Part shown: positions 1-64,000 of the stretch, in pieces
Layout: the number at the start of each line of letters is the position of its first letter
Numbering within the stretch: position 1 is the first letter of the stretch
Source of the DNA: Octopus vulgaris
Taxonomy: Eukaryota
Direction of reading: 5' to 3'
Length of the DNA stretch: 64,000 nucleotides
Assembly (NCBI GenBank): GCA_951406725.2
Contig: OX597825.1
Location: 45,446,001-45,510,000 of the forward strand
Position numbers and translations under genes: made by a program
Notes under the pieces: model-generated
Database searches by the model: none
Told to the model about the DNA's origin: nothing
What the model saw: only the letters and a program-made list of their open reading frames with translations

Positions 1-164
1 AACTCTCAAGTCCGCAGGTGGTCGGTCTGCACAGATGGAACCACGAATGGTTCACTATCTCCAGTGACTTCGCACAGGGCTGCCATGGTTCGTGATGCCG
101 TCAGGACCAGAGAAAAAGCCAGCTCAACTTGCCCTGGGTGAACGCCATCACAAGTATAAGTACA

Positions 165-620
165 AGTAAAAGAACAGTTTTTCACTCAGAGCAGCTGAGA
201 GAGATGCTTAAAAGGTGAAGCACATGACACTTCTTCAGAGCTGCATACAAGCAAAGTGGAAACGGGATTGTGGAGCACAAACAGCATACAATTAAAGCCA
301 TGGCTGAGAGGGGACGAATGTCCCCCATGGAGGCAGTCTTCTGGTACAACATGTTGCTCAACATAGGGAAAGCCAAAGAGTTGATCCCACAAAGGGCCAT
401 ATTCTGGTACAAATGGAGACACCCGAGCATGGTGCCGAAGCACCCAGAGGTAGAAGAGGTTACATCTGTGCAGGATGGAGATGAAGCGTGGGTGAAGCCC
501 CTAAACGCTCAGTGCACAACACACTGGAAAGAAGGAAAGGTAACTGCAAGCAGTACTCCCAATAATGTATCAGTGGATGGAATGCTGTGTCACATCCTGA
601 ATATTTGAAGGGTGCTTAGC
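165..620 (+). pseudogene. Gypsy-type LTR retrotransposon integrase C-terminal fragment
   Basis: Reads ...RAAYKQSGNGIVEH..TIKAMAER...EAVFWYN...WRHP...GDEAWVKP...VSVDG, resembling the end of the integrase core plus a GPY/F-like tail. It contains stops and no LTR was recognised. Confidence 0.6.
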
Positions 621-1571
621 TCATCCAAAGGGGTGGGAGGAGTTGGCTCCGTGACCATACGGAGATCTCAAAGGGGATATCACTTCCCACCCCAGGTGGA
701 TGGACAATTAGGAAACAGAACAGGGAAATAATGATCTTTAGATCAGAGGGGCATGTGGTGGAAGGGTAACTGACCGGAAGGGAGTGGGAGAGACAGTGCA
801 TGGTAGAAGGGTAATTGACCAGAAAGGAGAGGGAGAGACAGAACAAGAAGACTGGAAGGGACAAGATAACATCATGTTGGTGAGCAACAAGGGAAGTTTC
901 CCTCTTTTCTATGTGGTCAACGGTAGAGGCCGGACATGATGTGAAGAGATCAGTCGAGTCAATATGTGATAACAACTGAACAATCTGCTGGTGGTACCTG
1001 ATTACCTTTAAACCACAGGCTAAATATCTGGAAAATATTTTTTTCCTTGCATCATTTTCATTTATGACTCTTGTCATTGGGTCTATGAAAGATAAATGAC
1101 TGAAATCCGCAAATTTTGAAGGGTTTTATTTATTCTGCACAATTTCTGAAAAAAATTAATTTTAACTTTTGTAAAATCTTCAAATCTTGAGGAATTTCAT
1201 TTATTTATTTTATCTAAGATCAAATTTTAAATCCACTCATCACAAATTACAAAATAAAGGTGATCATAATTTCAATTGGAGAGCTATAATTTTGTGTGTG
1301 AGCATGGCATATGGAGATTTCTAATGAATTTTTTTTCTTTTTCTCTCTAAATTTCAACTTTTCACACCTATTTCAATGTTGATGTCAAGCCACAAATTAT
1401 TTTCGTGTTGTGTATACAGTATATAGAAATAACAAATAATTTGTATGGAAATATTACCCAATCAAAATTGTATTGAATTATGGTTGAGTCATAACGAACC
1501 GCCCACTTTCTATCTCTCTCTCTCTTCTCCCTCTCCTCTCTCTCTCTCTCTCCTCTCCACCCTCTCTCTCC

Positions 1572-1790
1572 TTTCACTTGGCTTGCCGGGTCTTCTCACA
1601 CACAGCATATTTCCAAAGGTCTCGGTCACTAGTCATTTCCTCAGTGAGTCCTAATGTTCAATGGTCATGCTTCACCACTCATCCCAGGTCTTCTTGGATC
1701 TAGCTCTTCCACAAGTTCCCTCAACTGCTAGGGTGTGGCACTTTTTCACACAGCTATCCTCATGTACTCTCGCCACATGACCATACCAAC
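1572..1790 (-). mobile_element. RTE LINE fragment (C-terminal ORF end)
   Basis: Reverse complement matches 11220-11440 of the RTE copy (WYGHV...VKKCHTLAVEG...KHD..TLGLTEEMTSDRD.WKYA). Confidence 0.8.
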
Positions 1791-2000
1791 ATATATATAT
1801 ATATATATATATATCAGTTTTATAATAAATCAATCTCTGTTTCAACATCTCTCCATTTTTTTAATACTTGTTTATGGTATATTCTTATACCTATAAAGAA
1901 TCTCCGCAAATATCACCTTTTTTCTCTTTTTGGATCCCCCAAAAAGTTTGAATTGTTCTTTTTGAACTTACCTTTTCTCATATATGGATATATATATATA

Positions 2001-2335
2001 TAATACAAATAAGAAAATGGAGAAACAAATTCAGTTTGTTCATCAACTTACGGATATTATAGTGCTAGATTATTTATTCATTTTACAAATGAGAACATCA
2101 AAAGCATACTAAATATTATATAAATCAATAAATAATATAATATGAATACAGATTTTAAAAGTCATATTATAAATTATTGAAATCCATAAACTACTTCTTA
2201 CAGCTGTTTCAGCCTATGGTCAAAAGTGAGTCCAATTTACATTGCCGATAGATATCAATATATTAGGGTTGTAGGCATTTAAACAATATAATACATATAT
2301 GTTAAAAGAACCATAGGCCTCATCAGAGGATATAA
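2001..2335 (-). mobile_element. Non-coding hammerhead-bearing repeat, family B, copy 1
   Basis: Homologous in reverse orientation to 17690-17981; shared blocks include ATATCCGTAAGTTGATGA, TCTTATTTGTATTA and the HHR core. Confidence 0.65.
2195..2330 (-). ncRNA. Type I hammerhead ribozyme motif with expanded stem II
   Basis: Minus strand: TCCT-CTGATGA-GGCCTATGGT-(89 nt)-ACCATAGGCT-GAAA-CAGCTG-TA-AGAA. Stem II is 10 bp, stem III is the palindrome ACAGCTGT, and stem I has one mismatch. Confidence 0.6.
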
Positions 2336-2419
2336 TTAACTGGCGATGTGGATTTCCACCTCGGCATCCGAAACTCAGAGTTTTATCTTGGCTTCCGAAT
2401 AATTGTCACATATTATATA

Positions 2420-2488
<69 letters not shown>

Positions 2489-2520
2489 TATATATATATG
2501 TGTATATATATATATATATA

Positions 2521-3689
2521 TCCTCCCGTCTGTCTTGATAGACAATGGGTCGCGCCAAGGGTGGGGCCTACTTTGATGATGAGCAGTGTCTGCTGTGACT
2601 GAACAGTCCAATTCTGAGTGGCAGTCCCTGGTACAGTTGCTGCACACGAACATCGATGGGTACGTGTGGGGTGTTGCTGCAGTTGTCCTCCTCCTGTCCC
2701 GCCTGTCCGACCACAGCTGTGCTCTCCTTTCCTCAGCCATGGAAACGCCTTTCCTCACTGTCCGACGCCAGGCAGAGCGGTCAGCAGCTGTTACCTCCCA
2801 CGTGTCCACACAGATGTTGGCAGTCCTCAGGTTGCGCTTGCACACATCCCTGTATCGTAGCTGTGGACGTCCCTTGGGTCGGGATCCCGTGGTGAGTTCG
2901 CTGTACAGGATGTCTTTAGGCATGCGACCGTCCTGCATGCGGCAGACGTGTCTGAGCCAGCGCAGTCGTCTCCGCACGAGGAGGGCATGCATGCTTGGCA
3001 TATTAGTCTGTTCTAGGATGACTCCGTTTGGTCCTCGGTCCTTCCAGGAGATGCCTAGGATCCGTCGAAGACACCGCATGTGGAAGCCGCTGAGGCGGCA
3101 TTCTTGCCGGGTGTATGTTGTCCAGCTCTCACTGCCGTAGAGTAGGGTCTTCAGCACGCAGGCTCGGTACACTGCGATCTTGGTGGTTATTGTGAGCATG
3201 TTGTTTTCCCACACTCTCCTGGAGAGCTTAGCCATGGCAGCGGCAGCCTTCCCAATCCATCTGTTCAGCTCCGGCTCGAGGGACAGGCTGCTGGAGACCG
3301 TCGATCCCAGGTAAGTGAACTCGTTCACCACCTGCAAGCTGTGGTCGCCGACACTGATGCTGGGGGCCCCTCCGACGTCCTGGCCCATGATCTCTGTCTT
3401 TTTCAGGCCGATGGTAAGGCCGAACTCTCGGTAGGCATCCGCCAGGGAGCTGACCAGCCTCTGGAGACCCGGCTGGTTGTGTGATGTTAGGGCGGCATCG
3501 TCAGCAAAGAGGATCTCTCTGATCAGCACCTGACGGACTTTGGTCTTAGCTCTGAGGCGCGCAAGATTGAACAATCCACCATCAGCCCTGGTGTGGAGGA
3601 ACACTCCGTCGTCGGATGTTCTGAAGGCATAGGACAGGACAAGGGAGAAGAAAATTCCGAAGAGCGTCGGCGCCAGAACGCAACCCTGT

Positions 3690-3690
<1 letters not shown>
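2521..3690 (-). mobile_element. 5'-truncated RTE (BovB-like) LINE, RT C-terminal half, embedded in (TA)n
   Basis: Motifs [55 protein letters not shown] and a terminal C-x2-C. GC-rich and flanked on both sides by (TA)n. Confidence 0.9.
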
Positions 3691-3720
<30 letters not shown>

Positions 3721-3800
3721 GTATGTATATATATATATATATGTATGTATGTATATATATATATATATATATATATAAATATATATATGTATGTATATAT

Positions 3801-5153
3801 ATTCAAAATGTGACCGCATGTGTACCGTTGGTGATTTTTTTTCCTCCGTCTTCCCTTCCTTGGATCTTTCCTTTTCCTATGTTAAATCCTCCTTCTTTCT
3901 TTCCTTTTCTGAGCGTCCAATAACACTATACTTGTTCCACGTCATCGCCTTGTTGTGTTTTCATGTTTGAATTAACTTTATATACCGCACACTCACACGG
4001 ACCCCAGCCTTCTGACTGACTTGGATAACCAATTCCTGAATTTTACACCTACAGTTTACTGTTACCATTCATCCAGAGTATGCCACTGTAATCGTGATTG
4101 GAAATCAAAAAATTTGTCCATGACTCTTCTACTTTTCCTCGTCCTCTGTTTACCTTTCTTCTTCTACTTCCCCTTTTCTACTTGTGTCACGACCATTTAC
4201 ACCTACACAGCCATTCACACCTTTTCACCATGCCTGACTTGCACTCCTTCCTCCAACACCTTCAATCCTTTCTTTGCCGTTTTCTTGCCTCTTTCTCCCC
4301 CAATGCTTGCAACCCGCAAAAAAACTCTCTCACTTTTTAAAAAAACTCGCCACTCTAGCCATCTCTCCTTTCTTAGCTGTTGCCTCCGCCAGCACATCAC
4401 ACCCAGTGGTTTCCTCTTGAAGTTCCATGCCACCCCCTTATTCCTCCACCCTCATCGAACCCACCTTCGCCCGCACTTCCCGCCTCCTCATCCGTGACAC
4501 CATCCGTTCCACCTGCTCCCTCCTTCACTCTCTTGACCACCAACTTCCCCAGGCTTACTTCCTCCTCTCCTCCCTCTGCCCTCCACCCTTCACCCAACCC
4601 ATTCTCTGCTTCATTCTTAATCTCAACCACCAACTCCAAATGTTCCTCACACACACAAAAAACAAAAAACTCCACCACCTCCTCAACCCTTCACCTCATT
4701 CCCCTCCCACACCCCTACACACTCCCCGACTCAATCCAATCTCGCACCCACCACAACCTTCCCCCCTGCACACACCACAGACCCACACACATCCTACCCT
4801 GACTTTCCCACCCTACCCCATCTTCACCCAACCATTCCAACCCTCCTCCCCACACCTCTGCACCCCCTCTTCCTGACCCCACTCACCTCACCACTCTGCT
4901 CCCTTGCACTGTTGTCACTATATCATCCGACCTCCCCCCCATTCAAAATGTGACCGCGTGTGTACCATTGGCGATTTTTTTTTCTCCGTTTTCCCTTCCT
5001 TGGGTCTTTCCTTTTCCTATGTTTCTGACAAAGAGCTCCGCTCAAAACGTTAAATCCTCCTTCTTTCTTTCCTTTCCTGAGCGTCCAATAACACTATACT
5101 TGTTCCACATCCTCGCGTTGTTGTGTTTTCTCTTTGTGTTTTCAGGTTTGGAT

Positions 5154-5158
<5 letters not shown>
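3801..5158 (+). mobile_element. Internally deleted Penelope-like element with direct pseudo-LTRs
   Basis: Direct repeats 3801-~3980 and 4941-5158 (ATTCAAAATGTGACCGC...). The internal frame has HLSFLSCCLRQHITPSGFLLKFH, typical of PLE N-termini, and the 3' repeat holds a decayed HHR. Confidence 0.65.
5021..5055 (+). ncRNA. Decayed minimal hammerhead ribozyme in the pLTR
   Basis: GTTT-CTGACAA-A-GAGC-TCC-GCTC-AAAA-CGTT-AAAT. Two G>A changes at CpG sites relative to CTGACGA/CGAAA; stem III is the palindrome AACGTT. Confidence 0.5.
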
Positions 5159-5202
<44 letters not shown>

Positions 5203-5209
5203 ATCTATC

Positions 5210-8200
5210 CATCATCATCATCATCATCACCATCGTTTAACGTCCGTTTTCCGCGCTAGCACGGGCTGGACGGTTCGACCGGGGTCTGGGAAGCCAGAGG
5301 CTGCTCCAGGCTCCAGTCTGATCTGGCAGAGTTTCTACGGCTGGATGCCCTTCCTAACGCCAACCACTCCGCGAGTGTAGTGGGTGCTTTTTACGTGCCA
5401 CCTGCACAGGTGCTGGGGGGGGGGGGTCCGGCATTGGTCACGATCGGTTGGAGCTTTTAACGTGCCAGCGGCACGGAAGCCAGCATAGCTGGCAACGTTC
5501 GGATGGTCTTTTTATGTGCCACCGGCACAGGAGCCAGTCGGGGCGGTGCTGGCATCGGCCACATTCGGATGGTGCTTTTTATGTGCCACGGGCACAGGCA
5601 TCACAACTACTATTTCCATTGATATTTATTTCGACGTTCATGTTCATGTACTTGACTCAACAGGTCTCCTCAAGCACAGTGGGATGTTCTGGGATCCAGG
5701 ATACTTTGAATGGGCAGGGGCTATGCAGAACTGATGCAGGAAGCAGCCCGGGTCTTTGCAGTCACAGCATATCTCCAGAGATCTCGGTCCTTCGCCATTG
5801 CCTCAGTGAGGCCCAACACTCTGAGGTCATGCTTGACTACCTCATCCCATGTCTTCCTGGGTTTACCTCTCCCCCTGATACCTTCAACTGTTTGGGAGTG
5901 GCACTTCTTCACACATCTCTCCTCATCCATCCGCAGCACATGACCATACCATTGCAAGCGTCGCTCTTGCACACCACATCTGATGCTTCTTATATCCAGC
6001 ATTTCTCTCAGGGTGCTTACACTCTGTCGTGCATGCACACTGACATTACACATCCAGCGGATCATGCTAGCTTCATTTCTTTCAAGTCTACGCATGTCCT
6101 CTGCAGTCACAGCCCATGTTTCACTACCGTGAAGCATGGCAGTTCGCACACATGCATCATACAATCTACCTTTCGCTCTGAGGGAGAGACCCTTTGTCGC
6201 CAGTAGGGGTAGGAGCTTTCTGAACTTTGCCCAGGCTATTCGTATTCTAGTGGTGATACTCTCTGTGCATCCACCTCTACTACTAACTTGGTCATCCAGG
6301 TAGCGGAAACTATCAACTACTTCTAGTTTCTCTCCCTGGAGTGTGATGGAATCTGTTTTCTGAGTGTCTGTGGTGTCTATTGTCCCTGTGCATCTGCCGC
6401 ACATGAAAGCTATCTTATCTGTTGATTTCCCTTTAATGTTGCTGCACCTCTTGTGCATCCATAGCTTACATTGGGTGTATCTTATGGAGTTTCTACCTAC
6501 ACCTTTCCTACAGATCGAGCAGGGTCACCTGCCCGAGGGGGTGTGTGTGCTGAGTTTGCTTTTCTGCTTACTATAACTCTGGTCTTTGCTACATTTACTC
6601 TAAGGCTCTTTGATTCTAACCCTTGCTTCCACACCCGAAATTTCTTTTCTAGTTCCGGTGGTGATTCTGCTATGAGAGCCAGGTCATCAGCATAGAGGAG
6701 CTCCCAGGGGCATCCTGTTTTGAATTCCTCTGTTATTGCCTGGAGGACTATGAAGAATAAAAGGGGACTGAGGGCTGAGACTTGGTGCACACCTACTTCT
6801 ACCCGGAATTCTTCACTATATTCGTTGCCAATCCTAACCATGCTGACAGCCTCTCTGTATAGAGCCTGTACAGCCCTTATTAGCCATTCGTCAATCTCCA
6901 GTTTCTGCATCGACACCAGATAAGGGAACGGGGAACCCTGTCAAAGGCTTTCTCCAAGTCCACAAAAGCTATGTAGAGGGGTTTATCTTTAGCTAGGTAC
7001 TTCTCCTGCAGTTGTTGGACCAGGAATATAGCATCGGTGGTGCTTCTACCCGGCACAAAATCGAACTGCATTTCATCTAAGCAAATTCTCTCCCTAATGA
7101 GATGGGTTATGACCCTCTCTGTGACCTTCATCACATGATCCAACAGTTTGATACCCCTGTAGTTATTTCTATCTAGAGCATCACCCTTACCCTTGTAGCA
7201 GTTGACTATGGTGCTGCTACGCCAGTCATTGGGTATGACTCCATTATGAACTACCTGGTTTACAATGTGGGTGACTAGGCCATAGCCCACATAGCCAGCT
7301 GTTTTAAGCATCTCAGCAGTGATTCCTGATGGGTCGGGGGCTTTACCTGGTTTCATATCCTTAATTGCCTTAACTACAAGGGAGCTGTCTATTCGGGTAG
7401 CTGGTCCCTCTACTGGGTCAATATTTGGCAGGCTCTCCTCCTCCCATTCATTCTCCTCATTCAGCAGTCTTTCATAATGGCTTCTCCAAGCCTCTTTCTT
7501 TTCACTAACAGTAAAAGCAAGTGCCCCATCATCCATGCGGACACATTTCTCTCCTGTAACATCACTATTTTCTCTGACACACTGTCTGGCAATCCGAAAT
7601 ACCTCAGCTCTTTGGTCCTCACGTCGCTGGACATTGGCAAACTTCTTCTTTTCTGCTACATCTTTGGCTATGTATACCTGCCGCCCAGCCCCCCTTTTGG
7701 CTACCTGGTACAGTTCCCTGCTACCCCCATCCCTCCAGACTTTCCAGGCCTGTCTCTTTGCACTAATGGCTTTGTCTACTGCACTATTCCACCACCACGT
7801 AACTCTAGGTCTGGAAGGGACTTTGCACCATCCACAGACTTGGTCTGTGACACTCAGCAAGCTGTCCCATAGGAATTCCCAGCTACCTTCTATGTCTGAC
7901 GTCTGAAGCTCCTCCTCCCTCCCATCAAATTTCTTGATGAGTATGTCCCTAAATCTCTGACCATGTGAAGGGGTCTTTAGCTTCCAAATCCTTTTCTGGA
8001 TTGGTTTGTTTCTTGGAGTCCTTCTGGCCTCAAGCTTAAAGTCACTGATGATTAGTCTATGCTGAGGGATACATTCTTCACCTGGGAGGGTCTTTGTATT
8101 CAAGAGCGACCCTGCATCCCGCTGTCTGGTGAGGATGAAGTCTATTTGGCTAGCGGAGACTCCTGACTGATAGGTTATAAGGTGGCAGTCAGGCTTCTTG

Positions 8201-8450
8201 AAGTTAGTGTTGCAGATTAAAAGGTTACATGCATCACAGAATTCCAGTAGTCTAGTTCCCTCATCATTTTTGGTGCCAATACCATGGTCACAGTGTACCC
8301 CAGTGAAGATACCTGATTCCCGCCCAAAATGCCCATTAAAATCTCCACCCACAAAGATGAGGTCCTTGCCACTAGTCTTTGAAGTAGCCTGTAGAAGGGT
8401 ATCATAAAAGTGGTCTTTCTGATCATTTGGTAGTCCCGCTTGTGGGGCAT
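5210..8450 (-). mobile_element. RTE LINE, 5'-truncated within the AP endonuclease, frameshifted
   Basis: ORF pieces 6880-8450 ([33 protein letters not shown]), 6497-6916 (LLYADDL) and 5721-6458. 3' UTR ends in a (GAT)n tail at ~5210. Confidence 0.93.
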
Positions 8451-8482
8451 CCATATATATATATATATGGATATATACATAT

Positions 8483-8539
<57 letters not shown>

Positions 8540-8548
8540 TACCCATAT

Positions 8549-8584
<36 letters not shown>

Positions 8585-8710
8585 TTATATATATATAGAT
8601 ATATAAATATATGGATATACATATATATGGTTTTATATATATATATGGATATATATATAATTATGGATATATATGTATATGGTTATATATATATAGATAT
8701 ATAAATATAT

Positions 8711-8752
<42 letters not shown>

Positions 8753-8959
8753 ATATGTAGTGAATCTTGCATGCATGAAGTGGATTTGATCCACCATAGC
8801 CAAATTTAAATTAACACTGCAACAGAACTGTTCACATGATGGAACAATGGTTTTTCTCTGACAGCAGTTTAACATTTTCCAGATGCCTTTAGCTAGGCCA
8901 AAATAATGATTTCACTACTTGACCCTTTCTAATCTCCTAAAGCTAGAATAGAGATAACA

Positions 8960-9350
8960 AGACCACCAACTAAATCTATTGTTCTCAATGATATATCTAT
9001 CCTTCTGGATCTTTATATAAGCAAGCACACCCCAAGCAAAATCAGTTAGTGACTTGTAGACATCTGAACGAGGCAGCTCGTGACAGCTCATGACGACTCA
9101 ATTAGTTAAGGAAAGGACTGCTAGAATCATGATCACAAGGAGTACCTCTACTAAATTTAATGGTCAGCAGGAGTAATAAAAATTACTGTCAGCAGCTGTG
9201 AGACAACACCCTACAATTCTCTCTAGCTCTAATTCTGTTCTCTTACAACATCATTCTATCTGTCTCTGCAATTATTACTAAACAATGAAGAGGACACAAA
9301 CACAAACCATTTTTGAACTTGGCATACTAATCACAAGTGGTTCTTTCAGC
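8960..9350 (+). pseudogene. Possible highly decayed Penelope-like GIY-YIG C-terminus
   Basis: TQTIFELGILITSG resembles the PLE terminal motif EQ.LIF.LGTL.P.G; upstream LYIS resembles LYIG. Weak. Confidence 0.3.
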
Positions 9351-9418
9351 TATGGCACCCTCTCCATACACAACATTAAATATATGTGTATATGCATATA
9401 TTTATATATTATTTATAT

Positions 9419-9460
<42 letters not shown>

Positions 9461-9611
9461 TAGGTATACACATACATTCATGTACATACACAAACATATA
9501 TATATAAGCACATACAAACACCCATATACATATATATATACACATACACATGCATACACATGCATATATATATATTTGTATACATATATATATATATATG
9601 TGTGTGTGTGT

Positions 9612-12020
9612 GTTGCAAGACAGTGTGTAGAGAGAATCGTGATGTGGTAGGAGAGAAATGTGTTCGTGTGGATGATGGTTCACTTGCGCTAAATGAGGAT
9701 GCAAAGAGAGAGGTTTGGAGACGCCACTATGAAAGGTTGCTGAATAAAGAAAATGAATGAGATAAAGAGAGTCTGCCGAATGTCGACCCAACAGAGGGAC
9801 CAGCTATCCGATTTGACAGTTCCTTAATAGTTAAAGCAATTAGAAGCATGAAGACAGGGAAAGCCCCAGGCCCATCAGGAATTACTGCAGAGATGCTCAA
9901 AATATCTGGTAGTATCAGCTATAGCCTAGTCACCCATATAATTAACCAGGTGATACATGAAGGAGTCATACCCATTGACTGGTGTAGCAGCATAATAGTC
10001 AACTGCTACAAAGGTAAAGGTGACACCCTAGATACAAATAATTACAGAGGTATCAAGCTGTTGGATCAGGTAATGAAGGTTACGGAGAGGGTCATAGCCC
10101 AACTGATTAGGGAGAAAGTCAACTTGGATGAGACGCAGTTTGGTTTCGTGCCAGGGAAAAGCACCACTGATGCCATATTTCTGATGAGATAGCTGCAGGA
10201 GAAATACCTAGCCAAAGATAAGCCTCTGTACCTGGCTTTCGTTGACATGGAGAAAGCCTTTGACAAGGTCCCGTGATCCCTTATCTGGTGGTCAATGAGG
10301 AAACTAGGGATAGATGAATGGTTAGTGAGAGCTGTGCAAGCCATGTACAGGGACACTGTAAGTAAGGTAAGGGTTGCCAACGAGTGCACTGAAGAATTCA
10401 AGGTAGAGGTTGGGGACCACCAGGGTTCAGTCCTCAGTCCCCTCCTATTTATCATAGTCCTCCAGGCAATAACGGAGGAATTCAAGACAGGATGCCCCTG
10501 GGAGCTCCTATATGCTGATGACCTTGCTCTAATTGCTGAGTCACTATCAGAACTAGAGGAGAAGTTTCAAGTGTGGAAACAAGGATTAGAATCGAAGGGC
10601 CTTAAAATCAACCTAGCTAAAACCAAAGTCCTAATAAGTATGAAGGCAGGCAAACCACAAATCCCTTCAGGTAGATGGCCCTGCTCGATCTGTAGTAGAG
10701 GCATAGGTAGAAACTCTATAAGATGTACCCAGTGTAAGCTATGGACACATAAAAGGTGCAGTAATATCAAAGGAAGGCTAACTGGGAAGATAGTTTTTGT
10801 ATGTGGCAGATGCTTGGGAGCAATAAACACTGAAAATGCGCAGAGACCAACTTCCACCACATTCCAAGGAGAAAAACTAGTAGTTGATAGCTTCCGTTAT
10901 CTAGGTGACCAAGTTAGTAGTGAAGGAGGGTGCGCTGAAAGTGTAGCTGCTAGAATAAGAATAGCCTGGGCAAAGTTCAGAGAGCTCTTACCTCTGCTGG
11001 CAACAAAGGGCCTCTCGCTCAGAGTAAAAGGTAGACTGTATGACGCATGTGTATGAACAGCCATGCTACAAGGCAGTGAAACATGGGCTGTGACTGCTGA
11101 GGACATGCGTAAGCGCACAAGGAATGAAGCCAGTATGATCAGATGGATGTGTGATGTGTGATGTCAGAGAAAAGTTGGACCTAAGAAGCATTAGATGTGG
11201 TGTGCAAGAGAGATGACTGCGCTGGTATGGTCATGTGGCAAGAATGGATGAGGATACCTGCGTGAAAAAGTGCCACACCCTAGCGGTTGAGGGAAGCTGT
11301 GTAAGAGGTAGACCCAGGAAGACCTGGGATGAAGTGGTGAAGCACGACCATCGAACATTAGGCCTCACCAAGGAAATGACTAGCGACCGAGACTTTTGGA
11401 AATATGCTTTGCTTAAGAAGACCCGGCAAGCCAAATGAGACCATGACCAGTGGCTTATGCCAGGAGCGTAACCAGCCCGCTTATGCATACCTTTTCCTTC
11501 TTTGGTCACTAAACTCTGACTGGCATCCATGCTAGCGGGGTGCAAAGAGCACCATACGAGTGTGATCGTTGACAGAGCGGCTATTCGAGTATGATCGTTA
11601 CCAGCGTTTGCCTTACTGGCACTTATGCCTGTGCTAGTAGGGTGCCAAAAGCACCATCCGAGCGTGATTGTTACCAGAGCAGCCAACTGGCTTCCGCACC
11701 CGTGGCACGTAAAAGGGCACCATTCGGGCATGATCGTTACCAACGTCGCTTTACTGGCACCTGTGCCGGTGGCATGTATAAAAAGATTCGAGCGAGGTCG
11801 TTGCCAGTGCCGCCTGACTGGACCCCATGCCGGTGGCACGTAAAAAGCACCCACTACACTCTCGGAGTGGTTGGTTTTAGGGAGGGCATCCAGCTGTAGA
11901 AACTCTGCCAGATCAAGATTGGAGCCTGTTGCAGCCATCTGGCTTGCCAGCCCTCAGTCAAAATCGTCCAACCCATGCTAGCATGGAAAGCGGACGTTAA
12001 ACGATGATGATGATGATGAT
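9612..12020 (+). mobile_element. RTE LINE, 5'-truncated, same family as 5210-8450
   Basis: ORF pieces 9848-10192, 10295-11056 (QGSVLSPLLF, YADD) and 11235-11438 with stops; 3' UTR ends GGACGTTAAAC(GAT)n. Confidence 0.93.
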
Positions 12021-12109
12021 ATACAGATATGTATACATACACAATCACACACATATACACTCACGTACACACATACATACATACATACATACATACATAC
12101 ATACATACA

Positions 12110-12140
<31 letters not shown>

Positions 12141-12195
12141 GTATTCACATACATATACGTATAAAAAGTCCCATATAGATATATGAATATATATA

Positions 12196-14219
12196 CTAGC
12201 AGGCGTACCCGGTGTTGCTTGGGTGCGTTAGTTCGAAAAGTCTATGAAAATAATAAAGTGATTAACACTCCCTCCCTTAAGCACCTTTCACGCTTTATGG
12301 CAAGACTAACACCTAAGTAACTCTGTAAGGGAACTGCACGTGTAATATTACAACAAGAATCAAGTGAAAAATAAAGCAACAAAAATTATAACAGCAATAA
12401 CGTAGGACTGAAATATGGCGCCTGTACGGGCTTATAAACAACATTTTTAGTTTTCCCCTGGGAGATGAAGGCATGTAAACTGTTCTTACAACTCACTCTA
12501 GAGTAGCCAGCGTACAGTTGACCGTGTGAAAAGTATGGTTCGGCTAAGTAAAGTCCAACGACAGACAGCGACTGCCCTTGGGACTTATTAATGGACATGA
12601 CATAACTGAGTCTAATTGGAAACTGCTCTCTGCGGAATGTGAATGATAAGTCAGCAGCCAAAGGCACAAGGGAAATTCGCAGTATGAAGATGTCTTGACC
12701 TTTATCACAGACGGTCATAATCATTGCTTCAATGACATTGGGAAATAATTTTATGATAACAAGGCGTGTACCGTTGCACAACCTCGATGGATTTAAATTC
12801 CTTATCAACATAACAGGGCTACCTACTTTAAGAGTAAGAATATGTGGAGGTACACCTGAAGGCTCCAAGGAATTCAAAAATTCAGTGGGATAATCAACTA
12901 CCTCGTCCTGATTGTGAATGGTGTCTAGTGACTGTCACGTCCCCAGGCAAACGCAGTAAGAGGCTGTTGTTGATTGCCCTGACCACAATGTTTTAGGAGC
13001 CAAAATGGCTCTTTGGCAAAGCTAATCTAAATCTCCATTGTGGACTTCTAGGCCTGTGAAGACCTGGTGTTGAAGACTCTGGATAGTATTGGCTATTGTG
13101 CAAACGTTACTTATGTCAACATCTTCATTTTCGTCTTCTGGAACTTCACCATTACCAAAAAGGAGAATGTCCCTTGCAAAATTTTCTGACAATGGGTCCT
13201 CATGGAGGCACGCTCTCATATTGGATTCTAACTTTAAAGTAACAAAATGACCCCATACAGGTGAAGACACGCTATTACTTCATCCGCCCTTGTGCCTTTT
13301 GGAATCACTGGCAAGTTTTGTCAAAAGTCCCCAGATAGCAAGACAGTAACACTCCCACCATTGGTTCGTGGCTTTCCTTTATGTCTCACAAAGTTCTATC
13401 TAATGCCTCAAGGGCACCCTTGTGAACCATTGTGCATTCATCCCAAATGATAGGGCGGCATTGTGCAAGCAATTGCCCGTTGTCCAACGTCTTTGAAATG
13501 TTGTAAACAGGCGTTGGTGAACTTGCAAGGTTAAGGGGAAGCTTAAACGTAGAGTGTGCAGTCCTACCACCAGGGAGCAGAGTAGCAGCTATGCCTGAAG
13601 TTGCCGCAGCTATTGCAATGCACTTTTGTCGCCTTACTTTTGCAAGGATGAGTCTAGTTATGAATGCTTTGCCTGTCCCACCTTTACGACCCTGGACTTG
13701 CTGAACGATAGTGTCGTAGGCGTCCTTCTGGTCAGGTAGCAGGAGTGTCTCATTGATCTGTACATATGCAGATAGTTCAGTAATGTCTTAAGATGTTTCC
13801 CGAACAATTTCAGAAGGGAGATCATTTGAGGTAGGCTTTGCAGTGGGGGGGGGGGAGCCCGTAAGTGGTCATTATGTCATCGCCTAAAGCTAAAGTCTTG
13901 TTTTCAATCTCAATCAGCGCTAGGTTAGGGTTAAGGTTAGGATTAGGGATAGGGTTAGGGTAACTCAATTTCATTTTTACCAAATAATTTACGAAGGAGG
14001 AAATGGGTTATTTCCCTTGGAAGCTTTAAAATAATTACGCCCGCCGTTCAATCGCACCCAAATGCTTACCCAAACATTTTTCGAAATTGATTTATACTTA
14101 AAACCTCCCCAGACACATACGCAATGTGTTTGTGAAGTTTTAAAAAAATCTGTCGAGCCATTTTGGTGCAAAATGAGGACATACCGATACACACACACGC
14201 ACATTTTCAGTTTTAATAC

Positions 14220-14225
<6 letters not shown>
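12196..14225 (-). mobile_element. Internally deleted, decayed Helitron (PIF1-like helicase part only)
   Basis: 3' CTAG at 12196-12199 with a subterminal hairpin. Helicase motifs GGTGKA, LKVGSPVMLIRNL, REQFPIRLSY.MSINKSQGQSL and SHGQLY. Helitron-like 5' segment at ~13960-14225 (5' end approximate). Confidence 0.85.
13921..13961 (+). repeat. Degenerate (TTAGGG)n-like run inside the Helitron
   Basis: taggttagggttaaggttaggattagggatagggttaggg. Confidence 0.7.
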
Positions 14226-14265
<40 letters not shown>

Positions 14266-14742
14266 TATATATATCATCATCATCGAGAACGGACGTTAAA
14301 CGATGATGATGATATATATATCTGTATATATAGATATATATGTAAAATTAATATGTGACAATTATTCGGTAGTCATGATAAAACTCCGAGTTCCGGATGT
14401 TGGGGCGGAAACCCATGCCCCCATTTCTTCAGTTATCTGGCCATCGACAAAATGCTATGAAAATGACTGTTAAACAAAAGGAAATTATTGTGTGATTGAC
14501 CGTTATTAAGACAAAAGAGCTATTGGAATGACCACTAAGTAAGGGAAGGGAGTAAAAATGTTCATAGTATTCGTGTAAGCGTTCATGTCCATACCTACAC
14601 ATGTGTGCTCACACACCCATATACAGGCGCCTATAAGTATATACTCATTCACCCTCACTTGAAACACACACATGATCACCCACACATTCACCAAAAATAT
14701 ATACATACCCGCATACACGCTCGCACACACATACGCGTGCAC

Positions 14743-15070
14743 AAAAAAGGTTCATACACAGGTCTATATACGCCCATGCACAAGAAAAATCAGGGATAAA
14801 GGCAAAATACAGAAAACAGTGTAAAGAAGTATAAAAAAATAAGCAATAAGAGTAAAACATCTATATACGCACATTCCCGTATGCACGCACACACATGTCT
14901 ACATATGCGCATACCCGTATATATATATGAACACACACGAAAAAGGTTCATACATACGTCTATATATGCACATGCACAAGAAAAAACAGGGCTAAAGGCA
15001 ACATACAGAAAAAAGTGTAAAGAAGTATAATAAAATAAGCAATAAGAGTAAAACACGTCTATATACGCAC
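14743..15070 (+). repeat. Diverged tandem duplication, unit ~195 bp
   Basis: AAAAAGGTTCATAC...GTGTAAAGAAGTATAA...AGCAATAAGAGTAAAACA occurs at ~14743 and ~14940. Confidence 0.75.
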
Positions 15071-15228
15071 ATACTCACATGCACACTCTATATACGCACA
15101 TACCCCCACAAAAGATTCCATATATACGTCTATACATGCACATAAATGTAGGGTGGAAGATGCAGAGGCGGTTCTAAATGATACTATGATTGAAGTGGAG
15201 TTAGAAACTAACAGACATGAACATAACA

Positions 15229-15338
15229 TCTATATATATAAAAGGCAGTTTGTCTGTCTGTGTGTCTGTCAGGTTGTACCCTCACCCTGACCGCGGCTTT
15301 CAACCGATTCTGATGAAACTTGACACACACATAGCCCA
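15229..15338 (+). mobile_element. 5' end fragment of the same Helitron family as 41587
   Basis: TCTATATATA...GGCAGTTTGTCTG...CAACCGATTCTGATGAAACTTGACACACACATAGCCCA, as at 41587-41705. It is interrupted by the HHR element at 15339. Confidence 0.8.
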
Positions 15339-15888
15339 CCATCTCAATATGGCTAACCACAAAGGGTGGGTGTTACTGTAGCTTTTAGCCCCAGGAGATC
15401 ATCGTCTCCAGCTGGCTTTAGGCACACTATCTGTGCCCTTATGGTATTTGCAAAGGGAGGTCGTCCCTTTCTTGTAAGCCTAAGTGATACGCACGGACCG
15501 CAGTTTCGAGGTAGTTGCCTCTTGTCAACGGGCGGTAATCACCGGTTTACGATGAAAAGGAAGACCTTGTATGCAAATACTCAAGTGTTTTTCTTGTAAC
15601 TTCCGTCACTGATTTCGAAAAACTGTCTGCAAACAATAATAAATCTCTGAACGAGATGTAAACAGTAACCGCTCGACTATGTAAAGTATAATAGCCATCT
15701 CAATATGGCTAACCACAAAGGGTGGGTGTTACTGTAGCTTTTAGCCCCAGGAGATCATTGTCTCCAGAAAGGGATGACCTCCCTTTGCAAATACCATAAG
15801 GGCACAGATAGTGTGCCTAAAGCCAGCTGGAGACGATGATCTCCTGGGGCTAAAAGCTACAGTAACACCCACCCTTTGTGGTTAGCCA
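15339..15888 (-). mobile_element. Non-coding retrozyme/Penelope-like element A1 (356 bp monomer + direct repeat + inverted segment)
   Basis: 15339-15411 is repeated at 15695-15767; 15766-15888 is the reverse complement of 15350-15472; HHR at 15490-15534. Confidence 0.75.
15490..15534 (-). ncRNA. Minimal type I hammerhead ribozyme, U3-A8 variant
   Basis: Minus strand: CGCCCG-TTGACAA-GAGG-CAACTA-CCTC-GAAA-CTGCGG-TC-CGTGCG. GUC cleavage triplet; stem III region ACUGCGGU is self-complementary with G-U pairs. Confidence 0.75.
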
Positions 15889-17389
15889 ATGTGTAGCTTT
15901 ACAAATTTATTTTGTAATTTTGGTTTGCAATTATTTATAGTTAAATGTTTCCTTTCAAAGTTTTTACTTTCAAACAATTTATTCATGCACATTTTGGACC
16001 TAACAACCTGTATGAGAAAATCGTTTTGACTGAAAGAATTTTGAAAGGGTTTTATTTTTAGACTGGGGTCAAACGGTCTTCAACCATATTTTAAATCTTT
16101 AGCAACACCAATTACAAAGAACTTGGGAGTGGTACTGAAAGACGGAGAGAAGTATTTGACAGACAGAAAGAGAGAGTTACACATTTTAACTGGGTGGGAG
16201 CTGTCTTCAATAATTCAAGTAATGCTATATATTCAAAATTAACCATGCATGCTGGTTTTGTTGTTGTTACTGTTGTTATTGTCACTTACTTTTTTTTGTA
16301 TTTTGACACTACTTTCCTTCAAAAGTTAGTGGTCATAAACTCCCTAGGGAATTTTATGTCAGCTTCATCACTTTTATTTATTATTATTTTTTTCCTTTGT
16401 TTTGAGACGAGATCGAACTTAAGAATTTTATACCGATAAATTTTAGACGCTTTTTTCTGAAACTGGTAAGATTATGCAGGAGGTGCAAATTTTGATCTTC
16501 CACCCACTGAGAATTCTAGGGGGTGCAGGTGCACCCACTGTACCCCCTGTTCCCGGACCCTTGAAAACAGGCCTAACGGATGTGTTTAAATGAATTAGCC
16601 AATTGGAAATAGATCAAGAATTTACGTGACCGCTCCCTAAACCCTAATATATTTTAAATATTTAATATGCATAGGTTAAATAGCCAATAATTTAAATGAC
16701 TGCTTCCTAACCCCCAATATAATTTTAAATATCTTTATATATTTAATATGCATACTTTAACGCAAACCTTGGACTAAATTAAACTTGGACATGGAGTTAC
16801 TACTATGTTTTTTAAAATTAAATTTATTTGATTATGTGGATGTATTAATTTTAATATCCAATAACAAGAATGTAAACATTGTGAAATCTAATATGCATAG
16901 AACGGGAACTTATATTTTGTGGAACTAACCTTGCCTGGACTTGTAATTCGGACTGAATGTTTTGGATGCTAGAATTTAACTTGTTCGTGTTAAGTAGATG
17001 CGTTAAGTATTATTTAGATTATGTTTGTATAATATATTCATACGCAAATATCTTGTTTGTGTATGTGTATATATATATATGTGTATGTGTGAATATTTAT
17101 ACTTTGTACCTTGTTTCATGAATTTTTGTTATGTTGTTTAGTATTATCGTTAAAACAACAATACTGTTGGTATTGTTAAAAGTGGTAGTATATTACGTTA
17201 GAATGCATTTACTGGACTGAAGCATGATAATCCAATGTAATGTGATATATTGTTCAATGTTGTTATTTATGTATTTTGCACATGTGATTACTATGTACGA
17301 TTTGCCTATGTATGTATATTTGTATATTTTATATGTATATATGTGTTTATGTATATATATATATATATAAAACATTACGTTATATAGTT

Positions 17390-17981
17390 AGGGTTCAGTA
17401 AAATAATTTACTTTACCACACACCAAACTTTTAGAAATAGCAGCCAAATAATTTTAGCTATTTCCTCTACTATTGTCTCCCAGCCAATGTATACTCAAAA
17501 ATAATTCACGCAGGTATAGAGGGAAAAATAACGAAAGATCACACGTACATCGATTACTTGATATATATATATATATATATATGTATTTTGAATATTTGTC
17601 TTATTATTTATTTTCTTGTTGTTATTGGATAGTAAGTGAAGCATGTTTTTTATATATTAATATTATTATTGTACTTTTCTTGTTATGTATATCCTCTGAC
17701 GAGGCCTTTGGTTATTTAAACATACAAATATAATTTTTAATGCCTAGGACTATATTACAATGGCATCTATAGGCAATTTAAGTTGAATTGACTTTTGACC
17801 ATAGGTTGAAACAGCTGTAAGGAGCAGTTTATTTGTATTATTTTAATTTTTATTATTATATTACATATTGATGTTTATTGTTTTGTTCGATTTTGATGTT
17901 CCCATTTGTATAATTAATAAATAATGTGAAATTGTAATATCCGTAAGTTGATGATCGAAATGAATTTTCTTATTTGTATTA
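17390..17981 (+). mobile_element. Non-coding hammerhead-bearing repeat, family B, copy 2
   Basis: Homologous to 2001-2335 (reverse). The 5' part (AGGGTT...TAGAAATAGCAGCCAAA) resembles the arms at 47750-47894; the 5' boundary is uncertain. Confidence 0.55.
17692..17823 (+). ncRNA. Type I hammerhead ribozyme motif with expanded stem II
   Basis: TCCT-CTGACGA-GGCCTTTGGT-(85 nt)-ACCATAGGTT-GAAA-CAGCTG-TA-AGGA. Stem I TCCT/AGGA is perfect; GUA triplet. Confidence 0.65.
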
Positions 17982-17994
17982 TGAATTTACGGTA

Positions 17995-18985
17995 AAAGCA
18001 TTTTTTGGCTTTATTGAGAAAATTCTATAGTTTGTAAGATATTTGTTGTTGTTTTTCTGCAATTTCAATCAATCAGTGACGTCTATTGAGTTAAAAAGCA
18101 TTCTGTGCCGTATGAATCTGTCCCTCGTTTAAGAAACAGATTGGGTTTATTTACATTTGTAAAGAAAAAAAGATACCCTTCCCCCACCCCTAACCCAAAC
18201 TAACCCTAAAACAGATTGAAATGCAATAGATCGATACTAGGGTTATAATTATGGGTGACAATTTCATATGACACCACTAGAAAAAGCAGCCGTTTTTTCT
18301 TCACAAATGTAAATAAACCCAATCTGTTTCTTAAACGAGGGACATATTTAAGCAATCTTTCGTCTCTAGTAGACCTTTCCGTCGATTTCCGTAAAAATTT
18401 TTTTGTTTTTTACATATGGGCTTGCGGGAACTTTTGAAGTAATGAGAGCGAAAGAGACTAAGAGAAAGCGATTGTATGACGAGGGAAATTCTTTTGAAGT
18501 TACCGTGCATGGGAGCATTGATGTACATGTGTGTGTGTGTGTGTGTGTGTGTTTGATGGGGTGTGGGAGACAGACAGTATGTTGTGTAAGTGAAGTGCTT
18601 CTGTTAGTGTGTGTGAAGAGACAGAGTAATGTGTGAAAGAAAGAGTTATGTATATGTATGTATATTACTTCAAAAGTTCCCGCAAGCCCATATGTAAAAA
18701 AAAAATTTTTTAACGGAAATCGACGGAAAGGTCTACTAGAGACGAAAGATCGCCCATATTTATACGGCCCAGAATGTTTTCACCTCAACAGACGGTCATT
18801 GATTGGTTGAAATTGCCGAAATGCAAGAAATTAAAGACCAAATATCTTACAAACTATAGAATTTTCTCAATAAAGCCAAGAGAAAAAGATGTTTTATAAA
18901 CACATTCTACCAGTATACGAAGTTTAAAATTATTTAGTTACCTAGAAATTTATGTTAAAAACTGCCGTTCAAACCGAAAAGATCC
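17995..18985. mobile_element. Foldback/MITE-type non-autonomous DNA transposon, left end truncated
   Basis: ~17995-18160 is inverted relative to 18303-18350 plus 18755-18885. The right terminus ...GAAAAGATCC is shared with 20316 and 21239. Confidence 0.7.
18351..18754. mobile_element. MITE with ~90 bp TIRs and 8 bp TSD, nested in the previous element
   Basis: TIRs 18351-18442 and ~18664-18754 (GGCGATCTTTCGTCTCTAGTAGACC...); TSD CATATTTA at 18343-18350 and 18755-18762. Confidence 0.85.
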
Positions 18986-19303
18986 AGGATTTGTATTTTA
19001 ATGTGGTTTTGCATTATTCATATATCATGTACATACGTGTTATAAAGTATATTTATTATCCGATATCATCGGAATCTACACCATATGAAACGAATTTGTT
19101 GATATTTTCATTTAAAAAATCCATTTTTATGAAAGATATGAGGAAATAAAATCATTGGAGGAGTGAGGCTGGCCACTTGAGTAGGTTTGACATAAGTCCC
19201 AAATCAAACATTGAAATCGATTTACAAACTCTTTCTTTATAAGCTGATTGCCTTGACATTAATACACATAAATGTATGACGTATTACACATAATTATTTC
19301 AAT

Positions 19304-19370
19304 ATGGCTATTCTTCCCTGTGCAGTGTTTTCATCTCCTGATATTTCGGATTCTATAGATCTTATCAGGC
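19304..19370 (+). CDS. AAGAB: Alpha- and gamma-adaptin-binding protein p34, coding exon 1
   Basis: ATG...MAILPCAVFSSPDISDSIDLIR+C followed by the donor GTAAGT. Resembles the vertebrate N-terminus MAAGVPCALVTS; the phase-1 intron joins exon 2 in frame (C+AA = Gln). Confidence 0.8.
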
Positions 19371-20315
19371 GTAAGTAATAACTGATTAAGATCGTAAAAT
19401 ATATTAAGTACGGATAAATTTCTGTAATAAGTCATTATTTACTGTCGCTTTGTTTGCACGCTATTTTTTCTTAAATAATTATGATAGCATATTTAGACGT
19501 GTTTACTTATAATGTACGTATACGTACCATGTGTACATACGAAAGTATACGTTGAAGAGTTGCGGTGTATGTTTGCCTCTAGATTGAAATGTATCTGTCA
19601 AATTTGATGGCAAAACATTTCACTGAAGACAATGTTTTACTTATTAATTATTTGGTGCGGAAAAAGGGTGGCGATGGAAGGTGCAGTATATCTTTTCGAC
19701 AGGCATTTTCGCTGCGAGATTGTATTTTTAATTTCCTGTTAAAGAGTGAACATGTATTTATCTTTGAAATGATCTTAACGTAATGCCTATTCTTTGACAA
19801 GCATAACTACAGATTTCTGGGTAAATTTTCATTTACCGATTTCTGCCACCTCCCCCGACTTTGGATGATCGTAACTTTCAGAAAATGGATATTTTTAAAT
19901 AAAATTTTCTACGAATATGTATTATATCATTTAAATTCCGAATATACAAAATTTTAGGATTTGTGGGGGAAGCGTTTTAGGAGGGAATAGGGTGGGGAAT
20001 TTCAGAAAATTTACCGGAGTCCACTTCGTCTTAACTTTCAAGTAAATAGATATTTTTAAATGAAATCCTCCACAAATATACCTCGGACTATCTAGATTCC
20101 GAGGATATAGGAATTTGGGGGTGGGGAATAACTGGAGGTTATTTCTGAGAACTGTTCCCCACTTAGGGGTGTTTCGGAACAAATTCATATTTGTTTCATT
20201 TTGTGCGTTTGTGCATCCATAGATTTCCACTGAAGCAACTAACAGGCAATGAAGCCCTCACCAGAAAACTCGTTACGCTAAAAATAACAGCTAAAGTTCT
20301 GGTACACAGAAAGAT

Positions 20316-20487
20316 GGATCTTTTCTGTTTGATGGACGGAATTTTCTAGTTAACTAAAAAATTTGAAACTTTGTATACTGGTAGAATGTGTCAAACCCCA
20401 ATGCTTATTTTTTTAAACTCTGGTACTTATTCTGTTGAACTTTTTTGCTGAACTGCTAAAATTCCGTCCATCAAACAGAAAAGATCC
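20316..20487. mobile_element. Short MITE-like unit with GGATCTTTTCTGTTTGATGGACGGAATTT termini carrying captured SINE sequence
   Basis: TIRs at 20316 and 20459-20487; 20316-20457 is the reverse complement of 21098-21239. Confidence 0.7.
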
Positions 20488-20885
20488 AAGATATATTATC
20501 AAAGAAAAGGCCATAGCACCATCTTTAGTATCTGTTGTTATTATTATTATTATGGAGTTGAATGTGTGTGTGTGGTGAAGTTATTAATATCAATACATTA
20601 ACCAACACCATTGAAGTGAAATAATAGTTTCTATACTTTTGGTTTGGCACTGCTGAATTGAGTCAAAGACTATATAATACAAGTCAGCAGAAAAAGAAAA
20701 AAAATGCGATATCCATAACAATAACGAAATAAGACCTCCAAACCTTGTGTTTAAAATCTCCCTAACAAAAAGAAGAGAGGTTGTTTGGCTATGGACTACA
20801 TCAAAAAGTTTGCTCAAATCAAGTAAACTTATGAACCAAAGGTAGCCTAGCCATGAACATCTCAATGGTTTTCTTTCTTTTTGTC

Positions 20886-21160
20886 AGACATGGCTGTGTG
20901 GTTAAGATGGTTTCAAGTTCAGTTTCACTGCATGGCAATTTGGACAAGTGCCTTCTACTCTACCAGGCTGACCAGTGCCCAGTGAAAGAATTTGGTAGCT
21001 AGAAACTGTGCAAGTCTGTTGTATGTGTGTGTGTGTCTTTGTACCCCACCCTCACTACTTGACAACTGGCATTGGTTTGTTTACATTCCTGTAACTAAGC
21101 AGTTCAGCAAAAAAGTTCAACAGAATAAGTACCAGAGTTTAAAAAAATAAGCATTGGGGT
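20886..21160 (+). mobile_element. tRNA-derived SINE, decayed
   Basis: A-box-like TGGCTGTGTGGTTAAG and B-box-like GTTCAGTTTC, central (TG)n, 3' AGAATAAGTACCAG. Confidence 0.6.
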
Positions 21161-21324
21161 TTGACACATTCTACCAGTATACGAAGTTTCAAATTTTTTA
21201 GTTAACTAGAAAATTCCGTCCATCAAACAGAAAAGATCCTATATCTTTCTTGCTTATTTAAATTCAGTTCAATGCACACTTGCCTTGAACCAACCATTTC
21301 TCTTTGTGTTTATGTTCTTGATAA

Positions 21325-21790
21325 TTGTTTAGAACAAGTTGTTTTACACCTATTACACTTTTTATTTGTGGCCGGGTCAAACCCGGAACATTCACGATGT
21401 GAATTTTCCGAGTCCTCTCCCCACCCCCCTTTCGTAAGCGCGCATTTTTTTGTCATATTCGTTTAGAGCAAGTTGTGTTACACCTATTACACTATTTTTT
21501 TTTGTTTTTGTGCCCTCGTCAGACGCTTTCGGAAATGCGCTTTATCGAGCGCGCATTTTTTTCTCTTTTTATGTCATATTCGTTTAGAACAAGTTGTTTT
21601 ACACATATTACACGATTTTTTTTGTTTTTGTGCCCGGGTCAGACCCTCAGGCGCTTTCGGAAATTCACGATGTGAATTTTCCGAGGCCTCTCTCCCACCC
21701 ACCCCTTTCAAGAGCGCGCATTTTTTTGCCATATTCGTTTAGAGGAAGTTGTTTTACACCTATTTCACTATCTTTTTTGTTTGTTTTTAT
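21325..21790 (+). repeat. Diverged tandem array, ~120-155 bp units
   Basis: Four copies of GTTTAGA.CAAGTTGTTTTACACCTATTACAC with GCGCGCATTTTT motifs. Confidence 0.7.
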
Positions 21791-23645
21791 GACAGGGTCA
21801 ACGCTTTAGTTTGACTGAAATAATTCCCCCTTTGAACTTTTTTAATTGCATATATATATATGTGTGTGTGTGTGTGCGCGCGCACTCGTGCGCAGAAATC
21901 TACGGATGCCCAAACGCACAAAACGAAAAAAATCAAATATGGACGACTTGTTCCGAAACACCCCCGAATGGGGAACAGTTCTCAAAAATAACCCCCAATT
22001 GTTTTTTCCCCAAAATTCCTGTACCCGGAATCTCCATAATCCGAAGTATATTTGTTGAGAATTTCATTAAAAAATATCCAATTTAAGTGGACACCTGTGA
22101 ATTTTCCGAAATTTCCCACCCCATCCCCTCCTAAAGCATTTGTATATTTGGAATCTACATGATATAACACATATTCGTAGAAAATTTCATTAAAAAGTAT
22201 CCATTTTTCTGAAAGTTATGATCATCCAAAGTCGGGGGTTGGGGTCAGAAATCTGTAGTTAAGCCCCTTGACAAATGGAGTGCGTTAACCCCTACTGATT
22301 TTACTGCTGCTCCTGAATTCCTATAAGAAATACGGTTAATATATCGGGTAAGACCCGGTCACGGAAAAAAAAAAAAGTATCTTTTAAGTGTTAAAAAAAA
22401 AAAAAACGAATATGAAAGCAAAAATTTGCACAAACGAACAGGGGTGGGAGGAGAGGACTTTCGGAAAATTCACAAGATCCGATTTTTCCCTCATAACTTT
22501 CAGGAAAATGGATATATATTAATGAATAGAAATACCGTTCAAATGGCACAGATTACGATTATACCTCGGACTGGGTTTTACCCTATATATTAACCAAAAA
22601 TACTAAGGCATTCTATTTATGGAAAAAATTGATAAATATAAAATTTAATTGCAGGATTAGATATCATTTCAGCATACCTCCACTTGTGCCCCCGCCACCC
22701 GACTTCTTCGTAACTTTCAGAGAAATAGATATCTTTCGATGAAGTTTTCTACAAATATGCTTCAAATGGTATAGATTCCTATTATATCAGAATTTGGATT
22801 GAAAAAACAATTTTTCCAAGGGCGGGATGAGGAAATTAAGAAAATTTACATGAGTCGTCTTTGTTTCTTCATAACTTTCAGCAAATAGGATATTTTTTCA
22901 TGAAATTTTCTATAAATATCTTTCAGAGTGTGTAAATTATGATTACATCGTTATTTAACCTGAAAAAGAAAATTAGTGTGCACACACACATACATACTGA
23001 CACAAGTCACAATTGTTTTACGGAATTTCGAGTTTCATTTTGTAGATATCTATGATGTGTGTATGTATTTTTTCTGAAAGTTATGAGGAAAAAAAGCCGA
23101 TGCATGTGAATTTTTCGAAACTCACGAAATTTTTAGTTTTTTTTTTTTTATCACAGCAAATTCTGATATAATCGGAATCTACACTGTCTGAAGCGTATTT
23201 GTCGAACATTTCACAAAAAAAATATCCATTTTTCTGTAAGTTATGAAGAGACAAAGCCAGTGGGACACACATGTGGAGGTATCCTTAAAAATAGAAACTT
23301 AGTGTTTATTTTAGCCGACTTTGTTTATGTTATTTAACTCCATATCTGTTCTGATTGAGCAGACCTATGACCAAGGGAATTCCAATCTTTTTAGGAGTAC
23401 ATTATTTATTGCCATCCTTTAAAGCAGAAATATTTGAACATAAAAGAACCCTCATTACTGGTTTATAGAGGTTATTTGTTTCTTATAGGTATGCAGGTAA
23501 TGTGAGAGTTAAAAAAAGAGAGTTTTAAACTGCTTAAACTTGTCCAACTTGGTAGCAAAGTTTTGGTGTGTCTAGCCCTTGAAATCCCATGCCTCGCCCT
23601 TGAAATCCCATGCCTCATGAGAGTAGAAAAGAGTGGAATAATTTG

Positions 23646-26600
23646 TGAAATGAAGAAAATAAAACAAAGTTAACAATCAAAATAAGTATTCTTTATTCCA
23701 ACATAAGACCTTGGGGAAAGGTTCTTCTTGAAATAAATATTAACAGGATTATTATTGCAAAGAAAAGTTAATTAGAAACTGTTGATACTATTATGCCTGG
23801 CACATCCTACTACATTATATATGCCTGCAAAGGTTTCCTTATAGAATAGTCTAGAGGACACTCAAAAGAATCATATAATTCTCCCCAACCAAAATATTTT
23901 CTCTGAGTGAACATACTAGAACAGTGAATATTTACACGTCATGCCAAACTGGGGGTCGCCTCGCATGCTGGGACCGACATAATGGTAACTGGATAGGCTC
24001 AAGAGAGTTGAAGAAGTTTGGATCTGGTGAGTTCATTAGGGTTTGGTCAGAAGAGTTGTTTGGGGAAGACCCAACAGGAACTAAATTTGATTCACATTTG
24101 TCGACTGTTGGATTATTACTGGTCATTTGATTTTTCAATACGCTATTGGGAACTTTGTGGTCTCTCACTGCATGGTTCTAGATCACGCAGTGATACATTA
24201 CTTTCACGACCATCTGGATATTGGATACAGGATACTGGGGGTTTGATTCAATCAAATGAACCTTGTCATCCTTATTTTGACTGGCGAATATAACATTTCA
24301 ATAAGACAGGACCTGGATTACTCAACCATGTTGGAATTGATGTCCCATTTAGAGATCTTCTTGCAAAATTGAACTTTCATTCATGAGAAGTAATATTTGT
24401 TGCTGTACAAAGTAGGGAGCAGATCGAGTGAAGTGCATCTGGCAAAACAACCTCCCAAAATTTCACATCAAGTTTTCTGGAGCAACAGGCAAATTTAATT
24501 ACTTTCCAAATGATATCATTGTATCGTTCATACCGTCCATTCCCTCTTGGGTTATATGGGCATGTTTTACTAGTGGCAACATTTTTACTGTGAAGCCATC
24601 CTTTCAATTCCTCCAACAAAAAGCAGCAGCCTCTATCCAAATGCACATATCTAGGCATACTGAATACTAAGAATATTGAGCAAAGACTCTTGATGACTGT
24701 TGGAGTTCTAGTGTCTCCACTTGGAATAGCAAAAAGAAATCTAGAATATTCAACTTCTGTTAAAATATATTTGTTATGAGTAGCAGATGGAAGTGGATCT
24801 TTAAAATCTAACAGTGATGTTGCCTAAATATGCAAATGTGGCTATTAGATTGTTTGCAGATATAAATTTATCTATAGATCATTGAAAACAAGCAACACCA
24901 TTAGTTATTCCTCGTGGTATTCTCGTAAATTGCCACAGTTTGCTGTTAGCTTCAAAGGTGGTGAACTTTTTATCTTCATCACGAAGAAGAACTTGGTAGT
25001 ATGCATGTTTGAGATCAATGGTTCTGTATACACTATAATTCACAATGTTATTGATCTGATCAGAAATCCAAGGTAGTGGGTATGCATCCATTAAGTTGAG
25101 TGAAATGATTTACTGTCTGGAAATAATCCACAACCATCTTTGTTTTTTTTTTTGGTGTTCTTTGGCAGCAACAACTTGGCTCGATAATGCCTTCAGCCAA
25201 GAGACATTGGACTTCCAACTTGATAAAATCTCGATTTGGCTTACTGTAATAATGAGATTTAACAGCAATTGGTTTACAATCTGCTGATAAATTATTGAAT
25301 AATTCAGGTGGAGTAACCAATAATGTTGACAATCCACATAACTCAACATTGAGGCTTTTATGTTGAGAAAGTATATCCTGACCAATAATGATGTCCATGC
25401 AGAGTGACTGTGAGTACAGTCCTGAAGACATAAAGTGACCATGACACATCCAATGACAATTTCTTTCAGTGAAGGCTCTGCCATGGCTACTGTAGATGAA
25501 GCTGAAGTTACTTTCAACTGTAACTAGTTAGCAAGTCATTTAGAAATGAAGTTATTTGAGCTTCCAGTATCAACTAATGTGTCAGCAACCACAGAATTAA
25601 TTTTTACATGGATTATTGTTTTCCGAAAGCTGTTGGGAGAGGCAGCTAGAGTGGGATCTACCTTCTGAAGAACATATTAAAATGCAGACAGAGTTGCAGA
25701 TGTATTTGAACTTTTAGCAGAAGAGGACCTACATACCTTAGAGAAATGTCCTAATTTCCCACAATTATTACAAATCGCTTCTCAAGCGGGGCAATGTGTC
25801 CAATCATGTCTATCATGTCCAATCATGTCTATTGACACCACAGAAAAAACAATTTCCTTTCATTTTAGTGAATCCTGCATTTAGTTGTAATTCATTATTA
25901 ACTGCTCTTAAAGCTGATGAATTGTATGCATCTGAGGTTTTCTGAGCTACCTCTAGAGTCTGACTGGGTGACTGCTGCGTCAAGTGTTATGGTTGTATTT
26001 TGTAATAGACTCTGTTGAATGGGATGAGATATAAGTCCATTGATAAAAGCATCTCTAATCATTTCTTGTTGATAAATTACTCCAGTTACATCCTTGAAGG
26101 TACGATCTTTGGCAAACAACCGCAAAGCACTGAGATATTCATCAAAGCTTTCTCCTAGCTGTTGATGTCTAGTAGCCAAGCAGTGTCAAGCATATATCTC
26201 ATTCCTTGGCGCAATATGTAATTTCTCAAGGTTTGCGATTGCCATGTCATAATTAGTGCAATCAGAAATGAATTTGAATACTGTTGGTGACACAAAATTA
26301 ATAAGGATATCAAATTTGTTCACAGCATCATGATTTGCACTTACCAAAGTAAGGAAGCTTGTGAAAGTTCTCTTCCAGTGTACCCATGCCTTGTTAGACC
26401 CTTTAGTGCTTGGTATGGCGTCGAGTGTTTAGGACGTAAAAGTTTATCCATAATATTTAGATTGAAATGAAGGAAATAAAACAAAGTTAATAATCAAAAT
26501 AAGTATTCTTTATTCCAACATAAGACCTTGGGGAAAGAGGTTCTTCCTGAAATAAATATTAACAGGATTACTACGGAAAAGAAAAGTTAGAAAATATTGA

Positions 26601-26692
26601 TACTATTATGTCCAGCACATCCTACTACATTATATATGCCTGCAGAGGTTTCCTTATAAAATAGTCTAGAGAACATTCAGAAGAATCATACA
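23646..26692 (-). mobile_element. Ty3/Gypsy LTR retrotransposon, internally deleted and decayed
   Basis: LTRs 23646-23877 and 26463-26692 (TG...CA); PPT GGTTGGGGAGAAT. Gag from ATG 26451 (MDKLLRP..., CCHC knuckle), protease DTGSS, partial RT (DLKHAYYQV...FTRIPRGITNG), integrase (DRG, YNPRGNG.YERYN). RT end and RNase H are missing. Confidence 0.9.
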
Positions 26693-26890
26693 GTTGGATT
26701 TTTGCAGTTTTTTTTTTTCTTTCTTGTGATTTTATTTGTATAAAACACAGGAATACAGAAAATAAAGAAAAAAAATACCTTTTAATATTGACTGACAAAA
26801 TTTGTAGAGCACTATGCCAATTCAAAAAAATTGTTTCAGCTCTATGCTCAGAATTCAGAGTCCTTTAATTGGTTATGTATGCCAAATTTA

Positions 26891-28090
26891 TTGGGTTTGT
26901 AAAAAAGTCCATTGCTTTTTTTTTTAAGTAAAAACATTAACTATAATTAGATAGTTGTATATTACTCAACCACATTTTCCCCATTTTGTTCCATTATCTT
27001 TTGCCATCTTTGAGGCAGCTTCATGATCCCATCCTCCCAGAAATTGGCATCTTTCTGGTTCATGAACTGGTCTAAGTAGTTTTTACACTTTTTTAAAGAA
27101 TCAAAGTTCTTCCCATTAAGAGAATTATGCAGGGATCAGATAAATAATAATCCAAAGGTGCAAAGTCAGGTGAATATGGTGGGTGGGGTAGGACATCCCA
27201 CCCAAGCTGCACCAACTTCTGCCTGCTCTGCAAAGAAACATGCAGTCTGGTGTTGTCCAGCACCCTTTTGGTTAGACAGCACCCTTTTGGTTAGCTAATT
27301 CTGGACATTTTTCATCAATTGCCCCCTTTAATCAGTCTAATTGGGAACAATGATAGTCTGAATTTAATGTCCTTCCAGTCCCACCAGATACAGAGCATCA
27401 CCTTCTTCAGATACAGACCAGCTTTTGGAGAGATTGAAGGCAGTTCATTTCATTTTCTCCCAGGACCTTTTTCATTTATGTTGTTGTAAATAATCCATTT
27501 CTCATCACACATGATCATTCTTTACAAAAATCAATTTTTTTTTTCATCTGAGCAGAGAATCGCAGATGGAAATATGGAAATGATTTCTATTAAGTTTTTT
27601 CCATTAAGTTATGAGGCACCCAAATATCATAACAGTTCATGTAACCAAGTGTTTGTAACTGCATTATAATGCTCACATGAGATACATGGAGAATCTCTGT
27701 GATGTCTCATGATATATGACATGAATTGTTTTTTATTAAAGTCTGTAGGCCTGCTGGAACATTCACAATCTTCCAGGTCAAAATTTTCAGTTATAAACCT
27801 AGCAAACCACTTTCGAACAGTACTTTCATCTATGACACCATCTCCATAAACAGCACATATCGTCTTTGTTGTTTGTGGAGTGCTTTTTCCTTTGTGAAAT
27901 GATGAAAATGTATTTCATTTTCCTTCATTTTCAGTTTTATCATAAGAACTGTAGAAGTAAATAATCTCCACAAAATTCAAATAGAAAAATGTGTGAAGAT
28001 CTCTTTCAGAAAATATATATATGTCATATGTTCCTGTCGCGTGATTAAATTTCAACTGAAAGATGCTACAAACTTTTTTTGCCAACCTAA
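26891..28090 (-). mobile_element. Mariner (Tc1/mariner) transposon relic
   Basis: TA-flanked imperfect TIRs TTGGGTTTGTAAAAAAG / CTTTTTTTGCCAACCTAA. Minus-strand transposase motifs HPPYSPDFAPLDYYL, WIIYNN and MKLPQRWQKIMEQNG; many stops. Confidence 0.88.
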
Positions 28091-28879
28091 TAAATCATGA
28101 TAAATACCATAATATCTAATCTTGATTAACTGACTTTTCCAGCCTGTTTGAGTTTTATGCTACATATCCCCTTTGGAAAGGTAGAAATATAATTATCATC
28201 TCATAACCTTACTTTTATATATATGTTTATTATTTTCATTACATTTTATAATGTGAACAATTAGCAGTAAAGTGGAATAAAAATAGAATTTGCAATATTT
28301 ATTTATGTCTCTTCGTGTATAAAGTTCAGATATGTAAGCTTAGTTTTAAGAGGGGAGTGTAGCTAATTAAGGAGATCCCAGTACATACTGTATTTGAACT
28401 TAGAACACAAAGAGTTGCATATAAATTCAGCAACTCCATTTTTATGTTACATTTACTACATAATGAACTTGTTGATAACAATAAGTTATGGACAAATGTC
28501 TGGACATAAGTTGGCTCAAAGAGAAACAAAAGACATAAGAGAAGCATGCTTAAACAACACATATAGGAGCAAGCAAAAAGGACTAAAACAGCACTTGCTA
28601 AAAATGAAAGGGGCTTGGCCTCTTGTAACTGTTTGAGGTGAGGCAACAGAAGCTTCATGTACCACATATTTGCCCACAGGCTCATTGATTTCTGGTTCCT
28701 TGTTATTGTACCCAATATGAGCAAGTTGTGAGTTCATAGGTCACAAGAAATGGCATGCTGAGAAGTTAGTATGTACTTACAAGTACTAATGCACCCCCCC
28801 CACACACACACAAAAGAAAAACTCTCAGGGCACTGAGTGCAGAAACAAAATCAACAAGACTTTGCAGGGGCCATAAAGA

Positions 28880-29430
28880 ATAAGGACACACAGGAAATAG
28901 ATTTTCTAAAATGCCCTGAAGGCATTAGAAGTAGTGGATAATTTCAGTAACCTTGGTGACCTAATTAGCAGTAATGTTTTGAAAGTATGATTGCTAAAAT
29001 AAGAATAGGACAGAGAAAATTCAAGGAGCTATTACTTCTATTGGCTACAAAAGGTCTCTCCCTGAATGAAAGGCAGAGTGTATGATGCTTGTATTTGAAT
29101 AGCAATGCTACATGATAGTGAGATGTAGGCTGTGAATGCAGAGAATATGCAAAGACTAGAGAGTAATGAAGTTAGCACGATCCATTGACTGAGCATGTAC
29201 AACAAAGTGCTAAGAGGAATCAGATGTAGTGTGCAAGAAAGATGACTGCACTGGTTTAGTCATATGATGCCTATGGATAAGGACAGTTGCATGAAGAGGT
29301 GCCAGCTACTTTTGAAAGAGGAGACCCAGGAAGACATGGAACAAAGTAGTGGAGGTTGTGCCGTACAGAAGAGATGACAAATGAATGAGACAGTTGGCAA
29401 TTTGCTGTACTCAAGAAAAACATAACACAG
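28880..29430 (+). mobile_element. Old RTE LINE fragment
   Basis: Decayed homology to 10860-11430 (LEVVDNF..LGD, KFKELLLLLATKGLSL, YDAC). Confidence 0.75.
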
Positions 29431-30779
29431 CAAATACAATGTGCTAAAAGCATTCTGATTATGTTTGTGACCTATTCTGCCCCATTAAGCATTCCTTACG
29501 TCCCCATTGCCCTGACAAACAGCCCTCCATCACCTCGCTATCTATGGCACCATCTAATGGTTGTAATGATTTGAGAGTGTTGGCACATACTACTCCTCTC
29601 ACTTTCTTTACACAACCAGTTATCTCCTTCCCCATTATCCTCCTTTCTCCACCCATGCTATTTCACTGATTACCCTTCTCTGCTTTCAATTGTCTCTCCT
29701 CTGCCACATTCCATTTTATTTCATTCTAGGCACTCTTGCATACATACCATCATTTCACACTCACTATAACCACCCTTATGTACCCTTACATCTCCCTCCT
29801 TTCCACTCCAACATCATCCTGTTGCTCATTTCCACTCTTACACCTTGCACATCATCACCCCCATCTATCCTTTATGAGCCATTCTATCTCTCAATTTATC
29901 TCCTTTCCATATAGATATTTCCCATCAAGCATACCTCCTCTACTCCCATTTCTAATCATCTGTTACTTTCCCCTTAATGACAACCTATGTTTTGTGTTCA
30001 TACAAAGGCAAACTTCAGAAACAAGCATTATATCAAAAGAGAGCTGCAGGCTACTTAAGACGAAATAAGACAAAAAACTAAAGTTGAGTAAAAATACAAC
30101 ATACCAACAAAGGATACATCAGTATCACCAGATGCTGATGTCTCCTGATAATTTCTTTCAGCTCCATCTGAAATGATTATTGTCTAGAAGTCTGCTTTTA
30201 TTCTGTGATTGGGAATATGTCCCACTTTGTCCATATGCATATTTTTCTATATTTTATTTTGTCTCTCCCCCTACTCCCTGGCAATACCCTGCCAGCACCT
30301 GCCACTATTCATCTCTCTCTTCCTTACTCTACCATCCTGTCTGCACCCTGATCCCTTACTTACTGCCATCCCTCCTGCTCTTGCTATCTCCTACTCTCTC
30401 TCTCTCTCTCTCTTTCTCTTTCTTCCCTCTGGTTGAATAATCATGTATCACCTCTACAGCAACAAACCTGTTTCTACCCTCATTCTTGATCATTCTCTCT
30501 CCCTCCTTTTGCTCTTACCTCTGGGTTGGTAACTATGTGTCTCCTTTACAGTAGCACACCTCTTTCTTGTTAACTCCCCCCTCTCTCTCTCTCTAGGTAA
30601 CCATGCCACTCCTCTTCAGTAGTATACCTGTTTCTGCCCTCATTCTTATTAACTCTTGCTCTCTTTCTCTGGCTGGGTAACCATGTATTCCTCTACAGCA
30701 AGACATCTGTTTCTGTCACACTAACTTTTCATCATCTGACACAAGATCACCTCCTCCAATTCCCCCTCCCCTCTCAAAG

Positions 30780-31060
30780 ATTCCTTGTCTTGCAAAGTTA
30801 CTTGGTGACCCTGCCAGTGCAGATGTCACTTAAAAAGCACTCAATTCACACTGTAAAAACCATGCCAAAATTGACTTTGCCTGTGCAAGTGCCACATAAA
30901 ATGCACTCAGCTCACTCTGTGGAGTGGTTGGTGTTAGGAAGGGCTTCAAGTTGCAAAAACCATACCAAAAACAGACACAGAAGCATGGCACAGGCTCTTG
31001 CCTGGCCTGCTCCTGTCAAACCATCCAACCCATGTTAGCATGGAAGGATGATGATGATGT
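30780..31060 (+). mobile_element. RTE 3' UTR / RTE-derived SINE fragment
   Basis: GAGTGGTTGGTGTTAGGAAGGGC...CCAACCCATGTTAGCATGGAA...(GAT)n, as in 11865-12020. Confidence 0.7.
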
Positions 31061-31765
31061 TCCAGTAGTTCTGAGAAGAGAGACTGAATCACTAATTACA
31101 GCTGAAAGATTGATCAAAATTAGATAGACAGCAAATGCAGATTATGCCAAAAGGAGATGAAAGTATACATGGTTGTACATGAATGCTGTTTTTTTTTGCA
31201 TGCACCACACATATGACTAATATTCTTTATGGTTATTGTAGTACTTCCCATGCATGCATGGAAGATGAACATTAAATGATAATGATTATTTTATATATTT
31301 TATCATACTCTCTGCTCATTTCCCCACCTCCCATCATGAACAACTGCACATTTTTGCCTATCTCTTTTCTTCAAATTTTTGTCTTTATAATTCTAACCAT
31401 TCCTTGCAGCCTCTTAATTCATTATGTTTATGACTACACCTTCTTTATCTCAGCTCTTTCTCCTCCTCTTCCCACTTTGCATGTCTATTTGTCCATTTCT
31501 TTTGCCTTTGTGTTGTTTTCTCACTTATTTTCCATCCCACTCATTTCAACCTGGATCTTGTTACAAACTTTGCTGCCTCTTCTATCTCATTTCCCTCATT
31601 GTATACCTTGCAGACTACTCATATTACTTCTCAGTGGTTTTTCTACTTCTCTCCTATTAGAGCAACAATGACTGAAATATCAACTAATGTAAAAATATTT
31701 TATTGACTTAATTTAAATTCCTCTTGGTGAATCTTATTAATGATAATTACTTATTGATGTTTTAG

Positions 31766-31947
31766 AATTGCTCAATGTTGAGGAGTTACCTACAAGTGAA
31801 GAAGACAATGGGTACAAGTGGAATATAAACAACAAGTACTACACTGCACAAGTACAACTGTATGCCTTGCCAGATGCCACCTCTCCAGTTTGTAGGCAAT
31901 ACCCTGATTCAGTACAAGCTGTTATTCTCTATTTTGATGCCAATGAG
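31766..31947 (+). CDS. AAGAB: AAGAB coding exon 2
   Basis: TTTAG acceptor and GT donor at 31948. Encodes LLNVEELP...YKWNINNKYYTAQVQLY...DSVQAVILYFDANE, matching the AAGAB signature W.I.NKYY.A and VQA.V.YFD. Confidence 0.9.
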
Positions 31948-34900
31948 GTTTGCAATGCATTTATAGCTTTCTTTTGCATATTTGAAAAGCATTTCCAGAC
32001 TTAAAAATTCAAAAATCCAATGAATCCAAAGTATTGATGAAAGTTGTTATTACAATTCCGATAGTCCATGGTGTATTTAGAGCATCAGGATTCTAATGTT
32101 TCTTAGCATACCTAGCTGACAGAAATATATAATAGATCTTTGAATATTACCGATAATTGTCAAACATTATACATGGAGATGATTTATTTCTTATCTGTTG
32201 CTTAAACCATAAAACTGGTGTTGAAAAGTAGCTTGGATTCTAGAGACATTTGCAACTTCATCATATTTGATATTTTCAATATCATGATGCACTGTCTCCT
32301 ACTGAAACTGCCTGTGTCACTATTTGAAAACTGCTCTGAGCTTCCTATTTGCTGGGCTACTTACAGGGCTCTAAGTAATGATTAGCTGCAATGCATGAGT
32401 CATGGTTTCTTATAGTGCCACTCTTGGTGTTCCTCTAAAGATTGTGGTCACTGTTGTTCCTCTTGACTAAACCATGTTTCTGGTTGAAATCCAGTTTAAA
32501 TAATAAAGACCAGTAACTGAGCTAGATTCAAGGGAATGTATTCTTTTCTTTACTGAAAAAAAAGTCATTAACCAAAACAAATCGTTATAAATAGTGTATC
32601 ATAACATAATACAGTCTGTTTTACTGGCAATTTTCCTTGCTTACCCTACAAAGAATAGACTTTGTGCAATATGCATAACTCTCATTCTCTGACATAATCT
32701 GATACAATATTAATCTGATACAATACATTGCTATGTATATTCACATATGAAATCAGTTACATGCTACTGACTTCACTTTTTGTATAACTGATTTTAGTTT
32801 ACCCAGCATATCTTGAAATATTCAGTGAAAAAAAGCAAAATTTGGAACAACAAAAGAATAAAATTTTATTTTGTTGAGTTAATAAAATTGGTGCCAGTGT
32901 TCATCTGACAGCACACTTTTTTTCTTTTTTGATGCTTTAATGTGAGGAGATTGAAATAGGAGGAAAAGCCATAATTCATAGGTTATCCACAAACTGGTGG
33001 CATGACTTGAATACCTGCAACAAAGTGAACTTTACTAAAGAAACTTGTAAAGTGCAAAGTGGTTATGTTTAACCAGGTAACAGGTTATGCCTACCACCCA
33101 AGAATGGATACAGTCACCTTTCTGTACAGTTCACCTTTCCCCTAACTATGGCTGGAGACACTGAGTTGCCTGAGTTGCTGTTTATTGAAATCAAGCCCAA
33201 AACCATATGATTGCAAAGGGACTTTTATAACCGTGTGCCTGAGCCATTACAAATGTGTAACCTTGAGCCAGTTTTAAAAAAAAAATCATTGTTTTTATTA
33301 TCTGAATTTGAGAGTAAAGTAAAATGGAATGATAAAAATGTGTTTACAGTTCATTTAACAATATTATTGTAAAGAAATGTGAATAAAAGAGAGTCATTTA
33401 CTTTCTACATCTGCATGGTGCTTTCAGAAAGTGTAAAATCATAAAATCTAAAACTTTAATTACTGGAATTGAATCGAAGAAAATAAATATTAAAATGATT
33501 TTCACAAATTAGTCAACTAATACTGGATTCAGTTTCTGAATAGCAAGGATAAGATTTTGTAATAAAATATCAATGTTAGCCTAGAAGCATCATAAGATTG
33601 AATCAAAATGAAAAGTATATGGAAAATATGCATTTGTAATTATTTAGCTTCTGAAGTATGTTTGTACCTATGACCTGCACAGTTGATGTTCAATTTGAAC
33701 TTCTATAGGTCCACACATAGATGGAAAAAAACACGAGTAGGGAGTGCTGCAATTCCTGGTATAGTGGATTACAAAAAGTGTTTCATACAGAGTTTAATGT
33801 GTGAGAAGGGATGCAAAGAATGCTGTCTTTATAGGAGTAGTTGTTGAATGTGATGGCAAGTAAGCTGTTGATGTGCAAGTGTGTAAGGGAGACAACTAAA
33901 CCTTAGAGTTAATGTAGGTTAGTGAGTGCTCCATCAGTGCATGTGATGGTGTGATCTGACATGATCTTCCCAGTCTAAGAAATGGATAAAGCATAACAGA
34001 TCTTTTTTTTTTTTTATCTAAGAGACTTGCATGTCAAACATGATCAAATATTTCATTGACTTTTAAGTGTAACAATTTCGTTTTCACTAAATTTTTCAAG
34101 TATGAGAGCCTGGTGAACATTGAGGAGATTTAAGGTTTTGGAGAAGGTGATTAACAAATATCTCCAAAACCTTTGGAAGTGAGTGATAAATTGGGTTGCT
34201 CTGTTTCTAGGAATATAATAAAATGTGTGTTTCCAAAGATCAGGACAGATCCCTTTAGAGTGAGATTGAAGAATTTGACAAAGATAAGAAATAGCTTGGG
34301 AGCACATTGTCTGAGCATAATGAAAAGAGCAATTTGGACCATTAGCCTTGAAAGTTTGAAGCAATTTTACCTAGTGTGTGCAGTGTGGAGTTGGATGCAA
34401 GTGAGCTGCAAATGGGAAGGCTTTCTTTATGGGGGTACTGTTTATGGAAACATTATGGTCGAAAAGTAAAGATTAGCTTGTGTTCTGTGGCATGCACTAA
34501 ATCCTGTTTTACATTTCATATGATGGTCTTGCAGTTTCAGTGATGGATAAAGTTGTCCACCATATGATGAGTGGGGTTTTTTCCCCAAGCATTGTAAGAT
34601 CATGTTCTTTGTACTCCCACAGTGCTGCAGTGTGTGAACCATTTAGTAGATTTAGGGTTTTGTGCTTTAGTTTTGTGTAAGATGTGAAGGGAAATACTTA
34701 AGAGGATGGTTTCAGTCACCTACTTAGTTATTTCTGATAGGTAGAGGTAATACACATACAATGTAAGGAATAGTTAATGTAGAGCTATAAGCACCCCAAC
34801 TAGCTAGCTGATTTGAAGTGCCAAAGTGTGAAAATGTTTGTTGTGCAATGTGATGTATCCATCATGTGATAAGGCATTGTTGATCTAATAAATGCAGAGA

Positions 34901-34962
34901 TAGTGATGGTTAGGTAGAGGCTGTATTCAGTGATAAGAAAGTGATTTAGAGTATATAGAGTA

Positions 34963-35350
34963 CTAGCAGTATCGCCCAGCGTTGCTCAGGTTTGTAAGGG
35001 AAATAACTATAAAGCATTTTTAGAGAGTTATAGCCAAAAAATAGCAAAAAGATGGAAAAAAATGATGGTAAATATTTTTTTTAGTTAAAAAAGGTGGAGT
35101 TGCGTCCCCTAGACAGTTTGCGGTTTGTGTTTCTGATTCTCGACCCCATGTCGAATTTATCGATTTTTTTCAGAACTGGGGGAACTTTTCGAAATTTTCG
35201 CTGCGTTAGTTTTGAATTATGACATTGGGCTATGTGTGTGTCAAGTTTCATCAGAATCGGTTGAAAGCCGTGGTCAGGGTGAGGGTACAAGAAAACAGAC
35301 ACACAGAAACACGCACAGACAAACTGCCGTTTATATAGAGAGAGAAGAGA
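34963..35350 (-). mobile_element. Non-autonomous Helitron
   Basis: 5' TC...TATATAAACGGCAGTTTG, with ~250 bp matching 41587-41835. 3' hairpin and CTAG at 34963-34966, shared with the 49568/50069 copies. Confidence 0.88.
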
Positions 35351-36376
35351 TATTTATGAACCAATGGGGGAGACCTCTATATGGTAGCTAGACCTAATAG
35401 AAATAGCAACCAAATCTCCCTCGAATTATACCAACTGTCTGATGTACGTATAAGCCAGTGTGGGAAACTACTACATAGTAGCTATAGCTGTTAGAAATAG
35501 CAGCTAAATCTCCCTCAAACCAAACCCTACTATTTTATGTATCTATGTATGTATGAGTCAGTGTAGGAGACTTCTCCATGGTAGCTATACCTCAAAAATT
35601 CCTTGTCTTGCAAGTTACTTGGTGACCCTGCTGGTGCTGGTGCTTATGTATGTATAGATTTATAAGTTGATCTGAGATGCATAAGGGAATGAATCTAACT
35701 GTTGTAGAAAGTTAGGATTGTAAAAGATTCAGTTCTGTATGAATAGCATTGAAGTTGCTGAGGATGTAAGATAGATGTCCTCAGTGTTTGAAGAAATGGT
35801 TGTTGGAAGAGACACAAAGGCAGCGGTTGCATTTAGACGAGTTGGGAAGATTTTGAGTAAGAGTAATCAAAAGTCATTGTGATGAGAAAGGAGAGTAGAA
35901 TCTATTTGCAGACTTTCCCTTTCAGAGTTAAGTTTGAGTATACTGTGGCTTGGATTGATGTTAAACTAGGTGGTGGATTGTGTCTACCATTAAAAAGGGA
36001 AGTTTAGAGGGGAGCTGTGGTGTTTTATCATCAATGCTTTTTATCCTCTTGAAATGACTATCAAATTCGATTCAACTGAATGGTTTGATCAAATACTTCC
36101 ATTCGATATCCTTCTCCACTATGGAGATGTTTTGATGAATGTTATAATGGACATAGCAAGCAGGCAGGTTGAATCAGTGTTTGTTGACATCTGGAAATGT
36201 TTCTATTATGGCTGTTCATAGCAAATTAGGAGGTAGACTAGTCCATTGTTTGTTGTGATAAAATATTTAATAGTGGATAGTGACTGGTCAGCTCAAATAT
36301 TTCTGTTTTCATTTTTCTCTGAAATACATTATATATCAGTTTATTTTCCCTTTCTTTAAAATGTATACATATTACA

Positions 36377-36934
36377 GAAATATTAATATTACTAAGTCTC
36401 TCTAAAAGAGATTGCGGCAGCGTCGCTAGAAATCAATTGTTATCGCCATATTAATATGGCATTCTTATTATAAGAATAAAAGCTGTCCGCTGATTAGCTC
36501 CATGAGGCCAAACGCCTTAAGATAGCTATGATACACAAACTGTATCCATTTTTAACCTTCGAACAAGGGAGGTCAGCCGCTTCACACTGCCAGTCCGACA
36601 GCTACAGACGCGTTTCAGGGTATTTGCCCTTTGTCAATGTAGCGCAGTCAGACCTCAGCAGGTGGCGACACTGACATCTCTGTTCGAAGGTTTTTATTTA
36701 TCTAGTTTCAGTGGAATACATCCACTTGTTCTTAATAACAGAAATATTAATATTACTAAGTCTCTCTAAAAGAGATTGCGGCAGCGTTGCTAGAAATCAA
36801 TTGTTCGAAGGTTAAAAATGGATACAGTTTGTGTATCATAGCTATCTTAAGGCGTTTGGCCTCATGGAGCTAATCAGCGGACAGCTTTTATTCTTATAAT
36901 AAGAATGCCTTATTAATATGGCGATAACAATTGA
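36377..36934 (-). mobile_element. Non-coding retrozyme/Penelope-like element A2 (364 bp monomer + direct repeat + inverted segment, 13 bp TSD)
   Basis: 36374-36441 is repeated at 36738-36805; 36801-36935 is the reverse complement of 36432-36566. TATACATATTACA flanks both sides (36364-36376, 36935-36947). Confidence 0.8.
36601..36643 (-). ncRNA. Minimal type I hammerhead ribozyme, U3-A8 variant
   Basis: Minus strand: GCTACA-TTGACAA-AGGG-CAAATA-CCCT-GAAA-CGCG-TC-TGTAGC. Perfect stems I and II, palindromic ACGCGU stem III, GUC triplet. Confidence 0.8.
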
Positions 36935-37554
36935 TATACATATTACATTATATTGAAATGCAAACTCAGTTGTAGCTGGTTCTTTATGCCAACCATTTTC
37001 CTTAAAAAGATTTGCATGGTGTGTATATTATCCATCCATCCATCCATCCACCCATACATATATGCATAAAATTGATTCTACTTTATATATAAAATGATTC
37101 TACCATTCATGTGTTGAATACATATACCAGCTTGGTGCCTGGTATGAATAAGACCACCAAAAACTGCAATATGAAAGATGCTCAAAAGAACAACCTCACT
37201 GCATCAACTATTGTACAGGTTAACAAGGAATATTTTCTGTTCTTAGGTAGAGGGTCCCATTCAAAAAATATATTGCAGTGCTGATACAACCAACAATAAG
37301 CTTGCAACTTGTTCTTGGAGGCACAGGGTAGGAGCACAGAGGATGCATGTCCCAGGACCTTGAAGCAGGTCCAAGAGGGATCAACCATTAATGATTTCAT
37401 ATTGAAATGTTATAATTCTTAGAGGCAAAGAGTAGAAACTGTTGCCAGAGAGATATAGTCAGTGTTACCTCTACAGTGTTCTGTGGGTCTGGTACCATAG
37501 ATTTGGATGGATGATGAATGAAACTCTACTGTTTGGGTGTGATGCCAATCACAA

Positions 37555-37874
37555 TATATAACTGGCTTCCATACTGGTGGCATGTAAAAAGCACCATTTG
37601 AGCGTGATCATTACCAGTGTCGCTTTACTGGCACACTTGCCGGTGGTACGTGAAAAAAACACCATTTGAGCATGGCCATTGCCAGTAGCACCTGATTGGC
37701 CCTCATGCTGGTGGCATGTAAAGGCACCCACTACACTCTTTGCATGGTTGGTGTTAGGAAGGGCATCAAGCTGTAGAAACTCTTCCAGATCAGATTGGAG
37801 CCTGGTGCAGCCATCTGGTGCAACATGGAAAACGGATGCTAAACGATGATGATATATATATATTTTTATATATA

Positions 37875-37919
<45 letters not shown>

Positions 37920-38241
37920 ATTTATTTATATATATATATATTTATATATAAATTAAATTAAAGATAAAACCACTATTAGGCAAATCAAACAGTGAAAAAC
38001 ATAAACCAAAACATAGAAATAAAATTAATTAATATAATATACAAATATATTGAGCATGGCCGTTGCCAGTAGCACCTGACTGGCCCTCATGCTGGTGGCA
38101 TGTAAAGGCACCCACTACACTCTTCGTGTGGTTGGCGTTAGGAAGGGCATCAAGCTGTAGAAACTCTTCCAGATCAGATTGGAGCCTGGTGCAGCCATCT
38201 GGGTTGCCAGTCACAGTCAAATCGTCCAACCCATGCTAGCA
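37555..38241 (+). mobile_element. Two RTE 3' UTR fragments (37555-37852, 38050-38241)
   Basis: Homologous to 11680-12020; separated by (TA)n and another short repeat. Confidence 0.75.
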
Positions 38242-41200
38242 TTTATATGAAGATGAGAAAACAGATGGGAGAGAAGGGTTTACGCATCCAAGATGGACAA
38301 ATAATCAAGTCCTACCTCTGGTCGCATGCTGTAGTGCTGACGGGGAAAGTGAATTGAGGGCGAATCGAAGTAAAGTAGATACCCCCGTCAACGATACCCC
38401 TTATTCTGCTTGTTCCCCAACTCCCGCCCCTCAAATTTCACAGCTCAGCATCGTCTATACCAACTCGTGCTCCTTATTTCCAAAGTTCAACAAACTATTT
38501 ACACTGGCCATATGTGACTCCCCTGATGTGATAGCTATCACCGAGACTTGGCTGACTCCAGCAGTAAAGCACTCAGAAATTCACCTACAGGGCTACGTCC
38601 TCTTCAGATGTGACAGAGAAAAAAGGCGAGGTGGAGGTGTTGCTGTGTATGTTAAATCTGATCACAAACCATCCAGCGGTATTCTACCCACTAATGCTCA
38701 ACCTACAACAAAATTCGATGCCGTCTATTGCAAGCTGAGCCTATCCGAGTTTTGCCTGCCCGCGTTAGCTGTCTACAGGCCGCCTCTTGCCGACCCCCAG
38801 GACGATGTTCATTTACTCGAAGCGATAAGATTCGTTTCAGCTTCTCGTGACTGTTTGATACTAGGTGACTTCAACGCTCCCACGATCGATTGGCCCGCAT
38901 CAATTTGTACATCATCATCCCGGTTCGGCTAGGCCCTTCTTGACGTGGCTGAAGATTGTTTTCTATTGCAACATGTTGAATATCCGACAAGGCATTGGTT
39001 TAGTCAGCAGCCATCTATGCTGGATCTGGTATTCTCCCGCTATCCAAGATCAGTGTCAGACGTATCTGTGTGCGCCCCTCTTGCCAAGAGTGATCATGCG
39101 GTCCTGAAGTTCGTCATGCACACAACTTTTTCTACGCCCACGACTACTTCGCTGCCACGTAGAGTCTTCTCTGCAATTAATCTTGAAATTCTAACCGAGG
39201 CTTCCGCGCTTCTGGACTGGCGATCCCTGATGACGTCCTCAGTTGACGAACTATGGTCATCCCTCAAAGCATATGTAATCTGGTTGACTGACCAGGCAGT
39301 TCCCGCTGGGCTTCCCAAGAAGAAGAAACACAAGGCCTGGGTGACGAAGAAGGTTAAATGAGAACTTCGACTCAGAGATATTGCTTGGGCTGAATTCAAA
39401 AATCTGGATTCGACTGCAGCTTTTGAGGTGTACAAAACTCAACGAGACCGAGCCGTGAAAATTGAAAAGGAAGAACGCTTCAGTTATGAATACAAAATCG
39501 CGGCAAATGCCAGTAGCAATCCAAAAACCTTCTTTGCCCATGTCCAACGGAATTCCCGCTTGAACAACCAGATTGCAACGTTGGTAGACTCAACAGGCGT
39601 ATCGATTGAGGACCTTTATCAACAGAGTCAATTATTTGCTGAGGCTTTTTCAACTATTTTCAAACAAGATGATGGTCGTGAACCCCCTCCATTTGATAGA
39701 TTGGTACCTCCAATGCTTCGATTGGTCATCACGCGGGACGAAGTCAAACGTGTTATTCAAGGCCTCGATGTCAACAAGGGTCATGGCCCTGACGGCATAC
39801 ACCCACAGGTTATCAAAGTGTTGGCTCCGGTCATCTGCGAGCCCTTAACACGTCTATTCAATATGTCATTGGCGACAGGTGTTATACCTGCGGACTGGAG
39901 AACAGCGATAATCTGCCCAATTTTCAAGAAAGGGAGCCACGAAGACCCGCTTAACTACCGACCAGTTTCCCTTACATCAATAATCAGCAAGATGTTTGAA
40001 ACCATCCTTAAGAAAAGTATGATGCTCCACCTCCAAAACACAGCCTCTATCTCTGATTCCCAACACGGCTTCGTGCCGAAGAGGTCATACTTGACCAACT
40101 TACTGGTAATGAAAGAATTGGTGACGCGCATCCTCGATGATAGTGATGCTGTTGACATCGTTTTATTGGACTTTGCCAAAGCTTTTGACTCGGTAAACCA
40201 CCACCTATTACTTGTCAAGCTTCAAGCTTATAGTTTCCATCCGGATATTGTACGATGGGTTGGTGCCTTCCTCTCAGATCGCTCCTTCCAAGTCCAAGTT
40301 AATGGTTCGCAGTCCGACGTCTCCAGTGCGAGCAGTGGCGTGCCTCAAGGTTCAGTGCTTGGGCCCTTATTGTTCTTAGTCTTCATAAATGACTTGCCCG
40401 ACGACCTCACGCAACACACCCTTCTATTTGCCGACGATGTCAAACTGGTCGCTCCTCGCGGTGATATAGAGGATCTTCGTCGATGCCTCCACCAAATTTG
40501 GAGGTGGTCTAACGAATGGGACCTGTGTCTGAACGTGTCAAAGTGCTGTCATCTGCCTGTTGGCTCTCCTCCTGCAACTCAACTTGATTTCGAGCCGGGT
40601 CGTCTGCTGCTGGAGAGGACCGTTCAGGTAAGGGACCTGGGTATCTTGGTGGATTCCTCCTTTTTGCCTTCGGCCCAGTGCGTCTATGCTGCCAACAAAG
40701 CACGCGGAATTCTGTTCTTGATTCGACGGTCATTCGGAATGATCACAGCAGCCATATTCCTACCACTCTATGTCACGCTGGTGAGACCCATATTGGAGTA
40801 CGGGATTCAAGCCTCTTCTCCTTATCTTTTCAAAGACATACAGCATCTCGAAAGAGTCCAGAAGCTGGCTACCCGCATAGTTCATGGTCTCGAAAATTTG
40901 TCCTATGAAGAAAGGCTGAGGACGCTCGACCTTTATTCTCTAGAAAAACACCACCGCCGTGGTGATCTCATTCTCGCCCACAACATCATAAGCGGAAAGT
41001 GTAACCTCTCGATAGAGCTGTTCTTCACTCCTGCTCCAGAGCATCGGCTGCGGGGTCATTCCGAAAAGCTCTACCTGTGATGATTTCATCTCAATTGAAG
41101 GAGAGGAGCTTTCTCCGTCCGGGTTGTGGATCCGTGGAACAAGCTGCCAGACGAGATGGTGAAGATGCTGACGACCGCTTTGTTCAAAGCCTCCTTTGAC

Positions 41201-41308
41201 CTCAAGTGGCCTGAACTCTTTACATGAACACCACCCTGTACTTAACTCCATGTCCCCCTACATGGCCTTGCTATTTGCTTTTGAGCCAAATTAACTAACT
41301 AACTAACT

Positions 41309-41311
<3 letters not shown>
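38242..41311 (+). mobile_element. CR1-group LINE, ORF2 (APE + RT) with in-frame stops, 5'-truncated
   Basis: ORFs 38354, 38945 and 39428 are all in one frame. APE motifs ITETWL, GGGVAVYV, ILGDFN, LDLVFS, SDH; RT motifs [32 protein letters not shown]; CR1-like RGHSEKL...WNKLP; (CTAA)n tail. Confidence 0.92.
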
Positions 41312-41365
<54 letters not shown>

Positions 41366-41394
41366 TTATATATATATATTTCTATATTTATATT

Positions 41395-41548
41395 GAGTGG
41401 TTGGCGTTAGGAAGGGCATCCAGCTGTAGAAACACTGCCACATCTGACTGGCCTGGTGCAGCCTTCGGGCTTCCCAGACCCCAGTTGAACCGTCCAACCC
41501 ATGCTAGCATGGAAAGCGGACGTTAAACGATGATGATGATGATGATGA
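41395..41548 (+). mobile_element. RTE 3' end fragment
   Basis: GAGTGGTTGGCGTTAGGAAGGGC...GGACGTTAAAC(GAT)n. Confidence 0.8.
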
Positions 41549-41586
41549 TATATTTCTATATTTATATATATATTTATATTTATATA

Positions 41587-44500
41587 TCTCTCTATATATA
41601 AACGGCAGTTTGTCTGTGTGTGTTTCTTGTGTCTGTTTGCTTGTACCCTCACTCTGACCACGGCTTTCAACCGATTCTGATGAAACTTGACACACACATA
41701 GCCCAATGTCATAATTCAAAACTAACGCAGCGAAAATTTTGAAAAGTTCCCCCAGTTCTGAAAAAAATTGATACATTCGACATGGGGTCGACAATCAGAA
41801 ACACAAACCACAGACTGTCTAGGGGACGCAACTCGAGAATCTAAGCTTTTTATATGCAACGCATTATCTATGGTAGTTTTCGCAACTTGCAATCGATTTT
41901 CACAAAACTCATGGGGAAGCTTAATGTTACCCTAAGAAACTCAATTCTGACGTTAGTTTTCCATGCAATACCTTACCATCAGAAACAATCGATAAAATCA
42001 TGCCATTTTGGGAAATCGCGTTCAAATTCAAGATGACATATTTTCGACAATATCTTTCACAAATTGGCAGGAATTTTTTTTTTTATTCACAACGAGCATC
42101 ATGTCTGCTCCAAGGAGCTATATAGCCCTTTTTATTCCAATAGGATACATTATTGGAAAAAATCGGTTAATTAAATCATATGTGGCACACATAGCAAACC
42201 AATTTGTGTATTAAACACAAACCAGACTGTCTAGGGGACGCAACTCGACCTTTTTAGCTATCGATAATTCGATCCAACCAATTCCTACCAGGAAGAAATT
42301 ACATTCGAGACTTTACCCCCAACACTTCTGCTAATAGCTGCTGCAGCCGCAAGTTATTCGAATACTTTTTTTGTTTACACTTTCTTTATAACTACCACCC
42401 CAAACGTTTTACCTTAAATTTTTGACGTACCCTAACAGTCCTCGGACGCTACTTGCAAACTCTTGGTTTATTATAAACCGCTTTTGTCATGTGCATCAAA
42501 AAACCTTTTCCTTTCGTTTGTTCAGTTTGGTCACTTTTGACTTTTTCGTTGTTGTCACTCACATTGCTGCCTGCTTTTTTGCCGTTTTTGTACATTTTTT
42601 TACATTTTGGGATACTTACCCCACGAGCTCCTTTTTATTACACCTTTACCAAACACATTGCTATCCACCAAAATACTTACCCCACGTGTTCCTTTTTATT
42701 ATACCTTTGCCAAACACATTGCTATCCACCAAAATGCCACCCAAGAAGAGAAGGACCCTCCTCAGCCCTCGGACGGCCAAGGCATCGGCTGCTAGGGCTA
42801 GAAGGGCACGCGAGACCCACGAGGAAACTGCCTTGCGCCTCTCGCAAACAGCTTCCCGTTCTGCCGCTGCTCAGGCATCTGAAACTACTAGCGACCGTTC
42901 TACCCGACTTGCAAGGGTCGCAGCGTACAGATCTTCCCTCCGGTCGAGGTTGACGAAAGAGCAACAGTCCAGCCAAAACATGCGGGCTTCTTCCTGTGCT
43001 TCCATCCGCAGAGCTCGCGAGAACCCCGAACAAAGGGCCATTCGGAATGCGGCTAACGCCACTAGCACCGCCAGGACACGATCTGTCGAAACCTCACAGC
43101 AGAGGAGAACTCGCCAAGATGCTGACGCCGCAAACAAAGCCATGGCCCAATCTGCCGAAACACCTCAACAGAGGAGAGCTCGCCAAGCTGCTAACGCCGC
43201 AAACACAGCCATGGCTCGATCTGCCGAAACTCCACACCAACGAACTATTCGGACATCCAGAAATGCCATTAACACTGCTTCTGCTAGGGCTTCAGAGGGT
43301 GCTGAGGCGAGAGCTGAAAGGCTTTCAAGGGATGCCACTGCTACCGCTGTCGCACGTGCATCTGAATCTGCTGAGGCTCGACTTGAGAGTATCAACAAAC
43401 GTCGGGATATCATTCGTTGTGTACGTACCCCTGCCCCCGCTTTCTGGTTGTCACTAGCATTCAACTACGACGCCACAATTAACTTCTCCTTGCGTGACGA
43501 CATCAAGATAGGGTCAATGACAATTGTATGCCAGTTTTGCTAAGCCAAGAAATGGCACGGAGAGCCACCTGGTTTGTGCTGCTCTGGTGGCAAAGTGGAC
43601 CTGCCACCCCTACGGGAACCACCTCAACCACTGAAGGATCTCGCGGCGGGTTTAACCCCCGAATCATCATAATTCCTTGAAATAATTCGAAGGTACAACT
43701 GCTCATTCCAAATGACCTCTTTCGGGGCCAAAATTCCTCTTAGAGAAGGCTGGATGCCTACTTTCAAAGTGCAGGGACAGGTCTACCATCTTATTGGGTC
43801 ACTTCTGCCAGACGAGATTCAGCAGTCTTCTTTCCTCCAAATATACTTCATTGCCGACTACAACCAGCAGGTTGATGCACGCCTTGGAATAATACCGGGT
43901 ACAAGCTATGTTCCCCGCAAAGACATTCTTCTCCGTCTCCAAACCATGCTTCATGATATCAACAGCTACGTCTGCAGCTTCAGATATGCCTTGGACAGTG
44001 CTCCATCTCCAAACTTCACCGTTGTCATTGATGCTGATAAACGACCCCACAGGGAGCACGAACGCTGTTTCAACGCACCTGCGTGCAACGAAATTGCTGC
44101 AGTCATACACGGAGGAGAGCAACACAACAGCCGTGACATAATCATCTCCTCCCGTGGTAACAGCCTACACAGGATCAGCGAGACTCACAGATCTTATGAC
44201 GTGCTTCAGTATCCATTGCTTTTCCCTTATGGGGAAGACGGCTACCACTTCGGAATTCCTTTACAGCAGCCCTCCAATCAAACTACTGCGGCATCAAAGA
44301 CGGTTTCCTGCAGGGCGTTCTACTCATATCGGTTCATGGTCAGGGAGGGTGAGTTCAGCTTATTGCCCCGTTGTCGTCAGCTATTCAACCAGTTCGCCGT
44401 CGACATGGCCGCCAAAATGGAATCAGAAAGGCTGCTATACATTAAACTTAATCAGACCAAACTTCGCTCCGACTCCTACATTCACCTCCGTGACGGCTTG

Positions 44501-47500
44501 CAACAAGAAAATGACCCTCGCAACATCGGCAAGCCATGCATTCTACCCTCCACCTTCACGGGAGGACCGCGATATATGCGTGAAAGGACCCAAGACGCCT
44601 TGACCTACGTGCGCATTTACGGCCGGCTGGACCTCTTTATCACCTACACGTGCAATCCCAGCTGCGACGAAATCACTCGCGAACTCCTCCCGGGTCAATC
44701 TCACACCCATCGACACGACATCGTTGCTAGGGTTTTCGGTCTGAATTTGGGCAAAATGAAGGATTTGATAGTTAAGGGTCAGATTTTCGGGCATGTCAGG
44801 TGCCACATGTTTTCGGTTGAGTGGCAAAAGAGGGGCTTGCCACATGCTCACATCTTAATTTGGCTAACTCATAAAATCGAGACTAATGATATTGACAAAT
44901 TCATTTCCGCCGAAATTCCTGACCCCGATGAGGACCCCGAACCCTACGAAATTGCCCGCACTACCATGGTACACGGGCCCTGTGGACCAAATTACGCCAA
45001 CACACCATGCTGCAACAACGGATTAGCCTGCTCAAAGGGATTCCCTAAACGGTTCACTTTGGAGACTCAAACAGGCGGCGATGGGTATCCTCTGTACAAA
45101 CGAAGGAGTCCAGCCAATGGAGGCCGCACGATTACGGTTGGGCGACATCAAGTGGACAACAGCTACATTGTCCCCTACTGTCCTCTCCTGTCGAAGATAT
45201 TCAAAGCCCACGTCAACGTTGAGTTCTTCAGCTCCATCAGGTCAATACAATATGTCTGCAAATATATCAACAAAGGCAGCGATGCTGCCATGTTCAGCAT
45301 CCAGAGGACCACCAGTTGCGACGAAGTGTCCAACTACTTGGCTGGCCGGTACCTCAGCAGCAACGAAGCGTTTTGGCGCATTTACGGCTTCCCGCTCCAT
45401 CAGAGACACCCGGCTGTGGTGCAGCTTGCTGTACACTTGGAAAATGGACAGCGGATTTACTTCACAGAGCAAAGTGCTGTGCAGATAGCCACCAGCCCTA
45501 AAGACACAACGTTGACTGGTTTCTTCAAATTATGCCAACGTGATGACTTCGCTCGAACGCTTTTGTACCCACAGGTCCCATCGTACTTCGTGTGGTCTAA
45601 AAACACCTGGGTTTGACGGAAATCCGGCAAAAACGTTGAAGGCTTCCCAGGTGTCAAGTTTGACTCCTGCCTGGGTCGAGTTTACAACATCCCGCCAAAC
45701 CAGCAAGAATGCTTCTACCTCCGTCTCCTTCTACATGAGGTCACTGGTCCAACAGGTTTCGGCAATATACGTACCGTCAATGGGGTTCTGTGCGACACCT
45801 TCAGGGAAGCATGTATGAGACTTGGCCTTCTAGAGGATGACTCCCAGTGGGACGCCACGATGGCAGAGGGCGCTTTACTGCAAACGCCTTCGGCCCTACG
45901 ACATCTTTTCGCAATCCTTCTTCAAAAATATCAGCTTAGTGACCCACTAAGTCTCTGGATGAAATACAGGGATGACATGTCGCACGACTTCTTACGTACG
46001 GCTCAGCAACACTGCCCTTCCGCCGAGATCACGTTCACCAACTTCATTTACAATTTTGCGCTCATTCAACTCGAAGACGCTGTCATCGATATGGGTGGGT
46101 CTGCTTTAACAGAGTACGGCCTTCCACCACCCACACGTGAACACGCCAATTTTATGTCTGCTGAATTGTTACGCGAAAATTCCTACTGCATTGAGGAACT
46201 GCACTAGTACGTCCAAGATAATGAACCACGGCTGCTTCCAGACCAGTGCATAGCCTACAACACCATCGTAGACTCTGTCAGACAGCAACGTGGGGGGATC
46301 TTCTTCCTTGATGCACCCGGCGGCACTGGCAAAACCTTCGTCACTAAACTAATTCTGGCGGAGGTCAGACGCAACACGGACATTGCCCTGGCTGTAGCTT
46401 CCTCTGGTATCGCGGCCACGTTGCTTCCGGGTGGCAGAACCACCCACTCTGCCTTCAGACTCCCGCTTGATCTGGCAAAGTCCGAGTCACCTATCTGCAA
46501 CATCGCCAAGAACTCAGAACAGGCCGACATTCTGTGCAGATGCAAACTCATCGTATGGGATGAGTGCACTATGGCACACAAAGGCGCCCTTGAGGCACTG
46601 GACAGGTCCCTGCAAGACATCAGAGACTCTACGGCCCCCATGGGAGGATTAACTTTACTTCTTTCAGGAGACTTCAGGCAGACTCTACCTGTTATTCCAA
46701 AAGGAACCCGTGCCGATGCCGTGCGCGCGTGCCTTAAGTCGTCAGCTCTTTAGGTACATGTGCGGCCCTTGCACCTCCAAACTAACATGCGCGCGCAGTT
46801 GATTGGTGACAGCGGATCCGCTGCATTCTCCAGGGACCTCTTATCGCTCGGTGAAAATAGGATGCTGGCTGATGCGGATGGCTGCGTTCAATTGGACTCA
46901 CTTTGCACCATTGTCGACACCCCTGCTAGCCTCCGGGACGCTGTCTTCCACGACCTACAAAACAATTTACGCGACCTAAAATGGCTGGCAGGCAGAGCTA
47001 TTCTCGCACCCAAAAATACAACCGTCAACTCCATCAATATCCAGCTACTTGAAGCTATTCCTGGTGATGTCCACGTCTACAAATCTATAGATAGGACAGC
47101 AGACCCCGCCCAGCTTGCTGATTATCCTGTTGAATTCCTGAATTCACTTGAGCCGCCAGGCCTGCCGCCACACATCCTGAAGTTAAAAGTCGGTGCGCCC
47201 ATTATGCTCATCAGGAATTTGGTTCCACCTAAACAGTGCAACGGCACACGTTTGGTTGTGAAACATTTGGCACCACATTTAATAACGGCCACAATACTTA
47301 CCGGTTGTGGGAAGGGAGAGGACGTCTTCATTCCACGGATGCACCTTCAACCGTCGGGCGCTGACCTACCAATCCACTTCAGGCGTTCTCAGTTTCCTGT
47401 TAAACTCTGCTTCGCAATGTCCATCAATAAATCCCAAGGCCAAACGCTACAAGTCGCTGGGTTACATTTGGGCGATCAGTGCTTCGCCCACGGTCAACTC

Positions 47501-47720
47501 TACGTGGGTGTTCACGCGTTGGGAGGCGCAATGATGTTTTCATGTTTTCGCCCAAACGGACAGCTAGGAACATCGTATATACAGAAGTATTCGAGTGAAG
47601 ACAAGACATTGCAACGTCCACATGCACCTTCGTTCCTTGGAGGGAAAGGACTACATTGGGATTAGTCGTTGCCTACTAGGGGCTCTTACATACCCGGGCA
47701 ACGCCGGGCTATGCTGCTAG
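41587..47720 (+). mobile_element. Near-complete autonomous-type Helitron (~6.1 kb)
   Basis: 5' A|TC...TATATATAAA; 3' hairpin CCCGGGCAACGCCGGG then CTAG|T at 47717-47720; contains a Rep/Helicase ORF. Confidence 0.95.
42734..47598 (+). pseudogene. Helitron Rep/PIF1 helicase, intronless, ~1620 codons, 4 in-frame stops and 1 late frameshift
   Basis: MPPKKRR start and ~23-aa ET.QQRR.R repeats. Rep motifs DLFITYTCNP, VEWQKRGLPHAH (HUH) and YVCKYINKG; helicase motifs DAPGGTGKT, IVWDE, GDFRQ, SINKSQGQT, HGQLYV. Stops at 43541, 45614, 46205, 46751; 1-nt loss near 47510. Confidence 0.93.
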
Positions 47721-47749
47721 TTTATGTATATATTTATATATATATATAT

Positions 47750-47894
47750 AGGGTTTAGCAACAAGTTGCTTGACCATATACCGAAAATTTTTAGAAATAG
47801 CAGAAAAAGGAAATAGAAAAAGAAAATAGTAGTTCTTTGGCTGCTATTTCTAAAAATTTTCGGTATATGGTCAAGCAACTTGTTGCTAAACCCT
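47750..47894. repeat. Perfect 54 bp inverted repeat with 37 bp spacer
   Basis: 47750-47803 is the reverse complement of 47841-47894. Confidence 0.9.
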
Positions 47895-48038
47895 TATTGT
47901 TATATTTATGTTTAAAAAAATTTTTGTATAAGTTCTTACCGAATATGGTCCTTTTCCATACTGAAATACTACTACTAGGTGAAATTTGTTGATTTTATTA
48001 AATTAATTATCTTTCACCCTACATCTGTAATGTATATT

Positions 48039-48068
<30 letters not shown>

Positions 48069-48069
<1 letters not shown>

Positions 48070-48285
48070 CATCATCATCATCATTTAGCGTCCGCTTTCC
48101 ATGCTAGCATGGGTTGGACGGTTCAACTGGGGTCTGTGAAGCCAGAAGGCTGCATCAGGCCCAGTCTGATCTGGCAGTGTTTCTACGGCTGGATGCCCTT
48201 CCTAACGCCAACCACTCCATGAGTGTAGTGGGTGCTTTTTACGTGCTACCCGCACAGGAGCCAGACGGAGCTGGCAAACGGCCAT
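48069..48285 (-). mobile_element. RTE 3' end fragment
   Basis: (CAT)n TTAGCGTCCGCTTTCCATGCTAGCATGGG... as in 5210-5400. Confidence 0.8.
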
Positions 48286-49189
48286 TATTCTATATTTAAC
48301 GAGACGTGAGGCTGATCGATAAAATTAGGGGGCGAGCTATAGGATTATATATATATTTAAACACAAGACATGAGACATCGATATATTCAGATGAACTATT
48401 GAATTATATATATATATATATATAACACGAGGCATGAGGCTGAAATAGACACAGTTATAACATAATAGAGATAAAGAGGGGTAATTAAAGAACAATCAAT
48501 TGCACAGAAATATTTCTGGTAAGTACGGGCTGAATTAAATTAAATTGCTTAGCTGGAATTCATTTTTCGGACGAAGTAGTCAGCAACAGTTTGAATCAAA
48601 GTGGGACCGTTATTATTATTCAGTCGCTATTGTATATGCATATAGGGAAGTGGGAGGTCGAGTGGCGATGGAAAGAGATGGAAAGACAATGTGAAGAGGA
48701 GATAGAGAAAAACATATCGAGAGGCGGGGTGGTCGTGGCCCGCGAAAAGTAGCAGCCATATATCTCTTCTCTATCTTCTCTATATATAAAACTGAATTGC
48801 GTTTTTACCGCTTGGATCGCTTTCAATGCCACTACATCCCGTCCGATTCGCTCCAAAATTTACAGGGACATGTAGAATGAGGTGACGATGCGCGTGGGCT
48901 ACCTTAGAAATCCCTATCTTAAAAGGTGTGGTTGCTAGGGGCCATCTTCCTCACTCACCCTATTTCCTCCTTTCCCTCTCTTACTCCTCTTCATAACTTT
49001 CAGAAGTCCACTACGGTTATTTAAAGTATCTGTCACTATCGCTATTTCCTTTCTTTTTCACTGACTCTGTTTCCTACCTTCCTATCACTTCGGCGGCGTT
49101 CTTTTAAGTATACTGTATGTCTGTCACCAACAAACAACACACGAGCATGAGAACAAATATTATGAATCAGATATTCTTGCGTTCATTTA

Positions 49190-49420
49190 TATGTGTGTGT
49201 GTGTGTTCTATATATATATATGTATATATAATGTATGTGCGTGTGTGTGTGTGTTCTATATATAAATATGTATATATAATGTATGTGTGTGTGTGTGTGT
49301 GTTCTATATATAAATATGTATATATAATGTATGTGTGTGTGTGTTCTATATATAAATATGTATATATAATGTATGTGTGTGTGTGTGTTCTATATATAAA
49401 TATGTATATATAATGTATAT
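49190..49420 (+). repeat. Minisatellite, ~45-50 bp unit, ~5 copies
   Basis: (GT)n-TCTATATATAAATATGTATATATAATGTAT repeated. Confidence 0.8.
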
Positions 49421-49567
49421 ATACAAAGTGTATATATCTGTATTTATGTATATTAAACTTTTTCATACTTTTTCATAGTTATATATATTTTTAAACAAAT
49501 TATAAATATAATTTAATAATTTTTATTTTCAATTTAAATAATTTAAAGTTTTCAATTTTATATTTTA

Positions 49568-50585
49568 CTAGCAGTATCGCCCGGCGTTGCTCGGGTTTGT
49601 AAGGGAAATAACTATATAAGCATTTTTAGTGAGTTATAGCCAAAAAAATAGCAAAAAATGCATTAAAAATGGAATAAAAAATGATAGTAATTTTTTTTTT
49701 AAATCGTTGACTCATCGTAGACATTTTTAGAGAGTTACTTCCCTTATATAATAGCGAAAAATGCATTAAAATGGAATAAAAAATGATGGTAATTTTTTTT
49801 TTAATCGTTGACTCATCGTAGACATTTTTAGAGAGTTACTTCCCTTATATAATAGCAAAAAATGCATTAAAATGGAATAAAAAATGATGGTAAATTTTTT
49901 TTTAAATCGTAGACTCTTCGTAGACGCGCGCTAATACCCAGAAGGGCTCGATATGAATCACGACTATAAGATACCCGGTTTTGGTTACACTGCACCGCAA
50001 AATGTGGGAGTGGTTAGGAATCTAAATCGTAGGAGACAGACACACAACCTTACTTTTATATATAAAGACTAGCAGTATCGCCCGGCGTTGCTCGGGTTTG
50101 TAAGGGAAATAACTATATAAGCATTTTTAGAGAGTTATAGCAAAAAAATGCATTAAAAATGGAATAAAAAGTGATGGTAATTTTTTTTTAAATCGTTGAC
50201 TCAGTGTCTTCAAGCCATGAAGTCGTTGTTCTAAAAGAACGCTGGTCTCCTTGACAACGCTTTACGACGTTGATTTCCTTATACTCCCTTCCCCACAGCT
50301 TCACGAGGGAGAAGCAAACAGGTGCAGATGTGAGCGTGGACGCCAACTCCGCCGCCATCGACACACGAAAAATTATGCATTAAAATGGAATAAAAAATGA
50401 TGTTAAATTATTTTTAAAATCGTCGACTCATCGTAGACGCGCACTAATAGCCAGACGGGCTCAATATGAATCACGACTATAAGATACCCGAATTTGGTTA
50501 AACTGCACCGCAAAATGTGCGAGTAGTTAGGAATCTAAATCGAAGGGGACAGACACTCACACAACAACAGTTTTATATATATAGA
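49568..50585 (-). mobile_element. Two non-autonomous Helitrons in head-to-tail tandem (49568-50068, 50069-50585)
   Basis: Each has a 3' hairpin CCCGAGCAACGCCGGG plus CTAG and a 5' TC..TATATA. The junction reads CTAG|TC on the minus strand. Confidence 0.88.
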
Positions 50586-51580
50586 TATATTTTATATGTT
50601 ATATTTTCTTTTTTTATGTTTTTGTTTTTTCACTGTTTGATTTGCCTATTAGTGGTTTTATCTCTAATTTAATTTATACAGATATATATCTCATTTGTAT
50701 ACATTTGTATATATAATGCGTGCACACACACACACACACATATATATATATGCACATATATATATAATGTGTGCATTACGTAGTCGGTCGATTCAGCTGA
50801 AAATATGCACACCCATGTTAAAGGTGCTGACAAGTTTGCATGACAACTATTTTTTTCCTCAAATGAAAGGCGTCACCTCTAGGACAAAATTCCTCATCTT
50901 ATAAAATGTGGCCCCAGTAGACCTGAATGAAATCGGGTTATATTAACCAAAATGTGAAAAGGGGTCTAAATGGGGCTGGAAGGGGATTAAAATTTCTAGG
51001 AGTGGGTGTTTAGGAATTCTCTGTTACATCAAGCTAAAAAATTTGCGCCAGCCTTTTAATCGTCAATGTGTTGCCGTCCATGATAAAGAAGTTTTGAATG
51101 CTTGCCATGGTGAGTCTACTGTCGTGAGAAAGAATCACTTCAAAACTTGGTGTTTACGAATTTTCTTTTACATCAAGTTCAAAATTTTACGCCAGCCGTT
51201 AAACTGTCACAACGTTGCTGTCCGTCATTAACAAATGCCAGCCATGGTGACTCTACTATCCTCAGATTCTATCCCTTCAAACTTTGGTTTCCAATATTTT
51301 ATTATTTTTATTCAGCTCGCAAGTTCGTCTGTCCCTTTTAAATGTTAGCGTTTTGCTGTCTGCCTTGAAGCAGACCTTTCCATTGCCACTGCCTCATATT
51401 TCTGATTGATCTTTCTAAATATTTTATTTCTCAACTTACTCAAGATCTTCTGTTGTTTATAAATGGGAGAGAGATAGATAAAGATAGAGAGTAAGAGAAA
51501 GCGAGGGAGAGTCCGAGAGAAAGAAAAGTAAGAGAGTGGGAAAGTGAGAGAGAAAGGAGAGAGAAACAAATACGGAGAAT

Positions 51581-51893
51581 CATCATCATCATCATCATCG
51601 TTTAACGTCCGTTTTCCGTGCTAGCACGGGTTGGGCAGTGTGACCGGGGTCTCGGAAGCCAGGAGGTTGCACCAGGCTCCAGTCTGATCTGGCAGTGTTT
51701 CTACAGGTGGATGATCTTCCTAACGCCAACCACTCTGTGAGTGTAGTGAGTGCTTTTTTCGTGCCGCCAGCACTGTTGCGAGCGGGGCTCGCAGTGGCAA
51801 CGATCGGTTGGTGCTTTTTACGTGCCACCGGCACAGAAGCAAGTCAAGGCGGTGCTGCAATCGGCCACGTTCAGATGGTGCTTTTTACGTGCT
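51581..51893 (-). mobile_element. RTE 3' UTR fragment
   Basis: (CAT)nCGTTTAACGTCCGTTTTCC..., closely similar to 5210-5500. Confidence 0.82.
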
Positions 51894-54076
<2,183 letters not shown>

Positions 54077-54349
54077 AAAGACTTTAGCAGGACTAGAACT
54101 GTTTCATTCAAGAGAAATCTTCATGGAGGCTAGCTAATAATGAATTGTATTATATTTATACATTTAGGCAGGTTTAAAGGGGTGTTGGTAGAGGGGACTT
54201 TTTGGGGGGTAGGCATAGAGCAAATATCATATAGTGGTCAAGGAGTCAGTGTTAAATTAGATAGAAGAATAAATAAAAAAAATAAAAATATATATATATA
54301 TAAAAAAAGGGGGGAATAGAGTTTTAGGTAAATAAGGAAGTTCTCATAT

Positions 54350-57977
<3,628 letters not shown>

Positions 57978-58985
57978 ATATAAGCGTATATCCATATACC
58001 TAAAGTATGCAACGATAGCTACATCGAAGAAGTATTTGCAGAAAGAAAGACTATATTTCATATATTTATAAATATATATTTTTCGCTATATGATATATAT
58101 ACATACTGCGAATACACGTGTTAAAACGCACGTGTGTTACATCGAAGTGAATATTCTTCGTCTGTGAATCAACAAGACACAGATATATAGGATATATTCG
58201 ATGTATATCTGCGTGTTCTGAAAAATCTTGAATATATATTATATATAAATATATATACAGATGTATATTATATTCCTCAAACTGTTGCACGTGTCCCAGA
58301 TCGAAACTCAAATACAAAGTGCGCTTGGGGAATAAAAGGTCTGTCTTGTCTATCTATCTTCCTTTCTCATAAAAAGTCAATAAAATATATATCATTAGTG
58401 TTCTTTCAAACAGAAAATAATAATATATCTATGTTTTTCTCTGCTTAAATTCTGTAAAATCTCTATGTGTATGTATATTTGTGTGTTAAAAGTATAGTCA
58501 CAATTAGTTTTTATTTTAGAATACATTGTCTGTAGCGACAAATACATATTTTCTTTTCTCTTTTTCTCTGCTTAATTTCTGTAAAATCTCTTGGATTGTT
58601 TTCTTTCAGCTATTTCATTATTATTATTATTGTTTCTTTATATACTCACTTGGTACTACTGTTTATATATGTGCGTGTGCACACATGTGTATATGTGTGT
58701 ATGTGTATGTATGTATACGCGTGTGTGTGTGTGTACAAATAGCTTCGCTTAGAATTCTCCCCTCTCTCTCTCTCTCTGTCTGTCTCTTCAGTTTCTCTCA
58801 CTCACGCTTCTCCTTGTCTCTTCATAGCTCTCATTCTATCTTACTCCCCTCTTTCAAATATATAAATTCTCTCTATATTTCTTCCTTCTCTCCCTATCTC
58901 TTCAGTTTCTCTCCCGCTTCTCTTTGTCTCTCCATTACTCTCTTCTATCTCTTCAGTTTCTCTCCCGCTTCTCCTTGTCTCTCCA

Positions 58986-59283
58986 TTTCTCTCTTCTAAC
59001 TTACTCTCCTCTCTCGGATACATATAAGGACATAGACGCTTTCTCTCTCTTCCTTCAGCTCTCGGTCTCTCCTCTTCCTCTTCTCTCTTACTCTCAGCTC
59101 CCAATTTCTCCTTAAGTACATAGACGCTCCCTTTCTCTTCTAACTTACTCTCCTCTCTCGGATACATATAAGGACATAGACGCTTTCTCTCTCTTCCTTC
59201 AGCTCTCAGTCTCTCCTCTTCCTCTTCTCTCTTACTCTCGGCTCCCAATTTCTCCTTAAGTACATAGACGCTCCCTTTCTCTA
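58986..59283 (+). repeat. Two near-identical 144 bp tandem units in the LINE 5' UTR
   Basis: CTCTTCTAACTTACTCTCC... at 58991 and 59135. Confidence 0.88.
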
Positions 59284-59440
59284 CTTTCTCCCTACCCCCT
59301 ATTGCACTATTAGATTAATATAAATTAATATAATATAATATAATATAATTCCTCCCTTCCTCACAATCACAATCTCTTCCTCTCTCCTCCCTTCTCCCTT
59401 TTTCCCTCACAGCTTCTCTCTCTCTCCCCGCTACAACGGA

Positions 59441-60376
59441 ATGGACAACATGCAAAAATTAGAGGTGAATGCAAACACTGGCGTCAACAAAAGCCAGCGT
59501 AACTGGACGAAAGTAGAGCTGGAAGTTTTCATCAGAGGATGGAGCTCGGCCGACAGATCGCAACCAACTAAAAACATAGCGGCGACCCTGAAAAGCCATG
59601 GCTTTATGAGGACGTTGGCGCAAGTAGAGAGGAAGAAAAGAGAAGTCGAAAGGGCCTACACTCTCATTGCACCACACATGGCTTTGCTAAGCCAAGTCCT
59701 CAAGGTGGACAAAGACAAAGAGAGAGAGATGGAAACAGGAAACACCAACCACAGAGTGTCAAAAAATGACACGCCCACTGCCACAGTCGAAGAAGGCAAG
59801 CAGGGCAAACAACAGATAGGCGGCGATGGGGAAACAGAAAATAACCACCCGGATGAAAAGACCTATGCAGAAAGGAACCAGTGGACAACCGTCCAACGGA
59901 GGAAGAAAAAACAGAGAGGAACTGGGGACAAGAAAACCCAGATAACATGCAAATTCTTCCGGAATGGAACCTGCTGGCATGGAGAAACAGGGGAAGGATG
60001 CAGGTTCGCTCATCCCAGGCCCTATGGAAATTGCATCAAACCCACTCGACCAAAATGCCTTAACCAAAACCAGAACAAATACAAGCTGCCCCAGAAATAT
60101 GCAGACATAGTGCGTAATGCCCCAACAAGGAGAAGGCGCACATTTGCAGAGGAAATGCAGACGGCGGCAGCAGAACAAAGAAATTTTGTGGAAATGGCAG
60201 AGAAAATTGTGGGACAACTGGCCTGGATACATCGTCTTCAGAGCCAGGGGCACTCACAACAGCACTCAAGACCACCACAATCAAGGGACCCAGGGTGGCC
60301 ACCGCTGACGCCGGCCCAGGTGCCACACCGTCAGCCTTTATTGACACCCCGGGTGTCTCACCAGTGCTTCTGCTGA
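59441..60376 (+). CDS. LINE ORF1: Myb/SANT-like N-terminus and CCCH zinc finger
   Basis: Intact 311 aa ORF with RNWTKVELEVFIRGW...IAATLKSHGFMRTLAQVERK and CKFFRNGTCWHGETGEGCRFAH. Confidence 0.75.
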   Translation: MDNMQKLEVNANTGVNKSQRNWTKVELEVFIRGWSSADRSQPTKNIAATLKSHGFMRTLAQVERKKREVERAYTLIAPHMALLSQVLKVDKDKEREMETGNTNHRVSKNDTPTATVEEGKQGKQQIGGDGETENNHPDEKTYAERNQWTTVQRRKKKQRGTGDKKTQITCKFFRNGTCWHGETGEGCRFAHPRPYGNCIKPTRPKCLNQNQNKYKLPQKYADIVRNAPTRRRRTFAEEMQTAAAEQRNFVEMAEKIVGQLAWIHRLQSQGHSQQHSRPPQSRDPGWPPLTPAQVPHRQPLLTPRVSHQCFC

Positions 60377-63317
60377 ATGTCAGAGGTCTGGTGAAACCCA
60401 CTAATATGGGTAAAATTCCTTACCTTAGGGACTTGAGCACAAGCAACCATGCAATATGCATAGCGCTGACTGAAACGCACCTGTCAAGCAGTATAGCAGA
60501 TGCAGAAATACACATACCGAAGTATACTGTTTTTCGGTCGGACAGGAAGGAAAGAACTCATGGTGGGGTTGCCCTGTACGTCCGTGAAGATGTCACACCC
60601 ATAGTACTGTTGACACACTCAAACTCAGTCTGTGACACACTGATAGTACACATGAAACAACCGAAAATAGTAATATGTGTCACATATCGGCCACCAGACA
60701 CCCCTAGTCATGAAGGAGTGTTTGAAGATAGCCTCAGAAGAATAGAAGAAGTCCTGGACAAACTGGACCAGGGTAACACCATTCTACTGCTGGGAGATTT
60801 TAACCTTCCGAAAGTCAAATGGCCAGATGGCCATCTCCTCCCTGGAATGACATCACTTGAACAGAGACAGACAGAGTCCTTGTTGGCTCTCACACGCAAG
60901 TTTTTCATGGAGCAAGCAGTGCTTTGGCCAACAAGAGGTGAGAATGTCTTGGACCTCTGTTTCACAAGCAACCCGATGCTCATCCACAACATAATGGTAA
61001 CACCAACAATTCTCTCAGATCACAACTTAGTAGAGGTAATGATATATGGTATGAGAGAGTTAGTTGAGACGCAGCCATTAGAAAATACCACAGGCCTATC
61101 CAGTCTAAACTTCCATAAGGCAAACTGGAAGAAGATCAACGAAGAGATCCGAAAACATGACTGGAGTGACTTCATCACCACACAAGACACCAACACACAT
61201 TTCCAACATTTCATGACAACAATACAGAACATATGCCATAAGTTTGTCCCGGAGAAAAAAGCCAGCGGGCATAGGAACGTTATTCCCAGAGACAGGAAAA
61301 TACTTATGAGGCGAAGAGCTAAGCTCTCGAAGCAACTGAATGCACGGCAGAGAAACAATGAGGGACTCCACCTGAAACTTTTTGAAACGGAAACTGCACT
61401 CAAACTTTCCTATGAGAAGGAGAGGGCAGAGAGAGAAGCCAGGGCCATAGAGAATATTAAAACAAACCCTAAAGCCTTCTTTAAATTTGCGAAAGAAACC
61501 ACCTCGGTACACTGCAAGATTGGCCCACTCTTTGATAAAAAGGGCTCTCTAACTGAGGACCCCCAAGGGATAAGTGAAATACTAAAGGAACAGTATAAAA
61601 GTGTGTTCACATCCCCTCTGGGGCACATGCAAATCACAAACCCAGAAGTTTTCTTTGATGCCACAACACTCCAAAACCAAACAACAACCATCGACCACAT
61701 AGACATAACAGAGAGGGATGTAATATCTGCCATAGAAGAAATGAGAATAAACTCAGCTGCTGGACCAGATGGATTCCCAGCAGTCCTCCTAAAACATGCA
61801 GGCATGCCCTAGCGGGACCACTGAAGAAGCTCTTCAGTGGTTCCTTGGCTAACGGTAAACTGCCCAGGGCGCTAAAAGAAGGCACCATATGCCCTATCCA
61901 CAAAGGAGGGAGTAGAGCAGAGGCCAAAAACTACAGGCCAGTCTCCCTGACGTCACACATAAGTAAGGTCATGGAACGAATCATCAGAAAAAAACTGATC
62001 ACGTTCCTCGAAGAAACTAACCGTCTCACTGACACACAGCATGGCTTTCGCCCAGGAAGAAGCTGCCTTACGCAGCTGTTACAACACTACGACTGGGTAC
62101 TGAAACAACTACTGGATCGCTCACAGGTGGATGTGGTATATCTCGACTTTGCGAAGGCCTTTGACAAAGTCGACCACGGAGTGATATGTCACAAATTACT
62201 CAGACTCGGCATAACAGGAAAAGTAGGTGAGTGGATACATGACTTCCTGAAGGACAGAAGCCAGATGGTTGCAGCCAATGGAGCCCTCTCGGGAAAGACA
62301 CCAATAGCAAGCGGGGTGCCACAGGGCACAGTCTTGGGACCCTTGCTGTTTTTGGTGGCGCTCTCTGACATGCCCTTGGTAGCACAAACAACATCCCTCA
62401 CTAGCTATGCTGATGACACAAAGGTAGCACAGGCAATCAAAAACCCAGCTGATGCTGACCTTTTACAACAAGATCTGGATGCCATATACAAATGGGCTGA
62501 AGACAACAACATGCAATTTAATGCTGGTAAATTTCAAGCCTTACAATATCAAGCTGTAAACACATATACATTACAACACAACTATACTGGTCCAGGAGGG
62601 ATCGAAATCCCAGTATCGAAATCAATACGGGACCTGGGGATAGACATGAGTGACGATGCATCTTTTTCTTCACACATCGCGAAGGTGGCGACAATGTGCA
62701 GACGACTCACTGGCTGGATCCTGAGGACATTCCGGACAAGAGACTGCGAGACCATGTTGACACTATGGAGGACATTTGTCCTAAGCCGCCTGGACTACTG
62801 CTCCCAACTGTGGTCACCGCATAGTGTCAAACTAACCACAGAGCTTGAGACAATCCAAAGACATTTCACCAAGAGGATTTCCACCATGAAAGAAAAGAAC
62901 TATTGGGAGAGGCTTAGGGAACTCAATTTGTACTCCTTGGAACGAAGACGAGAGAGATATGCAGTGATATACATATGGAAAATCCTGGAGGGACTAGCAC
63001 CAAATTTTGGAATTGAGAGCTGTTCCAATCCCCGTACAGGACGTCACTGTGTGGTGCCAAAGGTCCCGTCTTCCACATCCAGGGTAAGGAGCAGATACTG
63101 TAATAGCCTGGGGTTCAGGGGCCCTCAGCTTTTCAACAAACTGCCAAGAAAACTAAGAGATCTACATGATGCGGATGTGGACATTTTCAAAAAACATCTA
63201 GACAAGCTGCTTTCCGGGATCCCAGATGAACCCACTGCAAGGTACGAAGGTAACCTAAGGGCAGCAGCTACAAACTCTCTCTTAGATCAGTGGCCAGCCA
63301 CGGCAAACTGGACTTAG
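60295..63317 (+). CDS. LINE ORF2 (APE + RT) with a single 1-nt frameshift at ~61791
   Basis: APE motifs [27 protein letters not shown]; RT motifs [33 protein letters not shown]; C-terminal PDEP...RAAATNSL. Confidence 0.9.
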
Positions 63318-63390
63318 AGAGGGTAGCAACAAGGGCGGTGCCCCAGCATGGCCTCAGCCGGATGGCTGAAACAAGTAAAAGAGTAAAAGA

Positions 63391-64000
<610 letters not shown>

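What the first reader, a model, noticed from the sequence alone, without database searches (positions are those of the whole stretch)
15339..36947. Candidate retrozyme system: two divergent non-coding elements share one architecture and a U3-A8 hammerhead
Seen: elements 15339-15888 and 36377-36934 have no obvious overall sequence similarity. Both nonetheless consist of a 356/364 bp monomer, a 73/68 bp direct repeat of the monomer start and a 123/135 bp inverted copy of an internal segment. Both carry a minus-strand minimal type I hammerhead with core UUGACAA instead of CUGANGA, a 4-bp stem II with loop CAA(C/A)UA, a self-complementary stem III and a GUC triplet. Both have AAGGGAGGTC about 30 nt from the ribozyme (15453-15462, 36565-36574). 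Known: C3 and G8 pair in the active hammerhead, so U3-A8 is a compensatory variant rather than simple decay; minimal HHRs with palindromic stem III occur in Penelope-like elements and animal non-LTR retrozymes and are thought to work as dimers. Inference: this is a diversified family of non-autonomous, ribozyme-processed (possibly circular) RNAs mobilised by a Penelope RT. Searches using only the canonical core would miss it.
Basis: partly seen in the sequence, partly recalled or inferred. Interest (0 to 1): 0.9.

Follow-up and report, generated by a model that had tools for sequence, protein, structure and literature searches.

The report
Penelope-driven retrozymes with switching hammerhead core
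Both elements are copies of a large family of ~360-base non-coding repeats that carry a predicted self-cutting RNA (hammerhead) and bear the insertion marks of Penelope-like retrotransposons, which likely move them; this kind of element is known, but here the hammerhead's core base pair differs among related subfamilies and inverted copies almost always pair one short with one long end, a likely clue to how copying starts.

Summary
E1 and E2 belong to families A and B of one non-LTR retrozyme superfamily (353-364-nt units, thousands of candidate copies, tandem arrays; A and B about 60% identical). Their type I hammerhead has the canonical animal architecture, not the 'minimal' one. U3-A8 is fixed (110 of 110 A/B copies) and the stems covary. 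U3-A8, retrozymes and the tandem-plus-inverted layout are all published. Not found in my searches: (1) sister subfamilies carry C3-G8, U3-A8, U3.G8 and C3.A8, each amplified; (2) insertions end at two fixed sites about 172 and 220-236 nt 3' of the predicted cut, often at (TA)n, with 9-16-bp target duplications, and 63 of 65 classifiable inverted insertions pair one short with one long end, as do 7 of 7 inverted copies of a young autonomous Penelope-like element that also has U3-A8; (3) 5' ends do not pile up at the cut (2 of 79). Likely mechanism: a Neptune-type reverse transcriptase primes both target strands at two internal sites of a circular or multimeric RNA. Cleavage, circles and the partner enzyme are untested. 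New variant of a known kind.

The parts
15339..15888 (-). E1, whole family-A retrozyme insertion: long arm 15339-15767 (1.2 units, minus strand) plus inverted arm 15766-15888; both outer ends fall short of the family end sites (+157, +146 from the cut)
15483..15543 (-). E1 type I hammerhead with outer helix; U3 at 15528, A8 at 15523; predicted cut 15496/15495; one C-U mismatch in helix I shared with its subfamily
15453..15462 (-). GACCUCCCUU motif, one arm of the predicted rod that extends helix I
15694..15709 (-). GCCAU-N6-AUGGC hairpin just 5' of the short end site (near-complete second copy at 15339-15353)
15695..15767 (-). 5'-truncated piece of the preceding unit (the 73-nt direct repeat): copying ran past one unit
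15766..15888 (+). inverted second arm of E1
36375..36935 (-). E2, whole family-B insertion: long-end arm 36375-36805 (end +232) and inverted short-end arm 36801-36935 (end +176)
36594..36652 (-). E2 type I hammerhead with outer helix; U3 at 36637, A8 at 36632; predicted cut 36607/36606
36565..36574 (-). GACCUCCCUU motif of E2
36445..36460 (-). GCCAU-N6-AUGGC hairpin 5' of the short end site
36375..36431 (-). 'tail' between the short and long end sites, present on this arm only
36364..36376 (.). target-site duplication, left copy (13 bp)
36935..36947 (.). target-site duplication, right copy (13 bp)

Best explanation
E1 and E2 are insertions of a non-coding, tandem-forming retrozyme superfamily whose ~360-nt RNA is predicted to self-cleave by a type I hammerhead and is likely copied into DNA by the reverse transcriptase and GIY-YIG endonuclease of an autonomous Neptune-type Penelope-like element. 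Shown in sequence: unit length, arrays, conserved fold, two fixed 3' end sites, ragged 5' ends, (TA)n/AT-rich targets, 9-16-bp duplications, the one-short-one-long rule, and read-through of the cut site. Inferred steps: (1) arrays are transcribed; the hammerhead, probably as a dimer through its palindromic helix III, cuts monomers that are ligated to circles (by analogy with mussel and axolotl retrozymes; about 60%). (2) The endonuclease makes a staggered cut about 12 bp apart. (3) One target strand primes reverse transcription at the short site (+170-181) and the other at the long site (+216-238), usually on the same source RNA; both run 5'-ward through the intact or re-ligated ribozyme site, often past one unit. 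(4) The two cDNAs are joined at a few bases of microhomology, giving the head-to-head form; loss of one cDNA gives the simple truncated form. The core 3-8 pair is under selection to pair, but single-step U.G and C.A states are tolerated long enough to amplify.
For: Families: 3610 and 2578 first-look candidates; arrays of up to 10 units; no long ORF in E1/E2. Fold z -5.8 and -7.6. Covariation: 88% of 678 cells paired, 19 of 21 pairs with two-sided change, against 69% shuffled and 23-48% slid. Two end classes: A 23 at +170-175 and 11 at +216-221 of 36; B 10 at +169-177 and 22 at +227-238 of 33. 80 two-ended insertions: 63 long+short, 2 short+short, 0 long+long, 15 with an end outside both classes; 79 one-ended: 40 short, 38 long, 1 other; 40 of 42 without family B. 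Duplication >=9 bp in 12 of 20 two-ended insertions with non-microsatellite flanks, against 4 of 300 shuffled flank pairs; 120 of 239 3' ends beside (TA)5+; 2 of 79 5' ends within 5 nt of the cut, about 2.4 expected. Of 60 copies picked by their 3' part, 50 extend past the cut, 9 do not, 1 unresolved. Arms as alike as or more alike than any other held copy in 35 of 57; short arm the longer one in 22 of 63. An autonomous 781-aa RT+GIY-YIG family with many identical copies has a U3-A8 minimal hammerhead-like motif, two end sites into (TA)n, and long+short ends in 7 of 7 inverted loci; a second, 775-aa family also has U3-A8. Two internal RT starts equal the tail, and both strands are cut and extended, in Poseidon in vitro (PMC11167929).
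Against: No cleavage, circle or RNA end was observed. No sequence homology was found between retrozyme units and either autonomous family, and no chimeric insertion links them, so the partner is unidentified. U3.G8 (994 matches, control 91) and C3.A8 (374, control 59) include amplified, tandem subfamilies, and the youngest 775-aa subfamily has GCAA in place of GAAA, so full ribozyme activity may not be needed. In vitro, Poseidon inserts without cleavage, and no start-site difference between strands was seen. In 22 of 57 insertions another copy matches the short arm better than its partner arm does. Gene conversion could also make arms alike. Only 1 of 9 Xenopus dimers cleaved in vitro.
Confidence: 0.7

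Rival explanations
1. Same element and enzyme, but the template is uncleaved multimeric read-through RNA; the hammerhead is slow or dispensable for transposition and no circle is used.
For: Read-through of the cut site fits uncleaved RNA equally well. U.G and C.A subfamilies amplified. In Poseidon, unprocessed RNA is the main substrate (PMC11167929).
Against: Core, helices and palindromic helix III are kept by covariation across subfamilies 55-85% identical. Paired 3-8 states outnumber unpaired ones about 6 to 1 (8090 against 1368 matches). Many copies exceed one unit although most sampled loci hold fewer than two full units.
Confidence: 0.2
2. The units are pseudo-LTR fragments (5'-truncated copies) of an autonomous Penelope-like element not yet seen.
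For: The layout is the same as for autonomous elements (PMC8557442). Only two autonomous families were read in full; other GIY-YIG families exist.
Against: Upstream of the hammerhead lies the same unit again, in arrays of up to 10. No PLE ORF is contiguous with a unit in the loci held; the one abutting case is an 80%-identical internal fragment. The autonomous families have a different, minimal-type ribozyme motif.
Confidence: 0.06
3. Satellite DNA or MITE/Helitron-like DNA elements spread at the DNA level, with the inverted arms acting as terminal inverted repeats.
For: Tandem arrays and inverted ends exist; a 64-nt piece of family A rides inside a Helitron-like repeat.
Against: Arm lengths vary from 30 to about 2000 nt with ragged inner junctions; half of the insertions have one end only; fixed 3' ends with ragged 5' ends mark reverse transcription; the two ends are unequal by rule.
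Confidence: 0.03

Closest known systems
Animal non-LTR retrozymes (Cervera & de la Pena 2020, PMC7229834; Mytilus 350-390 bp, axolotl 330/350 bp)
   Same: Non-coding 350-365-nt tandem units, canonical type I hammerhead with weak palindromic helix III, highly paired fold, duplications longer than 4 bp, coexistence with PLEs carrying minimal hammerheads.
   Different: Core is U3-A8 in families A and B, with all four 3-8 states in the superfamily; two fixed internal end sites and paired inverted insertions were not in the parts read; expression and circles not shown here.
Non-LTR retrozymes as non-autonomous PLE derivatives (Li et al. 2026, 10.64898/2026.07.22.740005)
   Same: Same conclusion on the mobiliser.
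   Different: Their evidence is co-occurrence and pLTR homology, mostly in vertebrates; here no pLTR homology was found, and the evidence is the insertion signature.
Penelope-like elements, Neptune/Nematis type (Craig et al. 2021, PMC8557442)
   Same: Partial tandem, inverted 5'-truncated copy, tail often at one end only, microsatellite bias.
   Different: No ORF; tail 47-60 nt rather than 30-40; canonical rather than minimal hammerhead; one-tail rule counted (63 of 65).
Poseidon PAc (Frangieh et al. 2024, PMC11167929)
   Same: Two internal RT start sites 3' of the hammerhead define the tail; both target strands cut and extended; AT-rich targets.
   Different: No strand difference in start site was seen in vitro, whereas here the two ends of one insertion use different sites; PAc is autonomous, with C3-G8.
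U3-A8 hammerheads (Perreault 2011, PMC3088659; Schistosoma Cercyon min-HHR, PMC4209133)
   Same: Natural U3-A8 covariation of the core pair.
   Different: Here in canonical-architecture retrozyme hammerheads, beside amplified U3.G8 and C3.A8 sister subfamilies.

Membership tests
Non-LTR retrozyme | Short (150-450 bp) non-coding unit in tandem and dispersed copies | tested here: met
   353-364-nt units, arrays up to 10, thousands of candidates
Non-LTR retrozyme | One type I hammerhead per unit, canonical helix sizes | tested here: met
   core variant U3-A8
Non-LTR retrozyme | Highly self-paired monomer | tested here: met
   z -5.75 and -7.60, linear fold
Non-LTR retrozyme | Target duplication longer than 4 bp when present | tested here: met
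   9-16 bp in 12 of 20 two-ended and 9-13 bp in 10 of 30 one-ended insertions
Non-LTR retrozyme | Self-cleavage of monomer or dimer RNA | not testable with these tools
   needs an in vitro assay
Non-LTR retrozyme | Expressed as linear and circular monomer RNA | tested here: inconclusive
   only assembled contigs of runs guessed to be RNA; they cannot show ends, strand or level
PLE-mobilised element | 5' truncation, partial tandem, inverted 5'-truncated copy | tested here: met
   80 two-ended and 79 one-ended insertions
PLE-mobilised element | Optional tail (two 3' end sites), often at one end only | tested here: met
PLE-mobilised element | Intact RT+GIY-YIG partner in the same genome with matching target bias | tested here: met
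   781-aa and 775-aa families ending in (TA)n
PLE-mobilised element | Sequence homology to the partner's pLTR | tested here: not met
   none with the two families read; other families not read in full
Autonomous PLE | ORF with RT and GIY-YIG endonuclease | tested here: not met
   no ORF of 120 aa or more in E1 or E2
min-HHR of PLEs (Cervera 2014) | Long helix II (7-8 bp), short helix I, helix III absent or rudimentary | tested here: not met
   4-bp II, 6-bp I with outer helix
Neptune clade (candidate partner) | C-terminal GIY-YIG with CX2-5CxxC linker; RT phylogeny | tested here: inconclusive
   linker motif and domain order seen; these do not separate Neptune from Nematis, and no RT tree with reference sequences was built

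The most novel reading that the evidence does not exclude
Penelope-type retrotransposition is an obligatory asymmetric twin priming: one complex uses both internal start sites of one circular RNA, one per target strand about 12 bp apart, which by itself explains the tail, the one-tail rule, the inverted pseudo-LTR and the more-than-unit copies. This retrozyme superfamily also preserves a natural record of a ribozyme core pair moving between C-G and U-A through both U.G and C.A intermediates that stayed mobile.
Probability: 0.4. Interest if true: 0.72.

Novelty: new variant of a known kind. Interest (0 to 1): 0.52.

Why it matters
How animal retrozymes move, and how Penelope-like elements make inverted and tailed insertions, are stated open questions (10.64898/2026.07.22.740005; PMC8557442). 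A 360-nt RNA with two mapped start sites, a near-strict end-pairing rule and intact candidate enzymes in the same genome is a compact substrate for testing this. Sister subfamilies differing at the 3-8 pair give natural variants for measuring how much catalysis a retrozyme needs. In practice, a canonical-core pattern misses about half of the hammerhead-shaped matches counted in this genome (4509 non-canonical against 4949 canonical).

Tried and rejected
Rfam scan of the window at E<=1: 131 matches, none a hammerhead and none above a gathering score. Whole-window repeat finder: swamped by microsatellites. RNA evidence: no RNA holder listed on record; contigs of 7 different runs under four organism labels hold families A and/or B, but cannot show ends, strand, level or circles; used neither for nor against expression. 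Partner search: two U3-A8 hammerheads 5.65 kb apart (L121) proved to be a retrozyme split by an L1/Tx1-like LINE; 3.6-kb and 1.4-kb spacings (L189, L190) held no PLE ORF; an A-like piece 1.3 kb behind a PLE ORF (L125) is separated from it by microsatellite and other sequence; the A piece in L341 lies in a Helitron-like repeat, not joined to the PLE. Linear cleaved monomer as main template: rejected, no pile-up of 5' ends at the cut. Copy-back of one arm from the other as the general rule: rejected, because the short arm is the longer one in 22 of 63 and some long-end arms are tail only. UUGACAA as decay: rejected. The protein homologue search gave no clade name. Circular folding with shuffles did not return; linear folds were used. 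Earlier findings of this scan: none returned. Przybilski & Hammann 2007 and Lunse et al. 2016/17 are not held.
Full report
OBSERVATION. All coordinates hold. Each element is a long arm of about 1.2 units on the minus strand plus an inverted arm. A scan allowing any base at core positions 3, 7 and 8 finds only these two type I hammerheads in the window, with cuts predicted at 15496/15495 and 36607/36606. The Rfam scan at E<=1 lists no hammerhead among 131 matches. The window lies in a 2.8-Gb genome of 227 contigs, rich in microsatellites. An octopus-like mollusc is my inference, not a tool result.

FAMILIES. E1 (family A) gave 3610 first-look candidates and E2 (family B) 2578; 40 were scored and 30 loci kept for each. 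Copies have fixed 3' ends and ragged 5' ends, often with an inverted arm, and some form arrays (10 units in L155). Among copies fetched without using the core, de-duplicated by context and still matching the rest of the motif, 52 of 52 A and 58 of 58 B hammerheads are U3-A8; copies decayed elsewhere in the motif are not counted. A and B are homologous: 61% identity, z 9.8, and 58%, z 7.6, without the ribozyme, colinear through the shared GACCUCCCUU motif and the GCCAU-N6-AUGGC hairpin. The shared 10-mer is one arm of a predicted rod that extends helix I.

RIBOZYME. The architecture is what Cervera & de la Pena call canonical: helix I 6 bp, helix II 4 bp, short palindromic helix III. It is not their min-HHR. 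On 33 rows spanning the superfamily, 88% of 678 cells pair and 19 of 21 pairs change on both sides (shuffled 69%; slid 23-48%). The two invariant pairs were fixed by my search pattern, and relatedness inflates the shuffle control. The self-complementarity of loop III is itself kept by two-sided changes.

THE 3-8 PAIR. One pattern shape, genome-wide: C3-G8 4949 (control 121; any base at position 7), U3-A8 3141 (178), U3.G8 994 (91), C3.A8 374 (59), the last three with a pyrimidine at 7. These patterns also catch unrelated hammerhead families. Each state occurs in tandem arrays or repeated identical copies of 353-364-nt units: L177 C-G, L147 U-A, L192 C.A, L193 and L194 U.G. Of 161 hammerheads passing a downstream-motif filter, 40 went into a tree with positions 3 and 8 masked. 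It needs 10 changes (minimum possible 3); starred branches force at least 5 for U-A. Four rows are single copies that may have mutated after insertion, and recombination was not modelled, so 10 is an overestimate. The firmer result is that one cluster linked at >=91% holds U-A, C.A and C-G subfamilies and another holds U.G and U-A. Pairing is favoured about 6 to 1, but unpaired states were mobile.

INSERTION SIGNATURE. 3' ends fall at two sites 3' of the cut: A +170-175 (23 of 36) and +216-221 (11); B +169-177 (10 of 33) and +227-238 (22). Across seven subfamilies, 80 de-duplicated insertions are head-to-head, both outer ends being element 3' ends: 63 long+short, 2 short+short, none long+long, and 15 with an end outside both classes. 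One-ended insertions split 40 short, 38 long, 1 other. The query favoured long ends in family B; without B the count is 40 of 42. Where flanks are not microsatellite, 12 of 20 two-ended insertions have a 9-16-bp duplication (control 4 of 300) and 10 of 30 one-ended do (2 of 300). 120 of 239 3' ends abut (TA)5+. Only 2 of 79 5' ends lie within 5 nt of the cut. Of 60 copies chosen by their 3' part alone, 50 run past it, 9 do not and 1 is unresolved (after correcting unit offsets in five rows by hand). The template therefore has an intact or re-ligated cut site. In the 63 long+short insertions the arms are a median 98% alike against 93% for typical other copies; in 35 of 57 comparable cases (5 too short, L036 mis-aligned) no other held copy is closer, and in 22 one is. 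The short arm is the longer one in 22 of 63, and junctions mostly overlap by a few bases (BLAST end extension may add 1-2). E2 is a textbook case: long end +232, short end +176, 13-bp duplication. E1 is trimmed at both ends and sits between a Helitron-like fragment and another repeat.

CANDIDATE ENZYMES. A GIY-YIG search gave 6136 candidates, dominated by a young family with an intact 781-aa RT+GIY-YIG ORF, a preceding ORF and a CX4CxxC linker; at least 31 copies are identical over 341 nt. It carries a minimal-type hammerhead-like motif with U3-A8, ends at two sites into (TA)n, and all 7 inverted loci held are long+short. A second family (775 aa) also has a U3-A8 core motif, in its youngest copies with GCAA for GAAA. 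Neither shares sequence with the retrozymes, and no chimeric insertion was found. 'Neptune-type' rests on the linker and the microsatellite bias (PMC8557442); Nematis is not excluded.

MECHANISM. See Best explanation. Shown: anatomy, end sites, pairing rule, duplications, read-through, core states. Inferred: cleavage, circles, twin priming on one RNA, identity of the enzyme. RNA data were uninformative.

LITERATURE SEEN. PMC4209133, parts 1-2 of 4: U3-A8 min-HHRs in Schistosoma. PMC3088659, passages: natural U3-A8; its in vitro activity is cited there to a paper I could not read. PMC7229834, passages and parts 2-3 of 6. 10.64898/2026.07.22.740005, parts 1-3 of 5. PMC11167929, parts 1-2 of 4. 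[quoted passage not shown] PMC13282606, passages: an octopus repeat annotation with no occurrence of 'ribozyme' or 'hammerhead' in its main text. PMC7151607 and PMC6765202, passages. No supplements or figures were seen; the supplementary alignments of PMC4209133, PMC3088659 and PMC7229834, and Lunse et al. (not held), may already show U.G or C.A cores or mollusc U3-A8 retrozymes. Seven searches showed no report of amplified U3.G8 or C3.A8 retrozymes, of a counted one-short-one-long rule, or of this family; subscription journals, Repbase and Dfam were not searched. The likeness to twin priming of L1, and of the CAAAUA loop to the Schistosoma hammerhead, is recalled.

VERDICT. Real, and a new variant of a known kind. 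The headline feature (U3-A8) is known; the value lies in the end-pairing rule and the four-state core series, both directly testable. Interest 0.52.

Noticed in passing
window 41589-47665 (+): Autonomous-type Helitron: a repeat 5' end at 41589, then ORFs with STPR repeats, Helitron_like_N/Rep and Pif1 domains, broken by stops; similar 5' ends at 15229-15338 and 35226-35343.
   Followed up: partly
window 2375-3688, 6880-8682, 39362-41080, 60118-63317: Several LINE-type RT and AP-endonuclease ORFs.
   Followed up: no
L123:1081-4781; L339:2275-6182: Both young Penelope-like families have a 480-560-aa upstream ORF overlapping the RT ORF by about 80 nt in another frame; a programmed frameshift is possible.
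   Followed up: no
L339:7100-7135 and L337-L346: The youngest 775-aa PLE subfamily has GCAA in place of the conserved GAAA of its hammerhead-like motif yet has many intact copies; older copies keep GAAA.
   Followed up: partly
L341:2719-2781: A 64-nt piece of family A captured inside a Helitron-like repeat; the same junction appears as a common loose end in run contigs.
   Followed up: partly
L157-L175, L185-L188, L153-L154: Further hammerhead families beyond the A/B superfamily filter, with canonical or U3-A8 cores, some in inverted pairs.
   Followed up: no
L190:2038-6497: A U3.G8 retrozyme fragment amplified four times within a 1.38-kb tandem unit, i.e. DNA-level amplification with flanking sequence.
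   Followed up: partly
L121:1775-7832: A retrozyme interrupted by an L1/Tx1-like LINE, with about 235 nt of the retrozyme, hammerhead included, repeated on both sides.
   Followed up: partly
window 15889-16563: E1's right flank is the distal part of another dispersed repeat (120 candidates); its usual upstream part is replaced here by E1.
   Followed up: partly
P0030, P0042, P0056, P0059, P0071, P0097, P0109: Close relatives of the PLE protein are filed under bacterial gill-symbiont assemblies, probably host contamination.
   Followed up: no
window 52200-54100 and 56800-58000: Very long (TA)n tracts, GC below 6%.
   Followed up: no

Follow-up and report, generated by a model that had tools for sequence, protein, structure and literature searches.

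Organization of the element and of its diverged relative

The analysed stretch of octopus DNA, 64 kb in length (hereafter the window), is rich in repeats and contains reading frames of LINE-type reverse transcriptases (RT), Helitrons and long TA tracts. For one RT in the neighbourhood of the elements, the best match in a named eukaryote is from Octopus vulgaris (78% identity), other named animals outside Octopus reaching 59% at most; this single mobile-element protein points to an octopus as the probable host. A non-coding element, denoted A1, lies in this stretch directly after a fragment of a Helitron 5' end and consists of one complete unit, a second, partial unit and an inverted copy (Table 1). 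The main arm of A1, on the minus strand that carries the predicted ribozyme, is 429 nt long, or 1.2 units, and has its 3' end at 15339. The inverted copy joins the direct repeat head-to-head through a 2-nt overlap (15766-15767), and its own 3' end faces outward at 15888; the main arm carries an 11-nt extension that is missing from the inverted arm. The longest stop-free stretch across the element is 80 amino acids, and the maximum for A1 and A2 is 80-82 amino acids.

The repeats within A1 are nearly perfect: the direct repeat is identical in 72 of 73 positions and the inverted repeat is complementary in 122 of 123, in line with the earlier note, which had counted about one difference in each. 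Both differences are CpG transitions, as are three of the four repeat differences when A1 and A2 are pooled, which is the pattern expected from decay inside a genome. The adjacent Helitron fragment is about 7% diverged, as against about 1% between the repeats of A1. Given two differences in 196 positions of the repeats compared with about 8 in 110 in the Helitron fragment, A1 appears to be one young insertion into an older target, and the sequence comparison thus supports the single recent event that had been proposed.

A diverged relative, A2, has the same organization (Table 1), so that a partial tandem with an adjacent inverted, 5'-truncated copy is present in both of the two elements. A2 is flanked by an exact 13-bp target-site duplication; this 13-mer has no third occurrence in the window, and only 1 of 5000 random site pairs, from a sampled range that included the true A2 site, reached 13. 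The flanks of A2 match nothing else in the window, and A2 is therefore not located inside any of the Helitrons of the window.

Table 1. Positions of A1, A2 and the associated Helitron sequences in the window
Feature	Position	Strand	Description
A1, whole element	15339-15888		550 bases, non-coding; unit, partial unit and inverted copy
A1 monomer	15339..15694	-	356 nt, 44% GC; outward (3') end at 15339; repeat period 356
A1 'tail'	15339..15349	-	11 nt, at one end only; gap between the two outward ends
A1 second partial unit	15695..15767	-	5'-truncated, pseudo-LTR-like; direct repeat of 15339-15411, 73 nt
A1 inverted copy	15766..15888	+	5'-truncated, 123 nt; reverse complement of 15350-15472
A1 extended stem I duplex	15442..15583	-	imperfect, ribozyme at the tip
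A1 type I hammerhead	15484..15542	-	predicted; descriptor and covariation with A2
A1 hammerhead stem I	15490-15495 / 15529-15534		6 positions, one C-U
A1 stem I internal loop			3x1, U1.7 unpaired
A1 hammerhead core	15528-15522	-	U3-A8 replacing C3-G8
A1 hammerhead stem II	15521-15508	-	4 bp, 6-nt loop
A1 hammerhead stem III		-	2 bp and 4-nt loop
A1 predicted cut	between 15496 and 15495	-	after GUC
A1 stem III/loop III octamer	15497..15504	-	self-complementary; predicted dimer interface
A1 hairpin across unit junction	15692..15711	-	7 bp; arms hold both outward ends (equivalents of 15339, 15350)
A2	36374..36935	-	diverged relative of A1, 21 kb away; period 364, 41% GC
A2 direct repeat	36374-36441 / 36738-36805		68 nt
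A2 inverted copy	36801-36935		135 nt; 5-nt junction overlap
A2 tail			58 nt
A2 hammerhead	36595..36651	-	U3-A8; 17/17 modelled pairs standard; palindromic stem III
A2 predicted cut	between 36607 and 36606	-	
A2 homologous hairpin	36446-36461		
A2 target-site duplication, left	36364..36376	+	exact, 13 bp
A2 target-site duplication, right	36935-36947		exact, 13 bp
Helitron 5' end fragment	15229..15338	+	A/TC start; older insertion target
ATGT	15889..15892	+	4 nt, probably left over from the continuing Helitron; the DNA beyond is not Helitron
Full-length Helitron	41587..47720	+	TC...hairpin-CTAG; empty-site reference; Rep/helicase frame interrupted

A predicted type I hammerhead with U3-A8 in its core

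A hammerhead descriptor that permits any Watson-Crick pair between positions 3 and 8 has two matches in the window, one in A1 (15528-15496) and one in A2 (36637-36607), both on the minus strand and both with the U3-A8 pair, compared with a single match in total over 60 block-shuffled windows. The paired 3-8 core, the GAAA motif and a triplet of the NUH type (GUC) are present in both elements. The canonical metazoan type I hammerhead is described as having 6 bp in helix I, 4 bp in helix II, and 1-2 bp with a small palindromic loop in helix III (PMC4209133); A1 (5/6, 4/4 and 2 bp) and A2 (6/6, 4/4 and a palindrome) agree with these helix sizes. Common to the two elements are the helix lengths of 6/4/2, the 3x1 internal loop of stem I, a 6-nt loop II that ends in A, and the GUC triplet. 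The residues that could bring loops I and II together, the unpaired U1.7 and the last A of loop II, are retained in both A1 and A2, and by analogy with the tertiary contact between U1.7 and a loop II A described in PMC11875169, such a contact may form here as well. The base of stem II in A2 is an A10.1-U11.1 pair, and the A2 fold is the cleaner one of the two.

Comparison of A1 with A2 further supports the fold. Both sides of the pair have changed in 8 of the 17 modelled ribozyme pairs, with 33 of 34 cells paired; only 2 of 500 shuffles were equally high, and slid registers yielded no more than 0-1 such pairs. This count is descriptive because only two sequences are compared and the structure was drawn from those same two. 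As a negative control, none of 52 prokaryotic matches to the core motif shows the full fold and one shows the full stem II; the core pattern has zero matches in phage records. Taken together with the descriptor matches, the covariation bears out the hammerhead with a U3-A8 pair proposed in the earlier note and supports the prediction that the minus strand of A1 and A2 encodes a canonical type I ribozyme. That note would have counted a single-copy sequence against its reading; the covariation supports the fold at any copy number, so a single copy would be no valid refutation.

Rfam searches yielded no hammerhead family, either at the gathering threshold or at E-values up to 10, and gave only chance-level matches to families other than hammerheads; the change to U3-A8 in the core may account for the missing match. 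This pair is a natural 3-8 covariation that is stated to be active in vitro, and about 1,300 U3-A8 hammerhead matches are reported for Schistosoma mansoni, along with pairs of hammerheads that lie on opposite strands at a distance of 100-700 bp (PMC3088659, PMC4209133). As far as these accounts describe them, the Schistosoma U3-A8 hammerheads are minimal and belong to Penelope-like elements (PLEs), whereas the U3-A8 pair of A1 and A2 belongs to a canonical fold that includes stem III and retains the residues for contact between loops I and II. A covariance model built from A1 and A2 and run over the window with filters off gave 83 and 78 bits for the two training sequences and 11 bits for the next best match, indicating that the window holds no third member of the family.

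The stem I duplex, the monomer fold and the dimer

The ribozyme of A1 is located at the tip of a long imperfect duplex, which the earlier note had described as an extension of stem I spanning 15458-15495 and 15529-15567. This duplex is real (15458-15488 with 15538-15567) and it continues beyond the proposed limits (15442-15452 with 15572-15583); a qualification applies next to the core, where the six proximal pairs include a C-U mismatch and have a pairing probability of at most 0.11 in the folded monomer. The z-score of the duplex is -3.84 in A1, with none of 200 shuffles as stable, and -5.36 for the equivalent duplex of A2. The plus strand of A1 scores much the same (z = -4.04), so these values attest to the duplex and do not fix the strand. 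In the predicted fold of the A1 monomer, stem III has a probability of 0.0, and the 5' strand of the proximal stem I is captured by the stem III loop. The active hammerhead fold is disfavoured in both monomers, lying 6.3 kcal/mol (A1) and 7.2 kcal/mol (A2) above the minimum, with stem III included and with energies that leave out tertiary contacts. The A1 monomer is thus predicted to misfold and, given the out-competed core register and the C-U mismatch in stem I, the A1 copy may be weak or decayed.

The stem III region of A1, which had been said to pair fully with a second copy by means of G-U wobbles, does so: the octamer ACUGCGGU self-pairs completely, with two G-U pairs, at -9.7 kcal/mol. 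The argument drawn from it is weaker than it appears, since 36 of the 256 possible 4-nt loops would give full self-pairing equally, and the A1 palindrome alone is therefore weak evidence for a dimer. For two A2 strands, the double hammerhead is the predicted minimum (-40.1 kcal/mol, two monomers giving -35.0). For two A1 strands, it comes within 2.5 kcal/mol of the minimum (-34.5 compared with -37.0), closer than the active fold of the lone A1 strand. The dimeric hammerhead of the earlier note is accordingly probable and, on these folding models, dimeric action is plausible; it is also textbook behaviour for this class of hammerheads as outlined in PMC4209133 and PMC7229834.

Homology of the two elements and hairpins at the unit junction

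Outside the ribozyme, A1 and A2 resemble each other on one side only. The region downstream of the cut gives an alignment score of 68.5, compared with a shuffle mean of 32.0 and with none of 300 shuffles as high, whereas similarity is lacking in the part that lies upstream of the core, where 278 of 300 shuffles reach the observed score. Judging from this alignment, the two elements share ancestry beyond the hammerhead core, in the part downstream of the cut. The outward ends are at non-homologous positions, +146 and +157 nt past the cut in A1 and +175 and +233 nt in A2.

A hairpin spans the junction between successive units in A1, and a homologous one is found in A2; three pairs cross the unit junction in A1 and seven in A2. 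Other truncation points do as well in 26 of 340 cases for A1 and in 1 of 348 for A2. The presence of junction-crossing hairpins in both elements, which make up the entire family sample for these comparisons, favours a contiguous tandem or a circular unit over a chance template jump. A separate small hairpin downstream of the ribozyme (15420-15440 and 36526-36548, minus strand) is kept in both elements with different stem sequences, and is a candidate binding site for the mobilising enzyme.

The Helitron target and the junctions of A1

The left junction of A1 is clear-cut. As the earlier note had recognised, the element directly follows Helitron sequence: CATAGCCCA at 15330-15338 is identical to the 9-mer at 41697-41705 inside the full-length Helitron. 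The fragment in front of A1 (15229-15338) differs from the 5' ends of both Helitron copies of the window by 8 mismatches in 110 nt and one gap of 7-8 nt. The Helitron used for this comparison is not intact as had been assumed: both of its ends are present, but its STPR, Rep and PIF1 domains are broken by in-frame stops. The other copy, at 34963-35345 on the minus strand, is a short non-autonomous relative that shares this 5' end and terminates in CTAG. A separate remnant of a Helitron-type PIF1 helicase (12386-13787, minus strand) is located just upstream of the A1 region, and a direct repeat with a period of 196 nt, about 89% identical, occupies 14740-15084, just upstream of the Helitron fragment.

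The right junction is less simple. The AATGT that follows the element (15888-15892) had been read as the continuation of the Helitron; its first A is the last base of A1, so that only ATGT matches independently (p about 0.005), and the flank is non-Helitron thereafter. Past these 4 nt, the right flank (15889-16600) does not resemble any Helitron of the window and shares only scraps of 14-21 nt with the rest of the window. No exact target-site duplication was found at A1, the only near-repeat being one that overlaps the element's own end. Either the insertion hit a 5' fragment that was short from the outset, or it removed the remainder of the Helitron; a simple two-nick insertion fails to account for the missing exact duplication and for a flank that leaves the Helitron after 4 nt. 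Beside the left junction, a 6-mer is common to the target and the element. Microhomology-guided priming at this end is only suggestive, since three extra bases break the simple model.

With only four independent bases on the right, a flank that is then non-Helitron, no exact duplication at A1, and A2 outside any Helitron of the window, the link to the Helitron is incidental. On the available sequence the Helitron is an older target and the mere landing place of A1; targeting of Helitrons was rejected given the position of A2. The earlier reading was thus sound with regard to the hammerhead, the young insertion and the dimer, and missed the class of the element.

Affiliation of the elements and a possible mobility cycle

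In their organization, A1 and A2 resemble metazoan non-LTR retrozymes. Both units are non-coding, fall within the range of about 170-400 nt, have a GC content below 50% and contain a type I hammerhead, as expected of a retrozyme unit, and mussel retrozymes of 350-390 bp provide a precedent for the unit size in molluscs (PMC7229834). As characterized in PMC7229834 and in the preprint 10.64898/2026.07.22.740005, these retrozymes further share with A1 and A2 a canonical type I hammerhead with a weak palindromic stem III and copies of more than one unit. Their target duplications, when present, are longer than 4 bp; A2 has one of 13 bp, and A1 only the near-repeat described above. A1 and A2 differ from the retrozymes so described in the U3-A8 core and in their extent: each locus comprises 1.2 units and a single hammerhead, whereas the active form is a tandem array of at least two hammerhead-bearing units, of which the window contains no example. 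They correspond to the solo derivatives of the preprint. They also have an inverted arm and a tail; in the part of the preprint that was covered (Li et al., 10.64898/2026.07.22.740005), the word 'inverted' is confined to the title of a reference and 'tail' is absent.

These two features point to PLEs. The insertion footprint of PLEs is reported to comprise a partial tandem (pseudo-LTR), an adjacent inverted 5'-truncated copy and a tail of 30-40 nt at one end (PMC8557442), with microhomology at the junctions and target duplications that either measure 8-10 bp or are absent (PMC3846280). A purified PLE protein cuts and extends both strands, with two internal starts downstream of its own hammerhead on uncleaved RNA (PMC11167929). 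A1 and A2 share with endonuclease PLEs the pseudo-LTR, the inverted truncated copy, an extension at one end only, the variable or absent duplication, the microhomology, and ends located past a type I hammerhead; they differ from the PLEs covered by these accounts in lacking an RT or GIY-YIG frame, in a hammerhead that is canonical and not minimal, and in tails of 11 and 58 nt. Nor was a PLE protein found in the window, either by a crude six-frame motif search or by a Pfam scan of 21 of the 80 listed frames of at least 120 amino acids, which were picked by eye with microsatellite and antisense frames skipped. A1 is neither an autonomous PLE nor Helitron cargo. It is probably a non-LTR retrozyme, and as such a non-autonomous PLE, which has a 356-nt unit with a U3-A8 type I hammerhead and was inserted in the manner of a PLE.

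The anatomy of the two copies suggests how such elements might move, and we infer a cycle that would include hammerhead cleavage, dimerisation, RNA circles and a PLE enzyme. A tandem master array elsewhere in the genome would be transcribed; the palindromic stem III would bring two hammerheads together, and their cleavage would release a unit-length RNA, which would be ligated into a circle. Acting in trans, the reverse transcriptase/GIY-YIG endonuclease of a PLE would nick both strands of the target, and cDNA synthesis would start at two internal sites, 146-233 nt past the cut, within a stem-loop or close to one. The main cDNA, of about 430 nt, would cross the intact cleavage site and exceed one full unit, which calls for a circular template or an uncleaved multimer. 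The second cDNA would halt 24-41 nt before the cut site, within the long stem I duplex, and the two cDNAs would be joined via microhomology of 2-5 nt. A1 and A2 would accordingly record how a PLE enzyme in trans, priming from both strands of the target, copied a retrozyme RNA that was circular or multimeric. With a single hammerhead and a long inverted repeat at each locus, release of a monomer from the locus itself is probably impossible, and both copies look like dead ends; in a read-through transcript, the inverted arm would be predicted to fold into a duplex of more than 120 bp.

U3-A8 cores, dimeric hammerheads and the layout of Penelope insertions are each already published, separately. 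The literature and the part of the supplements that were covered describe neither retrozymes from octopus nor a canonical retrozyme hammerhead with U3-A8, and they do not report the inverted-arm footprint of PLEs for retrozymes; the word 'ribozyme' does not occur in the text and supplement of the paper on O. vulgaris repeats (PMC13282606), which lists 30 recently active Penelope families in this species. The mobilising enzyme of animal retrozymes has so far been argued from co-occurrence and pLTR phylogeny, and a 2020 review goes no further than calling PLEs likely candidates (PMC7229834). Small insertions with a PLE-specific footprint make this partnership directly testable, and a main arm that exceeds one unit and keeps its cleavage site intact bears on the circular-template model. 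It is conceivable, with the balance slightly against it, that the genome harbours an abundant and unrecognised lineage of retrozymes with a fixed U3-A8 pair in a canonical hammerhead, overlooked by Rfam as well as by C3-G8 descriptors, whose insertions directly record two-strand Penelope priming on circular RNA; if so, this lineage would constitute footprint evidence for a partnership that is still hypothetical. The presence of two diverged members within 64 kb would point to a very large number in the genome, but the window was not chosen at random. A family missed by Rfam also implies that ribozyme counts in cephalopods, such as the 235 Rfam hammerhead matches reported for giant squid (PMC6962438), are too low. 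Counting against the overall reading, only one of nine predicted retrozyme dimers of Xenopus cleaved in vitro (preprint 10.64898/2026.07.22.740005).

Alternative explanations

A1 and A2 could be 3' fragments of autonomous PLEs, in which a template jump joined two serial 5'-truncated cDNAs, with an inverted copy in addition, the period being accidental and no small circular RNA being involved. Most PLE copies are indeed reported to be 5'-truncated and to form partial tandems (PMC8557442), and U3-A8 is known from the PLE hammerheads of Schistosoma (PMC4209133). The hairpins spanning the unit junction in both elements are hard to reconcile with this origin, as are the nearly equal periods of two diverged elements (356 and 364) and reading frames that do not exceed 82 amino acids; moreover, the hammerhead is canonical here, in contrast to the minimal hammerheads ascribed to metazoan PLEs (PMC4209133, PMC7229834). 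An origin as PLE fragments is therefore unlikely.

Alternatively, the elements could belong to the same class, with the inverted arm derived from a self-priming fold-back on an antisense template or from later DNA repair instead of two-strand priming. Self-priming has been proposed for head-to-head inversions of PLEs (PMC3846280); short palindromes are present at the A2 junction, and at A1 both an exact duplication and the continuation of the Helitron are missing. On the other side, the 13-bp duplication of A2 abuts both outward ends, the inverted arm starts away from the fold-back point, 295 nt inside the main arm in A1 and 239 nt inside it in A2, and purified PLE protein is capable of cutting and extending both strands (PMC11167929). 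Such an origin of the inverted arm appears quite improbable, and two-strand priming is the preferred reading.

That the unit is Helitron cargo acquired by rolling-circle capture, or is targeted to Helitrons, would be in keeping with a left junction that adjoins a Helitron 5' fragment and with the four bases of continuation past the right end. This idea is hardly tenable given that A2 is built alike and has no Helitron in its flanks, that the unit is absent from both other Helitron copies and that, even with the 5' TC end present, the right flank is dissimilar to the Helitrons of the window; a 13-bp duplication is not known as a Helitron trait either. A chance motif or a fold-back artefact of assembly, which could be invoked given the missing Rfam match and the capacity of sequencing artefacts to yield inverted duplications, has next to no likelihood in view of the covariation, the shuffled-window and prokaryotic controls, the CpG transitions among the repeat differences and the exact duplication at A2.

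Other repeats of the window

Several further repeats surround these elements. A young repeat family (20308-20488, 21098-21250 and 18900-18951) has inverted partial copies (153 bp at 97% and a 53-bp fold-back) with one shared end; no hammerhead was found in it, and it could represent a PLE end or the end of a DNA transposon. The nested inverted repeats at 18005-18879 (18005-18120 with 18755-18879, 18115-18170 with 18293-18348, and 18352-18443 with 18664-18753) are probably nested non-autonomous DNA transposons. Many copies of a SINE-like repeat with a terminal ATG-repeat tail lie beside TA tracts, at 41395-41549, 48068-48276, 51579-51892, 11801-12039 and 5171-5413; the repeat presumably resembles one of octopus genomes. 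A TA microsatellite of about 6 kb occupies 51961-57982.

What the first reader, a model, noticed from the sequence alone, without database searches (positions are those of the whole stretch)
36364..36947. HHR element A2: 13 bp TSD and ribozyme on top of a ~55 bp rod-like hairpin
Seen: TATACATATTACA is duplicated on both sides. Stem I of the HHR continues as a long imperfect duplex (36554-36606 with 36638-36692, closed by AACCTTCGAACA/TGTTCGAAGGTT). The inverted segment begins at the base of this hairpin, with TTGTT microhomology at 36801-36805. Inference: target-primed insertion of a slightly longer-than-unit RNA, with a template switch or second priming producing the inversion. The rod fold is reminiscent of viroid-like/retrozyme RNAs. 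It lies antisense in the putative AAGAB intron 2.
Basis: partly seen in the sequence, partly recalled or inferred. Interest (0 to 1): 0.75.

Follow-up and report, generated by a model that had tools for sequence, protein, structure and literature searches.

The report
Octopus retrozyme with Penelope-type insertion ends
This is one copy of an abundant 364-base non-coding repeat in an octopus genome that carries a predicted self-cutting (hammerhead) RNA motif and was likely pasted in by a Penelope-type jumping-gene enzyme copying RNA from both sides of one DNA break; such elements (retrozymes) are already known in animals.

Summary
In detail: exact 13-nt duplication, a 364-nt unit plus 71 nt, a 135-nt inverted arm joined over TTGTT, and a U3-A8 type I hammerhead on a long stem, antisense in the intron after AAGAB coding exon 2 of an Octopus. 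It is one copy of a large family (1,491 exact core matches). In 128 insertions, 197 of 208 outer ends lie at two fixed sites about 60 nt apart; 68 of 80 two-armed insertions use one of each. That is the 'tail' of Penelope-like elements, and an intact Penelope-like family in this genome has the same two-end pattern, (TA)n targets and hammerhead core. Inner breakpoints vary but pile up at the hairpin base (22 of 197; 5.7 expected), where A2's lies. Corrections: the predicted circle is branched, not a rod; both ends were primed separately rather than by fold-back. No empty site was seen; cleavage, circles and expression are untested. A2 is an orphan variant (nearest copy 94%). Verdict: new member of the known non-LTR retrozymes. 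This scan already reported the same kind on other DNA of this genome.

The parts
36364..36376 (+). Target-site duplication, copy 1 (TATACATATTACA); its last 6 nt overlap the element's long ('A') end
   Evidence: 12-15 nt duplications in other copies
36371..36805 (-). Direct arm, 435 nt: one full unit plus 65 nt of the preceding unit plus the 6-nt overlap; 3' end at start site A (unit position 6)
36377..36740 (-). One 364-nt retrozyme unit (non-coding; longest ATG-frame 48 aa in a tandem trimer)
36371..36431 (-). About 60-nt 'tail' between the two family-wide start sites, present at this end only
36554..36692 (-). Long imperfect hairpin (46 pairs below the core) that extends hammerhead stem I; closed by a 12-bp helix whose 3' strand is the breakpoint hotspot
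36601..36643 (-). Type I hammerhead motif with U3-A8 core and palindromic helix III (ACGCGT); predicted cleavage between 36607 and 36606; activity untested
36801..36805 (.). 5-nt microhomology (TTGTT) joining the two arms head to head
36801..36935 (+). Inverted arm, 135 nt (unit positions 175-309); outer end at start site B, inner end in the hotspot at unit positions 171-180
36935..36947 (+). Target-site duplication, copy 2
31768..31947 (+). Context: AAGAB coding exon 2 (start approximate); the element lies in the following intron on the other strand

Best explanation
A2 is one genomic copy of a non-coding, 364-nt hammerhead-bearing repeat family (a non-LTR retrozyme) that was likely inserted in trans by the RT/GIY-YIG protein of a Penelope-like element, which probably primed reverse transcription from both ends of one staggered DNA break. 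Shown by sequence: the family, its two fixed outer ends, the 13-nt duplication, the head-to-head junction with microhomology, and the conserved fold. Inferred steps: (1) the repeat is transcribed as a multi-unit or circular RNA; the hammerhead, probably acting as a dimer through its palindromic helix III, would cut multimers to monomers that can circularise; (2) the Penelope-like protein cuts both strands of an AT-rich target about 12-13 nt apart; (3) one 3' end primes at AU-rich site A (unit position about 6, helped by 5-6 nt of pairing) and the other at site B (about 309), 60 nt upstream; (4) the two cDNAs run different distances; the A cDNA ran 435 nt, straight through the ribozyme site, and the B cDNA stopped after 135 nt on entering the 12-bp closing helix of the long hairpin; (5) their ends were joined over TTGTT and the gaps filled, giving the duplication. 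No host function is implied.
For: Family: 1,491 exact matches of a 22-nt core pattern and 3,494 of a 23-nt tail pattern, 0 for reversed controls (units, not insertions). Of 151 loci fetched, 23 were duplicates or overlaps, leaving 128 insertions including A2: 197 of 208 outer ends fall at A (112) or B (85) (windows set); 80 of 128 are two-armed, of which 68 are A+B, 2 A+A, 0 B+B, 10 with one end elsewhere. 178 of 207 start-side flanks are TA/TAA microsatellite. Neither arm is contained in the other in 25 of 68 A+B insertions and arm lengths are uncorrelated (rho -0.09, p 0.49). 46 of 77 two-segment junctions overlap by 1-8 nt. 12-15 nt duplications in other copies with non-pure-TA flanks, e.g. 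L030, L069, L089, L009. Same genome holds intact 781-aa RT + GIY-YIG frames with a CxxC motif before GIY-YIG, a U3-A8 minimal hammerhead TTGATAA...GAAACATGT downstream of the ORF, (TA)n targets and a short and a long end about 35 nt apart. The older retrozyme subfamily has that same core (15 of 99 copies with ACATGT); the palindrome covaries ACATGT/ACGCGT and stems I and II show two-sided changes. Literature: tandem + inverted + tail + microsatellite bias in PLEs (PMC8557442, passages); both strands cut and extended, two RT start sites define the tail (PMC11167929); U3-A8 in PLE hammerheads (PMC4209133); retrozymes as non-autonomous PLE derivatives (bioRxiv 10.64898/2026.07.22.740005).
Against: No DNA similarity between the unit and 50 PLE loci beyond a neighbouring retrozyme copy and short AT-rich matches, so the specific partner is not identified; the tail is about 60 nt here, 35 nt in that PLE family and 30-40 nt in the literature. 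In vitro the anole PLE showed no difference in start site between the two strands, whereas the A+B rule here is near-strict. No empty allele seen: the filled left junction is in organisms A, B and D. Breakpoints are not enriched at the ribozyme cut (9 vs 6.3 expected, p 0.18) and 135 of 197 arms cross it, so cleavage left no footprint. Private variants are mostly confined to some units of an insertion (138) rather than shared by all (7), which gives no support for a circular monomer over a uniform multimer as template. Junction overlaps were read from BLAST ends without a null control.
Confidence: 0.85

Rival explanations
1. One priming event followed by fold-back or template switch of the nascent cDNA (self-priming, as proposed for PLE inverted repeats) made the inverted arm.
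For: In A2 itself the inverted arm's sequence is contained in the direct arm; some hotspot junctions show short fold-backs at the local palindrome CCTT-GTTCG-AAGG / TTCGAA (L057, L082). Self-priming on an antisense template was proposed in PMC3846280 (passage).
Against: 25 of 68 A+B insertions have neither arm contained in the other; in 11 of these both arms are under 303 nt, so each holds unit sequence the other lacks. A fold-back gives no reason for the inverted arm to end at one fixed site.
Confidence: 0.07
2. The element is a solo or tandem pseudo-LTR left by an autonomous Penelope-like element, not an independent retrozyme.
For: Same insertion anatomy and same hammerhead core type as the co-resident PLE.
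Against: Arrays of up to about 7.5 pure units with no coding sequence between them (L148); PLE protein matches occur in only 4 of 128 loci, none shown to be continuous with the unit; no DNA similarity to PLE loci.
Confidence: 0.05
3. The repeat is mobilised by an ordinary LINE (L1-type twin priming) or spreads at the DNA level as a satellite.
For: LINE-type RT/APE elements are abundant in the window; twin priming also gives 5' inversions with a TSD (recalled; listed only).
Against: No poly(A) end; the second priming site is fixed regardless of where the first arm stops, unlike L1 twin priming as I recall it; dispersed insertion into (TA)n with two fixed ends does not fit unequal crossing-over.
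Confidence: 0.03

Closest known systems
Metazoan non-LTR retrozymes (Cervera & de la Pena 2020, PMC7229834; Li, Clavereau & Pollet 2026, bioRxiv 10.64898/2026.07.22.740005)
   Same: Non-coding tandem units of 150-450 bp (mussel 350-390), one type I hammerhead per unit, GC below 50%, TSD longer than 4 bp, no LTR/PBS/PPT described, co-occurring PLEs, strongly self-paired predicted circle.
   Different: U3-A8 core; inverted arms and two fixed start sites are not mentioned in what I read (the word 'inverted' does not occur in PMC7229834); the preprint sampled no mollusc; cleavage and circRNA are shown there, untested here.
EN+ Penelope-like elements (PMC8557442; PMC3846280; PMC11167929)
   Same: Partial tandem plus inverted 5'-truncated copy, tail at one end only, 8-10 bp TSDs reported in rotifer copies, microsatellite bias, hammerhead with palindromic helix III, two RT start sites.
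   Different: No ORF; tail about 60 nt instead of 30-40; a canonical-size hammerhead (6-bp stem I, 4-bp stem II) on a 46-pair stem instead of a minimal one.
PLE hammerheads with U3-A8 (Schistosoma Cercyon; PMC4209133)
   Same: U3-A8 covariation in the core; palindromic 15.2-16.2/loop 3; probable dimeric action.
   Different: Those are minimal motifs in pseudo-LTRs or single copies; here it is the fixed state of a whole retrozyme family (95 of 99 copies).
Viroids and viroid-like circular RNAs (recalled; listed only)
   Same: Size, hammerhead, high self-pairing (z about -7).
   Different: Branched not rod-like; hammerhead found in one polarity only; genomic and inherited; no evidence here of RNA-to-RNA replication.

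Membership tests
Metazoan non-LTR retrozyme | Tandem non-coding units of 150-450 bp | tested here: met
   364-nt unit, arrays up to about 7.5 units, longest ATG-frame 48 aa
Metazoan non-LTR retrozyme | One type I hammerhead per unit with intact core and helices | tested here: met
   core is the U3-A8 variant; Rfam models do not hit
Metazoan non-LTR retrozyme | Many dispersed genomic copies, TSD longer than 4 bp when present | tested here: met
   1,491 and 3,494 pattern matches; 13 nt in A2, 12-15 nt in others; no empty site seen
Metazoan non-LTR retrozyme | [quoted passage not shown] 2026) | tested here: met
   Met by the family (e.g. L033, L003, L148); not met by A2 itself, which holds one hammerhead
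Metazoan non-LTR retrozyme | Self-cleavage in vitro | not testable with these tools
   needs transcription assay
Metazoan non-LTR retrozyme | Accumulation as linear and circular monomer RNA | not testable with these tools
   only contigs of runs guessed to be RNA were available
Penelope-like element (autonomous) | ORF with RT and GIY-YIG endonuclease | tested here: not met
   no ORF in the unit; no PLE protein match in the window
Penelope-like element insertion signature | Partial tandem plus inverted 5'-truncated copy with a tail at one end | tested here: met
   68 of 80 two-armed insertions have one long and one short end
Penelope-like element insertion signature | AT-rich or microsatellite targets | tested here: met
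   178 of 207 start-side flanks
Non-autonomous derivative of a given PLE | Sequence homology to the partner's pseudo-LTR | tested here: inconclusive
   only the hammerhead core letters are shared; 50 PLE loci, mostly one family, were compared
Viroid-like RNA | Rod-like circular fold | tested here: not met
   7 hairpin loops in the circular sense fold of all 4 units tried
Viroid-like RNA | RNA-to-RNA replication | not testable with these tools
   needs strand-specific RNA data

The most novel reading that the evidence does not exclude
A2 is a genomic snapshot of an RNA lineage that diverged outside the genome. Its two arms differ at only 2 of 200 positions, yet it is at most 94% identical to any other copy examined, two diagnostic 20-mers match nowhere else in 2.8 Gb, and its private changes spare the hammerhead. 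It could have been copied from a circular RNA that had replicated as RNA (viroid-like) before a Penelope dimer, priming at two set sites and halted by the long hairpin, fixed it in an intron.
Probability: 0.05. Interest if true: 0.8.

Novelty: new member of a known kind. Interest (0 to 1): 0.3.

Why it matters
As a class it is known. Its value is as a record of mechanism: how Penelope-like elements make their tandem-plus-inverted insertions is described as undefined (PMC8557442, passage), and this family gives a near-strict one-long-end/one-short-end rule, independent arms, a 12-13 nt stagger that can be read in the few copies outside microsatellites (A2 is one), and a breakpoint hotspot at a defined RNA helix. 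These predict the outcome of an existing in vitro assay (PMC11167929). I did not find the double-priming reading for PLEs or an octopus retrozyme in the searches made (listings only), but earlier notes of this scan reached the same reading on other families in this genome.

Tried and rejected
Rfam at gathering scores: 0 hits in the window. Pfam Adaptin_binding search of the genome: no match, and no control rang, so uninformative; AAGAB was confirmed by other routes. Empty site: four DNA or unlabelled runs and four runs guessed to be RNA showed no joint skipping the element; contigs cross the filled left junction in X1, X5 and X10; X9 and X20 do not reach the site; the right flank has no cover in the four runs. 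One X7 contig ends exactly at 36935, the first base of the right TSD copy, which an empty allele beside a filled one would cause, but X7 has no cover at the left junction, so it is a hint only. Expression: no RNA holder listed; family-like contigs occur in runs guessed to be RNA, which shows nothing about level, strand, ends or circles. Circle-versus-multimer test by private variants: 7 shared by all units against 138 in some units only over 76 insertions; not discriminating. Footprint of ribozyme cleavage in breakpoints: none. Mirror strand of the closing helix (unit 47-62): 4 stops, no excess. The hotspot cannot be assigned to the long helix alone, since a short local palindrome lies at the same place; it is seen in the chromosome-1 pattern samples (18 of 153 arms after removing A2, two look-alike junctions and one degenerate end) but not in the best-hit sample (1 of 38), which is selected for full units. 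Hidden PLE ORF between two tail matches 2.4 kb apart: a local duplication, no ORF. Covariation counts used 34 of the 38 distinct hairpins (four cut by junctions left out); the tool warns that related sequences can beat its shuffles. Post-insertion gene conversion as the cause of A2's near-identical arms was considered; old copies keep 13-27 differences per about 310 positions between their own units (L122, L134, L144), so it is unlikely but not excluded. Look-up of earlier notes by sequence and near this place gave nothing. Supplements of the bioRxiv preprint were not seen; they list its species and families.

Full report
Coordinates. 'q' is the position in the 364-nt unit read on the minus (sense) strand: q1 = window 36740, q364 = 36377.

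1. The observation. TATACATATTACA stands at 36364-36376 and 36935-36947; at local composition a 13-mer match within +/-15 nt of both ends has a chance of about 4e-5. Between them lie a direct arm of 435 nt (q300 to q364, a full unit, and 6 nt that overlap the duplication) and an inverted arm of 135 nt (q175-309), sharing TTGTT at 36801-36805. The doubly copied parts differ at 2 of 200 positions. A strict descriptor finds one hammerhead in the window, at 36637 on the minus strand, with a U3-A8 core, 6-bp stem I, 4-bp stem II and the palindrome ACGCGT as helix III; Rfam has no hit. Stem I continues into a hairpin, 36554-36692, at -66.4 kcal/mol, z -7.6, 46 pairs below the core. The host is an Octopus: the exon at about 31768-31947 matches Octopus AAGAB at 95-98% and human AAGAB chains; exon 1 is at 19304-19372, no further exon lies in the window, and the last exon is downstream on the same strand.

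2. The family. The unit has 2,568 first-look candidates in G000, the best other copies at 92%. Exact patterns give 1,491 matches for the ribozyme core and 3,494 for the tail, with 0 for reversed controls; these count units. I fetched 151 loci: 30 best hits, 60 clusters from the first 100 core matches and the clusters from the first 100 tail matches on C1. Dropping 23 duplicates or overlaps left 128 insertions including A2. Of 208 outer ends, 112 lie at site A (q358-15, 104 of them at q3-7), 85 at site B (q293-318, 69 at q307-311) and 11 elsewhere; the windows were set. Eighty insertions have two arms head to head: 68 A+B, 2 A+A, none B+B, 10 with one end elsewhere. Both sites fall in predicted single-stranded AU-rich stretches. 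178 of 207 start-side flanks are TA or TAA microsatellite; A2 is one of few in plainer sequence, and others of these show 12-15 nt duplications (L030, L069, L089, L009).

3. Breakpoints. Inner ends are spread round the unit but 22 of 197 fall at q171-180, against 5.7 in a length-jitter null; 0 of 3,000 simulations reached 22 in any 10-nt window. With A2, two look-alike junctions and one degenerate end removed, the excess remains in the C1 samples (18 of 153) and is absent from the best-hit sample (1 of 38), which is selected for full units. Both A and B arms stop there (12 and 7) and their partners differ, so it is not one inherited junction. A short palindrome at the same place gives fold-backs in some copies, so helix and palindrome cannot be separated. 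There is no excess at the ribozyme cut (9 vs 6.3) and 135 of 197 arms cross it, 32 twice or more: the template was an uncut multimer or a ligated circle. The private-variant test did not tell these apart (7 shared, 138 not).

4. Two primings, not a fold-back. In 25 of 68 A+B insertions neither arm fits inside the other, and arm lengths are uncorrelated. In 11 of the 25 both arms are under 303 nt, so each holds sequence the other lacks. 46 of 77 two-segment junctions overlap by 1-8 nt, 7 are blunt, 14 have extra bases, 10 overlap more (BLAST ends, no null).

5. Structure. In 34 distinct hairpins (of 38) 92% of cells pair, 7 of 54 pairs change on both sides (shuffles 3.9; 3 of 500), slid controls pair at 31-39% (related sequences inflate this). 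Two-sided changes occur in stem I, stem II, the extension and the helix III palindrome. 95 of 99 copies keep U3-A8; 78 have ACGCGT, 15 ACATGT, 3 a non-palindromic form, 3 are broken. The circular monomer is strongly folded (z -6 to -8) but branched, 7 hairpin loops in all 4 sense folds: the rod is one arm only.

6. The likely enzyme. A GIY-YIG search gave 148 matches among 150 scored of 6,136 candidates, many in 781-aa open frames that carry RT and GIY-YIG and a CxxC motif before the nuclease, which PMC8557442 ascribes to Neptune, Nematis and Naiad types (passage); I did not place it in a tree. Downstream of the ORF is a minimal hammerhead TTGATAA...GAAACATGT, the same core letters as the older retrozyme subfamily. 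Its copies end in (TA)n at a short or a long site about 35 nt apart. Beyond the core there is no DNA similarity to the unit in 50 loci, so the partnership is inferred.

7. Age and the orphan variant. The filled left junction is present in organisms A, B and D, with 0, 3 and 2 flank differences over 706, 704 and 351 nt: the insertion predates their split and no empty allele was seen. Two A2-diagnostic 20-mers match only A2; the nearest of 51 other copies is 94.3% against a median nearest-neighbour identity of 98.4%. Its private changes are in both copies where the sequence was copied twice, so they were in the template, and they spare the ribozyme. A lost or unassembled source copy is the plain explanation; RNA-level replication, raised for mussel circles and PLE hammerheads in PMC7229834 and PMC4209133, is the bold one.

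8. What is known. Non-LTR retrozymes are tandem 150-450 bp units with type I hammerheads, expressed as circles in coral, mussel and axolotl (PMC7229834; passage search and parts 2-3 of 6). A 2026 preprint argues that they are non-autonomous PLE derivatives and sampled no mollusc (parts 1-3 of 5; supplements not seen). Tandem/inverted/tail/microsatellite anatomy is standard for PLEs (PMC8557442, passages; PMC3846280, passages). The anole PLE cuts and extends both strands and starts at two internal sites that define the tail (PMC11167929, parts 1-2 of 4). U3-A8 is a described PLE variant (PMC4209133, parts 1-2 of 4; the only hit). Searches for octopus + hammerhead ribozyme and twin priming + Penelope + inversion listed nothing on this family or this reading (listings only). 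L1 twin priming and viroid features are recalled. Earlier notes of this scan describe the same kind, and the same two-start reading, for other repeats in this genome; they are unchecked AI notes, seen after my counts, and are not evidence.

9. Verdict. Real, accurately described, and a new member of a known kind. Shown: anatomy, family, fixed ends, hotspot, conserved fold, co-resident PLE with like ends. Inferred: the enzyme, double priming, the cause of the hotspot. Untested: cleavage, circles, expression, empty site. Interest 0.3.

Noticed in passing
window 15339-15888: A second insertion of the same anatomy (period 356, 73-nt direct repeat, 123-nt inverted arm) with a U3-A8 hammerhead-like core at 15528 on the minus strand; 62% identical to the A2 unit over 148 nt, so a related but distinct family.
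   Followed up: partly
G000 C12:45465304-45572833 (+) and C12:46061094-46066392 (-): AAGAB residues 171-284 map on the opposite strand about 0.5 Mb from exons 1, 2 and the last exon: an inversion or mis-assembly splits the gene in this assembly.
   Followed up: no
L183:1745-5170, L186:1-4958, L188, L199: A young, intact two-frame Penelope-like family (479-aa upstream frame without a clear Pfam family, 781-aa RT + GIY-YIG frame) with a U3-A8 minimal hammerhead, an array of repeats with CCAAT- and CRE-like words (labels recalled) in its 3' region, and short/long ends 35 nt apart.
   Followed up: partly
L040:1146-1754; L057:1152-1754; L082:1269-2282: Junctions with short extra pieces (fold-backs at the hairpin base or jumps onto earlier cDNA) between the two arms.
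   Followed up: no
L102 and L143; L063 and L121: Pairs of distant insertions with nearly the same inner junction, suggesting that composite inverted insertions can themselves be re-copied.
   Followed up: no
window 36935, run X7: A contig of the right flank ends exactly at the first base of the right TSD copy; compatible with an empty allele but not shown.
   Followed up: partly
window 42392-47662; 38240-41077; 60118-63314; 10277-11053: A Helitron (STPR repeats, Rep and Pif1 domains), two LINEs with endonuclease and RT domains, and an RT fragment followed by a PHD finger.
   Followed up: no
window 17900-23300: Several further inverted-repeat pairs (e.g. 18352-18443/18664-18753; 20308-20457/21098-21250) with no hammerhead found by the descriptor.
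   Followed up: no
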